Assembly (NCBI GenBank): GCA_977016875.1
Contig: CDRNST010000195.1
Location: 2,790,001 to 2,854,000 of the forward strand
Length of the DNA: 64,000 bases
Direction of reading: 5' to 3'
Source: Pavona decussata
Lineage: Eukaryota
Shown here: one piece after another, positions 1 through 64,000 of the stretch
Position numbering within the stretch: the stretch's first letter is position 1
How the letters are laid out: each line of letters opens with the position of its first letter
Notes under the pieces: generated by a model
Seen by the model: the letters and a program-made list of their open reading frames with translations, nothing else
What the model was told of the DNA's origin: nothing
The model's database searches: none
Made by a program: the position numbers and the translations under genes

Positions 1-482
1 AAACTTCTCTCGTCGGAGCTATGTTTAATCAGCTATCCAAAGAGGGGAAAAAAGTCGAGGTCGTGTGTGCGAGTGGAATTGCGGGCAACGCTTATTCGGG
101 CAAGATCCGCACATCAACAGCCCATGCGTTTTATGGTTTACGGACTGCCGATCTTCCTTCGGAGTTAGTCATTGAACGAGCTGTGGCCAACAATTTGGTT
201 GCTGAACGGGTGAAGAGTGTGGATACCGTCATCTGGGACGAGATAAGCATGTCAAGCCGAAGAGTGTTTGAACTTGCAAACGGCATCCATGTGGCTCTCT
301 CACCTGCATGCGATTCTTCTTATTTGTTTGGTGGGAAACAAGTTGTTTTGGTTGGCGATTTTCTGCAGCTTCGTCCCGTCGCCAACTTCTTCGATCAGGG
401 AAAGTTTGCCTTCGAATCACCGCTGTTTAAGTGCATTCCTCATCGACTGGAGCTCACTACGATTTTGCGGCAGAACGAAAGC
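1..482 (+). pseudogene. PIF1-family DNA helicase fragment (probably Helitron/transposon-associated), 3'-truncated
   Basis: ORF 21..620 has PIF1 motifs A-S/T-GIA, T-x-H-x-F, IWDEISM (Walker B), FGGKQVVLVGDFLQLRPV and LTTILRQ. Similarity stops at about LRQNES, where unrelated sequence begins. Confidence 0.85.
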
Positions 483-2199
483 TTTTTCAAGTTGACTTCC
501 GTCACATTCCGTACGCCATCGTATTCTACTGGCTCAACACGAATAAAACTTACAGACGTTTCGTTGTCAATTGTCGCGTGCCAACCATCTCTAACTGATG
601 CGACTTTCTTCGTAAAGTAACTCCATTCTTCTTCCACTTTAGGCCCCACTCTAGCGTTGTCAATGTGCCGTTTCTTCAAGTTAAAATATCCCCGTTCTCT
701 AATCTTCTGTCGCGTTCGCTGAGAAGGACAGACACTTCCTTTGCTCACCCATAATTCGTTTATTGCTTTACAAATCATTCTCACGGTAATCACCGCTGAA
801 GGCTCACAGATGTTCTCCTTTTCTCCCTCAATATCATCAAAAAGATCCTGACGAAAGGTATATGCTCCTTTCTCAATTTCATAGTTTCGTAGAAGCCTAA
901 AAAGATATGTAACGCGTTTAAGTTCCGGCTAATAAAATGTGTATATAAATCGCGCGGCTACATGCCCGTTATCCATTTGATTACACTTTTAGTTTTTCAT
1001 TTTTCAACGTGATAATATATAATTGAAAGCTAACCGTCTGTATAATTAGCGCTTAACTATAGGATACGATAGTGCTTATATCGATCAGTTATCAACCCTA
1101 AATATTCATTATATTGTGGAAGTTTGTTTTGAACATAGAGTATTTTGAAAATCCTTTCCTGAGTTTGACTTTGATGAAAATCGTAATTTTACACTCTGGA
1201 ACTTACCAGGCTTTAACGCACACATAGAGTGACACAGATGTTCCTTCGATCTTCCTTTTCTTTTCGTCACTGCCATTTGTATTTGAATTTATCTGCTTTA
1301 GAGTAGACAACATCGTACCAGTAGGGTTTACCGATCGAACTGATCTGGAATTTCAAAAGAAGCTGACCTCATCTCTTATTGGCTAAGGAGAACAAAGAGT
1401 GTTTTCGTCGTGTCGGTTTTCGGTCACGCGCTACTCACCTCACCCCAGGGCAGTTAGTATCAATTTGCTCTCAATTTGACCACGCTTCCTCTCCCATGGG
1501 AGTGATTTATGAATGGGCTTTGTTAACCACAGCATTTACCGCATCCAATCAGAATGGAGCAGTCAGCGTGACAGTTCTTGACCTGCACACAAAAATTTGT
1601 TACGGTGAATTTGAACTTCGAATGCCGATATCTTGGTTTTCTTCGGCGGCTGGCGCTTCTCGTTTTGAACGGATTTTCGATCGAATGATACGAGAGGAAA
1701 GCAAAACATCTTGACTTTACTGGTGCTGGGTTTGGAAGCGGGGCGATTCGAATTTCCGGGTGAAAATCGCCTCGGCGCTGGAGCATTCCTGACAGAGTTT
1801 TCCTCCCTTGTCTCTCTATATAACGCTCAGGTAAACGACGAAAGCAAAACCTTCAAAATCGCCTAAATTCGCCGTTTTCTGGCAAAAGAACGACAAAGCA
1901 CAACGATTGAGGTAAGTTTACATTTATTGTGACTTTTCAGATAAATATTTTCCCTAACATTTGGCTATAATACGAACCTTATAATATTTCCATACAAATC
2001 CTTTAAATTTTGTAAACAGTCACCAGTCACACGGTTTGTGTGGGCTCCCTGTGTTCGTAAGAGGAAATCTTCCACTGGATAAGGACATTCCAATTCCGCT
2101 ATTGTGAAACACTGAAGGATAACGACGAGTACCTGGTACAGCGGATTGACCGTCCTGGCTGCGATTGCTCCACGTTTCAGGAGATTGAAATCAAGATCT

Positions 2200-2745
2200 A
2201 TAAAGTCGTTATACTCGATATCTATGAATTCAACATACCTTTAACTGGGATTTTCATGTATTGGTATTATCACGGTAATCTTCCAGCATATTTCATAATT
2301 TTTTTTACCATCAATGAAAGCATACGTTCTTATAATACACGATCCGCGACAAAAATACATGTTGAATTTCAAAGCACAAATTATGGAAAATTTTCTCTCA
2401 GGTGTAAAGGAGCAACTATGTGGAACAGTCTACCTGATGATATTAAGAACATTGATTCTTTTGATCGTTTTAAAAAAGGCTTAAAATTATATATTCAAAA
2501 TCAGCCGTGTAATGAATAGTAGAACAAGTATGGTTAATTAGTAAAATGAGACCTACAATGTAATTAGTTTACTTGTAATTAGTCCGCCTTCTGTAATTAG
2601 TCTTAGTAAATTGTGTTGATACTGCGGAGATCTTTTAAAAAGCTCATTAGAGCTTGCTGGATCTCCTGCCTTATCCGATACTACATGTATATGATTATGA
2701 TGTATATGTTTGAATGAAAGAAGGCGAATAAAGAAGCAACGACAC
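2200..2745 (+). mobile_element. CR1/L2-type LINE 3' fragment (ORF2 C-terminus plus 3'UTR)
   Basis: ORF 2256..2519 (LPxYF..SYNTRS..YGKFSLRCKGATMWNSLP..FKK) is a typical CR1/L2 ORF2 C-terminus, followed by an AT-rich UTR with AATAAA. Confidence 0.75.
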
Positions 2746-4719
2746 AAAAGTCGATTCCAATGAAGCAGCACCGTCGCTCGATCTGTCGCAACCTATTGGG
2801 GTGGTAACAATGACCCCTGCATTCAGATACAGCTATTGATCTCCATTCACCTCTATCTAGCCACTGGCGTAATAATGTTTCAAGGATGTGCGTTCAAATT
2901 CTGGGCTAAAAAGGAATTTGCCATCCTTCAGAAATTAACAGATTCCTCTGTCTGCACCTTGCAACAAGAAATTCAAGACACCTATAATATCCCACATGAT
3001 AAAACCTTGCTAGAAAACCTCAGCGATGCCCTTGGTTCTCTACCGTGCAAGAAAACCAAACCAAAAGTGAAGAAAGCAAACCAAACGAATGAAGGTAATG
3101 ATCAGGATTCACGCAATCAACTGCTTCGGCCTCTTTTGTCACACCGCTTTAAAGTGCCCCTAACCCTTCAATTTGTTTTCTTTAGGTAGATTTCCATATC
3201 TTTCAAGAACTCATTTTCGAAAAAAATTTTTGAGAAATATTGAATCCTTTTTTTTTTACAAGCGCTAGAAGTGAAGGCAGTCTTGTCGATATTTTCACCT
3301 ATAGTTTGCATAAGTCCCCCACTCGGCCAAATGTGTCCAAATATGGAGCGTGACGTAAGAAAAGGACATCGTGCAAAAATATCCGAAGAGTCGTGGTAAT
3401 GCTCCAATCGCAAACAGAGAAGATGTTTAAAAAATGTGTGGTTTTTGGATGCAGCAACTCTTGAAATGTAGAGAAAGGAATCAGCATGCATAAGATTCAT
3501 GCTTCGTGCTTTGGAATGGTGTCCTTTTCTTACCTCATGGAAAGCAACCTTCTTACTGTATGTTTAATCGCTTCCTCACATATGATAGTCAGCTTGAAGT
3601 TTTAACATGTAAAATGCAACTGTATGCTTGCTATTAGGCTTGAAAGAAGCCCAAGTAGCCACGACACAAGTTGTCTTCCCATCATCTTGACTGATTTTTC
3701 ACTCAGGAGAACACAGACTGAGATAGACGCACTGGACTGGATCTATGGCATCATCGTATTTGTAAACCCCCTTTTTCATCGGTCCACATGAAAACTATAA
3801 GGCAGCATTCTCACTCTGGGGGCCATTTTCGAAAACATCCATAACTTGTGGACCAAAGGCTAAAACGGAGGAGGGGAATCTCCCATTTTCAAAAATTTAC
3901 GGATATGTGTGGACAGGACCTAAAAGCTTACTAAATGCACTTGTTTGATATGCAGGGCAGGGCGGGGGCACTTTTATAAAGAGATGATGAATGGGTATTT
4001 GTCTGGCCAAAAGCTGGTTGTGTTCGAGCAAAAGTAGGTCTGACTGGACAACTTGAACTTATTGGGAACTTATTTCAAGCCCTGGTAGATGTTACCGTAG
4101 ATTCTGGGCAACAATAATAATTTATTACGGCCATCACTTCTAACTTGTTTACTTAATACACAGCAATTCTGCCCCTCAGATTCTGAAGAATGCAGTTTTG
4201 TTTTCAGTAGAATCAATTTTTGTTCGGGTATTCAGTGTACTTTGAAAAGTTTGATATTCACTGGCATTCAAGTTTTTTTTCTAATCGACTGATTCAAGAC
4301 TGTAACAGAATTTGGAAAAAAAGGTGCAGCACACCTTGCCATTGATCCGTAATGGCGGCGGCTACTTCTGTGAGCTTGACTACATGTTGAAAAATACTCA
4401 CTTAGATTGCACAAGTTTGCAGATTTGTGTTGTGGTCCATTTTCTGACTGCGTCCTGGCGCTAAGGGCCTAGCTGGAGTAATGAATCCCTCTCTTGATCA
4501 GCTTATAGTCAATATCATGGCGATTTTCCAGCAAATAGCGACACTGATGAGACTCTTAGTTCTAATTTCAGGTCATTTAATTGTTTTCAGGTCCATTTAT
4601 TCAGCTCATTTATGGTAAATGAGGAAATCTGGTTTGTTGCAGAGGTAGCCATGAAAGGTTTAAGTGGTAAGTGAAATAGACATAATCAAGCTCACTGGAT
4701 CACACTTTCTGCACACCAG

Positions 4720-4771
4720 GGCCCAGTTGCTCGAAGCATGGTTAGCACTAACCCGGGTTAAACCCCATGAC

Positions 4772-4817
<46 letters not shown>

Positions 4818-4836
4818 TGCTTCGAGCAACTCAGCC
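4720..4836. mobile_element. PIF/Harbinger-type MITE (near-palindromic)
   Basis: Inverted repeat ggcccagttgctcgaagcatggttagcactaacc ... ggttagtgctaaccatgcttcgagcaactcagcc, flanked by a 3-bp CAG duplication. Confidence 0.75.
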
Positions 4837-4928
4837 CAGGGTGTCACATTCACCTTTGGCATAGGTCAAAGGTTGTATGGGTCACACACCTTTGATTGTC
4901 ATCAAGATTAGGGCTGTCATGACCTTAA

Positions 4929-5131
4929 CCCTTTTAGCCCTAACAATGATCAGCGTGAAATTTCTTCTTGTGATGTCATGCTTATTCATCCCCTGAGGAC
5001 ATGAGAATTCAGGACATGATCACCCAAGGTGAAATTTCTTGATATTTTAATAACTTCTCCTGCATACCTTTATAAGAAAAGTATGAGAACAAAATAGGAG
5101 AATTTGTTCTTTGGTATTAGGAATTAAAGGG
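4929..5131. mobile_element. piggyBac-type MITE
   Basis: TTAA|CCCTTT...AAAGGG|TTAA termini: TTAA duplication and short imperfect TIRs. Confidence 0.7.
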
Positions 5132-6224
5132 TTAAGAAGTGCCCTTCCTGGTCCTGCCTCATCTAGGAATAGAAATTTGTTGGTTAACGGTGCATGTCTG
5201 GTTCAATTCATTCTGTAGTGTGTGATCGACCAACTAAACAATAAGCACCAACGAGGACTGCTTATGGCTACAGCAAACCATTTTAATTTATTTCTTCTTA
5301 ATAGGCATGGAAAACTGGAAGTGAAACTTAGACAAAAAGATCCTAATTGGCTTACCTGTAACAACAACAACAACAAAAAAACCTGTGACCGCAAGGAGAT
5401 GACTGACATTTAGACTAACAGTGTGGGCAAATAACCAGTTTACGTAAATCAGTTGGCTAACAAAGCTATAATATATATGAAGGGCATATTCACTTACAGT
5501 GCAGCTCAGAGATAAGCGAACCAAAACGTGCACGCAAAACGCGTATAATATGTGTATTCGTATATACGCATACTAGTATATATGCGTATATACTTACACA
5601 TATGTGTCATTAGTATGTATGAGCTAGCCTATTGTTTTTTTCTATTGGTGGCAAGGTCATTGTTGATTTCAATGGGCATTGCAATTGCAGTGAAAGCTGG
5701 TGGTCAAGCTGCATGCCTGTCAATCGTCTTGTGTTTATTCCGGCTGTTTGTTTGTTAACCGCTGTCGAGCATTAAATCAAGTGTACGAGTATCAAGTATT
5801 GCCCAAATCTCCTCATTAAATAAAAAATGTTGCCTACAGTACCGCTCAAAAGTAAGTCACCAGTCTCATCTTGTTTCTCGCGAGACGAGGGTTGCATCTC
5901 TCGATACGAGATTCTCGTATGGAGAGACGCGACTCTCGTCTCTTGAGAATCACTGAAGGGGGCAAGTGAAACATAAGACATCCCCAATGTGTTTAAGAAA
6001 GTGTAATGCAATGGCTTCATAAAAAAAACTATAACAGATCCAACTTATCATGTTTATTACATTTTCATTTTATTTACATTTACACGAAGACGCTTTATTA
6101 AGGTTCTGGAGATTTATTAGCCATAAGCTCCGATTACCCAACGTGCCACTTCCGAGTAAATGCGCAGACAGATTGATCAACAAGTTCACTAGTCTTCGCA
6201 GCGATTGTTTGCTTACTCTGACAC

Positions 6225-6348
6225 TCAACTTGATATTCTGGCGAAACTCTTGTTCTGGTCAACATGAGCGGCAAGACGAAAGGTCAACTGGTCAACTCCC
6301 CAATCATTCTGGACATTGTCTGTTGACCGGCGGTTATTTCGAGCCCAG
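6225..6348 (-). mobile_element. hAT-like non-autonomous element end
   Basis: Minus strand begins gggctcgaaataaccgccggtcaacagacaatg, resembling a hAT-type terminus; the other end was not located. Confidence 0.35.
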
Positions 6349-6990
6349 CTGTTTATCCTGTAAATTGTAACTATTGAAAATACATTGTACAACAAAGGCT
6401 TCAGTGACCTCGCCCCCTAAAGTGATTGTGCATGTGCGAGGTTTGTCATGTGATATGATAAAAACAAAGAGGATAACATCACACATTCTTTCATCTTCAT
6501 TTAGGTGTGTGGTCTTATTTCATAAGCTGGTCATCAAATTCACCTTGGTGGTAGAAGTGTCTAGGTCACAATTGGTGCAAGGAACCAGTTATTCTGCATT
6601 CCCTTTCAGTTAAATATATGCAGAGAATCACCAACAAAATGGAGCATTTGATTGCAAATGGGTCAGCATCAATCATGGGAGTTGTACAAAATAAGATCCT
6701 GGATTGTGTTCTATAAATCACCTGTCATGAGCAAGGTAAGCTTGGTTCTGATATGTTCTAGGTGGCATGCCAGTTTATTCGAGATGATACCAAAATGAGA
6801 ACCCCTTTGCCCAGTTGAGTTGAACTCCCACAATTTGGCATCTCGTAATGCTGAGGAATGTGAACATGTTATCGAAACATGCTAATTGCCCAATTGTGTA
6901 CAGGGAAAATTGTGGGTTAATTGTGTGTCTGGTCCAATTCATTGTTTCATCTTCATTTAGTTGTGAGTTGCGCACTGTAAGGGTATTTAT

Positions 6991-7696
6991 GACCATAGAA
7001 ATCCAAAAGTAACGGCCATGTTACTTTCGGATTTAGCAGGCCAAAGGGGCCGCTAATGTTGGGTAGCCGTTACTTTATGATGGTTACATTCCGTTTGTAC
7101 ATGTCATTAACTCCCCACATGATCAAAGCAAACTGTGACAAAAAAGGCCCAAATGTTTGTACTGTGTAGCAAAAAGAATGTTTGTATTATACTGCAAATA
7201 ATTACTGTATCATTTGACTCTGCTGACACATACAGCTTTTGAACGATAGTTTCCAGTAGGATACAATTAAGTTTGAAATCTAGTCATAAATGGTTCTACA
7301 AATTGTTTAGTCCTACACTCAGGTTGTTCCATCTGCATTATGTTTGAGAGCAGAGGGTTTCTCTTTAGTGACTTCTTTCAATTTGGATGGCCATTCTGCG
7401 TTATCTAATGCAGTGTTGATACAAATTGAACAGTCATTAATATATCAAGGGCGCAAGGCTATTGGTGTTTTTCAAGTAAGAGAGAGCAGACATTTTTTGT
7501 GTTCCAGTTACTTACTAGTTAAAAGTATTACTTGAAACATTACATCAAACACAGTACAGCATTTTATTGTTGTTGAGTTGTCATTTTTGAAGGGCGTCTA
7601 CTTTCTGGTGGGCCGTTACTTTCCGGGGTGGGGGCCTTACTGTCGGAGTTCAATAGGAAGATAAAAAATTGACGTTACTTTCAGAATTCTACGGTA
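6991..7696. mobile_element. Tc1/mariner-type MITE with degenerate TIRs
   Basis: Left accatagaaatccaaaagtaac matches the reverse complement of right gttactttcagaattctacggta; sub-terminal gccgttacttt repeats; TA at the right end. Confidence 0.5.
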
Positions 7697-9298
7697 CTTT
7701 GCAAAGAAGTCATCTTAATTATCTTTTTACTGAAAGAAATGACAATGTCACAAGTAGTACCATACTGCCTAAAGTACATATACATATGGTTTCAGGTGCA
7801 AAAGTACAGTGACCATGGTCCTCTAAAGGTTTGTTTTGGGTCTGGTCTATGGATTAATGCTTGAAAATGTTTTTGTAATGGTCACTATCAAACAATAATA
7901 TTATGGTCACCAGTCCAACGAGTTTGTGGTGTGATCATCATCACCATCATTTTCTTATCATGATATGTCTATCTGGTAATGATTGTTGATTGACATAGGT
8001 TTTGCACCTTTTTATTGCAGCTGTTAACATACGACACATAATTTTCAGACATTGTCGGGACTTTTCAGCGTGCATTTGTAGAATTTGCTGATCCAGTGAT
8101 TCAAGTTACTACAGTGAATGTCAGGTATTTTTAAAGAGTAGTTTGGGATGTTGATCTATGAGAAGGATTTTCTAAAGGGCTAGTGGGTGAACCTGCTACT
8201 TTGCTCTTTACAAACATTCCTATACAAGAAAAATAGTAACAGTGCAGGTCAAAAATATGGGAACCAATATATACGAGTAAAACGCGCCATCTCTCAAACC
8301 GAAAAAAGGACTCAGTAATAACACAATTCACCCAAAGACACACACATGGAAAATGCAAGATGGCAGATAATTTGCACTTGACAAGAAAAACAAATCTTGT
8401 AGGTTTTTTGGTCATGTAGCTGTCACCAAACCAAATGTGCAAGTCCTTGCCAGGCCCTCATAACTTTATTTAAATGGGGCTGGATTGTTTTTACTATGTT
8501 CCGTAATGTGTGTTATCTGATACAGGACATACTCAGTATGTCCTTGTAGCAGTGAAAGGGTTAAAAATAGTCTAGTGTATACAAACTGTAACTAAGTTAA
8601 AGAGGGAACCTACTTCTTTCAAGAAACCTATAGCTTGTAATTTGAGTCATGCACTGTTGCATAGATCATTTGACACAGTCACAATATCATTATGAAAGTT
8701 ATTGTAAAACATTTTCATTGAGCGCCCAAGTTGGAGCTCTCTTATAGGCTTTTAAGGAGAAAGCCCCCAATCTCCCTCTTGGCCATCATTTTTTGGTGTC
8801 TTTCAGTTTTGGCCCTATATGCCTTTCAGTCTAGACTTTTAAACACCTCTGTACACACTAATTTTCTGCTGAAAAAGGGCACAAAATGGGCCCAAAATAG
8901 CCATCCTGTCTCCCAATAAAAGCTGTCAGTATCTTTTCTTGTTTCATTGCCTTTCCAGCGTTACTTAAATGCATGAGTAACTTGGCACTTAGCCTCCACT
9001 TGGGGGTACAGAATTTGAGGATATTGGATGGCAAAAGCAAAAGCATAACGTTTCAAGGTTTATAACCAAATAACAGTACAGTACAACACAATAATAAATA
9101 GTTATACAATACAAAATTGTTATTAGTATTATTATTTTTATATAACAGTATACACAACTGTATGCTAAAAAACTTAACTAGCAATGCAGGGCGCAAGTGA
9201 GCCTTGAAGTGAAATAATAAAAATTAATAATAAGAAATAAAATTTATATATATAACAAAATCCTAAAAAAATAAATAAGACAAAACTAAAACTACATG

Positions 9299-9354
9299 TA
9301 AACTAAGAACACATAATCCTCTCAGGTTGCGACCTTACTGGTCCTAGCAATGTT
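9299..9354. repeat. ~56-bp direct repeat (second copy 11286-11341) bracketing the Ngaro fragment
   Basis: taaactaagaacacataatcctctcaggttgcgacctta(c/a)tggtcctagcaatgtt occurs twice, with 1 mismatch. Confidence 0.95.
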
Positions 9355-11285
9355 CAATGCCTAAGGCTACCTCGTTAGCCAGATATTCGTCAACCACCTT
9401 CGCCAGTTGGCTAGTCTAAGCCTGTGGGTGGACTGAACCCCAGCTTGAACCATGGCGGATGCCCTGAATGACAAAGTCAACCTGTTGTTGGTCTGAATGG
9501 GAAGTCAATTCTCTGCAAAATTTATCCTCGTTCAATGGGCTAACGGAAGAAACTGGCGGAAATGTAGAACTAGCTGAGAAAGAGGAAAACAAACAAAGGC
9601 ACTAAAAATAAAACCACTCAAAAAAAAGGGGTGCAACTAGGTCTAAAAGGCATTTAATACACGAAATAACAAGTAAACTATTATGTTCACGTCTACCCAA
9701 TCAACTATTATCCAAGGCAAACACTGATTTGCCATCAGTTTATTTTTCACCACATCAAACCAAAGTCAGAAAACCGCATGTACGATCATTACAACATGTC
9801 ATGCTCAACAATTAAACAAAATGAAGAGGGAGTCCACTAAAGGAGTTTTGAACGAGAGCTGGACGAACTTGACGACGGCGAGGCAGACCTGCGTTTCCAA
9901 TCCTGTTTGGACACATTATCTGTACTGGAAGAACAGGCGCGGGCTCGATGGGGACCATTACACTGGCTGCAGCGATGGGCAAAGCAACAAAACATCAACT
10001 TGTCGGAACAGCGACCTCTGTTCCACGACCTGCAGATAATCTCCAACGAAGCTGCTCCCGAAGGTTCAGGCAAGTCGATGAAAGCACTGTCGATGCCGCC
10101 AGGTACCGACCTCCCAGCAGCACAAAAATTATAAAGCTGGACTTCATCGTCGACAAATCAACGATCTTCGCTGCCGCTGCATGCTCGCGAAAAGCTTTGT
10201 CGTACGTCAGCCACACATGCCCACTGAACTGGCGGTATGTGCGAAGAATGAGCAGTTAAATCCTTCCAGCAGTGAGGAAAGTAGGAAGTGAGAATGAGGC
10301 TAAAAATAGCAAACGCTTCGCATCACGAACCGATATCCTCGACCCCGCGATGATTCTTTTTGGCGGAGGAAGTGAGGGCCAAACACCCATCCAACATGAC
10401 CTGTGACTCCGGCTCAGTGTGTGCAATGTTGGTCGAAAGCAAGTCGCTCAGATCAATGAATTTACCACTGACAATCTGACTTACATTCTTGGCCGGTACC
10501 AGGGAAAAGCTAGGGCCAACAACGAAAGGTTGTTGCAGGAGAGGGCCAGACGACAAGCTGGTAGAGGATGGGATACTAACATCGTAAGGAATCATAGCAA
10601 GGCCCGGGAAACTAAGAGAAATGACTGAGCTTGTATCCGCAGAGTGCGGTTCCACAAAGGTAGGAACAAAGGAAGGCACAATAAAATTATTCCTACCTTG
10701 GGACGCTGGAGGAGACGAGGCTGATTGGGACGAAGGAAAACCAACACCGAAGAAATAAAAGACGCTGCATGAGCGCCCAAATCCATCTGTTGAGCGGGAA
10801 CGCCCCTTGAAACACGCCACGACGATGAATTCACAGGTTCAGGCATCGAAACCGGCATGCTAGCGACATCCGCTGACACGAAGGATTTCTCAGCAGCCAA
10901 TGCAACTTTTACGGCACTAACAACAGTGGCAAGAAAGGCTGGATCAGGCACATTCGCTGCAGGCAAAGATGAAGCTGTCGCTGAACTGGTTGGGGCCGTA
11001 AATGAGACCACAGTAGGACTAGAAGAAGCTTCAGTGCTTGCAGACACGGAAGCGAGCGACAGATCAGTAAAAAGATCGGCGGAGCGACTATTTTTCATCT
11101 GGTGCAAAGACATGACAGCAGAAAGGTTCAACCAACAAGGAGTTTGACAATATGGCAGGCAAAAATGACCTATCTAGCAGGCCAGCAAGCAAGCAAATGC
11201 AATGCGAACCATGGGGCTCCCCCCAGCAGAGAAATCAAAGGCATTGACCTGACTTTAACTTTGCCTAAATTACATTTAGCCACAT
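9355..11285 (-). mobile_element. Ngaro/DIRS tyrosine-recombinase retroelement, 5' part only (gag plus start of pol)
   Basis: Gag-like motifs PFVVGPSFSLVPAKNVSQIVSGKFIDLSDLL, WLTYDKAFREHAAA and the CCCH/CCHC knuckle CRSWNRGRC..HRCSQCNGPHRA. The pol start (VVDEYLANEVALG) is cut at about 9355. Frameshifted. Confidence 0.85.
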
Positions 11286-11461
11286 TAAACTAAGAACACA
11301 TAATCCTCTCAGGTTGCGACCTTAATGGTCCTAGCAATGTTTAGCGTTCCGGATAACACAGCTTTCTGCATCTTCCTGAAGACTTCGGAGCTCATACTTA
11401 CCACAAGCTTGCGCATCGTCACCTCCAACTTCCAAGACCATCCCCAAGGGTATTATTATCT

Positions 11462-12833
11462 TTTATAACATAGTTAGTAAATTCGTGCAATCAAATTCAA
11501 TTGCGCGAGCGTGCTTCATATTCCTATTGTGCACGCTGATGACGTCAGCAAACAAATGCCTCGAGAACTCGGTGAGTGACTTTCTCCATTTTGCATTCAA
11601 AGACGGGAGAAATCTTCAGCAAAACGTTTAACTACAGATGGCAACAAGGGAACCAGCTGATGAAGAAGCTCTTCCCACTTTTTCTTTGGGATTGGAGTTT
11701 TTAACTACCGAAAAAACCTAAAGGGAAGGAAAAAAGAGAACAAGGCCCGTTACATCGTGTCTCGCAAAACTATTAATTTTCAGGTGCCAATTTCGCTTTC
11801 TCAGAGGGAAAAGACACCTTTTCGAAACGATAAATTGAAAGAAAAGCTGCTAAGGAACACTCGATAGTTTCAAAAGCGGAAATCCGATAATTAACGGCTA
11901 AGAAATTGTGCTTCAAGGACATATTGTTGTTTTATCCAGCCAACGATCAGCAAGAGGACATTTCAGATCATTACTTACTGATTATAAGCCACGAACTTTC
12001 TTGGTAACGTTCGAGTACTTGTGGGAATTCAATTCACAAGAAATTACAGGTTTGATTGTGAATTTGTACTTAAATACTTTTCTAATTGACCGCTTCTTCG
12101 TATTCCTAACAGTTTTTTGGCGAAATTTTTGAAAACCGTGCACACGGTTCGATAAATTCACTTCAAAATGGACTTGCAGTTCCTTCAAATCACTTGCACG
12201 TTTATCGTCTCGAATTAAAAATTGTACGCCTTTGCTTCTTAGAAGAAAGACTTAATTGAATAAATTTTTCATTTAGGAAAGCTTCAGTTGTCTGTTTTCT
12301 TTCTGTTTTCATTCATGAGACGTGACAACTGCGTAAATCTTGCTTAAACATCTAAACAAACCGACAAGCGGAAAGAATTCTCCCATGTAACGCGAGGATC
12401 AAATTTTCAAGTTTGTTTTCTGGAAAATTTTTAATTAGCAACCAGTGTATTTTATTCCATAATTAGAAAGTTTAACTACTGTAGACCAAAGGGGTGTTGC
12501 CTTTTTTACCCTGAAAGATGTGTATTTTTACCGAACATGGGGTTGTTTATTGCCATTTTGCACATTGGCTGAATGCTTGGGAAACCTCTGGCCAACCTAG
12601 AATCAACGGGTTTAAAAACTACCGCGTTGAAAATGTTATAAAACAATTGATTCATGCGTCAGCTGTGCATTCATCGAGATATGAAGCACTTGGGAAGTTT
12701 GGAGAGCACTCAAGAAGCTAGAGTTGCTCTCGGCTACGCCTCGAGCAACTCTTACGCATCTTTCGTGCTCTCCAAACTTCCCGCGTGCTTCATATCTCGA
12801 TGAAGCACGCTGACGCATGAATCAATTGTTAAA
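11462..12833. mobile_element. Non-autonomous repeat, possibly Crypton-like, ending in a 190-bp fold-back
   Basis: Perfect 22-bp inverted repeat aacaattgattcatgcgtcagc (12642) / gctgacgcatgaatcaattgtt (ends 12830), with further internal symmetry. A short PTFSLGLEF peptide lies at about 11675. The family assignment is from recall. Confidence 0.45.
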
Positions 12834-13029
12834 TTATTATTACAATAAAATACAGAAACTTTATTTAGAAAGGGGGGAGCAATAGCGGTCCCTCAAAATA
12901 AGAGGAATAACAACATACAACATGCACAATACTGAAGTCATTATGCTATAAATATAAAGGGACAATAATATTTTAACATTTATGGTTGCCAAATTAAATA
13001 AGGGATATTGACTGTTCGCAAAAGCACAC

Positions 13030-14302
13030 AATATAAATATAGAAAAAACTACACTTCCATCCCGACAAGCCTGTTTCCTGATCTCTCACTCTTCGGGGGA
13101 TTTTAATGACAAGGATATTCACAACCATCGTTTACATACTATAAAATTAGCATAATAACTGGTTAGGAAAAAATTTGAAACTTAAAATTTAAAATTTAAA
13201 GGTTGCAATGTTTACTTGTTACCTAGTTACGCTTTCTTTCTGTGGTTAGGAAAAAAATTGAAATTTAAAATTTAAAGGTTGCAATGTTTAGTTGTTATGT
13301 AGTAACGCTTTCTTTCTGTGGTGACTAGAAGATGCAAGTTCATTATGTTTGTTAAGTGATGACAGATCAGGTCAACAGATGATGAAAAGTTTCTCCTTAA
13401 GGCAGAGATTACATCTTTTTAATACTTGAGCTGTTGTAAGGTGAGCTAGATGAAATGATACGCCATGAAGTAGAATGGTCAATGTTGCTGTCTGTAATAG
13501 TCCAGACGTGTTTGCTGAACTCGGTGGAGTTCCTGTGTTTTGCATGTTGGAATGATGCAGAGTGGTTTCTGTATCTCGTCTTAAAGTTGTTTTCTGGGAG
13601 TCTGATGTATGTTTCAGAAGTGTAATTGTCGTTATGCATGACGGTTGCTTGGTAGATAACTGATGATTGGAGGCAGTTTCCGTTAATAATAAAAATTATA
13701 ATTAAAGATGGCATCTAGGAAATTAATGACCTGTTTGTTGGCTTCAATTGTGACGCGTAGCCAATTTTCATTAAAGATGCAACATATTTCCTTCTTGATG
13801 TTCTGTGTCTCTTGGTGTGGCATTAGAAATGGATAGTCCGTCTTCACGGTAGAGTCCTATGCTGATGTCAAGGTTTTGTAGCTGCGAAAGCAAGAAACTT
13901 CCTACTACACTCACTTGTCTCAGCGCCGCCTTAGCTACCCATGGTAACATCAGACGTCGTGTCGCCCTTCTTTTGCCATGCTTGCTGTTTGTGTATAAGT
14001 ATTGATTTTTTAGCATCTATGATAATGTTTCGTTCGTTGTTTGAGATGTGGTCGAAGGCGGAGGCTTGGTACATTAAAGTAGAGTGTAATATATATAAAT
14101 TGAATGTAGAAAAAAACTACACTTTCATCCCGACAAGCCTTTGTTGTGATCTCTCACTCTTCAGGGGATTTTAGTGACAAGAATATTCATAACCATTGTT
14201 TATATACCATAAAAATTTACATAATTACTGTTGCAGAAAAATTGAAATTTAAAATTTAAATGTTGCAATGTTTAGTTGTTACATAGTGACGCTTTCTTTC
14301 TG
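13030..14302 (-). mobile_element. Penelope-like element, degraded RT plus GIY-YIG, with pseudo-LTR tandem repeats
   Basis: GLYREDGL (RT YRDD variant) and GIY-YIG C-terminus NCLQSSVIYQATV..YIRLPENNFKTRYRNH..STEFSKHVW. The 3' end and UTR (13030-13320) is repeated upstream (14090-14302), as in PLE pseudo-LTRs. Confidence 0.85.
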
Positions 14303-14559
14303 ATTACGAAACAAAGATTACCAGAGAAAGATTACCCAAGATTACCAAACAGCTGTCATCCCTTTCATCGGACAAAGCGTCATTTGACCAAGCCATATAA
14401 ACTTTGCCAAAAAAAATTAAATATCCACAGGAAAGCCTCTTAGTTTTTTTTGTGGGGGATGATTCAAAAATAAGCGATTATAATAGCATGTGTACACCAA
14501 TGTATTTGTTGAGTGTAAACAAGGATATCACTTTCACAATCATACAACGAGGCATAAAA

Positions 14560-15335
14560 ACAAACTGCCCGCACATTTAATGTGGGGACCATTGCATTTT
14601 TACCTTGGTGTCTCCTCTTTTAAACAAAGGAGGAGGTAATGGCAGTAGAAACTGTCTGCCCAAAGGTGTGGCACACGTTTTTACAATCAAGTTTACCCCC
14701 TATTGGTGTTCCTGCCCCAGGTGAATCTTCATTATTGTTAGAAGCTGCACCTCCACTACACACAACTGGAATTGAAACAGTCGTATCAGGTTGCCCATAC
14801 CAAGCTTCCCCATGCCCTATACAAAGGCCCTCCAGATCAGCAACAACGGATGGAGTCTTTAGTGTCTGAGAATTCTTGCATGAGGCATTGCAGCTGCTTT
14901 TGAACTTGGACACTGCACTTTTGTGGACGTCATTTAAAATACAATCACCAGTGAGAGGGCCAAGAAAGGAGTGTGCAATTAAAATATTGAGGTCGACTTC
15001 AGTTTGAAATATTGCCTTTTGCAATTCTTCCAAATTTTTCTCCAAATCTTTTCTAAGTACATCAACAAGGTGCATCAGAGCTCTCTCTTCATCTTCTTTC
15101 AGTTGCATCTCAGGGTAGTATTTAAAAAACTTGTGCTCCAAAACAGTCTTTGCTCTTCCAAATAATGTCCAGAAAGGAGTATCTTCATTAATCCGGATGC
15201 TGTCAATTTCTGTCCACTTCCTACCCACTTCTAAAAACCCGAAAAGTTTACTTAAACTTTTTGCACCCAAATTAATGGGTTCAAAAAGTCCGAAGGTGGA
15301 TCCTTCTCCAACAACCGTTTGATCGCCTTCTTCAT
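14560..15335 (-). pseudogene. Uncharacterised protein with possible PD-(D/E)XK nuclease fold
   Basis: 216-aa ORF with YGQPD ... IGGKL ... FGQTVSTAITSSF, spaced like G-x-x-D / E-x-K / Q REase-like motifs (E replaced by G). It continues out of frame after 14620. Confidence 0.4.
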
Positions 15336-15439
15336 TAATCTTGTTACACCCAATATATATATTACATATATAGATGGAGAAAACAGTTAAATATTTAAAA
15401 AATTCTTAAAATGTTTATGTATTAATATGGTAATGTATT

Positions 15440-17456
15440 ATTATACCACACATATTACTTAGTCTCATAGCAGTTGACAATTCCTGTGTGTGGTGAGATC
15501 GGAGGCCCGCATGTAAAGGCGCCACTGGTAGCCGCTTTCACTCCATATTTTGATCTCATCCACACACCTAATGATGAATGTGAAAGGCGGCTTTGCTGCT
15601 TCTGTCTCTAAATTGTGTGCATTTATAAAGCTAACATCAATAAGGAACCATGACAAATAACGCCAGCATTTGCGGGACTTGTGACCCAAATCGTGGTAGT
15701 TGCGAAGTTGATTGTTGAGATTGACAAATCCTGTGTTCTTGTTGAAGGCAATGGCGGCAGGGACTGTTGGGACTTGAATGTACGTTCTGTCGCATTGTTT
15801 TCTGTTGACTTTTTCATCACCAACTGGATTAGATTGAGTGCTTAAAAGGTTTACTAGCTTTGTGTCTTTCCAGGCAGTGGCTTCAAGGTTTCTGCACTGG
15901 TAAAATTTTGATTCCCCTTTTTGAAGGGCCTTCATGTCTTGGTTTTGCAGTTGGAAGCCTCTAGGAAAACCACGGTGGTTCGCTTGAACTGTTCCACACA
16001 GATAGGTGTTTTCTCCCAGCAAATCACAAGCAAGTTTAATCAAAGTAAAAAAATTGTCGCAGTAGACGTGGTGATACTTTCCAACAAATGGTTCAGTTAA
16101 TTCTCACACAACTCGGTAGCCAAGGCCATGCTCTGTTGCAATGCCACCTTTTTTTCCAGTATAAACTTGTAGGGTACAAACATAACCATTTGACGCATCA
16201 TTGCATTCCCACACCTTGATACTTCTTTTGACAGGCTTTAAAGGAACGTATTGTTTAAGACTGAGTTGACCTTTGAAGGCAACCATTGCCTCATACACAG
16301 AAAGATTCTGTCTGGGGAGATACTCTGAACGAACTGCGTCCACAATTGCATTGAGAAATGGTTGAACTTTAAAAAGTTTGTCATGGTTGGATTGGCCTTG
16401 AGGAACAGCATTTGTGTTGTTATTGGGGTAAAGATACTGGGTTATTTTCGCGGAATTGCTCTCTGCACACGCTGGTTCAACAAACGAGGACTGTATACTG
16501 TCTTTGAATTAGCTTTATTCTTCTGATCACAACATTACATGTTCCGTTCTACGATCTAACTTAATTCCATCTGATTAAAAGTTACACAAATGCTACGTTT
16601 ATTAGCTAGGGATACACACACCCAGATACGTAAGTCCGGTGTGGTAAGATAAGTTAAGCTAACTTGACAAAGTTCCAGTTTAGTTTTACACATTCTTCAA
16701 TGATTCATGGCCACTAATTTCCTGTTACATCGGTTTGTTTGACAATCATAGCGGTTATTTATGCATGCGGTTTTACTAGCGACTATTTGATTAAATACAT
16801 CATTGTTTGTAAAAGCTCTATTACACAAAGTCGGTCAATACTTCCTGTGACATTCTACCGATCTTTATTGGTGCGCGGTAACGAAACAATAGCTTACTTA
16901 ATAAACAGCTAGACATGCTAAATATATCAAAACAAGAGAAAATCTAATTACGAGTAGACATGATTTTTTTCATATAGGAAACTCTGAGGGTTGGATTGGT
17001 AGACCGCTAACAAGATGATTCAGGCAGCTGGTTGTATCCGAAGAGTACGTGAAGGCCAAAGAAGTTTTCCATTTCCTTGTCGGTTGTATCGTGCCATGTG
17101 GGATCTAGTTTTAGGGTGATACACTGGCTAGCATATCTGTTTCTTGGACAACCATATCCAATACTTCATTGGTCACAAACAACTGAAAAAAATCCTTTGC
17201 CGTGCCACCTTCTGTAACACTGCTCATCGTTCCTGATCTTGAGGTGAAGGCAATCCATTTACCGGCATTGGATCTCGACTCCATCCAATTTCTTCCTCAT
17301 CTTCAGAAAAATCTACCTCAGACAAGTCCTCTGTATTAACCTACAATAACCATGTTCTTTGTTGGCTCAGTCATAGCAACAAAAACAGCGCCATATGGCA
17401 CTCTTCGGATTTCAGGGATGTAAAACAGCAGTCCCATATGGTACTCTTTGAGGGTA
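15440..17456 (-). mobile_element. Degraded piggyBac transposon (PGBD4-like transposase)
   Basis: Motifs SVYEAMVAFKG..KQYVPLKPVKRSIKVW, HVYCDNFF, CGTVQAN, WKDTKLVNLLST and KCWRYL. Many stops and frameshifts. Terminus-like GAGGGTAA at about 17456. Confidence 0.88.
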
Positions 17457-18181
17457 AAGGTATTAAAATGAAGTAACAAGTTATTGAAAAATGTTTGAGC
17501 ATTATGGGCATTGTTAACATCTTTACCTTACAAAATACAAACTTAAAACAATATAAAGTTAAATGTCATTTTTGCCTTGGAAAATTTAAATCGAAGCAAA
17601 TGTCAAAAAAGAATGTTGAAAAAGTAGAAAAGTAAATATCAATTAAACTGAAAAAAATCTTGTCCAAATTCATTTGCGCATGAAACCAACAACCAGGATT
17701 TGATCCATAGCATCATGTTTCATGCATTGTTTTATGTGTGAAAAAATTAAAGTTGAGACAAAGTCATAGTATTTTATTAGGAGCAGCTTGTTTAACAAAT
17801 TGATGGGAACAATATATACAATATTTAATACGAACACTTCCCACAATTTAGCTAGCTTGAAGCCAAGAGCACTGCAATCACTCTCGGTAGTTTCAGGACT
17901 ACATTAAAATTGATTCTCTCTCACACTTCATTGTGGTAGTAAAACCATGCTTCTTCACCAACCATCATCACGCACAAATGTTTTCTTTGACTTGGGTGTT
18001 GAATAGCGCAGACATTTTTTGTATGTCTGCGTGTCTATTACGTGGTACATGATTCAAAGTAGAGAAAACTTTGAGTTGTAAGGCTTCATCTGTACATGGT
18101 TAATCGATAACAACAAAAGAAAAGTTTCCTGAGCACGTTGGAAGAAATATTACCTTCATCAAAGGATGATAGAAAGGATAA

Positions 18182-18532
18182 AACTAAAGCCTCCTTTACG
18201 AAATGCCTTCAGACCAGATTACTAAAACTTCTTGATCAAGAGGATATTTATGTTGACGTCAACACTCTGATTAAAAACTTCAAATATCAGTGGTATGATT
18301 AGCTAATATGAAACTTTCTTAATTTTAATTTAGACAGTCATTATTTTTTACTTAACTTATTACATATTAATTATTGGTATATCTTTAAATTATATTCTGT
18401 AAATATATACTAATCAACTGCACTACCTAGATTAGCCTATGCTATTTGCGGGCTAGTGCATTCTTGCCTTACCTTCGTGAAAAATGTGCTTTAATAAATT
18501 GAATTGAAATTGAATTGAATTGAAATTGAATT
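18182..18532 (+). mobile_element. 5'-truncated CR1/L2 LINE 3' end with (GAATT)n tail
   Basis: Encodes LLKLLDQEDIYVDVNTLIKNF.. then stop, AATAAA and a gaatt/gaaatt microsatellite tail. Flanked by GATAA (18177-81, 18533-37). Absent from copy 2 at about 31370. Confidence 0.85.
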
Positions 18533-20588
18533 GATAATAGATTTCTTTAGTTTGCCAAATCGTAAATGGGTAAAACATATCTTTTACATGAAGCACAAAA
18601 CTACTTTTGATTACAAAGGAAGCTTAAAGAATAAAAGAACAAAATCCATAAAATATTTGACACTAACACTTTGTTCTCCTCGATTGGGAATTACACTTAG
18701 AGGGACAAAATTGCCATCTTGCTTCATTTTGTGGTTTTACAGTGCTCAATGTTTGATTTGAGTTTGACACCCTTGCAAAATCTCTCAAATATGTTTTCGA
18801 TATACATCTTTAATAGTCCTAAATCTTCATTTGCTGTTCAAATAAGTTTTATATATTTCAAATTTATTTGCAATAAGCACTTTCCAATAAGCACTTTCCA
18901 ATAATTCAGTAGTAAGACTCGTAAGCTGCGTCCTCCCGCTCTTTGCTCGGTACCAGTCTGCGTCAATGACTTCACTGGAATCCTTCCTTATATAACAAAT
19001 CTTCCGTTGTCGGGACAGTGAGTAGTCTATCTTCCATTGCTGAAAAGCTTCTTGTAACCCACTCTTGCTTTTACGAAAGTCTTTCCTCGGTCGACCTCCT
19101 GGGTCTGGCCCATTCAACTGAGTTCCATAAATCACAGCTCATAAGTTGGAATTCTAATGTCTTTAGCAGAATTCTTCTCTTGAAAACTTGGGAACCCTTG
19201 TGGTAGTTGTCCATACAGCTACTTTAACGAGCCAGAAAGACTTATCAAGACTGTTGCAAAGTGCATCTACCTTTGCCGGGGTACGCTCCTCTGCTTCTTC
19301 TTTTCCCTTTAGCCACTCCATTGTTTGCACAATTTTTACTTGCGTTGTGGGTTCTTGGTCAGCTGTAGTGACAGGAACAGAAGAAGAAGAAGATGATGAC
19401 ACAGGAGCAGGTTATTGGAAGGATGTACGATTTGTAACCCTAGTCTGTCCAGTGGTATCCACGGGATCGGTAAATGAAAACTGTTTCACCACAACATTTG
19501 GCAAGGAAGAAAGACGCAGCAGGCAGCGGTTCATTTGCTTCGTTAGGAGGTGGGGCAGGAATTTTTAAGATCTCGAAGTAGGGTTTTTATTTCCTCCATT
19601 CACACTGTGTCTTTGAACCAACGAGTAAGCAGTCTCATTGATGTGGAAAAGAACTAAATTTGTTTAGTTTAAAATTGTACTCCTGTTCAGGACGCGAGCA
19701 CGAATACCGTGATATTCGGCAAGAAATAGCTTCCACCTTGAAGTGTATACTGTTTTCATAGTATCACCTCGTTCTCTCCTCGGCTGTGGATGTTTGTCGC
19801 ACAGATGAATGCATACTGCTTCAACAAGAACTTCTTCTTGGTGAACTTGCTGGAGCACCAGCAGATAAGAAACACCTGAAATCGATAGGAACGAAAGATG
19901 GTATTGTACTGTAATAACAACAAGCTAAGGTAATAGTGATAATTTTTGTCTTTGCTGCAGTGACGATTTCACTATACCTTTTCATTGCCTCAATGGTGAC
20001 ATATCCAGACCTTTTTTCTTTCGATCTTGCAATTCCTTTTGTTCACCTTACTGAAGTTGGTGATGACATCCCCTGAAGCTAACTCTGCTGAAGCTGTCCA
20101 CAATGCTAAACGGTGGATTAAACTTGATAAAATTAACGTTTTTCTTAGATTTTAGAAAACTGCGGAGCAAACCGATCTCTAGTGTCTCTAGTGATTGGTT
20201 GGCCATTTTTTCTTCTTAGGCTTGAAAGCTAAGGGTCTCTTCTCAAAGTATGGTTTCACTTTTGAAATCATAGTGTAAAGTTAAAAGTTAGTCTGATTGC
20301 CTGCCTCACTTTGATAGACCTTAAAGGCCTTGTTTGTTTTCTCTTCTAAGTCTTAAATGTTAACTGGAAACTCGGCAGGATTTGCCCTTTTGGAGGAGAC
20401 TTAAATAGGGTAAACAATGGTAAACAGAGAAGGTTGTTGCAGATTTTGCAACCAACCAAGTCGCAAGACTAGCCACTCCCATTCACTAAACTTCCAATGA
20501 TGGTATACAAGGAGATTCCAGGGGGATCCTGTATGCATGCCATATGCCACTTTTGCTCTGGCCACACAGCTGTCAGCATGTCATCCCT

Positions 20589-20894
20589 TGTTCGGAAAAT
20601 CCCGGCACTGGTTCGACTCAATAAGAGGACTGTATCTTTTTTCCTTTCAACAATTCTTTATTTCGTTCTCCATCATATACTGTTTACATTTCACAATCTC
20701 TAACAACTCCGAACTTTCGTATCAACTGATACATGAGCTTCGATTTTACAAATTTATCTTTTCCAATACAATGGTAGACTATTTTGACACTTATGTCAAT
20801 CAGTTACACTATAGATCCATTAAGTTTCAGAATACAAAATCAAGATACAATCTAATGTCAACACGGATTGATTTACAATAATTATTCTTAGACA
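20589..20894 (-). repeat. 3' LTR of BEL/Pao element
   Basis: 306 bp; differs from the other LTR by about 3 substitutions and 1 indel (manual comparison). Confidence 0.97.
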
Positions 20895-20909
20895 CACTCC
20901 CCCCTTTGA
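20895..20909 (-). other. Polypurine tract of BEL element
   Basis: Minus strand tcaaaggggggagtg immediately precedes the 3' LTR. Confidence 0.85.
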
Positions 20910-20980
20910 CCAATCAGGGTCAAACACAGCACACAAGTCCGAAAAGTACGATCGCGCTACAAAATACACCGAGCAAACAA

Positions 20981-23900
20981 CTAGTGATTAATTATGGCTT
21001 GCATACGCCAACACGAATCCAGTGCTGCCGCTCGCCTTGGGGTATTTCTAACCCTACCCTGATTGCCATTTTCCCCGGTTCCTACATTTCCCTGAGTTCC
21101 CCCCGTGACACAACTAACCTCCAGGGGAAACAACTTTTGAACTGCCCGATTCATAAAAACAGGTTTTCCCTTCGTGATTACTTTCAGTCTGGCACCTCTT
21201 ACCTGTCCATCTTTGCCCACAATCAACTCCTCCACCTTCGCCAATTTCCAGTTACTTCTCTTAACATTGTCTTCGTGAACGAACACCAATTCTCCAACAC
21301 TTACCTTGTCATTTTGCCTTCCTTGTTGCCACGATGATGCTCTCTCAAATCCACCAAATACTCTTTGCGCCACCGATTCCAGAAATGGATTCTTAACTTA
21401 GCAAGGTATCTAAACCTCTTCAGGAACCCACGTTCATTTTCTTCCTCGTCATCTCGTACCTCCTCTGGTAAGTTAATTAAGCGCCGTCCATAGATGAGAT
21501 GCGCTGGTGTCAACATTTCCGCCCCAACTTCATCATATTCGTACGTCAGGGGACGTGAATTCATGGTGGCTTCCAATTCAGTTAAGACTGTTATCATTTC
21601 GTCCGCGTTAAGCTTCGCGTTTCCAAGGACCTTTCTAAGACAGCGTTTCGTAGTTCCTATCAGTCGCTCAAAGAATCCTCCCCACCATGGCGCCCGCTCT
21701 AAATTGAACCTCCAGTCTATCCGGTTTGTCTCCAAATGCGCCCTTACCTCTTCGTTGTCATACATTCGCCTCAAAATCTTCTCCGATGCCTTGAACGTCT
21801 TCGCGTTGTCCGAAACTATCAACGATGGTGTGCCCCGCCTGGCCGTAAACTTTCGTAAACAACGCAAAAAGGTCGGCGCTGTTAAGTCTGCCACCAGGTC
21901 CAGATGCACAGCCCGTGTCACGCAACAAGTAAACAACGCTATATAGGATTTCACCATTTTGCCATCTGTAGACTTCACATACACTGGACCAGCGAAATCT
22001 ACTCCTACCTTCGAAAATGGTGCGGCCTCCCTGACCCTGAATTCTGGCAATGCTGCTACAGGTGGCGCTCCAAAGGGTTTTCCTTGCTGTCTTTTACACG
22101 TCACGCATTCTCTTAACACCTTCTTTACAACTTGTCTACCCTTTGGAACCCAAAACCTTGACCTAAACTCTCCCAACGTCGTTCGCACTCCTCCATGTTT
22201 CGTTCTTCTATGGCATTCTTTGATAATCAACTTGGTCATCCTGTGATTTCTGGGCAGAATGATTGGTTCCTGCGATTCCAGGTCCAGATCCGAATTTTCC
22301 AATCTGCCAATACATTTCAAGATTCCGTCACGGTTCTCTAGTTTCAATTGTCGGACAAGGTCATCATAGCTTTTACTGCCCTTTAATTCCGCTTGCGCGG
22401 CTCCGATCCATATTCGCTCTGCTTCGTACATTTCTCTTCTTTGCAACATACCCGCTCTCCCTTGCACACCCCTTCCGGTACACACAAAATTGAACAGAAA
22501 ACGCTTCACCCATGCCTTAACCTTCAACAACCGATCAAAGGTACTAAACTTGTTGATATCAATCACATCTGTGACTCCACGTTTTCTTGTCACGCCAGCT
22601 ACCGTGACAGTCACTTTCTTCATCTCTTCGTTACTCTGTGGAGTCTGGTTGATCTCTGTGCTTGGCCATCCAGTCCTTGGTCCAGTCAACCACGGTGGAC
22701 CGTTCCACCACAAGACGTTTTCTTTCAGCTTGGATGCCTGTTCACCTCTCGAACCTATGTCCGCTGGGTTCTCCTCCCCCGGACAATGTCCCCACTCATC
22801 CTTCTTCGTGACCTTCAGAATTTCATTGACTCTGTGACGAACAAACTGCTTCCATTCGCCGTTGTTTGCTATCCACCATAGCGCCATTTCTGACAGCTCA
22901 AAGATAAACACATTGTTTTCACAATTCCATAACTGTCCAAGCACCCTTTCATTCTTCATTCCCGCTTTCGCTCCAAGGGTCTCCTTGGCATAGCTCTCGT
23001 CGGCGCTTTCGACTTCTTTGTTTACGTCTGTCTCGTCACACAATTCACGTTGTTCTATTTTGGCCCTCAACTCACCGCTGTTCGTTAACCATTTCCTTAA
23101 TTAAAACCCACCGAGAGCGAGTCTCGTTTTCGCCTTGTCATACAACTCACCTGCCTCCTGCGTGTCTCTCCTTCCAGAAACGAGATCATCGACGTAAAAA
23201 CTCTTCTTCATGATACGAACAAACTCAGGATCTAGCTCAATAAACGAATCAAGATGATATTGCAGTGTTGCATTGAGTAGGAATGGTGAACAATTAACTC
23301 CAAAAACAACACGACAAAACCTGTAAACAATGGGCTCTAATTGGTCGCTGTCAACACTATTTACCCAGAGAAACGTCAAACAATCCCTGTCACGTCTGTT
23401 TACAATGATATTGAGAAATGCCTTTTCAATATCACCAACTAACGCAACGCGCTTCTCTCGAAAACGAATTAGAATTTCATACAGCAGTGTTAACGCAGGT
23501 CCCACATGAAGGCAATCATTCAGCGACACACCCCTTTTTCCCTCTTTAGACGATGCGTCGTACACGACCCTGACCTTGGTCGTCTTGGCGTCTTTCTGGA
23601 TGACTGCGTGATGCGGGAGATAATGAATCTTCTCAGTCGTTTCTAACTCCGTCACTCGCTCGACTATTCCAACCTCTTCTTGTTCCTTTATGATCCCATC
23701 ATATGCATTCAGAACTGTGGGGTCACTCTTTAACCGTCCTAATTGACCTTTTAGCCGTCTCAAGCTGTTGTGGTAATTGGACGGCAGGGGCCCATGTCCC
23801 TGTTTCCATGGTAGAGAGACTTCATATCTGTTTCCGTTAAAAACAATCGCGTCCTTCAAGGCTTCGTGGACTTGATCCCCTTCCCGAATTCCGAGTGTCT

Positions 23901-24660
23901 CGAAGTCCCACAGCTTCCGTGCGCTATCTTCCAATTTTCGATTATCAACAAACGCCTCTTCATTGCGTGACAAACTGTTACCCACAAGGTGAAGGTGGAC
24001 ATGTATTTGTGAATCATCACAAACTCCCTTCAGGGGCCCTGACAAGACCCAACCCAGGTGGGTTTCTACGGCGACGGGTTCACCTGGCTCTCCCCTTACC
24101 GTTCTCCCCCCTTGAAAGGACCAGAGAAAATTCGCCCCAATGAGCAGGTCTACATCGAGAATTTCCCAATCCCGATTGACATCCGAGAACCACAAGCCCT
24201 AGAGATGGGGGTACTCGGCTTTCCTGTTCTCAATGTGCTCATTTCGTATTTGCGTGATACTGGGTACCTCATAGGCCTCGATCCAAATCCCATTCCCCCC
24301 CTGTAAAGGGAACACATCAAACTCATGCAGACCCCTCAACCCACTATCCCTCGTTTGCTGCCCAAAGGTGCTAATTTCGATCCATTCCCTTCGCACCTCC
24401 TGCAACCCCGCTAACTGTACAGCTCTAGTAGTTATAAAGGACTTATGGCTACCTGTGTCGAATAAAACCCGAACCCTCGAATGTTTGCTCCCCGTAATAA
24501 CTGCTTGGGCTGTTTGTAATGCAACCCTCCCAACTAATCCCACGTGAAGGGCGGGACTGGCATGACTGGCATGCGCGTGATTGACACTTGGCGAGATATC
24601 ATAATCACCATTGTTTGCGGGCCTAGGCTGACGCAGCGCCTGGTATGCGTTGTGACCCAC
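20981..24660 (-). pseudogene. pol: BEL pol: aspartic protease, RT, integrase and C-terminal domain (disrupted)
   Basis: Protease LFDTGS; RT YLPHH, VVYDAS, DIEKAFL, FGVNCSPFLL, FYVDD; integrase HHCC, GVDFAGP, SDNAKTF, WWGGFFERL. Split over ORFs 24199..24660, 23101..24195, 21301..23070 and 20981..21373. Confidence 0.95.
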
Positions 24661-25956
24661 ATAGTCAACACAAATGGAAACATGATGACACCCTTTCTTA
24701 CAAACATTACATACAATTTGAGTGGCACAATCACGGGAAATATGCCCTTTCTTAGCACAAATAAAGCATCGTCCTTACTTACGTAAAAGGAGCTTCCTTT
24801 CCTCAACAGAAGTAACGTTCATACAATGTTCATGGGCATGTTTGCCCTTACAATAAGCACACAGATTGTCCCATGTCTTTGCTAACAGGGCGTTGGCTGT
24901 TGGGGGTCCGCCCCCAAATTTTCTTTGATCTTTCTCACGCGGCTCACGCGTAAAGTTCTTGTTGCTTCTGAATGAATTTTCCTCTCTCAGCTCCAGCTCA
25001 CACAACAGTTCAGCTAGCATTTCGTCCATTCTCCACTCCTCATGGTTCTTCCCTCTGGTTATCTGCAATCGTATGGCCTCTGGTATCTTGTTCAAGATGG
25101 CCGGCACAACAATCCCTTGATATGTAGCGGCGTCCACTCCGAGCGCCTGAAGGCCTCGATGGTGGACTTCCACCAAGTCGTACAATCGGCGAAGGCCACC
25201 AATATCCCTTTCATTAAAAACAGCCTGAATCTTTAAAAGGTCGTTCACGTGGGCTCGTTCGATTGTACTTTTCTTCCCGAATCGCCGCTTTAACAGGTCG
25301 ATGGCGGCCTCATAATTTGCCTCTGTTAAGGCCAATCCCGCTATCGCCGTACGTGCTGTTCCCCCAAGTAATCCGCGTAAGTAGGAAAACTTGTCTACGG
25401 GCGATAGCTTGGGATTGGAGTGTATGGAGCTTACGAAACCGTCCCAAAACTCCTGCCATTCCTCGACACGCCCTGCGAACCGCTTCGCTTCCAACTTCGG
25501 CAATCGAACTTGAACTGTGCCGGACGAATTATTGCTCCCGTTACTTGAAGGCTCTTGTTGTGATGCTGGAGGTTGAGCGTTTCCACCGAGTGCCTCTTCT
25601 GCTGAGGCGACAAGTGCAGTAAACTCTCCCCTCAAGTCTCCGGCGCATCGTATCTCCTCTGCTATCTCCTCGTCCGACACCTCCTCGATTTCGACTAACA
25701 ATCTCAAAATTTCGCCATCAAGTTCTTTAGTAATGTCCAACAGTTCCGATAATGTATCCTTTAACTGAATGGTCTTCGCCCGCTGCTCCTCGTTGTACGT
25801 TTGCAAGAGTCCTTTTAACTCGTCGCCGACGTATTTTAGGTACGCTCTATGCCCTTTTCTTTCTCTCCTTCTCAGTTGCACTGTGTCTTCTCTGCTCTCC
25901 TTTCTCGTTTCTGAAGTCGTTCCATTGCCTGTTTTAGATGTCTTTGTCTTTCCCAT
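24660..25956 (-). pseudogene. gag: BEL gag (DUF1759-type with CCHC knuckles)
   Basis: VRLPKLEAKRFAG..WQEFWDGF..IH..LSPVDKFSYL..NYEAAIDLLKRRFG and CAYCKGKHAHEHC. Frameshift near 24780. Confidence 0.93.
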
Positions 25957-25957
25957 G

Positions 25958-25975
25958 ATCCGGCTCGAGGGACCA
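25958..25975 (-). other. Primer-binding site, tRNA-Tyr type
   Basis: Minus strand TGGTCCCTCGAGCCGGAT begins 2 nt after the 5' LTR. It is complementary to the 3' end of eukaryotic tRNA-Tyr with one mismatch. Confidence 0.8.
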
Positions 25976-25977
25976 AA

Positions 25978-26282
25978 TGTTCGGAAAATCCCGGCACTGG
26001 TTCGACTCAATAAGAGGACTGTATCTTTCTCCTTTCAACAATTCTTTATTTCGTTCTCCATCATATACTGTTTACATTCCACAATCTCTAACAACTCCGA
26101 ACTTTCGTATCAACTGATACATGAGCTTCGATTTTACAAATTTATCTTTTCCAATACAATGGTAGACTATTTTGACACTTATGTCAATCAGTTACACTAT
26201 AGATCCATTAAGTTTCAGAATACAAAATCAAGATACAATCTAATGTCAACACGGATTGATTTACAATAATTATTCTCAGACA
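25978..26282 (-). repeat. 5' LTR of BEL/Pao element
   Basis: 305 bp, TG..CA, near-identical to 20589-20894. Confidence 0.97.
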
Positions 26283-28339
26283 TCCCTGAATAGTGGAACC
26301 TCAAGGGCATCTCTTTTCATTGACATGGAGTATATCAGTGATAAAATCATCCTGGATTAGCACCCCTGGTTCTGCACTTCCTCTTTTGTCACAGCCTTCC
26401 AAACTGCCTCTTCTGTTGGATTGGCTACCCCAGCCATGACCATGTGCCACAATAAGTGAAACGAGCTGTTCATTCCACTGACCTCAACAGGAAACAAGTG
26501 GAAATGAAATTCTGATGGTGGTAATGGCATTCCACAATAATGTTATTGTGGAATTGTATGCATTATATTACAGTAAAAATAGTCAACAAAGGAGTAAGGG
26601 AGAGAAAGGGATTACTGATTTTGTGATTTTGCTAAGTTTATAAGCAACAAAAACACGAGGCAAAATAATACGATATTTAAAACTACACATAACCAGTGTA
26701 CGTACCTGGAATAAATCTTGCCAAGTGCAGATGGAAACTTTCCAAAGAAGTTGAGCCTCTGGCACATCGTAACACTGGCATCTTGACTCCACCCTTTACT
26801 AGATGTCTAGTTATGGTGTACAAGGGGATTCCAGGGGAATCCTGTATGCATGACACATGCCACTTTTGTTCTGGCCACAAAGCTGTCAGCATGTCATCCA
26901 TGAATAGCAGAACCCCAAGGGTATCTGTTGCTATCGACATGGACTCCATCAGCGATGAAATCATCAATTTTTTTAATTTTTTTATTTTTATTTATTTTAT
27001 TATCCTCGATGGAGCTTCGAAACCCCTGGTTCTACGTCTACAGTGGCGTGCTATCTCCTCTTTCGTCACAGCCTTCCGGACTGCCTCTTCTGATGGATTG
27101 GCTACCCCCGCCATCTTAAGCTCCCCTCTTTTAGTGCTGTATAGCACTGCAAGATCTTCTACATCCCACTCAAAATACACCTAGCAAGGCTTCCCATGAA
27201 CACACCATAGAGTGGATGACTCACACCAGCACCCAGAGGTTGCATAAAGTGGAAAATATCAAGGCACACAACCATATTAGCCCAACTACTAAACAAGGAA
27301 TTAAACCTTGAAGGACCCTCCTAACAGCCACAGCAAACCCTGTCAGTATATAAAATCAGAGGCGGTTCAACCCCAGCTTCGGCAAACCTCTTCACCAGCC
27401 CATCAGCCATCGGCTTCAGAGAAGATGTGCTCTCTGTGTTTACAGTGGGGTGCCATCTCCTCTTTTATCACAGCCTTCCAAAGTGCCTCTTCTGATGGAT
27501 TGGCTTCCCTCGCCATCTTTAGCTCCCCTCTTTTAGCACAGTATAACAGTGCAAGATCATCTGCATCCCACTCAAAGATGCACCCAGCAAGGCTTCCCAT
27601 AAACACACCAGTTTATTAAAAAAAGGTTGAATTCTAGAATATCGATTAATTCCATAGTATTGGAAATTGAGACTGCTTCAACACGGAAAATGTTCCTCTA
27701 AGAATCAGCTCTTGAAATCGCTATTTCTTTGAAAGAACAATCATGTCATATTTTAGACAAGTGAACCTCATTTTGCTTTCTTGGTGTGGTACGTCATGTT
27801 CCTGTCATAGTTGTGCTAATTGACGCGTTCAGCATTACTATTTCTAAGTTCTAAAAAGATAATCTTAATATTTCTTTCCATCTGATCACTGTAGTGCCTA
27901 GTGCATGGTTGTAGTAGAAGACAGTCTTGTTGAAATGGCGACAAAGGAAGTGGCGTGTGAATTTACAACAGACTTGTTAAGGAAAGCTGGAACTGCAAGG
28001 TTTGGAATGTCCAACAGTGGATAGGTACAAAGCTATTAGAAACCTTGCTTCCAATACATACTTTTTTCTTTGCATCTCCCCCAAACGTTTGCATTAGTTA
28101 GTTCTCATTCCCCTCGTGAACACCATGGAACACCACGCTCACTCAATGTCCCATATCACAAGAGCTTAGGATCTCAAACCGCAAGAAGTGTCAAAACATT
28201 TTAGTGAAACTGTCATTGATAATTGACACAGACGGAATCATTAAAAATAATGGCACAGAGCTGTGCAATGAACTGGAATCATCAATTTATCATCAAACAC
28301 TTTTGAATTACACTCTCACAAAGAAAGTGAAAAAAAAAT

Positions 28340-30270
28340 CACTCCCTGTAATCCCCTGAAACTCCAATGTCAAAAATCACATCATCTGCTGGTTCATAAA
28401 AGGTCTTCACCTCTTCCACAGCATTTCTCATACTTTTTTTGCAAACTGCTTTTACAGCACTCTTCACGGCAGCAACATGGTCTTAGTCTGAGTTTTTATT
28501 CATTGGAGTGGGCGTATTCATCACACCAGTAAATCTCCCTAGAGCTTGATGGCCAGTGCCAATGTTTCTTGTAGCCAAGACTATTCTTTGGTTTACCTCA
28601 AATGCTTGGCTCCCTTCCCTTCAATTTTTGACGTAGTATAAAACCTCTCAGAGAATTAACAGTTAAAGTTCCTGCACTTCAACAGAAGCAGGGAAGCGAA
28701 GCCCATTTTGGCAATGTCATCTTTTTCCAACTTGATAGGCCATATTTGCGAGCAGGGCAACGGAATTTAACTGAAAACCCAAGGATAGCACGGGTATGTC
28801 AACCCAACGAAAGCCCTCTGTTCATTTTAAATCTTTCTCACCTTCTGATTCTCCTGAAAGTTCATTCAGCTTTTTTATTGAAGCTGGAATAGACTTCATT
28901 TCTGCAGCATCTGTACTTAAGCGCCGCATACACATGGGTTCTTTGGTCTTGGACTCTTCAAGTTCTTCTGCCAATTCTCATTCAACTGAACCTTCATTTT
29001 CCACCCTTTTTTTCTGCCCAGTATACCTGTTACCTGCGAAGGTTCTTTTCTTTTTTCTACTGCTCCTAAATTTCTGCATTAGCAGTTCTGAGTTATCAAC
29101 TTTCTCTGTTTGAGGTTTTTCTGCCAAATCATCTACTCCTTCTTTTCTTGAGATACACTCCAGTTGTCTCTGAATGGTTCTTAGTCTTTCCAGTGAATAG
29201 TTGAAATTTCCTTTTTCTTTGATTCTGTGAGATTCAAGAGGCACTTTCGACACAGTGATAGCTGAGATGTAAGGACTACAAGTTATCACATGGACATTGC
29301 ACGTGGCCATCATCTAATGAACAAATTCTGGGATGGATTGGAGAACAAGTTTGATCTCGCCTCCGTAAAACAGTAAAAACATTCTTCACCCCTTCTTATT
29401 AAAGTGAAATTGCAAAAAAAAGCTGCCATTTTTGAGCCGAGATACTACTAAAAATGTCATTTTACTCTAGCCATAGTTCAATTTTGTGTCGTTCAGGTGA
29501 AAATACAGAATATCCAAGCAGGTAAAGGCATGTCAGTATCACTGAGAGATTTTCTCTTCCAAGGGGTGTGATCTAGTTACGCAATCACACAGCATTCTCC
29601 CAGACAAACTCTTCTGAATTCACGTCTAAACAGATGATAGCCTTTGTCGTTTCTAAGGACTTGCTTATGTCTTCAAAGGTTTTGTCTATATTAGCTAATT
29701 TTGGTTTATTTGTTAGGACCGCAAAACCCCTTCCTTTTCTTTCTCCTGACTGATCTGAATGTCCTTTTTCCAGGATTAACCATATCATAAAATGTAGCAG
29801 CAAAAAGCGCTAGATTATTGTAATTTAAAACAACCCGACTTCAAAACTCCACATAGACCATGCTTCGCAAAATATGGAGTTTTGCAACCAAAAGACTCGC
29901 ATTGCATTCTGGTGGTCGAAAATGAAAAATAGGAATGGAGTGGACTTCAGCTATTAGGGTGTGCAGAAGTGGACTATCTGTGAATTGTTGACCTGACGCT
30001 AATGGAAAAAAGCCATGACAACCATAATAAACAAAGTATAAACAGGCAGTCGCTATGCATAATTAATTGACTATTTTGCAATTAATAAACCATTTAAGGC
30101 GGGATTTTCATATTTTCCGAATTTTTTTTTACATTTTAAAACTTCAATAAATGAACCTTTCGAGGGCTTCTAAGCAATTTTCATGAAACTTTCGACTTTT
30201 ATTCCAAAATAAGGGTTAACTACCTTCTTGAGTTGAAATCAAATAAGAAACCCTGAAAGAAAATACCTAA
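28340..30270 (-). mobile_element. Kolobok/Mutator-like transposase N-terminal relic plus upstream sequence
   Basis: KKRTFAGNRYTG, EVNQRIVLATRNIGTGHQALGRFTGVMN and SMRNAVEEVK..FDIGVSGD (broken at the first catalytic D). The right boundary is approximate. Confidence 0.7.
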
Positions 30271-30559
30271 GTTTGAACACGATCGTCCACCACTAAGTAA
30301 CTTAATTGTTACATTTTTTTAAACCAAAAGATAATTGCCTCATACTAGAAAAAAAGTTTATTTACTATGTGACTAAGATTTTTCTCTAAATTTGCGAAAA
30401 CATCTTGAAAAACACAAATTAAGGATGTCCAGTAATGTCCATTTTCACTGAACAATTTGAGAGGAAAACTATGATGTAAAGTGAATCTTTACGATAGATG
30501 ATCTTTCATTTTAGTCGGCGATAAAATGTTCCAATTCGAAAAGGTGGTTGTAAACTTCG

Positions 30560-31283
30560 TCCTCGGAAGATTCTAGTGTGATGTCAGACGATAAATGCTG
30601 CATCACCGTTTTCAGCATTGGGTGAAGACTTTCAGCCAGATGAGTTTGTGGTTTTGGTCACCATGCACTGCAATACGAATTGAGGCGTTAACTGAACTGG
30701 AAGACGCAGGTTGCAATACGCTGCAGGTGAGGCATTCATGAGGGTGACATTAGTTGAGGTTAGGTCACTAATCTGTTTGTTGCATTTGTTGCAAGACAAC
30801 CAGGTCTTGAAGCTGTCTGGAAGGCGAAGTTTGTTGACGTCAATAGTTTTACTGTCAAAAAGGCTTCTGAAGAATTCTTCTGTAGGAGGAGGCTAATGGT
30901 CATCTGCAATTGTGATTTGATTGCCAGGGATAGTTGTCAGGTACTTGGTGGAATCCTAGTGCCTTATGCAAATGTTCGTGATTGTGTAGCATTTGTGGTT
31001 GGTGACTTCTTGTACTGCATCACCCCAAAGTGTAAGGCAAATGGTACCAGTGCTGTCGGTAATGGCACAGTGACTAAGCAAAGGGATGAAGAAGCCATTT
31101 TTCATCAGAACTTATTGAATAGTGTCTGGTGAAGAGTCAGAATTTCCTTTTACTAATGTCACTTGATTTTCCTGTAAGCTCAGAATGTCTTCAGTGGCAA
31201 TGAGGGGTTGTTCAGTGGATGACAGGATTTCATCATATTCATAACGAATACCGTAATTGTTTGTTTCTTCGAGGTGAGATCTT
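30560..31283 (-). pseudogene. Putative OB-fold/RPA-like gene relic, truncated by the duplication junction
   Basis: Degenerate frames with C-x2-C motifs (SCNKCNKQI; CSVLQP). Paralogous to 37478-38190. The fold assignment is tentative. Confidence 0.35.
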
Positions 31284-31605
31284 TACATGGTTAATCGATA
31301 ACAACAAAAGAAAAGTTTCGTGAGCACGTTGGAAGAAATATTACCTTCATCAAGGGATGATAAAAAGGATAATAGATTTCTTTAGTTTGCCAAATCGTAA
31401 GTGGGTAAAACATATCTTTTACATGAAGCACAAAACTACTTTTGATTACAAAGGAAGCTTAAAGAATAAAAGAAAAAATCCATAAAATATTTGACACTAA
31501 TACTTTGTTCTCCTCGATAGGGAATTACACTTAGAGGGACAAAATTGCTATCTTGCTTCATTTTTTGATTTTACATTGCTCAATGTGTGATTTGAGTGTG
31601 ACACC

Positions 31606-33657
31606 TTTTTTTTTTTTTTTAGTTACTTACATTGTTCCTACCCTATTTACAATACAACGTTTACTCTACTTACAATAAAATACAATGCAAAACCATACTT
31701 ACACGTTACCATGCAAAACTAACATACGGTCTACGAAGGATACGCTTACGCCACAATACAATGCAATAACTTACACTATTATGAGTTCTTACTTACTTCT
31801 TTGTTTTATTCCTATTACTTATAATTACAGCGTTACAAATAAGTATATCGCAATAACAAACAACACTACACAGAACCTATTATTAATTACTTACAATTGC
31901 AATACACATTTTGAAACGATCAATAAGTAAAGTAATCAAAAGCAATTCTAAAAAAAAAACAAACAAACAGAAAAAACAAAAAAAACAAAAACAAAAAAAA
32001 AGCAAAAAAAAAATACATTACTGACAATTACAATTAAGAAAACGCTGCAGTCATATTTTATTATTTTATAATACAGTACTTATATATACAAAGCAGTTTG
32101 TGTTTTTTTTTCTTGAATTAAGGCAGTGAAAGCGGAGCAAATGTACCCAAAGTCAAAAAACAGGCAAAATGTACAGTGGATCGAGACACACTGATAACTA
32201 AAAAAAAAACAAGGCTTTCTAACAAAAAGTGTTCAAAAATTCCCCCTTTTTTTAATGAGCGCATTCTGCATTGGCCTCCATATTGTAAATTGATTTCAAG
32301 TATTGTAGAAAGCCTTCTATCTTTGGTGCGGTTTCTTTTCTTTTGCTCATCCAGATATAATTCCTAGCTAGGAGGTAGGAAAAATTAATTTGCTAGTAGC
32401 TCTTGGAAGAATCCGGCTTTAGACCGAGAGCAACAAGTGGGTCTATTATGTAATGTTCGGGAGTAATGTGGAGAAAAGTTAGCCTTACAGTTAAATCATG
32501 CCAGAAAGAGGCAACTTTAGGACAAGACCAAAAGAGATGAAAAAGTTTCTCCTGTTCCCCATTACAAAAGGAGCAGTTTAGGTTGTCCCTTACTCCAATT
32601 TTTGTTAGGAAGTCATTTGTTGCTATTCGTCTATGTAAAAATTTGAACTGGAATTCAAGAATTCTCGTACTTTTGGTGTATTTAGAGGCTAGTTGATAGG
32701 CATCTCGCCAGTTAATTGAATCAACATCATCCAGTTGGCAGTCTTTTAGCCATTTCTGTTGATTATGAGATGGGTGCGTGCATTTTGTGGAAATAAATTT
32801 GGTGTAAACCAGTCTGTTTGCACTTTGGCACTTTGTTAATTTGGCCACGAAGCTTTCATAATCACAATTGTTGGTATAGTTGTTTTTATATGTATTCCGA
32901 AGAGATTTCAGAGTTGACAAAAGGCCACAGTATTTTAGAGGGCAAATATTAAGGTTGTATTTGCGCCGCATTTCAGCTAATGACAAAAAATTGTTGGAGG
33001 CATCTTTCAAATGTTTCACCTTCGTGACGCCCCTGTCAAACCATTCTCGATGGAAGATAGGGTAGTTATCGATTCTTACTAAAGAGTTGTGCCATAAAAT
33101 TTGTTCAAGAAATTGTTTCTCTGACATTATGTGTTCATCAAAATTGACTTCTGCCCAAATTAGCAGAGTCTCTTTTATAAAGCAGTTTTTAATCTTGGGA
33201 TTCTCTATGGTGTCTTTCTTGTTTAGGTTACTACTGAGTACTATTGAACCTCCATGCCTCTCCAGCTCAAGATCAAAAAAATATTTCCATTTCCCCTGAT
33301 TTCCTTCGTCTAGATATTTTTTAATCCATGTCGCTTTTAGGGACTTGCTAAAAACCTGTATATCTATCATTTTGAGACCCCCATTTGGGTAATCATTAAT
33401 AATTATACCTCGCTTAATTTTATCGCCTTTTCCATTCCAGAAGAATGAGTAGAATAGCTTATTTACTTCTTTGATAGCTTCCACATTTGTATGTAAAGGA
33501 GAAAGCACATATACGAGTTGAGAAGCTACTAGGCTCTTTAAGACTGTAAGTTTTCCAATAAGGGTAAGTCTGTGGTATTTCCAGCAGCTTAAAACATTTC
33601 GAATCTTATCCAGTTTTTCGTTGTAATTTAAGGTTGTTGCTTCCGGGTCAATTGAAA
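31606..33657 (-). mobile_element. 5'-truncated L1/Tx1-clade LINE with poly(A) tail
   Basis: ORF2 C-terminus LTLIGKLTVLKSL, GGLKMID, FQFKFLHRRIATN and zf-RVT CSFC..EKLFHLFWSC. Poly-T at 31606-20. 11-bp TSD agtgtgacacc / agtttgacacc (31595-605, 33658-668). Empty site in copy 1 at about 18761. Confidence 0.93.
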
Positions 33658-33719
33658 AGTTTGACACCCTTGCAAAATCTCTCAAATACGTTTTCGATAT
33701 ACATCCTTAATAGTGTTAA

Positions 33720-36615
33720 ATCTTCATTTGCTGTTCAAATATGTCCTATATATTTCAAATTTATTTGCAATGAGCACTTTCCAATAAGCACTTTCCAATA
33801 ATTCAGTAGTAAGACTCGTAAGCCGCGTCCTCATTAGTTGGAATTCTAATGTCTTTAGCAGAAGTCTTCTCTTAAAAACGTGTGGACCCTTGTGGTAGTT
33901 GTCCATACAGCTACTTTAACGAGCCAGAAAGACTTATCAAGACTGTTGCAAGTGCATCTACCTTTGCCGGGGTACGCCCCTCTGCGTCTTCTTTTCTCTT
34001 TAGCCACTCCATTGTTCGCACAATTTTTACTTGCGTTGTGGGTTCTTGGTCAGCTGTAGTGACAGGAACAGAAGAAGATGATGACGCAGGACCAGGTTAC
34101 TAGAAGGATGTACGATTTGTAACCCTAGTCTGTCCAGTGGTATCCACGGGATCGGTAAATGAAAACTGTTCCACCACAACATTTGGCAAGGAAGAAAGAC
34201 GCAGCAGGCAGCAGTTCATTTGCTTCGTTAGGAGGTGGGGCAGGAATTTGAAGACCTCGAATTAGGGTTTTTATTTCCTCCATTCGCACTGTGTCTTTGA
34301 ACCAACGAGTAAGTGGTCTCATTGATGTGGAAAACAACTAAATTTGTTTAGTTTAAAATTGTACTCCTGTTCAGGACGCGAGCACGAATACCGTGATATT
34401 CGGCAAGAAATAGCTTCCACCTTGAAGTGTATATTGTTTTCCCAGTATCACCTCGTTCTTTCCTCGGCTGTGGATGTTTGTTGCACAGATGAATGCATAC
34501 TGCTTCAACAAGAGCTTCCTCTTGGTGAACTTGCTGGAGCACCAACTGATAAGGAACACCTGAAATTGACAGGAACAAAAGATGGTATTGTACCGTAACA
34601 ACAACAAGCTAAGGTAATAGTGATAATTTTTCTCTTTGTTGCAGTGACGATTTCACTATACCTTTTCATTGCCTCAATGGTGACATATCCAGACCTTTTT
34701 TCTTTCGATCTTGCAATTCCTTTTGTTCACCTTGCTGAAGTTGGTGATGACATCCCCTGAAGCTAACTCTGCTGAAGCTGTCCACAATGCTAAACGGTGG
34801 ATTAAACTTGATAAAATTGACGTTTTTCTTAGATTTTAGAAAACTGCGGAGCAAACCGATCTCTAGTGTCTCTAGTGATTGGTTGGCCATTTTTTCTTCT
34901 TAGGCTTGAAAGCTAAGGGTCTCTTCTCAAAGTATGGTTTCACTTTTGAAATCATAGTTTAAAGTTAAAAGTTAATCTGATTGCCTGCCTCACTTTGATA
35001 AACCTTAAAGGCCTTGTTTATTTTCTCTTCTAAGTCTTAAATGTTAACTGGAAACTCGGCAGGATTTGCTCGTTTGAAGGAGACTTGGATAGACTGTTTG
35101 GGTAAGCAATAATATTATTAGTAAACAATGGTAAACAGAGGAGGTTGTTGCAGATTTTGCAACCAACCACGTCACAAGACTAGCCACTGCCGTTCACTAA
35201 ACTTCCAGTGATGGTATACAAGGAGATTCCAGGGGGATCCTGTATGCATGCCATATGCCAATTTTGCTCTGGCCACACAGCTGTCAGCATGTCATCCCTG
35301 AATAGCGGAATCCCAAGGGCATCTCTTTTCATCGACATGGAGTACATCAGTGATAAAATCATCGTGGATTAGCACCCCTGGTTCTGCGCTTCCTCTTTTG
35401 TCGCAGCCTTCCGAACTGCCTCTTCGGTTGGATTGGCTACCCCAGCCATGACCATGTGCCATAATAAGTGAAACGAGCTGTTCATTCCACTGACATCAAC
35501 AGGAAACAAGTGGAAATGAAGTTCTGATAGTGGTAATGGCATTCCACAATTATGTTGTGTGGAATTGTATGCGTTATATTGCAGTAAAAATAGTGAACAA
35601 AGGAGGAAGGGATTACTGATTTTGTGATTTTGCTAAGTTTATCAGCAAGAAAAACACGAGGCAAAATAATACGATATTTAAAGCTACACATAACCAGTGT
35701 ACGTACCTGGAATAAATCTTGCCAAGTGCAGATGGAAACTTTCCAAAGAAGTTGAGCCTCTGGCACATCGTAACACTGGCAGCTTGACTCCACCCTTTAC
35801 TAGATGTCCAGTTATGGTGTAAAAGGGGATTCCAGGGGAATCCTGTATGCATGGCACATGCCACTTTTGTTCTGGCCACAAAGCTGTCAGCATGTCATCC
35901 ATGAATAGCAGAACCCCAAGGGTATCTGTTGCCATCAACATGGACTCCATCAGCGATGAAATCATCAATTTTTAAAATTTTTTTATTTTTTATTTTTATT
36001 TATTTTATCATCCTTGATGTAGCTTCGGAACCCCTGGTTCTACGTCTACAGTGGTGTGCTATCTCCTCTTTTGTCTCAGCCTTCCGGACTGCCTCTTCTG
36101 ATGGATTAGCTACCCCCGCCATCTTAAGCTCCCCTCCTTTAGTGCTGTATAGCAGTGCAAGATCTTCTGCATCCCACTCAAAATACACCTAGCAAGGCTT
36201 CCCGTGAACACACCATAGAGTGGATGACTCACACCAGCACCCAGACGTTGCATAAAGTGGAAAATATCAAGGCACACAACCATATTAGCCCAACCACTGA
36301 ACAAGGAATTAAACCTTGAAGGACCCTCCTTACAGCCACAGCAAACCCTGTCAGTATATAAAATCAGAGGCGGTTCAACACTGGCTTCGGCAAACCTCTT
36401 CACCAGCCCATTAGCCATCGGCTTTAGAGAAGATGTGCTCTCTGTGTTTACAGTGGCGTGCCATCTCCTCTTTTATCACAGCCTTCCAAAGTGCCTCTTC
36501 TGATGGATTGGCTTCCCTCGTCATCTTTAGCTCCCCTCTTTTAGCACGGTATAACAGTGCAAGATCATCTGCATCCCACTCAAAGATGCACCCAGCAAGG
36601 CTTCCCATAAACACA
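33720..36615 (-). pseudogene. Second copy of the DUF6729-associated transposase-like relic
   Basis: Same motifs as 18830-27610 (ORFs 36110..36418, 36000..36188, 35684..35968, 34348..34578), without the BEL insertion. Confidence 0.6.
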
Positions 36616-37477
36616 CCAGTTTATTAAAAAAAAGGTTGAATTCTAGAATATCGATTAATTCCATAGTATTGGAAATTGAGACTGCTTCAACACGGAAAAT
36701 GTTCCTCTAAGAAACAAATCTTGAAATCGCTATTTCTTTGAAAGAACAATCATGTCATATTTTAGACAAGTGAACCTCATTTTGCTTTCTTGGTGTGGTA
36801 CGTCATGTTCCTGTCATAGTTGTGCTAATTGACGCGTTCAGCATTACTATTTCTAAGTTCTAAAAAGATAATCTTAATATTTGTTTCCATCTGATCACAG
36901 TAGTGCCTAGTGCATGGTTGTAGTAGAAGACAGTCTTGTTGAAATGGCGACACAGGAAGTGGCGTGTGAATTTACAACAGACTTGTTAAGGAAAGCTGGA
37001 ACTGCAAGGTTCGGAAGGTCCAACAGTGGATAGGTACAAAGCTATTAGAAACTTTGCTTCCAATACATACTTTTTTTCTTTGCATCTCCCCCAAACGTTT
37101 GCATTAGTTAGGTCTTATTCCCCTCGTGAACACCATGGAACACCACGCTCACTCAATGTCCCATATCACAAGAGCTTAGGATCTCAAACCGCAAGAAGTG
37201 TCAAAACATATTAGTGAAACTGTCATTGATAATTGACACAGACGAAATCATTAAAAATAATGGCACACTACTAACTGATGACCAGAGCTGTGCAATGAAC
37301 TGGAATCATCAATTTATCATCAAACACTTTTGAATGACACTCTCACAAATAAAGTGAAAAAAAAAAATCACTCCCTGTAATCCCCTGAAACTCCAATGTC
37401 AAAAATCACATCATCTGCTGGTTCATAAAAGGTCTTCACCTCTTCCACAGCATTTCTCATACTGTTTTTGCAAACCT

Positions 37478-38600
37478 TTGGAAGATTCTAGTGTGATGTC
37501 AGGCGATAAATACTGCATCATCGTTTTCAGCTCTGGGGTGAAGACTTTCAGCTAGATGAGTTTGGTTTTGGTCACCACCCACTGCAATACGGATTGAGGC
37601 ATTAACTGAACTGGAAGACGCAGGTTGCAATACGCTGCAGGTGGGGCATTCATGAGGTTGACATAAGTTGAGGTTGGGTCACTAATCTGTTTGTTGCATT
37701 TGGTGCAGGACAACCAGGTCTTGAAGCTGTCTGCAAGGCAAATTTTGTTGACGTCAGTAGTTTTACTGTCAAAGAAGCTGCTGAAGAATTCTTCTGTAGG
37801 ACGAGGAGAATGGTCATCTACAATTGTGATTTGACTGCGCAGGATAGTTGTCAGGTACTTAGTAGAATCGTAGTGCTTTACATGAACGTTCGTGATTGTG
37901 TAGCATTTGTGAATGGTGACTTGTATCGCATCACTTGAAAGTGTAAGGTGAATGGTACCAGTGTTGTCAGTAATGGCTCAGTGACTTAGCATAGGGATGA
38001 AGAAGCCATTGTTCATGCGAACTTGTAGAATAGAGTCTGGGGAAAGAGTCACAAGTTTCTTTTACTGACATCATTCGATTCTCCTGTAAGCTCAGAATGT
38101 CTTCATTGAAGATGAAGTGTTGTTCAGTGAATGACAGGATTTCATCATATTCATAAGGTATATCGTAATTGTTCGCTTCTTCGATGTGCGTTCTTTTCTT
38201 GACGATGATGTTGTTTTCAGACGGATCTTGGAGACTTCTCTTAAGGGTCACATTCAACAATGTCACTGGCTCTCTTGACTCCTCGTATTTTTTTGAGGAG
38301 CTTCTGTTTCTTGGTGTTGTAACAAACGGCTCGTGTTTTGAGGTTGTCGCTGTCTTGCAAAGTAAAATTGAAGTGAGGAAAGGATCTGGTTCTGCTTTTT
38401 TTCGTAGGAGAGACTTGATGGACGTAACCTTGAAGTCTGAGTTGGTTTATGTTGTTTCACAAAACTGTAATTAAGGATTGCAAAAGGATACTGGTGAACT
38501 AGCGTTGACACAAGGTGAAATGCGTTTTTGTGTGTTCACAAAGTGACTTTTTATAGCACAATGTTTTATTGGAAAAAGGAGGATTGAAACGCTCCATTGA
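37478..38600 (-). pseudogene. Putative OB-fold/RPA-like gene relic (longer copy)
   Basis: ORF 37967..38266 and neighbouring frames are paralogous to 30560-31283 and extend further 5'. Confidence 0.35.
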
Positions 38601-39175
38601 GACGGAAGCAACATTTCATTGCAAGGAAATTAGCCAATAGAAGATAGGGACAGTACATATATTACGTAGTTTTAATTGAATTGAAGTCAATTTGGATGTG
38701 CACTCTTGGATATTTTTTTAAAAGCCAAGTGTTATCAAATTCAAATGAAACATTGACTTCATTTGAAGCTGGTTGGTTCTCTGAATAGGGGATCTCTGGT
38801 GCACCTTTTGTCATGTTTAAAAAACAACGATAAACTTAAATAATTACCATCAGTTTACAAAAGGAGAAATATTTCAGGCTTGAAAATTTGTATAACAAAA
38901 GTGCTTCAATCAACAAGTTAAAAGATATTCTTACTCATTTTCGTTTCACTAGCACTCTACCAATAAAGTTAACCAGAGCCCTTCTGTTCAAATTTGAAGA
39001 ATAAAAGAAACATAATAAAGAAAATTGCCTTCCTATTAGTTGGAGTCAGCATTGGAATCATTCTTTGATGTAGCTTTATAAACAAAAAAGTATATAATTT
39101 GTTGTTGTACAGTATATTCTAAACTTATTTACTTCAAATAGTTATAAACATGCCACTTTCAAGACAAATTATCTG

Positions 39176-39424
39176 TCAATACTTCCACTCTCTACCTTCA
39201 AACAAAATGAGACTTCCATTCCCAGTCGCCATACTGTCCATTACAAGGTTGAGGTATTCCTTACTCAGCCCACTAGGATCTAATCCATCTTCATTCAGAA
39301 ACTCTACATCAAGTTGTCTCCTAATATGTCTCTCTCCTTCTTTCATCATTTTAAATAAATCCTTCACTATCATGCCAGTTTGTCGATCAACACTCACATT
39401 CTGTCTGGGAAGGTTAGGTTTCAA
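39176..39424 (-). pseudogene. HECT E3-ligase N-lobe fragment (G2E3-like)
   Basis: LDVEFLNEDGLDPSGLSKEYL..LFEG matches the HECT motif L-x-V-x-F-x-G-E-x-G-x-D-x-G-G-x-x-R/K-E-F. Confidence 0.7.
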
Positions 39425-40874
39425 TATTTTTCCTTAATTCATCTATATGCATGCACTGCTGTCATATTTCACTCTTGGGGAAGGTAAACAGCTAAAGTGA
39501 ATTTATGTGTTGTACCTTTTTCAAACAAGATGGTCTCTGAAAGTATGCAGTCCAATGTTTCATTTGTAGCATCTTCAAGACTGGAAGAAGACCTCATTAT
39601 TTCAGCCAGCTATTTCCTTGACTTGGAAGGATAGATCTGTTGCAAGGTTGTCTGCCTCTGAGATGGACTCAACTGTGGAGGATGGTGCATTAGCATTTCT
39701 GGAAAATGAGGGGCTGCACTGTTGCTCAACAGATAGACTTGTGTTTGGCTCCAAGCTTTGCTGGCATTCAGTGGTTTCCTATTAGGAAGAAAAAAGAGGT
39801 TTCTTTTACAAATAGCAATGGATTGCAGGTGCCTTAACAGAGACTAACACAGTGTGTATACTATATTACAATCTTGTTTTTTAGCAAAGGTTGCCTAGAA
39901 TTTTCGATGGCTCGAGAACAACTAAAATTTTTGATATGTCCTGCTGTTGCTGTTTTTTTTTTTAACAGCTTTATTGACCATCACACATGTTAAATACAAT
40001 AAATTAAACAACCAGAAAGAAATGAAAAATACGTGAAAAGTGATAAGGTCAAAAGGGCAGGTGCGAACGGGACGCGAGGACCCATGCGAGGCACCTCCCA
40101 TGATACAAATAATAATTAAAACACAAACAACCAAAAGATGCTTAAAAAACTAGGGATGGCAGGAGCAGGATCGTACAATTGACCAGGTACAGGGATAGAA
40201 TATGTCAAAGTGATTTTGCAAAAGGTGAAACATGTGCTCAGTAACAAAGTTGCGGAAGGAAGCAGTAGTTGAAAAACTGGTAGGGGGTGATAATTTACAG
40301 ATATAGTTCCAGAGCTTAACAATACGATTAAAGTAAGAGGCCTGAAAAGTGACCTGTTGTGGTTTCTAGATTTAATTTAATTTGTCTTTTTGTTAGCAGT
40401 GATTAATTGAATTAGGAAGCGTGAAAAAAAAAAGTTTCTGAGGAGAATTTCTGCAAAGAAATTGAGTCGGTACACAGTGCAAGAAATCGTGTTTTGTCCA
40501 GTGCAGTAATATGGCTGATGAATCTTCTAGCCATAGTAAAGTAGGCATGTCAGCAGAGACGTACTCCGACCTGCCAACATTGAATTCTAGGTGAGTTTGA
40601 ATGGTTTATTTAGTAATTTATGGTCATGCAAATACAAATAATTGATGTGGTGACGTGCGAGTGCCCCACGTGTGTCGGCTCACCATGTCTTAGGATTTGT
40701 GCCTTTTACAAAAGAGCTTATGAGCTGTTCATGCATATGTGAATTGTACAGTTTACTGCATTAATTACATGGTCTTTAAACTCTAGAAAGCTTTCACGTC
40801 TGAAGTTGCATTCCTTTGCTTGTTTTCGCAGAATTCGATTAACAATTGCAAAAACATATCGATAACATCAGTCT

Positions 40875-41113
40875 GGTTCAAAAATTAATTCCAACACAGT
40901 AAAAAACAACACTATGTGCTTCATTACAGAAATTTACAGTCGTATCTAGATTTAGGATTAAAATTAACGAATGTACATCGAGCATTAAAATTCAATCAGT
41001 CACATTGGCTGAGACAGTGCATTGATTTCAATGCACAGAAAAGAATTCAAGCTTAACAAAGCTTTGAAAAGGATTTTTTCAACCTTATGAATAACTCAGT
41101 CTTTGGTAAAACT
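40875..41113 (+). pseudogene. Polinton/Maverick (adintovirus-like) protein-primed DNA polymerase B fragment
   Basis: Manual translation YVLHYRNLQSYLDLGLKLTNVHRALKFNQSHWLRQCIDFNAQKRIQA*QSFEKDFFNLMNNSVFGKT contains PolB motif B. Confidence 0.88.
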
Positions 41114-41629
41114 TGATAGATTTCTCGGGTTGAGCAATCTCTTTGTCACAAAACGGAGAAGTGATGTGTTCATCATCTAGTTCATCGTGCAGTGTATCAG
41201 CGCAGTTCATTCTATAATATTTATTCATATTCTTTTAATGGATGGAATAATTAAACCATCCAAGAATGTCACGCAATGGAATCATAAAGTTAAAAAGTGA
41301 ATCGGGTGGCGAAATTGGATAAACATTTGTGATTGACTCAAATCAATGATTCCATTCGATGATTCCATGATTTGAAAAAAGTATGTAGATTTCATTTTAT
41401 GATTCCATTGATTTCATTTTATGGTTTCAGAATTTTCAAAATTTGGCTGGAACCAAATTGCAAAAAACAGAAATTTTGTCGCTGAACTCAGTTTTATTAA
41501 AACTGGTCTGGTGTGCCAACTCTATAACTACTAAATTTTGATATTATTTTATACTAATGGCTGTCATAAATGTGAAATTATAATTCATATTTCTAAAATT
41601 CCTATTTCAGGTAATACAATATGGTATCA

Positions 41630-42230
41630 TACCATTTCAGACTTTTATCCCATCTCCTTTCTGTATTGACAGGGTATGTGTTTGCAGACTCACTGGCTTA
41701 AAAAATGCCAAGCAGGATATTTCTACAACAGCCCTTTCAGTGAGGGCTACTTAGTTCTCCCTTGGTTGGTGATGCTCGTTGCGATTTGGTAGACACAAAC
41801 CATTCTCCATCTGCACTAGGGCAGCTATTGCAGGCTTCTCACTGGACAAGTGGTTACCTGTAACAGGATTCTCAACAGACAAGTGTGAAACCCCGTGTAC
41901 ACCTTCATTTTGGTGCTCTTCTGTCATGCTTTGTACATGTTGCTTAAAGTCAAAATTGTCAAATACCAACTTCCTTCCTTTGTGGGTAGACAAAATAACA
42001 GCGTGTTCAGATTGGATGGGTGGATGGTTGTCGACCTCACTCACTTCAAGATGTGGAGCAGCAGATGATAACTGTTAAACAGGAGCTTGGTGTTTCTTCT
42101 TCAGTCGTTGGGTCTCATTCGCGACTTTCTTCTCGACAGAACCAGCAAAATCTTGGCGAAACTAATCCAGTTTCTTATGATATTTATGCCCTGTGGTAAC
42201 TCTTAAGGGAACCAAGACGACAAAGAGCCC
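41630..42230 (-). pseudogene. DUF6589-type transposon-associated gene fragment
   Basis: GRKLVFDNFDFKQHVQSMTEEHQN..H..H..VEN resembles the 'GDNxD...MT.xxQNxSxH' block of DUF6589 proteins. Confidence 0.65.
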
Positions 42231-43479
42231 TAGTCATTAAAAAATGACAAAAATCCAACCCAGTTTTTACGTGGTTTTAATTTTGAAATTTTTTGGTTTT
42301 CTATCAAAACCCAATTTTGGAAAAACTGCAATTTTTCCAGGCTGGATTAACAAGAAAGAAAGCAAATTCCATAGCTGGTAAACATACAAATCCAGAACTG
42401 GAAAAACTTCTGATATCAAATTATCCAAACCAGGATCATTTAAATTCCCAGATTTGAAGAGTGAATTATCCAGTACAGGATATCTCAATTCTCCATCACC
42501 GTTTAAGTACAAATCCAGTCAAGGATTTAGTCATTCTCCTTGTATGGAAAATCCCACGTCCAGTCTACGTTAAGCACTATTTTCATGTTTGGTAGGTATG
42601 ATACACAGTGTGGGATAAATTTGATCCCCATATTGGATATGACATTTTCCAGTTAAGGAGATCTAATGAATCCCACATTGTGTATCACACTTATCAAACA
42701 TGGATATATTGTATAACCTGGACTGGATATAATATTTTCCTAGTACGGGGATCTTATTTTTTCCACAACGTATATCATACTTACAAAACATGGATATATA
42801 GATGGTTATATATAGTCCTCGCAGTGGAAGTAATAAACCCATATGCCTAGTAAGCTGCTTGTTCATAAACGAACAAATAATATAATATAATTATCATTGC
42901 TAAACCGTGAAAGTAATTCCATGATAGTGTGATTGACTGGATCAGGGTTACTTTGAAATTATCGAATGAGCTACCATGTATGTGTCAGACACTGTTAATT
43001 CTGTTTCATGTCAACTTCTTTAATGGCCTATAAGTACCTTTAAGATTCCTGTTTATCTCAAAAGGCAACAGAGAGCTAATTAGGGAGGGATTAGGCTTTT
43101 TTTTTTTTACAACCATACATGTTGCGCTGTCACATCCATCAACACTTCAGCGTTCGATTGATCCAACAGTAGAAATTTAGACATTCTATCGTTTTCAACA
43201 TATTTATGCTCGAATATTAATCACAAGATGAGGTAGACCAAAGAAAAGTACATCAAGGGACTGTATCAGTGCATTTAAAATGCATGGATACTGGGTATGA
43301 CAGAAGAGTTGTAAGAGCAATCATCACACTGCTACAAAAAAGCTAGCAAATGACACCTTGAGTCATGACATTGATCCAACGCCTGTAAAAAGACACTTAT
43401 ACTCCGCTTGTTTTGCCATTGACAATAATACACCCCCCACTTACGACTGATTTAGAAAATTGTTCTCCCTTCTCTGAAC

Positions 43480-43515
43480 ACCCCCCCCCCCCACACACAC
43501 ACACACACACACACA
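43480..43515. repeat. (C)n(CA)n microsatellite
   Basis: Read directly from the sequence. Confidence 0.95.
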
Positions 43516-43597
43516 CCATCCCAGCCCCCCTGCCCCAACAACACCACCACCTCTGTCACTCCTTTATATTTATACATGTAGCTACTTTTCGCAATAC

Positions 43598-44700
43598 TCA
43601 CTCGACTCTGAAGTCTCCAAATTTTCGATACTTTTTCTTCTGATGGCGAAACTCACATCTAAGGCCACACCACCAACACTTCGATTTAAAGCGTTCCTTT
43701 TCTTCGTTGATACTTTCTAACTTCGATACAAGATGGTCAGGAACTTCAGGATTGCCGTCGTTCTGAATCATCTGCTTACTCTTCTGTGTTTTTATCCGGG
43801 AAGAGTTGAAAGTGAGGAGCTCTTTTGTTGGCATTTCCCCCGGTGCCCAGCTTCCTAGTCGAGCGTCAGAGATGTTGTGGAATTCGGCTTGTTTCTTCCT
43901 AAGCAGTCAGGAGAAGCTGGCCGGAAAAAGAACAACGCCTTCCAGCACAGGATCACTGCGCACCCTGTGTTTCAAACACAATCCCGATTGGCATGTGAAC
44001 GTGTAAATTGCCACATCGACTAACTCAACAAGATTTTCAGGTAGACCCTTTTTCATGAACTTTTCAGAGGCAGCAAAAGAACTCGCCATACTATAAACCA
44101 GATAAACATCTATTGAGATGCTGCTGCAGATTTGTTGCATTGTGTCAAGGCTTTTAAATGGTGTGATGTATTCCAAATGTGGAAATTCAAACAAAACCCT
44201 GGAAACTTGTGAAATTTTACAGGTTTTTCCCAGCGTTTGCACCACAGATTTTACACCAAAAAGTGTCAACTTTCCATCGTACTTGTAAATTTCCAGCTTT
44301 AAAATACCTCAAGATGCCCGCTACTAATCCTCTATCATTTCTGCATCCTCTCTATGATATTGCTGTGTGGCAATTTATTTTGATATGCGGCTACACTCAA
44401 AAGGAAGAGAAACGATTCAAGTTCACATGGAAAATGCATGAGGTGGTGGCCAATTTTTTATGCCAGCTGTTAGAGGTACGTGCCTTCGATCATTTGCAGT
44501 CAAAGCAAATAAGCGAAGAGGTGAAATCAGCGACTGGTAATTGGGAAGTCGGGCAAAAGGGCATCGAGGAAAAAGCCGTAATCACTGGCTTTAGGCATAT
44601 CTTAGCACAACCATTTTGTATCCTGGTCATAGGGTCTTTATGCACCCATCAATGTGGAGGCAGAGCAAGAGGCAGAGCCACATTTATCTACAGTACATAC
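43598..44700 (-). pseudogene. Degraded coding-like exon ending in a KCWWCG motif (possible zinc-finger start)
   Basis: Consecutive same-frame ORFs 43907..44269 and 43598..43834, separated by one stop, end at a GTGAGT donor near 43600. Product unknown. Confidence 0.3.
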
Positions 44701-46519
44701 ACTTCATGGGAAGTGAACACAAAAGCAATGGGCATTGGGATAATAACAGTACTGTATCCACCCCACCCTAAAAAAGGAGAATTTTGGAATTGCAGTTGTG
44801 TTATCATTAAGACGTTGCCTGCCAAGAATCAAGACTGCTGCAATAGTCATGTAGAGTGAGGGACCCCTCACCTTAAAGTACCCTATATAATTTACAGTTA
44901 AATATCACCCTTGGATATACCAGTCAAAGACTTCTATATTGTATTTCTTCAATTCAGCGACTGATTTATAATATAATGCATCCTTGATCAAAATAATTAT
45001 TGCAACATTGTGCTGGCCTGCGAACAGGCTTCCCTGGCTTACTCAGACGGGGAGGGGGCAAGAGAAGGGAAGCCTGCATAAGAACACCGTGGACGGATTT
45101 GCTTGTCAACTGCCAGATTTTAACCAATCAGCGTGTACTGGAAGTAAAGTTAAAACAAAAACAAAATTACAATAATAGTCATGTGAATTGGTGTGCTCTT
45201 GTAGCCTGCGAACGGATCAGGTCAGCTATTTTTCTACCTGGCTCAGCCAGGAATAACAGCTGTTGACCTTTGATTCAAATGCGGACTTCAGTAAATTGAT
45301 TTCCACAGAATTAAGTTTGGTGTCTAAATCAATCGGGATTAAATAATCTGAGTCTAAATTCGATTTTGATTTGGCTCATTTGAAATATGACGTCTGAACC
45401 AATCAAAGGCTTAAATTATGATTCAAGGAAATATAAAAACTGTAGCCTTAATTACACTTCACAAAAAAGTACAAGGTACCCTGTTTGTATTTGGTAGAAT
45501 TGGCATTTTCAAATTAGGGGGATAATAAGGACGAATAAATGTAATGAAAGAAAACAAAACAACAACAACAACAACAAAAAGGCAAACAAACCAGGTGAAT
45601 CATTGGATTTCCTTTGGGAATACCTTTTCGTATTCCATTTATTTCTTCTACAGATTGACTGTACGGACCAGTGTGCCCAAATGCGTTAAACCAGTACTCA
45701 AAGGCAGCAGCATGCCCTCTTATTACTGGAGGCATCAGTCCACGGCAACGTAAGGTGCCTGATCGTTTCCCTTTTGTTTCACTCATCATTTCTAAAGAAA
45801 AGTGGAGAACAAAAAAATATGGCGACTCAAATAATAATAAAGAAAAATGTCAATAGCGATTATTACATTATACAATACAACCCATTAAGGTTTCAGCAAA
45901 TGAGCATTGCCACATTTGATATATCCCTCATTCTTTTAGATCTCCACGAAGACATCCGAGTACAGCTTTGCAGAAACTACTTATTCACGTCAAACTAAAC
46001 CCTCTGAGGGTAAAAGAAGAAACAAATACCTTAGTCTGTATCACCATCTCTCCTAGCAAGTGACATGATCTTAGGTGTTCTACTGCCAAAGAAGCTGATA
46101 TTGGCATTTTAACAAAAATTAATAATGGATGCATGAATGGATGATTTAATAAATGAATAATATAAATATTATTGCCCGATCCCCTTAAGAATGGATGGGT
46201 AGATAAATAGATAAATGTAATCAATAAATAAACAAGTAAAGAACCAAACAAACAAAATAAAAATATGTTATTATTCAATCAATAATGTTCAAATTCAACA
46301 CTCCTTTGAAGATTGTTCATTAAGAGAAGGATATGCAAACAATTGGCTCACAGAGATGTAGATGAAAACCAGAAGCTGGGGAAAATACCCGGCTTTTCCA
46401 AGATGTAGTTGTTTTTGGGAGTTGATCGTACGATCAACTCAGATTAGATTGATTTCAATTCATATATTTATTTTCATTTCGAAATACTTGTGTGTTTTCC
46501 ACATAGTTCATTACCTGTA

Positions 46520-47060
46520 AATTATACCGGTAAATCTATATCTACAAGGAGTTTCTGAGCAACTCGCACGAGTTTTCAGAAAACAAGGGGTGAGCACCTA
46601 TCACAAGCCTAGAAATACCATAAGACAACAGCTGGTACACCCCAATGATCCCACACCCATGGAAAAGAAATGCGGACTGGTCTGTAAAATCCAGTGTAGG
46701 GATTGTTCAAAGGTTTATATCGGGGTGATGGCAAGACCCTTTGGGGTCAGATTTAGAGAACATGTCAACAGTACGAGATCGTCAACGACTGCAGTGGGTG
46801 ACCACCTAAAGAACACAAGGCACATGCTCGATCTTTCTTCCTCGTCAATTGTTGTGAGGGAGAACGAAACTTTCAAAAGAAGAATTAGAGAGGCTATTGA
46901 AATTCATTGCCAGGCTCCAACACTGAATGGCGACGTTGGATATGAACTCTCAGCGATTTACCGGGACGTTTTGTCAAGTGATATTGTATCGCCTTAATCC
47001 CGTGACAAAACGTCCTAAACCACTTGACAAAGATTCTGAGACTGAATCAAAAACTCGTAT
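46520..47060 (+). mobile_element. Penelope-like element 3' fragment (GIY-YIG endonuclease)
   Basis: GLVCKIQCRDCSKVYIG..R.F..RFREH..AVGDHL..H..RRIREAIEI..LNGDVG. Confidence 0.88.
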
Positions 47061-47459
47061 CAATAACTAAAGCTATGGAAACTAGCCCTGGTGAAGTTTT
47101 CAACAAAAAAAATTATAGAGTTGAAGTAAATTTATTTTTCCACTAAACCGACAAGTCTAGGGGCCAGTAGGTACATATTTTTACTAGCCTGGCAATAAAT
47201 TGTCCCAGCAAAGTGTGGATTGTTGGGCTGCTTCACATGCAGTCATTTAGTGGCCAGAGAAAGGTGTGTTCCACCAAAAACTACATATGTATGGGAGTCC
47301 TTGTCCTCTATTTTCCATTCATTCTTGTGCGAAATTCCTTTGGCCACTACAAAAAGTGCTCCATATCTGCCAGCGAGAATTTTTTGAAGCCCTAATAATC
47401 ATGTCACAGCTTCACTGGGCAGGGCATGTAAGTTGGAAGGCCATCATCATCATCATCTT

Positions 47460-47925
47460 TATTTAATAACACGGTAAATGCATCAGGCATTAAGAATTTC
47501 ATATAAAAGCTACAACTTATTATTAGAGACTAAGTATACAGATTAACCTTCTAAAATTTAAAATATTGCTCACTATTAAGGAAAAGTAAACTAAATTAAA
47601 GCCTGTTTTACATGAATGCTGTGTTGGAATTAGTAAGCAATCGTCGGAAATTAGTCAGAGATGTTGCTTGCCTAACAGCTGACTGTAGACTGTTCCAGAG
47701 GACTGCACTACTATAGCCAAAGCTATTTTTGTAATAGTTCGTGACAATGGAATAGCAAGCTTATTATCAGAATCACGCAAAATGTAAGAAGTAATCACAT
47801 CACTCCACTGAATGAATTTCGAGGACAAATAATGAGGTGCGAGGCCATTCAAGGACTTATAGACCATCTCAGCCTTTAGTTTTCGAGGTCGAGTTTCTAA
47901 ATTGTCCCAAAGCTGCCAAAAGCTG
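47460..47925 (-). mobile_element. CR1/L2 LINE 3' fragment
   Basis: MVYKSLNGLAPHYLSSKF..YILRDSDNKLAIP followed by a UTR and a (GAT)n tail near 47445-47460. Confidence 0.8.
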
Positions 47926-48129
47926 TGTTCCACTCGGAACTGCGCCAAGGAAAAAGGTGCCAAACTAGTTTTGAAAAGTTGTACTCGTACTCAATCCCAT
48001 ACTTGTATGAAAATCTGAAGATCGCTATTTTTCTTATTGTGATTAACTTTTTATAACTGGTCTGTTGACTGCCTGTACGTTAGTCCTGAGAAGCAAGTTC
48101 TTGTATTCAGAATATAATGTCAGTGCTCA

Positions 48130-49190
48130 GTTACGTAACTGCATCATGACTGACCTTGGGAGTCCGATGGGTTGCTGCTTTAACAAAAGATTATTCAACA
48201 ATTCTATAAAAAACTTCATAACGTTAACACCACAGTCTGGTGGAGTTGACTGCTGGGGGCAATTTGGGTACTGCACTTCATCAAATGAGATATTTTTGAC
48301 TTTGCCTGTTGTTTTGATTTTGCAAGCCCTTCATCTTGTACGTAATTTTTAATTATGCGCTTAACCACATACAAACTGGAATAACAGCAAAGTCCTTGTG
48401 AAATATATTGACACGTTTGGTCCAGTTTCTGATCCCATTAGGATCAAAGTCTCGGCTTTTTATTAAAGTGAGGGCTTAACAATGTAAACAGGGTTATTGG
48501 GAAAGTCACCACTCTTTTCCTCAGCTTTGGACAGCAATACAAAGTCTGTTAGGTTGTCATCAATCAGATAGCCATGTTCTAAGTTTTGGAGATTGTCACT
48601 GTCAAGTTCGACATATCAAACTTAGAAGTGTACCTAACAAGCACAACAGAAGGCATGAAGGGAACGCGCATTTCATCTTGGCTTGTGGTGGTTTTCCTGT
48701 ACATGTTCCTCAATACCAATGTTTCGAATGATGTATTCGTGTAAGCTTGAAATTCACTTATATGTGATGCAAGTGTTGCAGAATTAGGAAAGTTTAATAA
48801 GATGGCTTTTCCATTACTGCAAACCATACACTTACTCTTCCTTGCCTGGGAAACAAAAAGAAATCGTTCACTATAGCTGTTAATACAAGCAACACAGTAA
48901 TCTTGAAACCGAAGAACAATCCCAGATTAATTGTTCTGGACGCACTCATCCAGAACCGTCTCCAGCACCAGTAAGCCATTTTAGTTTCCTTCTTTAATAG
49001 CTTCTTGACTTGTGGTACCAACAACAACTTCTGTGTCAAGATGAAATTCATGGTTGAAAGCTACCATCTTTATTGGCAGCTCATGTACAGTTATGTTTTG
49101 GCTATTGCCAAGTTTGAATCTGAGACAAAAACTTGGAAAGAGTGAAGTCTGTTTCCCATTACTAACAAGTTTTCGATTGTAACGCAATGT
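48130..49190 (-). pseudogene. Relic with Ulp1/C48-like protease motif and upstream peptidase-C76-like segment
   Basis: Manual translation CPQQSTPPDCGVNV (48275-48220) is a Ulp1 Q..DCG catalytic motif. Upstream ELP and MVCSNGKAILLNF resemble C76-like domains of Helitron-associated proteins. Confidence 0.5.
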
Positions 49191-49825
49191 ACGTAGAGAG
49201 TATCTTTAATCTAGTTCTAATGTAAGTATGATATTGTAAGTAGTGTTTAAAACTGTATAGTTATAATTAAAAAAAAATTTCCGCCAAGTCCAACACTTTT
49301 GAACTATTGACTGAATTTATTGTCCTGTAGAGGAGAGCAGTCAATGAAATTCCACCACACTGTTGGCCTGGGTAGTGACAAAGGGTTAATTTCTACCTGG
49401 TGACCAGATGCAGGACATACCAACTGGTTATCACTTGTACCACTGGACCTTTCTTCATCTGAGGACGTCAATGATGGAAACAAAAGAATACCTTCCCTTT
49501 TTGAGAGCTGGCTGAGTGATATTTAAAACTGCTTTCCATCAGTTGACCTTTTCTGCTTTTAGTTTTTTTACCTTTTTTATTTCTTTCAATTTACCAATTA
49601 GTCAGTTTTAATTGATGTTATTGAATATTATCGATTTTATCAATTGAACACGTCAGAAATAAGAGTTAAAAAAATGCTGGCCCTGAGTAAGTTTGAGTTA
49701 AGCACACTGATGCGGCTGAAGGATTCCAATCAGGAAGGATACATTATACTATCTTTAACAATACATTATTACTTTCTTGTTACTTAAGTCAATACGAACT
49801 TCCACAGATTACATGTTGTGGATTC

Positions 49826-51465
49826 AGTGGCCTCAATGTCAAACTTTGCGATCATGGCCCCGGGCCCGTGGTTGGCCACCATGCGGATAATCTGGTAGAG
49901 TTTGATGTAGGGCATAGAGAATTCGTCAGCACTAATACCATCATTTATGCTATACCCGCCAAGGGAGGATAAGTCAACAATAAGCCGCCATTTGCCAGGT
50001 TGGCCTTTTTTAGGGATGACCTCGAAACTGCTTATTTTAAAATTTGGAATGGGAATTGAAGGAAAGGGGCCTGCCACCCTGTATCAAGAAATCTTGTGGG
50101 CCAAATAATCCAATAAAAAAAAAAAAAACCCTTGGTCGTACGCGAGTCAAATTTTCCCAAAAAAAAGGAAATGTGCGAAGGATTAGTAAGTCCTTCCATT
50201 GATGGGGGAAGTGGGTTACCAAAATCAGGGCAAAGATGGATAAAGTCTCCATCCAGGACGCGATGTCCTTGATCATACAATGCTGTTCTTTGGGTTGATG
50301 CATAAGAACAAGGCACCTGTCAAACAGCAGCTGAGGCTCAGACTCCTGAAGCAAGTTCACTGCCAATAACCCAGTTAGAAGCAGATCAAAACATTTATTT
50401 TTAAACTAAAGAAGTTTTTGACTCGTTTTCTTGTTGATTTATTTTTTTTGTAAATATTTATCTTGATTTTATATTCATATTATAGTCTTTGTATATTTTA
50501 GGTATTACTGTTATCTATTATTTTCATGTATTGTTATCGCATATTTTTTACATATTTTGCACGTATTATTGTTATTATTATTGGTTTCTTAGTAGAAATA
50601 ACGCTATATGAGTAAAGATGATGATGATGATTATTATTATTACTTGCCAGCCACGATTTGTGCAACAAGCTTTGCAGACACGGGTGAGAAACCTGGACCA
50701 ACGACGAAAGGCTGCTCCAAAAACCATGCAGGTTGACCGACAGAATGGGTGGCGACATCGCAAATCGCCCTGCTCTGCTACGACGCAGAAGAAGAGATAG
50801 AAAACATAGACAGAAGCGAGAATGTAGCTGCAAAGGACGGCACAACAAATAATTGGCTTGGTTTACCTTGCACTGAATGTCTGCAAAATCCTGTCCCCGC
50901 TGTCCAACAAGCTTGCTGCACAAGTGGCCAGTAACGGTGAAGAATCAGGAACACCCCTCAAAACTGGCCACATAGCAGAACTTGAATTTGCTGCTGACGA
51001 ATTCGGCTAAGATGTAGTGCTTTGAGAAGCGCTTGAAGACGCCTGCTCAGCTACAAGAGCTCCTTGAACTGTCTGCGTGATTAAGGACACCATTTCTGGC
51101 GAAACTCCAGTGGTCGATTGCCTGGTCGATTCAAGAGGAGCTTGAGAAGCTTGAAGAGAAGTGGAGGGCAAAACGTTAGCACAAGCAAACGACAAGACAT
51201 GTTGCAAAGAAGCCTGTTTACCAGATAGAGCAGTTTGCAAGCTGTTATTCATGCCGCGAGAACCCATTGTAAGAAAACAAGAAATCGCCAAGCACAGTTG
51301 AAACAGCAAAAGTGTATATGAGAATGAGTTGACCTCACAAGTGGGGCTGCAAAACTACGGGATTCCCTGCATACCCCCCAACCACTGCGCATGTCCACGA
51401 CATGGGAGGCCGCTGACCAGCAATGTTTTGCCTTTAACTTAGCTTAAATTACATTTAACCACATA
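49826..51465 (-). mobile_element. Second Ngaro/DIRS fragment (gag plus RT N-terminus), 3'-truncated
   Basis: PFVVGPGFSPVSAKLVAQIVAG gag. RT AGPF..ISSFEVIPKKGQPGKWRLIVDLS..SINDGI..AKFDIEA is cut there. The 5' terminus resembles 11255-11285. AT-rich insert at about 50389-50641. Confidence 0.88.
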
Positions 51466-51577
51466 AAAGAGTTTTCAGTAAGAACTTCCACAGATTGCAT
51501 GTTGTGGATTAGGTGCAGTGTTGCTTTTTCCATTAATTACAGCAACCCAAGAAGTTATTACACTAAAACAAGAAATA

Positions 51578-52123
51578 CAATCAACTCTCTCATAGCGACC
51601 ACTTCTCGTAAGTGACCACCTCCCGTAACCAACCACTTCGTAAACAACCGTTTTGTTTCTCAGCTAAATACTGTTTCAAGAGCTCTCTTGTAAGCGACCA
51701 CCACTCAATTTCTTAAGAGACCACGACCACTTTTTAGGCCAGAAATTACACATATTCTTTTGTTTTCTGTTTCCGGTAAGCGACCACCCAACATAATCAC
51801 GTATGATTGTTAGTTAATCATTACTTAGAAGTGACAAAAGTTCAATTTTTAATGACGCTACCCCGGACTGCTGACAGATAATAACAGTTTACAGACAGAG
51901 AAGATGGCTATAATTAGATCTGTAGGTAAACGGGACAGATCTGTTCCGCAAGGTTATACAAAGTTTCATCAGAAGAATGAATAAATGTGAAAAAATCAAA
52001 TAAATTAGTTTCTATTTGCCTAATTTAGCTGCTAAGGTAAAATTACGCTTATTCTGTTGATCTTTCCCGTAAACGACCACTTTGTCGTGCGCCAAGGGTG
52101 GTCGCTTACGAGAGAGTTAACTG
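51578..52123. mobile_element. Tc1/mariner (pogo-like) MITE
   Basis: TA|caatcaactctctcatagcgacca ... tggtcgcttacgagagagttaactg|TA TIRs, with internal taagcgaccac sub-repeats. Confidence 0.75.
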
Positions 52124-52700
52124 TATTGCAATTTGTACATAGTATGTTAACTGTCAAGTATAGTCTTTCATGTAAATATTTACAAAAGGTTGAGAGAAGA
52201 AGAAAAAGTAGATTATGATACATATCTCTGTGATGTTTTTACTTTAAGAGTCAAATTCAAAATTAATAATAGGCTCCTTTTGAAAAAGTTAGAGCAAGAG
52301 AAATGTACAAATGGAAATGCTTGCTGCGCAGGCTACAATACCCCTAACACTAAGAACTGAACAGATTTTTTACATGTCATTTTACATCTGACACCCCCTC
52401 GCCCAATACATGACTGAGCAAAACGTGATACTGATTTTTTTTACTCCCCAAAACAATAGTTTGTCAAAATTTCCAATCTCCCTATTTGTTGGCTGAACAA
52501 TACCCTTTACAATCATGTAATGCTGAAAGGAGCCAGCTTTTGTGACCCTTCACCCTACTTCCTCAACTGATTTATTCTACAACCTTACAAAAACTCAGAA
52601 TTACCCAATTGTATAAAAGTGAAGGCTATAAAATCTAAACACACGGCAAAGCAGCAATTTGTAAACATAGCATTAAGTTAAGATCCACACAGATTTGTTA

Positions 52701-53994
52701 TTAATCAGAATTTTTTTCTTTCTGCTGGGCAAGTTCCTTAATATCCTCCAGGAGATGCGCCTGCTCCGCCTCTTTCGTGACCTCATCAACATAGATGGAT
52801 GGCCTTGCCATCTCCAAGGCTGCTAGTATGCTAGATAATGAGATATATGACACAATGTATTTATAATTAAAACGTCAGAATAATTCTAATATTTCATGCA
52901 AAAACCCACATAGGCTTTATAAGAATTCAACAATGGTTACATTTACTTTTAATATTACTTTGTTTTTCTTTAACAAGCATATGTTAACATAGTGTAGAGG
53001 GTTTCTTCCAGAAAAGGCAATTAATCATCTAAAAAAGATCGTCTGAAAATTACAGACTGCCTGTCTGAGAATATGCCGCTCAATATTTTTCAGAATTACG
53101 GAGAAACCTCAGGCATTCAATCTTCCAATCTTTAGGACGTGTTTGCGTGAGGAAGGAACTATAATTATGCTAGGAAAGTCTCAGCTTGCTCCCGTCCTTC
53201 TGAGGTAACTTATTGTGATAAATGCAAATAGTGTCCGAGAATAGGTACATTTACTGTAGTTTCATACATTTTTCATTTTCAGACAACCTTGAGCTTAATC
53301 CAAACAGGCAAATACATCATGCAATAAAAATGTACCTACCATTTCCACTTCTAATGTCAAGGATCACATCGCCCTCTTTGGAAAATGTTTCTATCAGTGA
53401 TTCATACAGCTCATTTGGTTGGTAACTATTTTCTCTTTTTGTGTTAATTACATTTTGGTGGTCCTTGAGACATGCTGGTCAGTGAGATTGTTATGGGATA
53501 CTGCCCAGTGGCCCACAACAAAGCACTCAACTACTTCAGTCATAAGTATATCTGAAAGAAAAATGTTGCAACAATTCCATTTGCATTAACACCATCATTC
53601 GAATTAATTTAATACCATTAATAGTTAGGAAGTCCCTTTAATTTTTTTCACTTTCCATATAACACATCAAACTCTAAGAAAATCACATGCACCATTTCCT
53701 TTGCTTCCCTTCCCTTTGAGAATTTTCGTAAACTTGGGCAAGAGGGAAATAGGGTTGGACAACAGAAATTTAGAGCAGCTTACCTACAGTGTATAAGCAA
53801 AGCTGAAATTGGACATTTTTGAGCCCCAAATATTAATGGTGGTGATGATGACTCCCAACAGAACAGCATTAAGAAATACAGTTTACCTTTTTACCCAATA
53901 TGCGTGAACAGTCATCTCTCCATGATGGTCTTGGTTCCGGAGGATTACCTGAAATATCGTCTCCTCCAAACAGCTGCATCCAGCACCTCTCAAC
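52701..53994 (-). pseudogene. Spliced gene relic resembling the C-terminal half of a beta-class N6-adenine/N4-cytosine DNA methyltransferase
   Basis: Exons 53551-53336 and 52830-52701 splice in frame (GT-AG) to ..NVINTKRENSYQPNELYESLIETFSKEGDVILDIRSGNGSILAALEMARPSIYVDE..stop, matching motifs X-I-II. One frameshift near 53468. Candidate upstream exon 53994-53887. Confidence 0.6.
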
Positions 53995-54293
53995 CTACAA
54001 GTAACAGTATGCAGCACATGTATCAAATACACAATAAATTATAGTTTCAAGCAGTCTGAATGCTGTAGATACTGTTCTATGCCATGGGTGTTACCATGTA
54101 AAAATTGTTTTTCACTAAAAAATGTTCCAGGGCAGCACTATAAGTGGTTTAATTGTGAGAGCAGGGAGGGTTGACATAAAAAAAGGAACTAAGTTCCTTT
54201 AACTTTACAGTACAATTAGGGTCCAAATGTACCTACAGGAAACCTGTCAATACCCAGGTATTTTTAGTGTGTTCAGCAATAATGCAACATTTA

Positions 54294-54956
54294 TGTCTTT
54301 CTCTCTCCGCCCAAACCAAACCCATAAATTCTGCTCTTGCCTGAGCTCTGTTTACTGGGCAACAAAAATAAACACACCTAAGTTTGAGCAATTACGTGTA
54401 TAGTCGCTTTTATTGAAACAAACAAATCATGAATGAATTCTGTTATAATATGTTTGCCCAGTAAAGGTGCGGGCCAAGAAAAACGCACAACACTAAATAT
54501 ACAGACAAGAAAAGTGGGTGGAGCAGGGGAAGGAGGTGGGAATCAAAAGCGGCTTCTTGCATCGAGTAATAAAAAAAGAATTGCAAGCACATGGCTTGAC
54601 TATTCACGTGATTTGCGTTAAACCTAGGAGGGGGGTGGACATAATGGCCATTGCCACCTCTCCAAGACCCAGTCCCCCTGACTATCAATAAACTTCGGTC
54701 AAAGAGAGAAGAAGCCATAAAAATTCTATTTGCTAGCAAATATATTATTTGTCTTTCTCTCTCCGCCCAAACCAAACCCATAAATTCTGCTCTTGCCTGA
54801 GCTCTGTTTTCTGGGCAACAAAAATAAACACACCAAAGTTGGAGCAATATGGGTATGGACAATAGGTCCATAGCCGCTTTTATTGAAACAAACAAATCAT
54901 GAATGAATTCTGTTATTATATGTTTGCCCAGTTGAGGTCCGGGCCCAAAAAAACGC
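54294..54956 (-). repeat. Ngaro 3' split direct repeats B1-A2-B2
   Basis: tgtctttctctctccgcccaaacc...tgtttgcccagt occurs at 54294 and 54750. Confidence 0.85.
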
Positions 54957-55086
54957 CAAAAGCAATGACACCAAAGGTGCATTGATGCCCCACCCCAGGC
55001 AAGAGCAGAATAAGATAGACAACAAGCTATAACTGCTAATCAGCTGCACTGACAAAGAATTTCTTGAATATTACGATGGTGTACCA

Positions 55087-55807
55087 GCCGCCCTTGCAAG
55101 CATGGCACACCCAAAATTAACTACAATAATCAGATCACAAAGACTAGCAGAACCTGAACAATTGAAAACTAACTCCTAAAAAAAGCCGCCCATGCAAACT
55201 GAATCAGGAATTAGACTGTTCATAACAAGAAGTAAAAAAGTAACTCCTGACAAAATCGCCCATGCAAACTGAGTCAGGAATTACACCCTTTATGACAAGA
55301 ACTTTAAGTAGCTCCTGAAAAAGTTGCCCATGCAAACTGAATCAGGAATTAGACCGTTCACAAAAAGAATGAAAAAAGGAACTCCTGACAAAATCGCCCA
55401 TGCAAACTGAGTCAGGAATTACACCCTTCATGACAAGAACTTAAAGTAGCTCCTGAAAGAGCTGCCTATGCAAACTGAGTCAAGAATTCAAGTGGAGCAG
55501 CCGCCCATGCAAGCATGCCACACCTGACTTACTATCCATAAGGAATAAGAAATGGTAAAATAATTTACCATCTTTTGCTAGCTGCAAAATTGATCCTTGG
55601 TAACAAGGAAAATTGAGATCAATATAGTAAGATACAACAAGGTGGGGCGGCCGCCCATGCAAACTAACCCACCTTACCAGTACTTATGATGACAGACTGA
55701 AATTATGCCAAAAAATAAAAGATGGTAAAAATTGCTATTTGCTAGATGAATTCTTAGTAACAAGGAAAATTGAGAGAAACAGAGGGGGCAGCCGCCCATG
55801 CAAACTG
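55087..55807 (-). repeat. Array of GCCCATGCAA motifs, including five ~69-bp hairpin units
   Basis: Motif at about 55090, 55188, 55258, 55326, 55396, 55464, 55503, 55653 and 55794. Alternating A/B units form a ~138-bp higher-order repeat. Confidence 0.92.
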
Positions 55808-55846
55808 ACCCTCATTGCCCATAATTATAATGACCCAATTATGTGT

Positions 55847-56760
55847 TCAGGAACGGAGACTGGGAACCCTGATATAGCGCATAAAAGCATTGGACTTCCA
55901 GCGTCCTAACATTCTTATCTGAGTATCAGAAAACCCCTGATCTGCTGCATATGAAGCCGCACCAATTCGGAAACTATGACCTTTATAACGGGAAAGATCT
56001 AAGCCACACAATTGACAAGCCCTTAAAAGCTGGTTGGAGGAAAATGACCTTGAGACAGGCAACCCATCCTCTGAAAGGAAAATGGCCCCAGGTCTGACGC
56101 CCTGTAAGGTGAAGTACTGTGACAACAATGCAACGGAACAGGTGGAATTGGGCTGCCGGGAAAGAACCACCGAAAAGGGGCGTGCATTGTAGCTATGTTT
56201 AAAATCCCCAAAGGTAAGTTTAAAAGCCATCAATTCCCCAGATGGTGAAATCAATTTAGTGAGCTGATATAACTGAAGGGGAGGGTTAGCATTGCTATTA
56301 CATGTAGCAGTCATTTCGCCTATGCGCGAAAAGGCATAAAAGGCGAAAGAGCACATAGCCGGAAACTTACTCATTTGGTAGGTAGACCCCTGTAAGGATG
56401 GAGCTATTGATACTAACCGGTCCAAAATAGGAAGTGTTATAGGAAGGCGGCTATCCAAACGGAAACCCACCTTCTTATAGCCCTTGAGGATTTGAGAAAC
56501 ATAAAACACTTTAAATGGATCAGGGAAACCGAACAGCTTATGCGAATATCCCAAGGCCGAAATGTATGTGGTCACAGTAGATGGGGCATAGTGGAAATCA
56601 AACAAATAAGCAATAAACAGAGCCAGTAGTGATGGGGAAATGGGAAGAAAAGCAAAGGGTTAGTTGAAAACTGAATTGTAGAATTTATGAAAAAGCTTCC
56701 AAGCCCACCGATAAGTGGGAATGGCAGATGGTTGCAGGCTTGAACGCAGCAGATAGGAGG
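55847..56760 (-). CDS. Tyrosine recombinase of Ngaro element (5' part disrupted)
   Basis: Catalytic residues FSRIGE, HSFRIGAA, LGRWKS and RYIR in ORF 55847..56605. Confidence 0.93.
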
Positions 56761-56781
56761 TCACTGACGCCAACTGAGAGG

Positions 56782-58330
56782 CTAGAGATGAAGAGGGATC
56801 TCTGTGGGATGAGGATTCATGTAGGCCGGTGCCAGTTGTTTGAAAGTCTGCAATTTTAACCGAGAAAGGGCATCAGCAAGAACATTGTGCACACCCGCAA
56901 TAGGCTTGGCTTTAAAACAAATATTCTTTTCCAAACAAACAAGCACCAGGCTACGAACTAAAAACATCAAGTTCATATCCCTACAAGACTGCTTGTTGAT
57001 GACATGAACCAATGCCTCATTATCAGTAAAGAAAAGGATGCGTTGATTCTGCATTTCATGGCCCCATAAATGCAGACTCAAAACAATTGGGTGAAGTTCT
57101 AAAAAGGCAATGTTTAGGTGACACCAGCTATCCTGCCACCGACCGTAACACCAATGTCTACCAAAAACAGCACCATAACCCAAGGCACCAGAGGCATCAG
57201 TATACAGTTCTAGCTGATGAGAATTGGTCCACTGATCAGTCAGAAAAAATGAGCGACCATTAAAACTTGAGAGAAACGATTGCCAAACCAACAAATCCTG
57301 TTTGACTTGGCTAGAAAGGCGAATGTGGTTTTCGTACTTCAATGGTCAAATCAATTAACCTGCGCAAGAAAGCCCGACCTGGGACAACAACAGTACAGGC
57401 AAAATTGAGCAATCCTGTAAATGATTGAATTTCCTGAAGAGTGACCTTACGCCGACGAAGAAAAGCCGAGAGAAGTTCACGACATTTATCCAGCTTTCTT
57501 GGGGTAAACGGGCCTCCGTCAGAACTGTGTCCAGCTCAATACCCGCAAAAGCCAGTGTTGTCGATGGGCCAACAGTTTTTTCTGGTGCCATGGGTATACC
57601 CAAATAACTACAGAACATTAAAAAATTATCCAACTGATGTTGGCATGAGGCTTGAGAGGGAGAAACTATCAAGAAATCATCTAGCAAATGCAAAATATAA
57701 GGAATATGCAACTTCTTCTGGGCAGTCCATTCAAGAGCAGTCGAAAACATCTCAAAAGTTCTACAGGAACTTGAACAGCCCGTAGGCATGCACCTATCAT
57801 AATAATAAAGGCCTTGCCAGGATATTCCCAAAAGATCGTAGTCTTCAGGGCTAATAGGAATTAAACGAAAGGCATTCTTAACATCAGTTTTGGCTAAAAA
57901 ACAATTTTGATCCACAGACTTAATCAAGCGAATGGCATCCTCCACGGTGGCATTTGAAACACCAGTGTAATCAAAAGAAATTCCATCATTCAAAGAGGAG
58001 CCTCTTGGATAAGAAAGATGGTGAATTAGACGAAACTCACCCTCAATGTTCTTGGGAACTAAACCGAGGGGTAATACTCGAAAGACTGGGAAAGGGGGGG
58101 ATGAAAAAGGACCAGCAAGCCTATGGGCGTCAAGCTCCTTAGAAAGCTTAGCATTTACAGCCGCCGGATTTTGCAGAGCTGAAAGAAGGTTAGGGGCCTC
58201 TTGAGAACACGAGGTCCATCAAAGTGCAAAGGAAAACCAAATGTAAAACCAGAGGCTAGTAACTGAACAATTGAATGGTCATACCCAGTAAGAAAAGGAA
58301 GCATACGCCTAATGCTTACAGGGGTTGGTA
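56782..58330 (-). pseudogene. Ngaro RT and RNase H (frameshifted)
   Basis: AKTDVKNAFR, GCSSSC, HLLDDFL, AGIELDT; RNase H YTDASG, LELHPI, TDNEAL, NVLADALSR. Confidence 0.93.
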
Positions 58331-59577
58331 ACTGTTGAGCTGGACTGGGTTGAATGGGAGGTAGGTTTTGTTGCACCTCTGTTCTGTGATTGAATCCCAC
58401 CGCTTTTGGCACGAAAATTACATGTGAAAGCACGGTGGAAGCCCTCACATTTAAAACAATCATGCTTAAAGGAGCAGCCCATAAAGTCACCACCCCTATG
58501 GTAAGAAAAACAAAATCCCTTTGGAACACGAAGATTATGCCCAAGCTTTCCAGTGTTTACAGGGGTTTGTGGCTTCTTTGCACTGACCGGGCTTTGTGAG
58601 CAGAGCCAAAGCTCCCAATGAATGGTCCCCCAAGGAAGAGAAGTAGCAGGGGTCTGTCGCCAAAAAGGGAAATTTTCATCATAAAAACGCCAGTTCAGAC
58701 CCCTGGCAGCAAGGTCTTGGATGGTGGATCCATACTTCATAAGACCAGGACCATCACTTGGAAAGCGGCTAGTATAAACCCCTGCAAACACATGGAAAGC
58801 CTGAACCCAACTATCAAAAGAAACGGTTTTCTTTGGCTTAGTAACTGGCTCCAGAGCCAAAGAGGGGGCAGAGCCATCACCAGGGTTAATGGTGAGCTGG
58901 TATTTGCCCTCAGAAAATTGGTTTGCCAAGAGCAGACCAAAGTCAACAAACTCATTCTGCCAGATTTTGGTTTTTAATTTTAACGGCACTCGTGTATCGA
59001 CTGGCAAATGAATAGAAGTAAAGACCTCCTTTGGTTGCACTGCCCCTGATGAAGGGACCTCGCCTGCTAATTAGGAGTGGACTGACTGTACCACTTGGGC
59101 AACCGGGTCCACAACTGATGCATTGCCCGCCGGAACTGGCTGTCTGGCTGAGTCCACTGCTAATGAATTGACCACAGGGACCTCTGTGGTCAACTGCTGA
59201 ATAGATGTTGTCCCAGCCATACCAGGGAAGGAAGCAGAGGCAGCAGATGCCGCTTGAGGCCCCTGAACAGTAGGCGAAGAAGACGTGGGTTGTAACTGTT
59301 TGGTCACCTCAGCTGCTACCTGTTGAACCAACTGCGCAAACAGGGCAGGAGGAAATGCGGGCACAGCAGGCTCGATGGCAGGCACAGGAGGGGCTGGTTC
59401 TACAAGCTGGACGGCATGTACAGGAGGGGCTGGTTTGACAGGCTGGGCGGCAGGCACAGGAGGGACTATTGCACTGTTATGTGCTGCCGGGCGCCTCCTC
59501 CGAGGAGGTGAAGCCACCAGAGACTCCAAGGCCTGACTGGATGGTCGTTTGGATCGTGCAGACCGGTGGGAAGGCAT
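58309..59577 (-). pseudogene. Ngaro gag-like ORF (one internal stop)
   Basis: KIWQNEFVDFGLLL, WVQAF, WRFYDENF and knuckle CFSYHRG..CSFKHDCFKCEGFH. The ATG at 59577 directly follows a tttttcag acceptor. Confidence 0.88.
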
Positions 59578-60389
59578 CTGAAAAACAAAACCACACAGTA
59601 CAATTAGGGTCCAAATGTACCTACAGGAAACCTGCCAATACCCAGCAATAATGCAGCATTTTAGAAAAATGAAATCTCGAGAGGATGAAATAAAATCACA
59701 AAATGAAATCACGAAATCTCGAGAGGACGGACTATAAGGTTAAAATGTAAAAAGGTGACAAAAAACTTAGCATTCAGATATCATTGCCCCCTTAAAGTAT
59801 CAAATAAGCGCACAGCCTGGAAACATCATAAGTATTTGGAATTTTTTTAATTGGCTTACAACATTTAATTCAGGCTACATTAAGGATTTTCCTACAAACT
59901 CGAGTGGAAGCCATAGTCTACGTACCTAATCATTCTATTTCTAATTGAAGGATTCCAGGAAAGAAAACAGTTAAGTGTAGTTTACAAAATTACAAGTTAT
60001 TGTTTAGATCCAGTCCGAGAATGCATGAACTTAAAGCTGAAACTAACTTCAATTTGTTGGTGCCTGAAACTAAAGAAACAACAGGCTGCAATAAGTCTTT
60101 ACTTGGACCTTAAAAATAACTAATTTAGCGCTTAACAAAAGAAAAGAGAGAAGCTGGAGGTGGGCTTTGTAGATGAAACATGAAGAATGAATGCCACTTT
60201 AAGACTCGCCTGGGTAATAAGATAATCAAGTCAATAACTTAAATTGCTTATCAGAAAATAAAGACAACTGGACACCTGGAACTCCGTTGCCATCCACTTG
60301 AATCCTACATGCATAGCACTTTGGCTAAACCATGCGTCCTGTTTAGTATCTTGACTCTAGAGGTTGTTCACTTCTGTTCTCCTTTCACT

Positions 60390-61080
60390 TTCACTCATTT
60401 TCCATACCAGTCCCTTTGAATTTCACGGGTCCTAACACGCAGTTCCAACTTCATTTTGTAATCTATGATTACAATGGCCTCGCCTGGTTGAAGATTGCCC
60501 TGAATGAACTTATAGTACTCCCCTTGGTGTTTCGTGCGCAGAAGATGAACAGCCTATTGAGTGTAAACGTTCATAAGACTATCAAGTTCCTTTGTTTCCT
60601 TGCTCTTCTTCTCACTTCTTGCCTCATTTCTTTGTCAACAGAACTTTAGTACTCCTTGACCAGGGCCAAAATTGTTGGGTTGCAGGTGATGTCTTAAGTA
60701 TCTGAACTAAGCCCAAATGTTGAACAAAACTTTTTGTTTTGAACCAACTCCTCCATAAATAAAGTCAGATCTCAAGGTACGAAATGGACCATTTTCATTG
60801 CTAAATCTTTTATCAATTGAGTTATGTCAGCCCTAATAAGTTTTTGCTTCCTTTCGGCCATGTCTTTGTAAGGAACCTGAGGCAATGGGGGATTTTTAGT
60901 TCCTCTGTCACATGTTTTTGGACCATGCTCTTCGCTAGATGAATCCAAAACACCCACCAACTGTGCTCGTGTAGTCTCCAACAGACTCTCACTTTCATCA
61001 CAATCATCTGCATATGCTTCACCCTTAGAAGGATGTACTGTGATGTCATCCTGACATTGTCTCGCACAAATTTCCTGTAT
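60390..61080 (-). pseudogene. DDE transposase fragment, 'DxxMK..REIQRDWYGK' family (Sola-like, tentative)
   Basis: Manual translation YYKFIQGNLQPGEAIVIIDYKMKLELRVRTREIQRDWYGK* (60517-60395). Confidence 0.6.
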
Positions 61081-61854
61081 AAAGTAAAATAACGGATTAG
61101 AAACAGTTAGTGATGGGTGAGTAGAATCAAAACTGTCATCCAGATTGCTAACAAATGATCATTTGATATTTGAACTGAAAACAACTCATTTCTTATCACA
61201 TAATTGCATTTTGTCCAGCTTGAAAGAAATGGGCAAGAGGTAATATTCCTGTATAATTTGATGTATAATCCATGTCATCCATGTATAATATAATTTATCT
61301 TCACTGTATACACCAAAGTAGGCCAATGAGATAGAAATAAAATACAGTAATCAGAGAATTCTACCCAACGGCAACTTAACCAACAACAAATTGGTCTATA
61401 TGTACAATCAACTAAGATGACAAATGAATTGCTACATGAGTGAAATGGTTATCCATACTGGTCAGCGTGGAGAAAAATCCAGGTACACAAAATGACAATA
61501 TTGGAGAAATTTCAGCCTAATACCTGTAAGAAAAAACTGCCTGAGAAAGGAGAGACTAACACATTCAATGGTGTATTCTGTTATACAGTAACAAGGGAAC
61601 ATTTTTGGACAAATTATGTGCCAATGAAACTTTAAGTTCAAGAAGTCCCACATAAACATTGCGTGATTAAACATTGCCAGATTTGGAAGAAATCTCTTCC
61701 GCTAAAGACAGACAACTGTTACAGGTAGTTAAGGTATAACATGCTTTGATTGAGAATTCCAGAAGCGACAAGTGTGAACACCACCAGATTTGGAATACAC
61801 TTTGTCAGTTAAAGACAAACAACAGTATGAAATAGTACAGGTAAGAAGCATGTC

Positions 61855-63900
61855 AATAAATGTTGGCGCCACTTATGGCCTTCTTGTATGCCGCAATGGC
61901 CCTAGCGTCGGTGAGCAGCTTCTTTATTGATACATATCCCTCCTCTTTGCATCTAGAGTCATCAAGACATTTGTGATGGTTTTCCTGTGTAATAACAGCC
62001 ACAAAAAAATCCAGCACCTGACTATAACTCTGTTATGAATACATCAATAAACATAATATATGGAAGTAATTGAAATTGATTCCACCAATAAATAAAAAGG
62101 GTGAATAATGTACAATGAATTATACCTGATAGTGATCAACGACATTTAAGAAGGTTGCAAGGAAGTCATCCTCGCTTGCTGGGCTATTCTTCATACAGAA
62201 GTAAATATGTGTCCTTGTACTTTTCACTGTTGGAATTATGACATGATTTCAATTAGAGAGTAAATTCAACGGTCCAGATACATCTAGACAAGTGTAGATT
62301 GCTTATTTTGTGCCAACATTTGGGAATAGGGATTAATAAAATGAGGTAGACAAGTATATGACAAACTTTTGTCAGACAATTCATAGAACCACTTTGTCCC
62401 CTCATCTCTCTGTGGACCTGATGCAACTTTCTTTCATATCAAGCCGTTTTTTCAGTAAGAAGGACGCTGAAAACGGTGCACTGTGTGACCAAGAGCTCTG
62501 CGTGGCGGCGCACTTGTTTGCTGAGGAGATAAACACAGAGTCTGATTTGGTTGGAGAAAATTTGGCCACCAAAGGTGACGAACTTTATTTTCAAGATCTG
62601 CCAATATATAATAAACTAAATATCTCTTCAGCAAAAGGTGGGGGGAAAAACCGCCACACCCAGTAAGACAAGAAAGAGAAACAGTAGGAAGTAATTCGCA
62701 GGCAGGCAGAAGTGGAGGTGGTGGAAAGATGCTGAAAATTGGTTCAAACCAGCGATGTGAACGACATGATGGTGAGCGATCAAAAGGAGGCGAGCACATG
62801 GAAAAGCGCTCCTAAGAATTATATAGTGCGGAACGCCTTAAATTCTGATTGGCTGGAAATTAGATAGGCTTGGACCCTGGCGCCTTGGCCTGCAAACCAT
62901 TATCAAATGCCTTGCCATAAAATCCCATTATGATGTCATAACGTGTCTTTCATGGCCTTAGTCACTGATTTTGCGCCTGTCAATATAGAAATGTTTGTTT
63001 GATCATAGAGCAATACAATAGGTTACCAGTGAAAGCATAGTTATGTAACTGGCTCTAGCAATTGATCTAAAAAGCATACCGTGCCAAGAATCAAAAGAGT
63101 TCAGTATTCTTTTAGTGAAATTCTAGTTCTTTAGCTGGAGGACAAAGTCGTGTGCAACTTCAGAAACGTGAAACCCTATAGCAAACAAAACATATATCAC
63201 AATTAAGGCTGATGTTTCAATATTGCACCATATTTTATGCCATCTTAGTACTAATAGTTCCATGAATAAATATACCTTGTGTTTCTATGAGGAATGTCAA
63301 ATTTCCTTTGTCATTGGAACCGTGCAGCTTACTGCTGATGTCTCACTGGCCTGACTCCAGTTCAAAACACCAACAACTTTTTTGGTCCTACCAAACATAG
63401 TGATTATTATTAAGCAAAGAGACATATGACAGGGATTGAACCAATCCCAGGTAAATAATAAATTATACACTGAAGGCAGCTTACGAAAATGAGAGAGCTG
63501 ACACAGTTGTATGCCCTACTGACCAAGAGGAATCATGCCTGGCATCAGTAATCACACACTACAAAACAGAATGGTTAGTGTCATGACAGTCCACGGCCTC
63601 TTCTTTTACAAGCTCCCACAATCACAGTCGACAAAACAAGAAACAAAAAATGCAACTTTTGAACAAAAATGAATTGCTACCTCTCCATTAGCAAAATAAC
63701 CAGGGCTATTCTTGATCTCCTCTTGAGCAGCATGCAAAGACTCTTCACAAACCCTCTTTACCACAGTCATGTACTGGAGCTTCTTCAAAACTATAAATTT
63801 TGAGAATTTTATTAAAAGAGTATTAAGATTTGTCCCAATATAAACAGCATAACAGATAAACAATTTATTGTGACACAGTCAAACCTCAAGAGCAAAACTA
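61855..63900 (-). pseudogene. Multi-exon Kolobok/Mutator-like DDE transposase relic
   Basis: Exons read in order: ..EEIKNSPGYFANGE / CVITDARHDS / KKVVGVL / VSEVAHD..NSFDSWHG / AKSVTKAMK / VKSTRTHIYFCMKN..LNVVDHYQ / ENHHKCLDDSRCK. GT-AG boundaries, D..D..DxWH motifs and internal stops. Confidence 0.7.
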
Positions 63901-64000
63901 GAGGAATAACAGGAAGTAATACCAGGAAAGGTATGTGGTAAATATAAGCACATGGTTGCTAAGGACAAGTCAGATGTACCTGCATAAGTGAGATGGTCAT

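Follow-up and report, generated by a model that had tools for sequence, protein, structure and literature searches.

The window, that is, the whole stretch of 64,000 nucleotides of Pavona decussata DNA that was analysed, contained only three Ngaro copies, all of them on the minus strand. Each copy has one canonical end, is truncated at the opposite end and lies between true target site duplications (TSDs) of variable length, and this architecture recurs elsewhere in the genome. We propose that the three copies arose by a second, non-canonical Ngaro route, in which a linear intermediate was joined or primed by its natural end; we put the probability of this reading at about one half. The coordinates of the features are listed in Table 1.

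Table 1. Features of the three Ngaro copies and of their flanking duplications in the window (RT, reverse transcriptase; YR, tyrosine recombinase)
Feature	Position	Strand	Remarks
Element 1, left TSD copy	9299..9354	.	56 bp; single copy in paralogous empty site L013
Element 1, CAA at left junction	9355-9357		Filler, or 2 further target bases
Element 1, body: family-1 Ngaro 5′ part (A1 repeat and gag region)	9358..11285	-	gag similarity to elements 2 and 3
Element 1, right TSD copy	11286..11341	.	56 bp
Element 2, left TSD copy	49783..49829 (core 49789-49829)	.	Small deletion relative to empty paralogs
Element 2, body: related Ngaro family, 5′ part (A1, gag, first ~30 RT codons)	49830..51464	-	
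Element 2, nested ~265-bp high-copy repeat	50377-50643		
Element 2, AAAA beside right TSD copy	51465-51468		Origin uncertain
Element 2, right TSD copy	51469..51515	.	Empty paralogs L080, L081
Element 3, left TSD copy	54207..54292	.	86 bp; 19 bp of it absent from right copy
Element 3, body: family-3 Ngaro without A1 and 5′ leader	54293..59594	-	
Element 3, B2	54294-54486	-	
Element 3, A2	54487-54749	-	
Element 3, B1	54750-54956	-	
Element 3, hairpin/tandem array	about 55165-55490	-	
Element 3, YR	55847-56605	-	
Element 3, RNase H	56782-57342	-	
Element 3, RT	57355-57993	-	
Element 3, gag	58309-59578	-	
Element 3, right TSD copy	59595..59661	.	67 bp

One canonical end and a duplicated target in three Ngaro copies

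The genes of element 3 are arranged on the minus strand in the order gag, RT, RNase H and tyrosine recombinase, as in Ngaro elements. The RT matched RVT_1 in Pfam (E = 1e-11). The matches of the RNase H (RT_RNaseH, E = 0.002) and of the recombinase (Phage_integrase, E = 9e-4) were below the Pfam cut-off, and among solved structures the recombinase matched only the catalytic C-terminus of Cre (E = 0.06). The ORF shows the motifs GHSFRIG and LGRW...Y. These sequence matches are weakly consistent with the putative RNase H and recombinase assignments. The methyltransferase domain is absent from Ngaro, which separates Ngaro from DIRS1/PAT; between the element 3 recombinase and B1, the ORF list held no ORF of at least 80 aa except one overlapping the repeats. 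The profile search found no endonuclease domain in element 3.

A full-length family-1 copy on C130 has the structure A1...B1-A2-B2 (A1/A2 88.7% over 168 nt; B1/B2 83.6% over 67 nt). Element 3 retains B1-A2-B2, and solo A-B units were found for families 1 and 3. The gag-RT-RNase H-YR order and the split direct repeats are shared with the canonical Ngaro/DIRS order, as are complete and solo copies with defined termini, a short common core (approximately TTTAAA in family 1 and TTTAT in family 3) and no TSD. The solo A-B units with both canonical ends, six in family 3 and eight in family 1, were duplication-free. DIRS/Ngaro integration is largely a model, in which a circle is integrated by the recombinase at a 3-bp core and no duplication is made. 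The complete and solo copies of the same families bear out the expectation of the preliminary description that normal integration leaves no long TSD. In contrast, the three window copies and six others have only one terminus, and 7–86 bp of target is duplicated around them. The circle-plus-recombinase model yields no duplication-flanked one-ended copies of this kind (PMC3266345).

The two repeats of element 1 are identical at 55 of 56 positions. The canonical 5′ terminus of the element is at 11285 and its broken end is at 9358, before pol. Family-1 copies elsewhere extend beyond window position 9358 with conserved sequence, indicating that the cut is real. An imperfect match of 11/15 at the truncated end was read from the junction sequences. 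The paralogous empty site L013 contains one 56-mer. In element 2, the canonical 5′ terminus is at 51464 and the other end is broken inside the RT reading frame. The core repeats (49789-49829 and 51475-51515) are 36/41 identical. The two empty paralogs carry one repeat copy each, and the flank alignments overlap by 47 bp. Since the right copy extends to about 51469 in the alignment with both paralogs, the duplication is approximately 47–51 bp; the repeats noted earlier are real, but longer than the approximately 35 bp first given. The terminus ...CCACAT of elements 1 and 2 fits a 22-nt terminal motif that occurs 435 times in the genome, versus 0 in the reversed control.

The repeats of element 3 match over 51 bp (50/51 identical) plus 16 bp, and in the left copy two CAG triplets enclose 19 additional bases. 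The element has its canonical 3′ terminus at approximately 54290-54293, and more than 30 other copies start at approximately 54290. The 5′ cut precedes the gag ATG by 17 nt and shows a 4-nt microhomology (ACAG). Relatives of element 3 extend beyond 59598 into their own 5′ leader, indicating that this cut is also real. The repeat unit occurs at two places only in the genome, which are the two flanks of element 3. An allelic empty site was found in a contig of a public run, which links 54287 directly to 59657. The empty allele matches the left (86-bp) version of the repeat, and the filled allele is longer by 5369 bp, which is exactly the element plus one repeat.

The preliminary description had placed the repeat pairs of all three elements at or near these positions, and it had described the three repeats as essentially unrelated and each element as broken at one end; all of this was confirmed, and the retained termini proved to be canonical. 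Single-copy empty sites were found for 3/3 elements (paralogous for elements 1 and 2, allelic for element 3), showing that the repeats belong to the flank and not to the element; the duplication of target proposed in the preliminary description is thus upheld. The refuting case named there, in which the repeats would be parts of the element (A/B repeats or 5′ UTR) and the copies tandem or permuted, does not account for the pairs, as no other copy contains the units. The comparison is able to detect such a case, since an unrelated repeat at 13162-14302 does fit the tandem or permuted scenario. A 66-bp repeat around 13324-14236 was considered as a Penelope-like fragment with a long TSD and was rejected; Pfam support was absent, and the 66-mer is internal to its own repeat family (the 13162-14302 repeat). 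No link was found between splicing and the truncation points of elements 1 and 3. The acceptor-like sequence of element 3 immediately precedes the gag ATG and is 17 nt away from the cut, on the element side, and the GT beside the element 1 cut is not conserved among copies.

Recurrence on other contigs

The insertion route is not peculiar to these 50 kb, because six further truncated copies with TSDs (7, 7, 7, 16, 55–56 and 56 bp) were found on other contigs. The 3′ end is retained in C66 (TSD 55–56 bp, microhomology TG at the truncated end) and in L048, L060 and L062 (TSD approximately 7 bp each), and the 5′ end is retained in L084 (56 bp) and L116 (16 bp). The repeat unit of the C4 case is present only twice in the genome. 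By tally, approximately 5 of approximately 28 independent insertions with family-3 3′ ends are truncated and TSD-flanked. The full terminal motif (TTTAT/TTTAC) of L048 and L060 is intact beside a target unlike the motif. The base following ...CCACAT was A, G, A and T in the four 5′-retained cases, versus T (often TTAA) in 42/59 other termini, and this difference between TSD-bearing and other termini is only suggestive (Fisher p = 0.09).

Four copies (C35, C126, C155 and C46) look truncated or interrupted, and a duplication was not detected within 400 bp of the break; they were left unclassified. The 1 kb of inside sequence examined at 20 additional 5′ termini gave no new TSD case. An apparent 117-bp duplication in L075, like those in L093, L109 and L113, was rejected because it consists of the copy's own B1/B2 repeats and not of target.

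Secondary rearrangement (a full insertion later partly deleted, with the flank duplicated separately) or assembly error is a highly improbable source of these structures. The region is transposon-rich and contains a segmental duplication, but the same architecture is found at nine independent loci, and a deletion makes no duplication adjoining the element on both sides. The exact size difference between the element 3 alleles also argues against it. The TSD copies of each pair differ by a few bases, indicating that they are not collapsed or duplicated reads.

Proposed and alternative insertion routes

Intact copies of the same families lack the duplication, so these families appear to have a second, LINE-like way into DNA. 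In normal integration, a closed circle would be joined at a short core with no duplication; here, a linear replication intermediate may have been used end-on, with no normal recombinase integration involved. The natural terminus would be joined to, or primed from, a chromosomal 3′-OH at a nick or staggered break. This terminus would be the 3′ end in family 3 (...GACATAAA on the sense strand) and the 5′ end in families 1 and 2 (ATGTGG...). An RNA template would give 3′-retaining copies such as element 3. Single-stranded cDNA, or internal RNA priming with run-off at the RNA 5′ end, would give 5′-retaining copies such as elements 1 and 2. DNA synthesis would then run inward over 0.06–5.3 kb and stop, and the free end would be rejoined to the chromosome, sometimes through a microhomology of up to 4 nt and once near a longer imperfect match. 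With a second strand break 7–86 bp away, that target stretch would be copied on both sides. Within this scheme, which nucleic acid served as template, which polymerase copied it and what made the nicks are inferred.

Judging from their sequences, the junctions resemble products of end joining or priming rather than of a crossover. The TSDs of 7–86 bp, the microhomology and the canonical end often lying on a non-core-like target lead us to lean towards capture or priming of linear cDNA or RNA. The cDNA of DIRS-1 is mainly linear and single-stranded (PMC7192593), and target-primed insertion is characterised by duplications that vary in length and can be long (PMC9977147). Against the proposed route, no nicking endonuclease that would provide a 3′-OH is encoded by the element. 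A tyrosine recombinase leaves a 3′-phosphotyrosine, and the RNA ends in the classical Ngaro model are assumed not to coincide with the DNA termini of the element; both points also count against it. Element 3 is accounted for by simple target-primed reverse transcription of an RNA, but elements 1 and 2 need internal priming or a cDNA template.

One-ended recombinase integration is rather unlikely to have produced these copies. It would begin with a correct exchange in which the B/A junction of a cDNA, either circular or carrying the junction, recombines with a core-like target. The second exchange would fail, and replication or repair synthesis would return to the chromosome tens of bases behind the crossover, leaving the truncation and the TSD. 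In favour of such an exchange, one terminus is nucleotide-exact in every case, at the point where complete copies end. Core-like target bases lie at the canonical junction of element 1 (TAAAC vs TTAAAC), element 3 and C66 (CATTT and CTTTT vs TTTAT); those of elements 1 and 3, which also fit a recombinase, are a point against the proposed route. Cuts by tyrosine recombinases are usually 6–8 bp apart, and the three TSDs of approximately 7 bp would match this spacing. However, L048, L060, L084 and L116 have the canonical end on a non-core-like target with their own motif intact. Duplications rather than deletions are not predicted by a failed second exchange, and the retention of either end is left unexplained. 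Target duplication by tyrosine recombinases is not known, which counts further against this explanation. The preliminary description had suggested either a one-ended recombinase exchange or cDNA capture at a break; of these two, the data lean towards the second, in the form of a linear cDNA or RNA whose end was captured or used in priming.

The sizes of the TSDs, with three of 55–56 bp and another three of 7 bp, hint at staggers of defined length that a protein complex may set, and such clustering of sizes is not predicted by purely opportunistic capture. We speculate, tentatively, that the linear-intermediate route may be a regular, recombinase-independent Ngaro pathway. A chromosomal 3′-OH would prime on either natural end of linear single-stranded RNA or cDNA, with protein-set staggers of approximately 7 and 56 bp, and the pathway would account for approximately one fifth of a family's insertions. 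Since one insertion is polymorphic, the pathway would also be active to this day. This stronger form is possible, but we regard it as doubtful.

Comparison with other insertion systems

Non-LTR target-primed insertion (LINE and Penelope-like elements, including endonuclease-independent and internally primed events) likewise leaves one exact end and one truncated end, variable and sometimes long duplications, and microhomology at the far junction. The combination of an exact 3′ end, 5′ truncation, variable TSD and 5′-junction microhomology was found in element 3, C66, L048, L060 and L062. Mobilisation in trans, in which a foreign LINE or Penelope-like endonuclease would nick the target and a foreign RT would copy the Ngaro RNA as in processed pseudogenes, is nevertheless improbable. 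The 5′ truncation, variable TSD and junction microhomology are the classical non-LTR signature (PMC9977147), but none of the fragments has a poly(A) or LINE-type tail, including at any canonical 3′ junction, and the insert stops precisely at the Ngaro terminus. A single LINE in the window had an empty site suitable for comparison and served as a control; it ends in a poly(A) tail, and its duplication is only approximately 10 bp long. Non-LTR insertion always keeps the 3′ end, whereas elements 1, 2, L084 and L116 have retained the 5′ end and are without the 3′ part, which is impossible through 3′-end recognition. The Ngaro element also differs in encoding no APE, RLE or GIY-YIG endonuclease.

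For retroviral and LTR cDNA, integrase-independent or one-ended integration occurs when host repair joins one correct end of the linear cDNA, giving truncations and atypical duplications or deletions. The Ngaro copies resemble these events in their one correct end, truncation and atypical duplication. Retroviral and LTR elements differ in having a DDE integrase and double-stranded linear cDNA. The literature searched contained no report of events of this integrase-independent or one-ended type for recombinase-type retroelements, and no report of duplication-flanked truncated YR retroelements was found in it, its coverage being incomplete.

For annotation, long direct repeats around a YR fragment should be taken neither for LTRs nor for parts of the element, and TSD-bearing truncated YR copies should not be reclassified as LINE-like. 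The process may be recent, since a public run contains the empty allele of one of the insertions. As natural off-pathway products, these copies would mean that a further route into DNA, one with LINE-like scars, is open to the same Ngaro families. The copies would also mark the probable physical ends of the linear intermediates, which makes the integration model testable.

Repeat pairs and retained ends of the Ngaro copies

The window is a transposon-rich part of the 602-Mb genome. A tblastn search with Ngaro proteins found no Ngaro copy in the window besides elements 1, 2 and 3, all of which lie on the minus strand. The preliminary description had claimed long direct repeats at these three truncated copies, and comparison of the window sequence recovered all three pairs. 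In the left copy of the element 3 repeat, 19 additional bases precede the 16-base matching part. Self-comparison of the whole window showed few other local two-copy direct repeats, every one internal to an element.

Coordinates and properties of the repeat pairs, termini, control LINE and truncated Ngaro copies (C, contigs of the same genome; L, extracted loci)
Feature	Window position	Strand	Length	Details
Element 1 repeat pair	9299-9354 / 11286-11341			55/56 identical
Element 2 repeat pair	49789-49829 / 51475-51515			36/41 identical; 31-bp core with one mismatch
Element 3 repeat pair	54207-54257 / 59595-59645			50/51 identical, then 16 more matching bases
22-nt 5'-terminal motif, element 1	11264-11285
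22-nt 5'-terminal motif, element 2	51443-51464
Element 3 B1	54750-54956	minus		beyond recombinase
Element 3 A2	54487-54749	minus		beyond recombinase
Element 3 B2	54294-54486	minus		beyond recombinase
L1-like LINE	31609-33657	minus		5'-truncated; zf-RVT; poly-T run 31609-31623
C66			240 bp	family-3, 3'-retained; 55-56 bp duplication
L048			63 bp	family-3, 3'-retained; duplication TGTAAAT
L062			90 bp	family-3, 3'-retained; duplication GTCATTT
L060			about 200 bp	family-3, 3'-retained; duplication 7 bp exact or 8/9
L084 on C4			179 bp	5'-retained; 56-bp duplication, 55/56 identical
L116 on C85			244 bp	5'-retained; 16-bp duplication

Each element was also said to have lost one end and kept the other, and comparisons among copies established a canonical retained terminus and a real cut in every case. 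Element 1 is truncated at 9358, because eight other family-1 copies continue past this position with conserved sequence. Its opposite end, ...CCACAT at 11285, is the 5' terminus common to family 1. At about 11241, 45 nt from this terminus, it lacks a stretch of ~36 nt found in every other family-1 copy. The 22-nt 5'-terminal motif CCTAAATTACATTTAGCCACAT is common to many Ngaro families that are otherwise diverged, with 435 matches genome-wide at ≤2 mismatches and 0 for the reversed control. Element 2 (at 51464) and its nearest relative both end in this motif, and element 2 is cut within the RT reading frame. Its interior holds a nested AT-rich repeat of ~265 bp (50377-50643; 79–85% identical to >12 other loci). 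To the right of its duplication, at a distance of about 50 bp, starts a high-copy repeat (51567-51700; 91–96% identical to >25 loci) that resembles a young family of the SINE or MITE type. The terminus of element 3 is the point, at about 54290, where >30 copies start; its relatives continue past 59598 into the leader, as loose contig ends also support.

Element 3 encodes, in order, gag, RT (RVT_1, E=1e-11), a weakly matching RNase H-like domain and a tyrosine recombinase. The recombinase has a weak Pfam match, and among solved structures only Cre was matched, at its catalytic end; the HxxR and GRW...Y motifs can be read in the sequence. Contig C130 carries a full-length copy of family 1 with the A1...B1-A2-B2 arrangement, and solo A-B units are many in families 1 and 3. 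Families 1 and 3 have the Ngaro architecture, and the elements as such are ordinary Ngaro. Element-internal junctions gave the core ...CCACAT-TTAAA-GTCATC... for family 1 and about TTTAT adjoining GTCTTTC for family 3. Between recombinase and B1, at 55165-55490 and 55575-55834, are tandem units of 68–70 bp that share a conserved GCCGCCCATGCAAACTGA core. Among family-3 loci L035, L036, L039, L040 and L059-L061, several pass from internal sequence through a single B into flank, with no A2-B2 tail; B1xB2 recombination or a distinct structural variant could be the source.

Empty sites and controls

Single-copy empty sites for all three elements assigned the repeats to the flank rather than to the element, in comparisons made copy by copy. 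In the empty paralog of element 1 on C89, both flanks are contiguous around a single 56-mer. The empty paralogs of element 2 on C144 and C47 hold one repeat copy each, and the left- and right-flank alignments to them overlap by 47 bp. The element 3 repeat unit occurs at two genomic places only, both flanking element 3. A contig of the public sequencing run X16 joins 54287 to 59657 and skips 5369 bp, which is element 3 (5302 bp) plus one 67-bp repeat copy; its depth is 35 versus 48 for the flank. An empty allele with a single repeat, as the preliminary description had suggested looking for, therefore exists for element 3; the X16 contigs possibly come from the assembled individual itself, and the claim covers the allele, without a population frequency. 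This allele matches the 86-bp left version, so a 19-bp deletion between two CAG triplets shortened the right copy.

In 6 family-3 and 8 family-1 solo units, both ends are canonical and the flanks carry no duplication; absence of a target duplication is the expectation for recombinase integration in a published account (PMC3266345). The L1-like LINE has a poly(A) tail and a duplication of about 10 bp, read against its empty paralog at 18.7 kb in the window. The flanks of the LINE (31279-31608 and 33658-34598) match 18088-19914 at ~95% identity; this segmental duplication within the window provides the empty site.

A repeat internal to its own element, the alternative raised for the Ngaro copies, was found only for the 66-bp repeat around 13324-14236. 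That repeat was ruled out as a target duplication: it is internal to a separate repeat family, whose other copies run through a single 66-mer in which their two halves meet. The region 13162-14302 is a ~984-bp unit in slightly >1 tandem or permuted copy, with 66–80-bp units at 13162, 13241 and 14237; its minus-strand ORFs suggested a Penelope-like endonuclease, an identity that Pfam did not support. The window also holds a piggyBac-type transposase fragment (15465-16043) and a minus-strand BEL/Pao-type LTR retrotransposon (20500-27200) with DUF1759 gag, RVT_1, integrase zinc domain and DUF5641.

Recurrence and junction sequences

The proposed count of such copies over the genome was completed in part, and it yielded six cases elsewhere. 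Duplication-flanked truncated copies make up about 5 of ~28 independent family-3 insertions by manual tally, and this 3'-end census is nearly complete because the terminal pattern has only 32 matches. The 5'-retained L084 and L116 were drawn from 60 sampled termini, a partial census; the L084 56-mer occurs twice in the whole genome. The nine duplication lengths are 7, 7, 7, 16, about 47–51, 55–56, 56, 56 and 86 bp. Clusters at 55–56 bp (n=3; p about 0.05, a rough estimate) and 7 bp (n=3) hint at preferred staggers. The 55–56 bp duplications (window 9299-9354, L084:187-242, L040:1413-1472) span two families and both retained classes. Mobilisation of Ngaro in trans by a LINE fits poorly, because the Ngaro fragments lack a tail and the 5' end is the retained one in half of the cases.

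At truncated junctions, element and target share ACAG (4 nt) in element 3 and TG (2 nt) in C66. The duplicated target of element 1 ends in sequence that agrees with the element sequence just past the cut at 11/15 positions, with a 3–4 nt offset, as judged by eye. TTT is the last target sequence at the canonical junctions of element 3, C66 and L062, where it can pair with the sense-strand terminal AAA; in L048 and L060 the entire terminal motif adjoins target unlike it. Four 5'-retained cases end exactly at ...CCACAT, followed by T, A, A and G, whereas T follows 42/59 other 5' termini (TTAA in 17 of these), a difference that is suggestive only (p = 0.09). A 7-bp stagger is typical of recombinases. 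One-ended recombinase exchange followed by repair stays a serious rival, because core-like bases adjoin the canonical junction in some targets and the 7-bp duplications match that stagger.

Proposed insertion route

Of the models that cover both classes, the simplest has a linear single-stranded intermediate used end-on. In 3'-retained copies, a chromosomal 3'-OH would pair with or abut the RNA 3' end. In 5'-retained copies, it would pair with the 3' end of single-stranded cDNA, or synthesis may be primed internally on RNA and run off at the RNA 5' end. DNA synthesis would run inward and then abort, and the free end would be sealed through microhomology at a second break 7–86 bp away. An account of DIRS-1 describes mostly linear single-stranded cDNA (PMC7192593), and variable and long duplications are described as typical of target-primed insertion (PMC9977147). 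No report of duplication-flanked truncated YR retroelements was found in the literature searched, the coverage of which was incomplete. The novelty is the class of insertion product, one-ended Ngaro copies with a target duplication, and not the elements themselves.

Follow-up and report, generated by a model that had tools for sequence, protein, structure and literature searches.

A probable remnant of a transposon gene with ParB-like and methylase-like halves in the coral Pavona decussata

What kind of gene has left its traces between positions 52701 and 53994 of a 64,000-nucleotide stretch of the Pavona decussata genome (contig CDRNST010000195.1, 2,790,001 to 2,854,000; below, the window)? 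The original prediction, made from the letters of the window, saw here a spliced gene resembling a bacterial-type N6A/N4C DNA methyltransferase and took it to be the cargo of a transposon. Two questions follow: whether the gene family encodes a methylase, and whether a transposon carries it. Exons were searched singly, and the full-length analysis was made on proteins from public databases, not on a spliced model of the window copy.

Exons of the window copy

The window copy retains three of at least eight exons, which are called A, F and last here, and F is split by a frameshift. The features are listed below, together with a relic of a further exon found elsewhere in the window.

52701 to 52830, minus strand: last exon, (S)ILAALEMARPSIYVDEVTKEAEQAHLLEDIKELAQQKEKNSD, closed by TAA; encodes helix A, strand 2 and the helix at the C-terminus
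52831 to 53335, minus strand: GT-AG intron of 505 bp, at the same place in paralogs
53336 to 53427, minus strand: 3' portion of exon F, SYQPNELYESLIETFSKEGDVILDIRSGNG; encodes the helix of motif X, strand 1 and the beginning of motif I
53451 to 53558, minus strand: 5' part of exon F, ..ILMTEVVECFVVGHWAVSHNNLTDQHVSRTTKM and then a stop; strand-7 region of the methylase-like fold
53882 to 53994, minus strand: relic of exon A, VERCWMQLFGGDDISGNPPEPRPSWRDDCSRILGKK; linker that joins the ParB N-domain to the HTH region
47183 to 47404, minus strand: relic of the ParB N-domain exon, ..ALFVVAKGISHKNEWKIEDKDSHTYVVFGGTHLSLATK, a stop and LHVKQPNNPHFAG..; two in-frame stops; found by tblastn with anthozoan proteins (E down to 2.7e-12)

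The 505-bp intron is where it had been predicted, with its GT at 53335-53334 and its AG at 52832-52831. Both predicted peptides are also borne out: the minus-strand frame from 53478 reads ..NSYQPNELYESLIETFSKEGDVILDIRSGNG, splicing gives ..SGNG-S-ILAALEMARPSIYVDE.., and the last exon then stays open to the TAA at 52703-52701. The intron is conserved, because paralogs carry a homologous last exon downstream of exon F. By tblastn alone no paralog of the last exon was found; a small profile of C-terminal tails located last exons 200-700 bp downstream of exon F in C24/C78 and in C98/C26/C282 (paralogs are named here after their contigs). The homologous tails read GNTFVSALNSGRSALLIAPTEE in P0050, a 517-aa gene model from Exaiptasia, GNAFIAAVTGERKAVLIGTS in C24, and GNGMLAGLKLKRTSIFIGQTGE in C98, C26 and C282. 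A second donor at 53339 (G/GTAGGT), in the phase used by the paralogs, is a possible alternative, judging from the letters.

The frameshift had been foreseen as well. The 5' part of exon F (53558-53451, ..MTEVVECFVVGHWAVSHNNLTDQHVSRTTKM and a stop) lies in a different frame from the 3' part, while the paralogs have a single open exon here. The stop is the product of this shift, apparently a single-base indel in CCAAAAT; exon F is open throughout in the paralogs L015, L017 and L019.

The relic of exon A is bordered by an AG acceptor at 53996-53995 and by a GT donor after 53882. Exons that are 55-74% identical to it occur at 8 other loci, and it aligns to EICRTQLF..GEPPQPSDSWRDMC in anthozoan proteins. 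Since the gap from A to F is only 322 bp, four internal exons are missing from the window copy, and a direct splice from A to F would be out of frame. The catalytic strand would have been encoded by these four, and the exons of strands 4-6 are among the losses.

The relic of the ParB N-domain exon at 47404-47183 is 46% identical to the ParB exon of C24 and 66-69% identical to those of the C98 and C282 copies. It is on the same strand as the other exons, 5.3 kb downstream of the 3' exons, so the order is wrong; because of this position it is a second fragment or a rearrangement.

Read contigs from four runs, of uncertain kind, span 53709-54159 unspliced. None of the contigs from these runs covers 52288-53391, and the 53335/52831 joint occurs in none. 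In one run (X3) a single contig links 51510 to 53709, skipping 2198 bp with non-canonical ends; it probably stems from a different copy or from an allele with a deletion, and not from splicing. The adjacent 51552-52287 is a very high-copy repeat, where contigs of four runs reach word depths of thousands and show numerous variants and loose ends. We infer that the copy at 52701-53994 is dead and itself without function.

The ParB-like and methylase-like halves of the family

Exon F is present at 10 places in the 602-Mb Pavona decussata genome, and the ParB exon at 11 loci. When three paralog loci were compared exon by exon, six or more additional conserved exons emerged. At least eight exons make up the intact gene, which encodes an N-terminal region, a ParB-like N-domain with an HTH, a helical middle and a C-terminal permuted methylase-type domain. 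Its introns are conserved among the paralogs, and in this respect the view that the gene has been eukaryotised stands.

A profile of exon F run against 1.84 billion representatives matched 73 proteins. Almost all are ORF calls the size of an exon; P0050 is among the matches. Word searches with P0050 and the alignment found full-length relatives in Exaiptasia, Montipora, Nematostella and Acropora only, all of them named 'uncharacterized'; Oculina has one fragment of the family, and a second word search with the alignment added no taxa. No Pfam model exceeded its cut-off on any family member, the full-length anthozoan proteins being without a match. Further, no Pfam model names this ParB and methylase-like family, and we found no animal-focused paper that describes it.

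Purifying selection acts between the paralogs. They are 40-60% diverged, and the dN/dS between diverged paralogs is about 0.2-0.5; therefore the protein has been retained for some purpose. Two of the copies, C24 and C78, share more than 30 kb of collinear sequence and may be alleles, not separate insertions.

The ParB half of the gene had been overlooked earlier. An AF2 model of the N-terminal half (P0078; pLDDT 71, from a 9-row alignment) matches Noc, ParB, Spo0J and KorB in Foldseek at E 2e-6 to 1e-5 over about 260 columns, and the matched span is the ParB N-domain plus the HTH. The best structures on this side are Noc (7nfu, E 2e-6), ParB (7bnk and 6sdk), Spo0J (1vz0) and KorB (8qa9). At the P-motif all members, including the relic in the window, have GGTH[LV] where ParB has GERR, and the arginine (GxxR) is absent. 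Mutation of the P-motif arginine abolishes nucleotide binding (PMC12704722).

For the other half, the comparison with PF01555 that had been proposed as a check came out in part. The window piece 53338-53478 does match N6_N4_Mtase (E 6.6e-4, 20.1 bits; profile positions 165-193 of 221), the sole match among the four window pieces scanned against Pfam, but it misses the gathering score of 26.7. A scan of the window pieces against NCBIfam gave no match, the paralog exons reach E 0.04-0.25 with PF01555, and a PF01555 search of the whole genome returned 0 matches. The similarity is nevertheless beyond chance, because the exon stands at 10 places in the genome and its profile matches a bacterial PF01555 enzyme. 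This is P0060, a protein with three DPPF-bearing PF01555 domains, matched at E 1.1e-5 on YPTQKPxELYxRIIxASSNxGDVVLDPFxGSG.

Other sequence comparisons are fainter. When the family C-terminus is aligned to bacterial domains with hhalign, motifs X, I and II are aligned at P 1e-3 and a probability of 20%, which is weak by itself. There are weak PHROG matches at the 3' part of exon F, and all the named ones are DNA methyltransferase families. Neighbours in the ESM atlas are phage clusters with ParB_N and N6_N4_Mtase, which we use as a lead only; tblastn against phage records found no similarity. A sequence search of the PDB with both profiles gave nothing useful, the exon profile reaching the G-loop of an mRNA cap methyltransferase at E 0.6.

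Structure comparison is clearer. The AF2 model of P0050 has a pLDDT of 69 (9-row alignment), with the C-terminal domain better than the rest, and its top Foldseek matches are exclusively permuted amino-methyltransferases at E about 1e-5. In VIA-align, residues 299-510 superimpose over about 190 residues on M1.HpyAVI (Z 16.2), MboIIA (15.7) and CcrM (15.5); RsrI gives 14.3, PvuII 14.2 and the bdelloid N4CMT 13.4, with BceJIV within 16.2-14.2. The C-terminal domain of the model thus shows a circularly permuted Rossmann fold, with strands 4-7, motif X and strands 1-2 in this predicted order. Profile and structure matches together bear out the reading of the window peptide as the motif X and motif I end of the beta-class (permuted) amino-methyltransferase fold. 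Membership of the MT-A70 group, considered for a GHW.. stretch like that of METTL3, was rejected: the structural scores favour the bacterial beta-class enzymes, and MT-A70 enzymes score lower (Z 11-12.7).

The catalytic motif IV, (D/N/S)PP(Y/F/W) behind strand 4, was found in no family member, and its position is unconserved: the family has GDTRGN, ANVTEN, GQAGKH, AKETDE, GNAGND, GDAYDD, GHVGW or GHAGF there. The window copy is without the motif IV exon altogether, and the DPPY/SPPY motif is absent from the window, as the prediction had said. A candidate for a degenerate motif IV, 'GNPPE' at 53.95 kb in the exon that starts at 53994, was rejected, since this exon corresponds to the linker that follows the ParB module.

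Behind strand 1, the SAM loop also varies freely, and its conserved glycines appear to have been lost across the family. The window itself reads DIRSGNGS..YVDE from this loop to the end of strand 2, which is compatible with motif I (FxGxG) and an acidic residue; relatives have EVSRTGNT, DFDSTNAF, LFIPSAIA and DMDNDTAG at the same loop. Between strand 7 and motif X, the would-be target-recognition region of the P0050 model has about 30 residues. With no motif IV in any member and a variable SAM loop, the claim of a working N6A/N4C methylase is not supported; to judge by these motifs, the protein would have lost its activity and is probably not an enzyme.

The transposon that carries the family

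Three copies of the gene lie in elements with recognisable ends: C282:426387-447279 (20,893 bp), C98:34883-58316, enlarged by an insert of 3.2 kb, and C26:2602652-2610474, which has lost 12.2 kb internally. They are 94-98% identical, the similarity stops at the same two points in each, and the flanks are unrelated. The TIRs are about 45 bp long and start with AACGCGTTCCAAACTAA... The TSDs are 4 bp and differ per insertion: ATAC, GTTT and TTGA.

Within the bounded element the ParB and methylase-like gene is on the minus strand, head to head with a multi-exon transposase on the plus strand. The transposase has a zf-DBF domain (4.8e-12) and DUF7869 (1.9e-28 and 8.3e-10), and would by analogy be assigned to the Sola1 group; within the literature searched, DUF7869 occurs in no paper. 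Its first large exon, L029:560-1321 (+) or C282:437859-438620, holds the DBF zinc finger and a weak BRCT-like stretch. Long subterminal tandem arrays lie inside both ends of the element (C282:444850-447020 and 426630-427850), and likewise in C26 and C98. Next to the transposase their period is 36 bp, with more than 50 copies, and on the side of the accessory gene it is about 67 bp. The arrays are candidate platforms for protein binding.

The association extends beyond these three copies. A diverged TIR of the C282 family lies 1.5 kb behind the C99 copy of the gene, and a genome-wide DUF7869 search found opposite-strand transposase exons about 5-10 kb from the 5' side of the C24, C78 and C271 copies. 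C144 is an exception, with transposase relics on the same strand and downstream of the gene. An earlier reading of 'no transposon linkage' came from 10-kb flanks, which shared only the gene's own exons, and longer flanks reversed it.

Two observations concern single loci. Between the C144 gene copy and its DUF7869 relics there is a 202-aa frame (L020 ~2560-3164 (-), C144 near 1789.6-1790.2 kb) whose start resembles a nuclear localisation signal and which contains a stretch reminiscent of a methyl-CpG-binding domain (..LPANWREKRYQRGSKTQLQFSSPGKTVYKTQAAVKEAL..). On C62 a distant ParB-like exon (4095252-4095569 (-), 29% identity) stands about 10 kb from opposite-strand DUF7869 exons at 4105964-4107390 (+), and this pair may represent another lineage, an old one, of the two-gene element.

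The prediction of transposon cargo therefore stands for the family, by TIRs and TSDs at three copies and transposase exons near four more, while for the window copy itself it is drawn from the paralogs only. Allowing 6 mismatches in 30, the window contains no C282-family TIR; tblastn matches nothing in it to the C282 transposase, and DUF7869 is absent, the nearest on the same contig being 85 kb away. Neither subterminal arrays nor long inverted repeats were found around 52.7-54.0 kb. The partner that had been proposed, the relics at 60.4-64 kb, is not supported: they have no Pfam hit and nothing in common with a DUF7869-type transposase, are absent near all paralogs and, unlike the arrangement in the bounded elements, are on the same strand as the gene.

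The Ngaro-like insertion between these relics and the gene is real, at 55847-57993 (-), with RT (PF00078, 1.2e-11), RNase H and tyrosine recombinase in order. A 70/138-bp tandem array at 55165-55488 lies behind the recombinase of this retroelement. That the gene fragment could be a DIRS1-type MT domain of the neighbouring element (55.8-58 kb) was considered and rejected, as the element has no MT domain and the paralogs are in DNA transposons.

Rival readings and known systems

We regard it as quite likely that 52701-53994 is what remains, without function, of an accessory gene that belonged to a giant cut-and-paste transposon, Sola1-type by analogy, and joined ParB to a permuted methylase fold. 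The gene would originally have been captured from a ParB-methylase fusion of phage or bacterial origin. The window copy has decayed by loss of four internal exons, the frameshift, displacement of the ParB exon and its stops, and loss of the element ends and the transposase. If the family were instead a domesticated host gene of anthozoans in repeat-rich DNA, the piece would be an ordinary pseudogene. Such a gene fits the conserved introns, the dN/dS below 1 between paralogs 40-60% diverged, the NCBI models in several anthozoans, the collinearity of C24 and C78 over more than 30 kb and the window flanks, which recur near no paralog. However, three copies share their TIRs but have different 4-bp TSDs and unrelated flanks, copies of three or more diverged lineages have DUF7869 exons within about 5-10 kb, and C26 has an internal-deletion derivative; a host gene is therefore unlikely.

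It is quite improbable, too, that the gene is, at least in the intact paralogs, a working eukaryotised N6-adenine or N4-cytosine DNA methyltransferase that marks the DNA of the transposon. The beta-class fold, the conserved motif X and strand 1, the SGNGS loop of the window and the description of the algal counterparts as predicted 4mC/6mA enzymes (PMC12477816) would suit an enzyme, but the unconserved motif IV position is never (D/N/S)PP(Y/F/W), the SAM loop is variable, the target-recognition region has about 30 residues, the PF01555 genome search is empty, and the exons of strands 4-6 are gone from the window copy. Hardly credible is an open frame that arose by chance, or a class-I SAM-methyltransferase motif of the generic kind (VLDxGxGxG), unrelated to DNA methylases. 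The sub-threshold Pfam match and the cap methyltransferase G-loop at E 0.6 might suggest it; against it, the position at the C-terminus behind strands 4-7 is the beta-class permutation, the structural matches span the whole domain and the exon is conserved across many loci and species, so that profile search, Foldseek and VIA-align effectively refute it.

Returning to the accessory gene of a transposon, its protein is probably a non-catalytic DNA-binding helper. The ParB HTH would most likely recognise the element's own subterminal arrays, and the methylase-like domain may serve as a DNA-contacting or scaffolding module. A wider idea is that anthozoan giant transposons keep a phage-derived ParB plus pseudo-methylase as a working second component, over a long divergence and under purifying selection, which binds their own arrays to aid transposition or to shield them from silencing, either without catalysis or with an unorthodox active site. 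We offer it tentatively and consider it rather doubtful. If it were true, it would be the first animal case of a class of transposon helpers so far reported from algae only.

Little is understood of cut-and-paste transposons that have two genes, one of them for a DNA-binding helper. For the algal counterparts, a role in marking their own DNA by 4mC or 6mA has been suggested (PMC12477816). The catalytically dead-looking coral version lets one ask whether the role of the helper is binding and not methylation. There is also a practical side: in surveys of 6mA/4mC 'writers' in animals, a fold match alone would mis-call such genes enzymes.

Among the closest known systems is Sola1-1_Ec32, a 21.5-kb element of Ectocarpus in which a gene for a ParB-like and DNA-methyltransferase protein lies opposite the transposase; 'similar proteins' are known from transposons of green and red algae (PMC12477816). 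In both hosts a ParB-like part is followed by a prokaryote-type amino-methyltransferase domain, and the gene is spliced and opposite the transposase. The sizes (20.9 kb here, 21.5 kb there) are close, though the likeness is one of description. The coral element differs in its animal host, with relatives only in Anthozoa, in its shorter protein (about 520-720 aa against 1104), in domains that Pfam does not detect and in the loss of motif IV and apparently of the SAM loop. The kind of ParB-methylase fusion is thus known from algae, while the animal, motif-less version is new.

A fusion of ParB to PF01555 is a typical phage feature (PMC12704722), and ParB-Tls loci are also described (PMC4738411). 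Domain order and folds are the same in the phage fusions of ParB_N and N6_N4_Mtase (PF02195 and PF01555) and in the coral gene, which however has introns, lacks both the P-motif arginine and DPPY, and shows no similarity at the BLAST level. In corals and sea anemones, a phage-type fusion of this sort seems to have turned into a spliced passenger of giant DNA transposons. With the beta-class bacterial enzymes M1.HpyAVI, M.MboIIA, CcrM, M.RsrI and M.PvuII the family shares the permuted Rossmann fold, and the motif X helix and strand 1 are still recognisable. In contrast to them, it has lost motif IV, its FxGxG is degenerate and its target-recognition region is tiny.

Among animals, N4CMT of bdelloid rotifers is a horizontally acquired 4mC methylase (PMC8885841). 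Like the coral family it is an animal gene with a bacterial beta-class fold and introns, and it is tied to transposon biology. The coral protein, however, is fused to ParB, sits inside a transposon and looks catalytically dead. N4CMT, an active host gene, retains the catalytic motif and is fused to a chromodomain.

METTL14 and MTA9 of Tetrahymena, non-catalytic partners within the MT-A70 clade, offer another parallel: they too have the permuted amino-methyltransferase fold, have lost the catalytic tetrapeptide and are kept under selection. They differ in the lower structural score (Z 11-12.7), and a PF01555 search found no active partner methyltransferase of the same kind as the coral protein in the genome. 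A different fusion appears in a gene model of Acropora cervicornis, P0081, where the ParB half of the family is joined to a DUF3504 / QRICH1 / tyrosine-recombinase (Crypton-like) part; this is probably a mis-joined model or an insertion.
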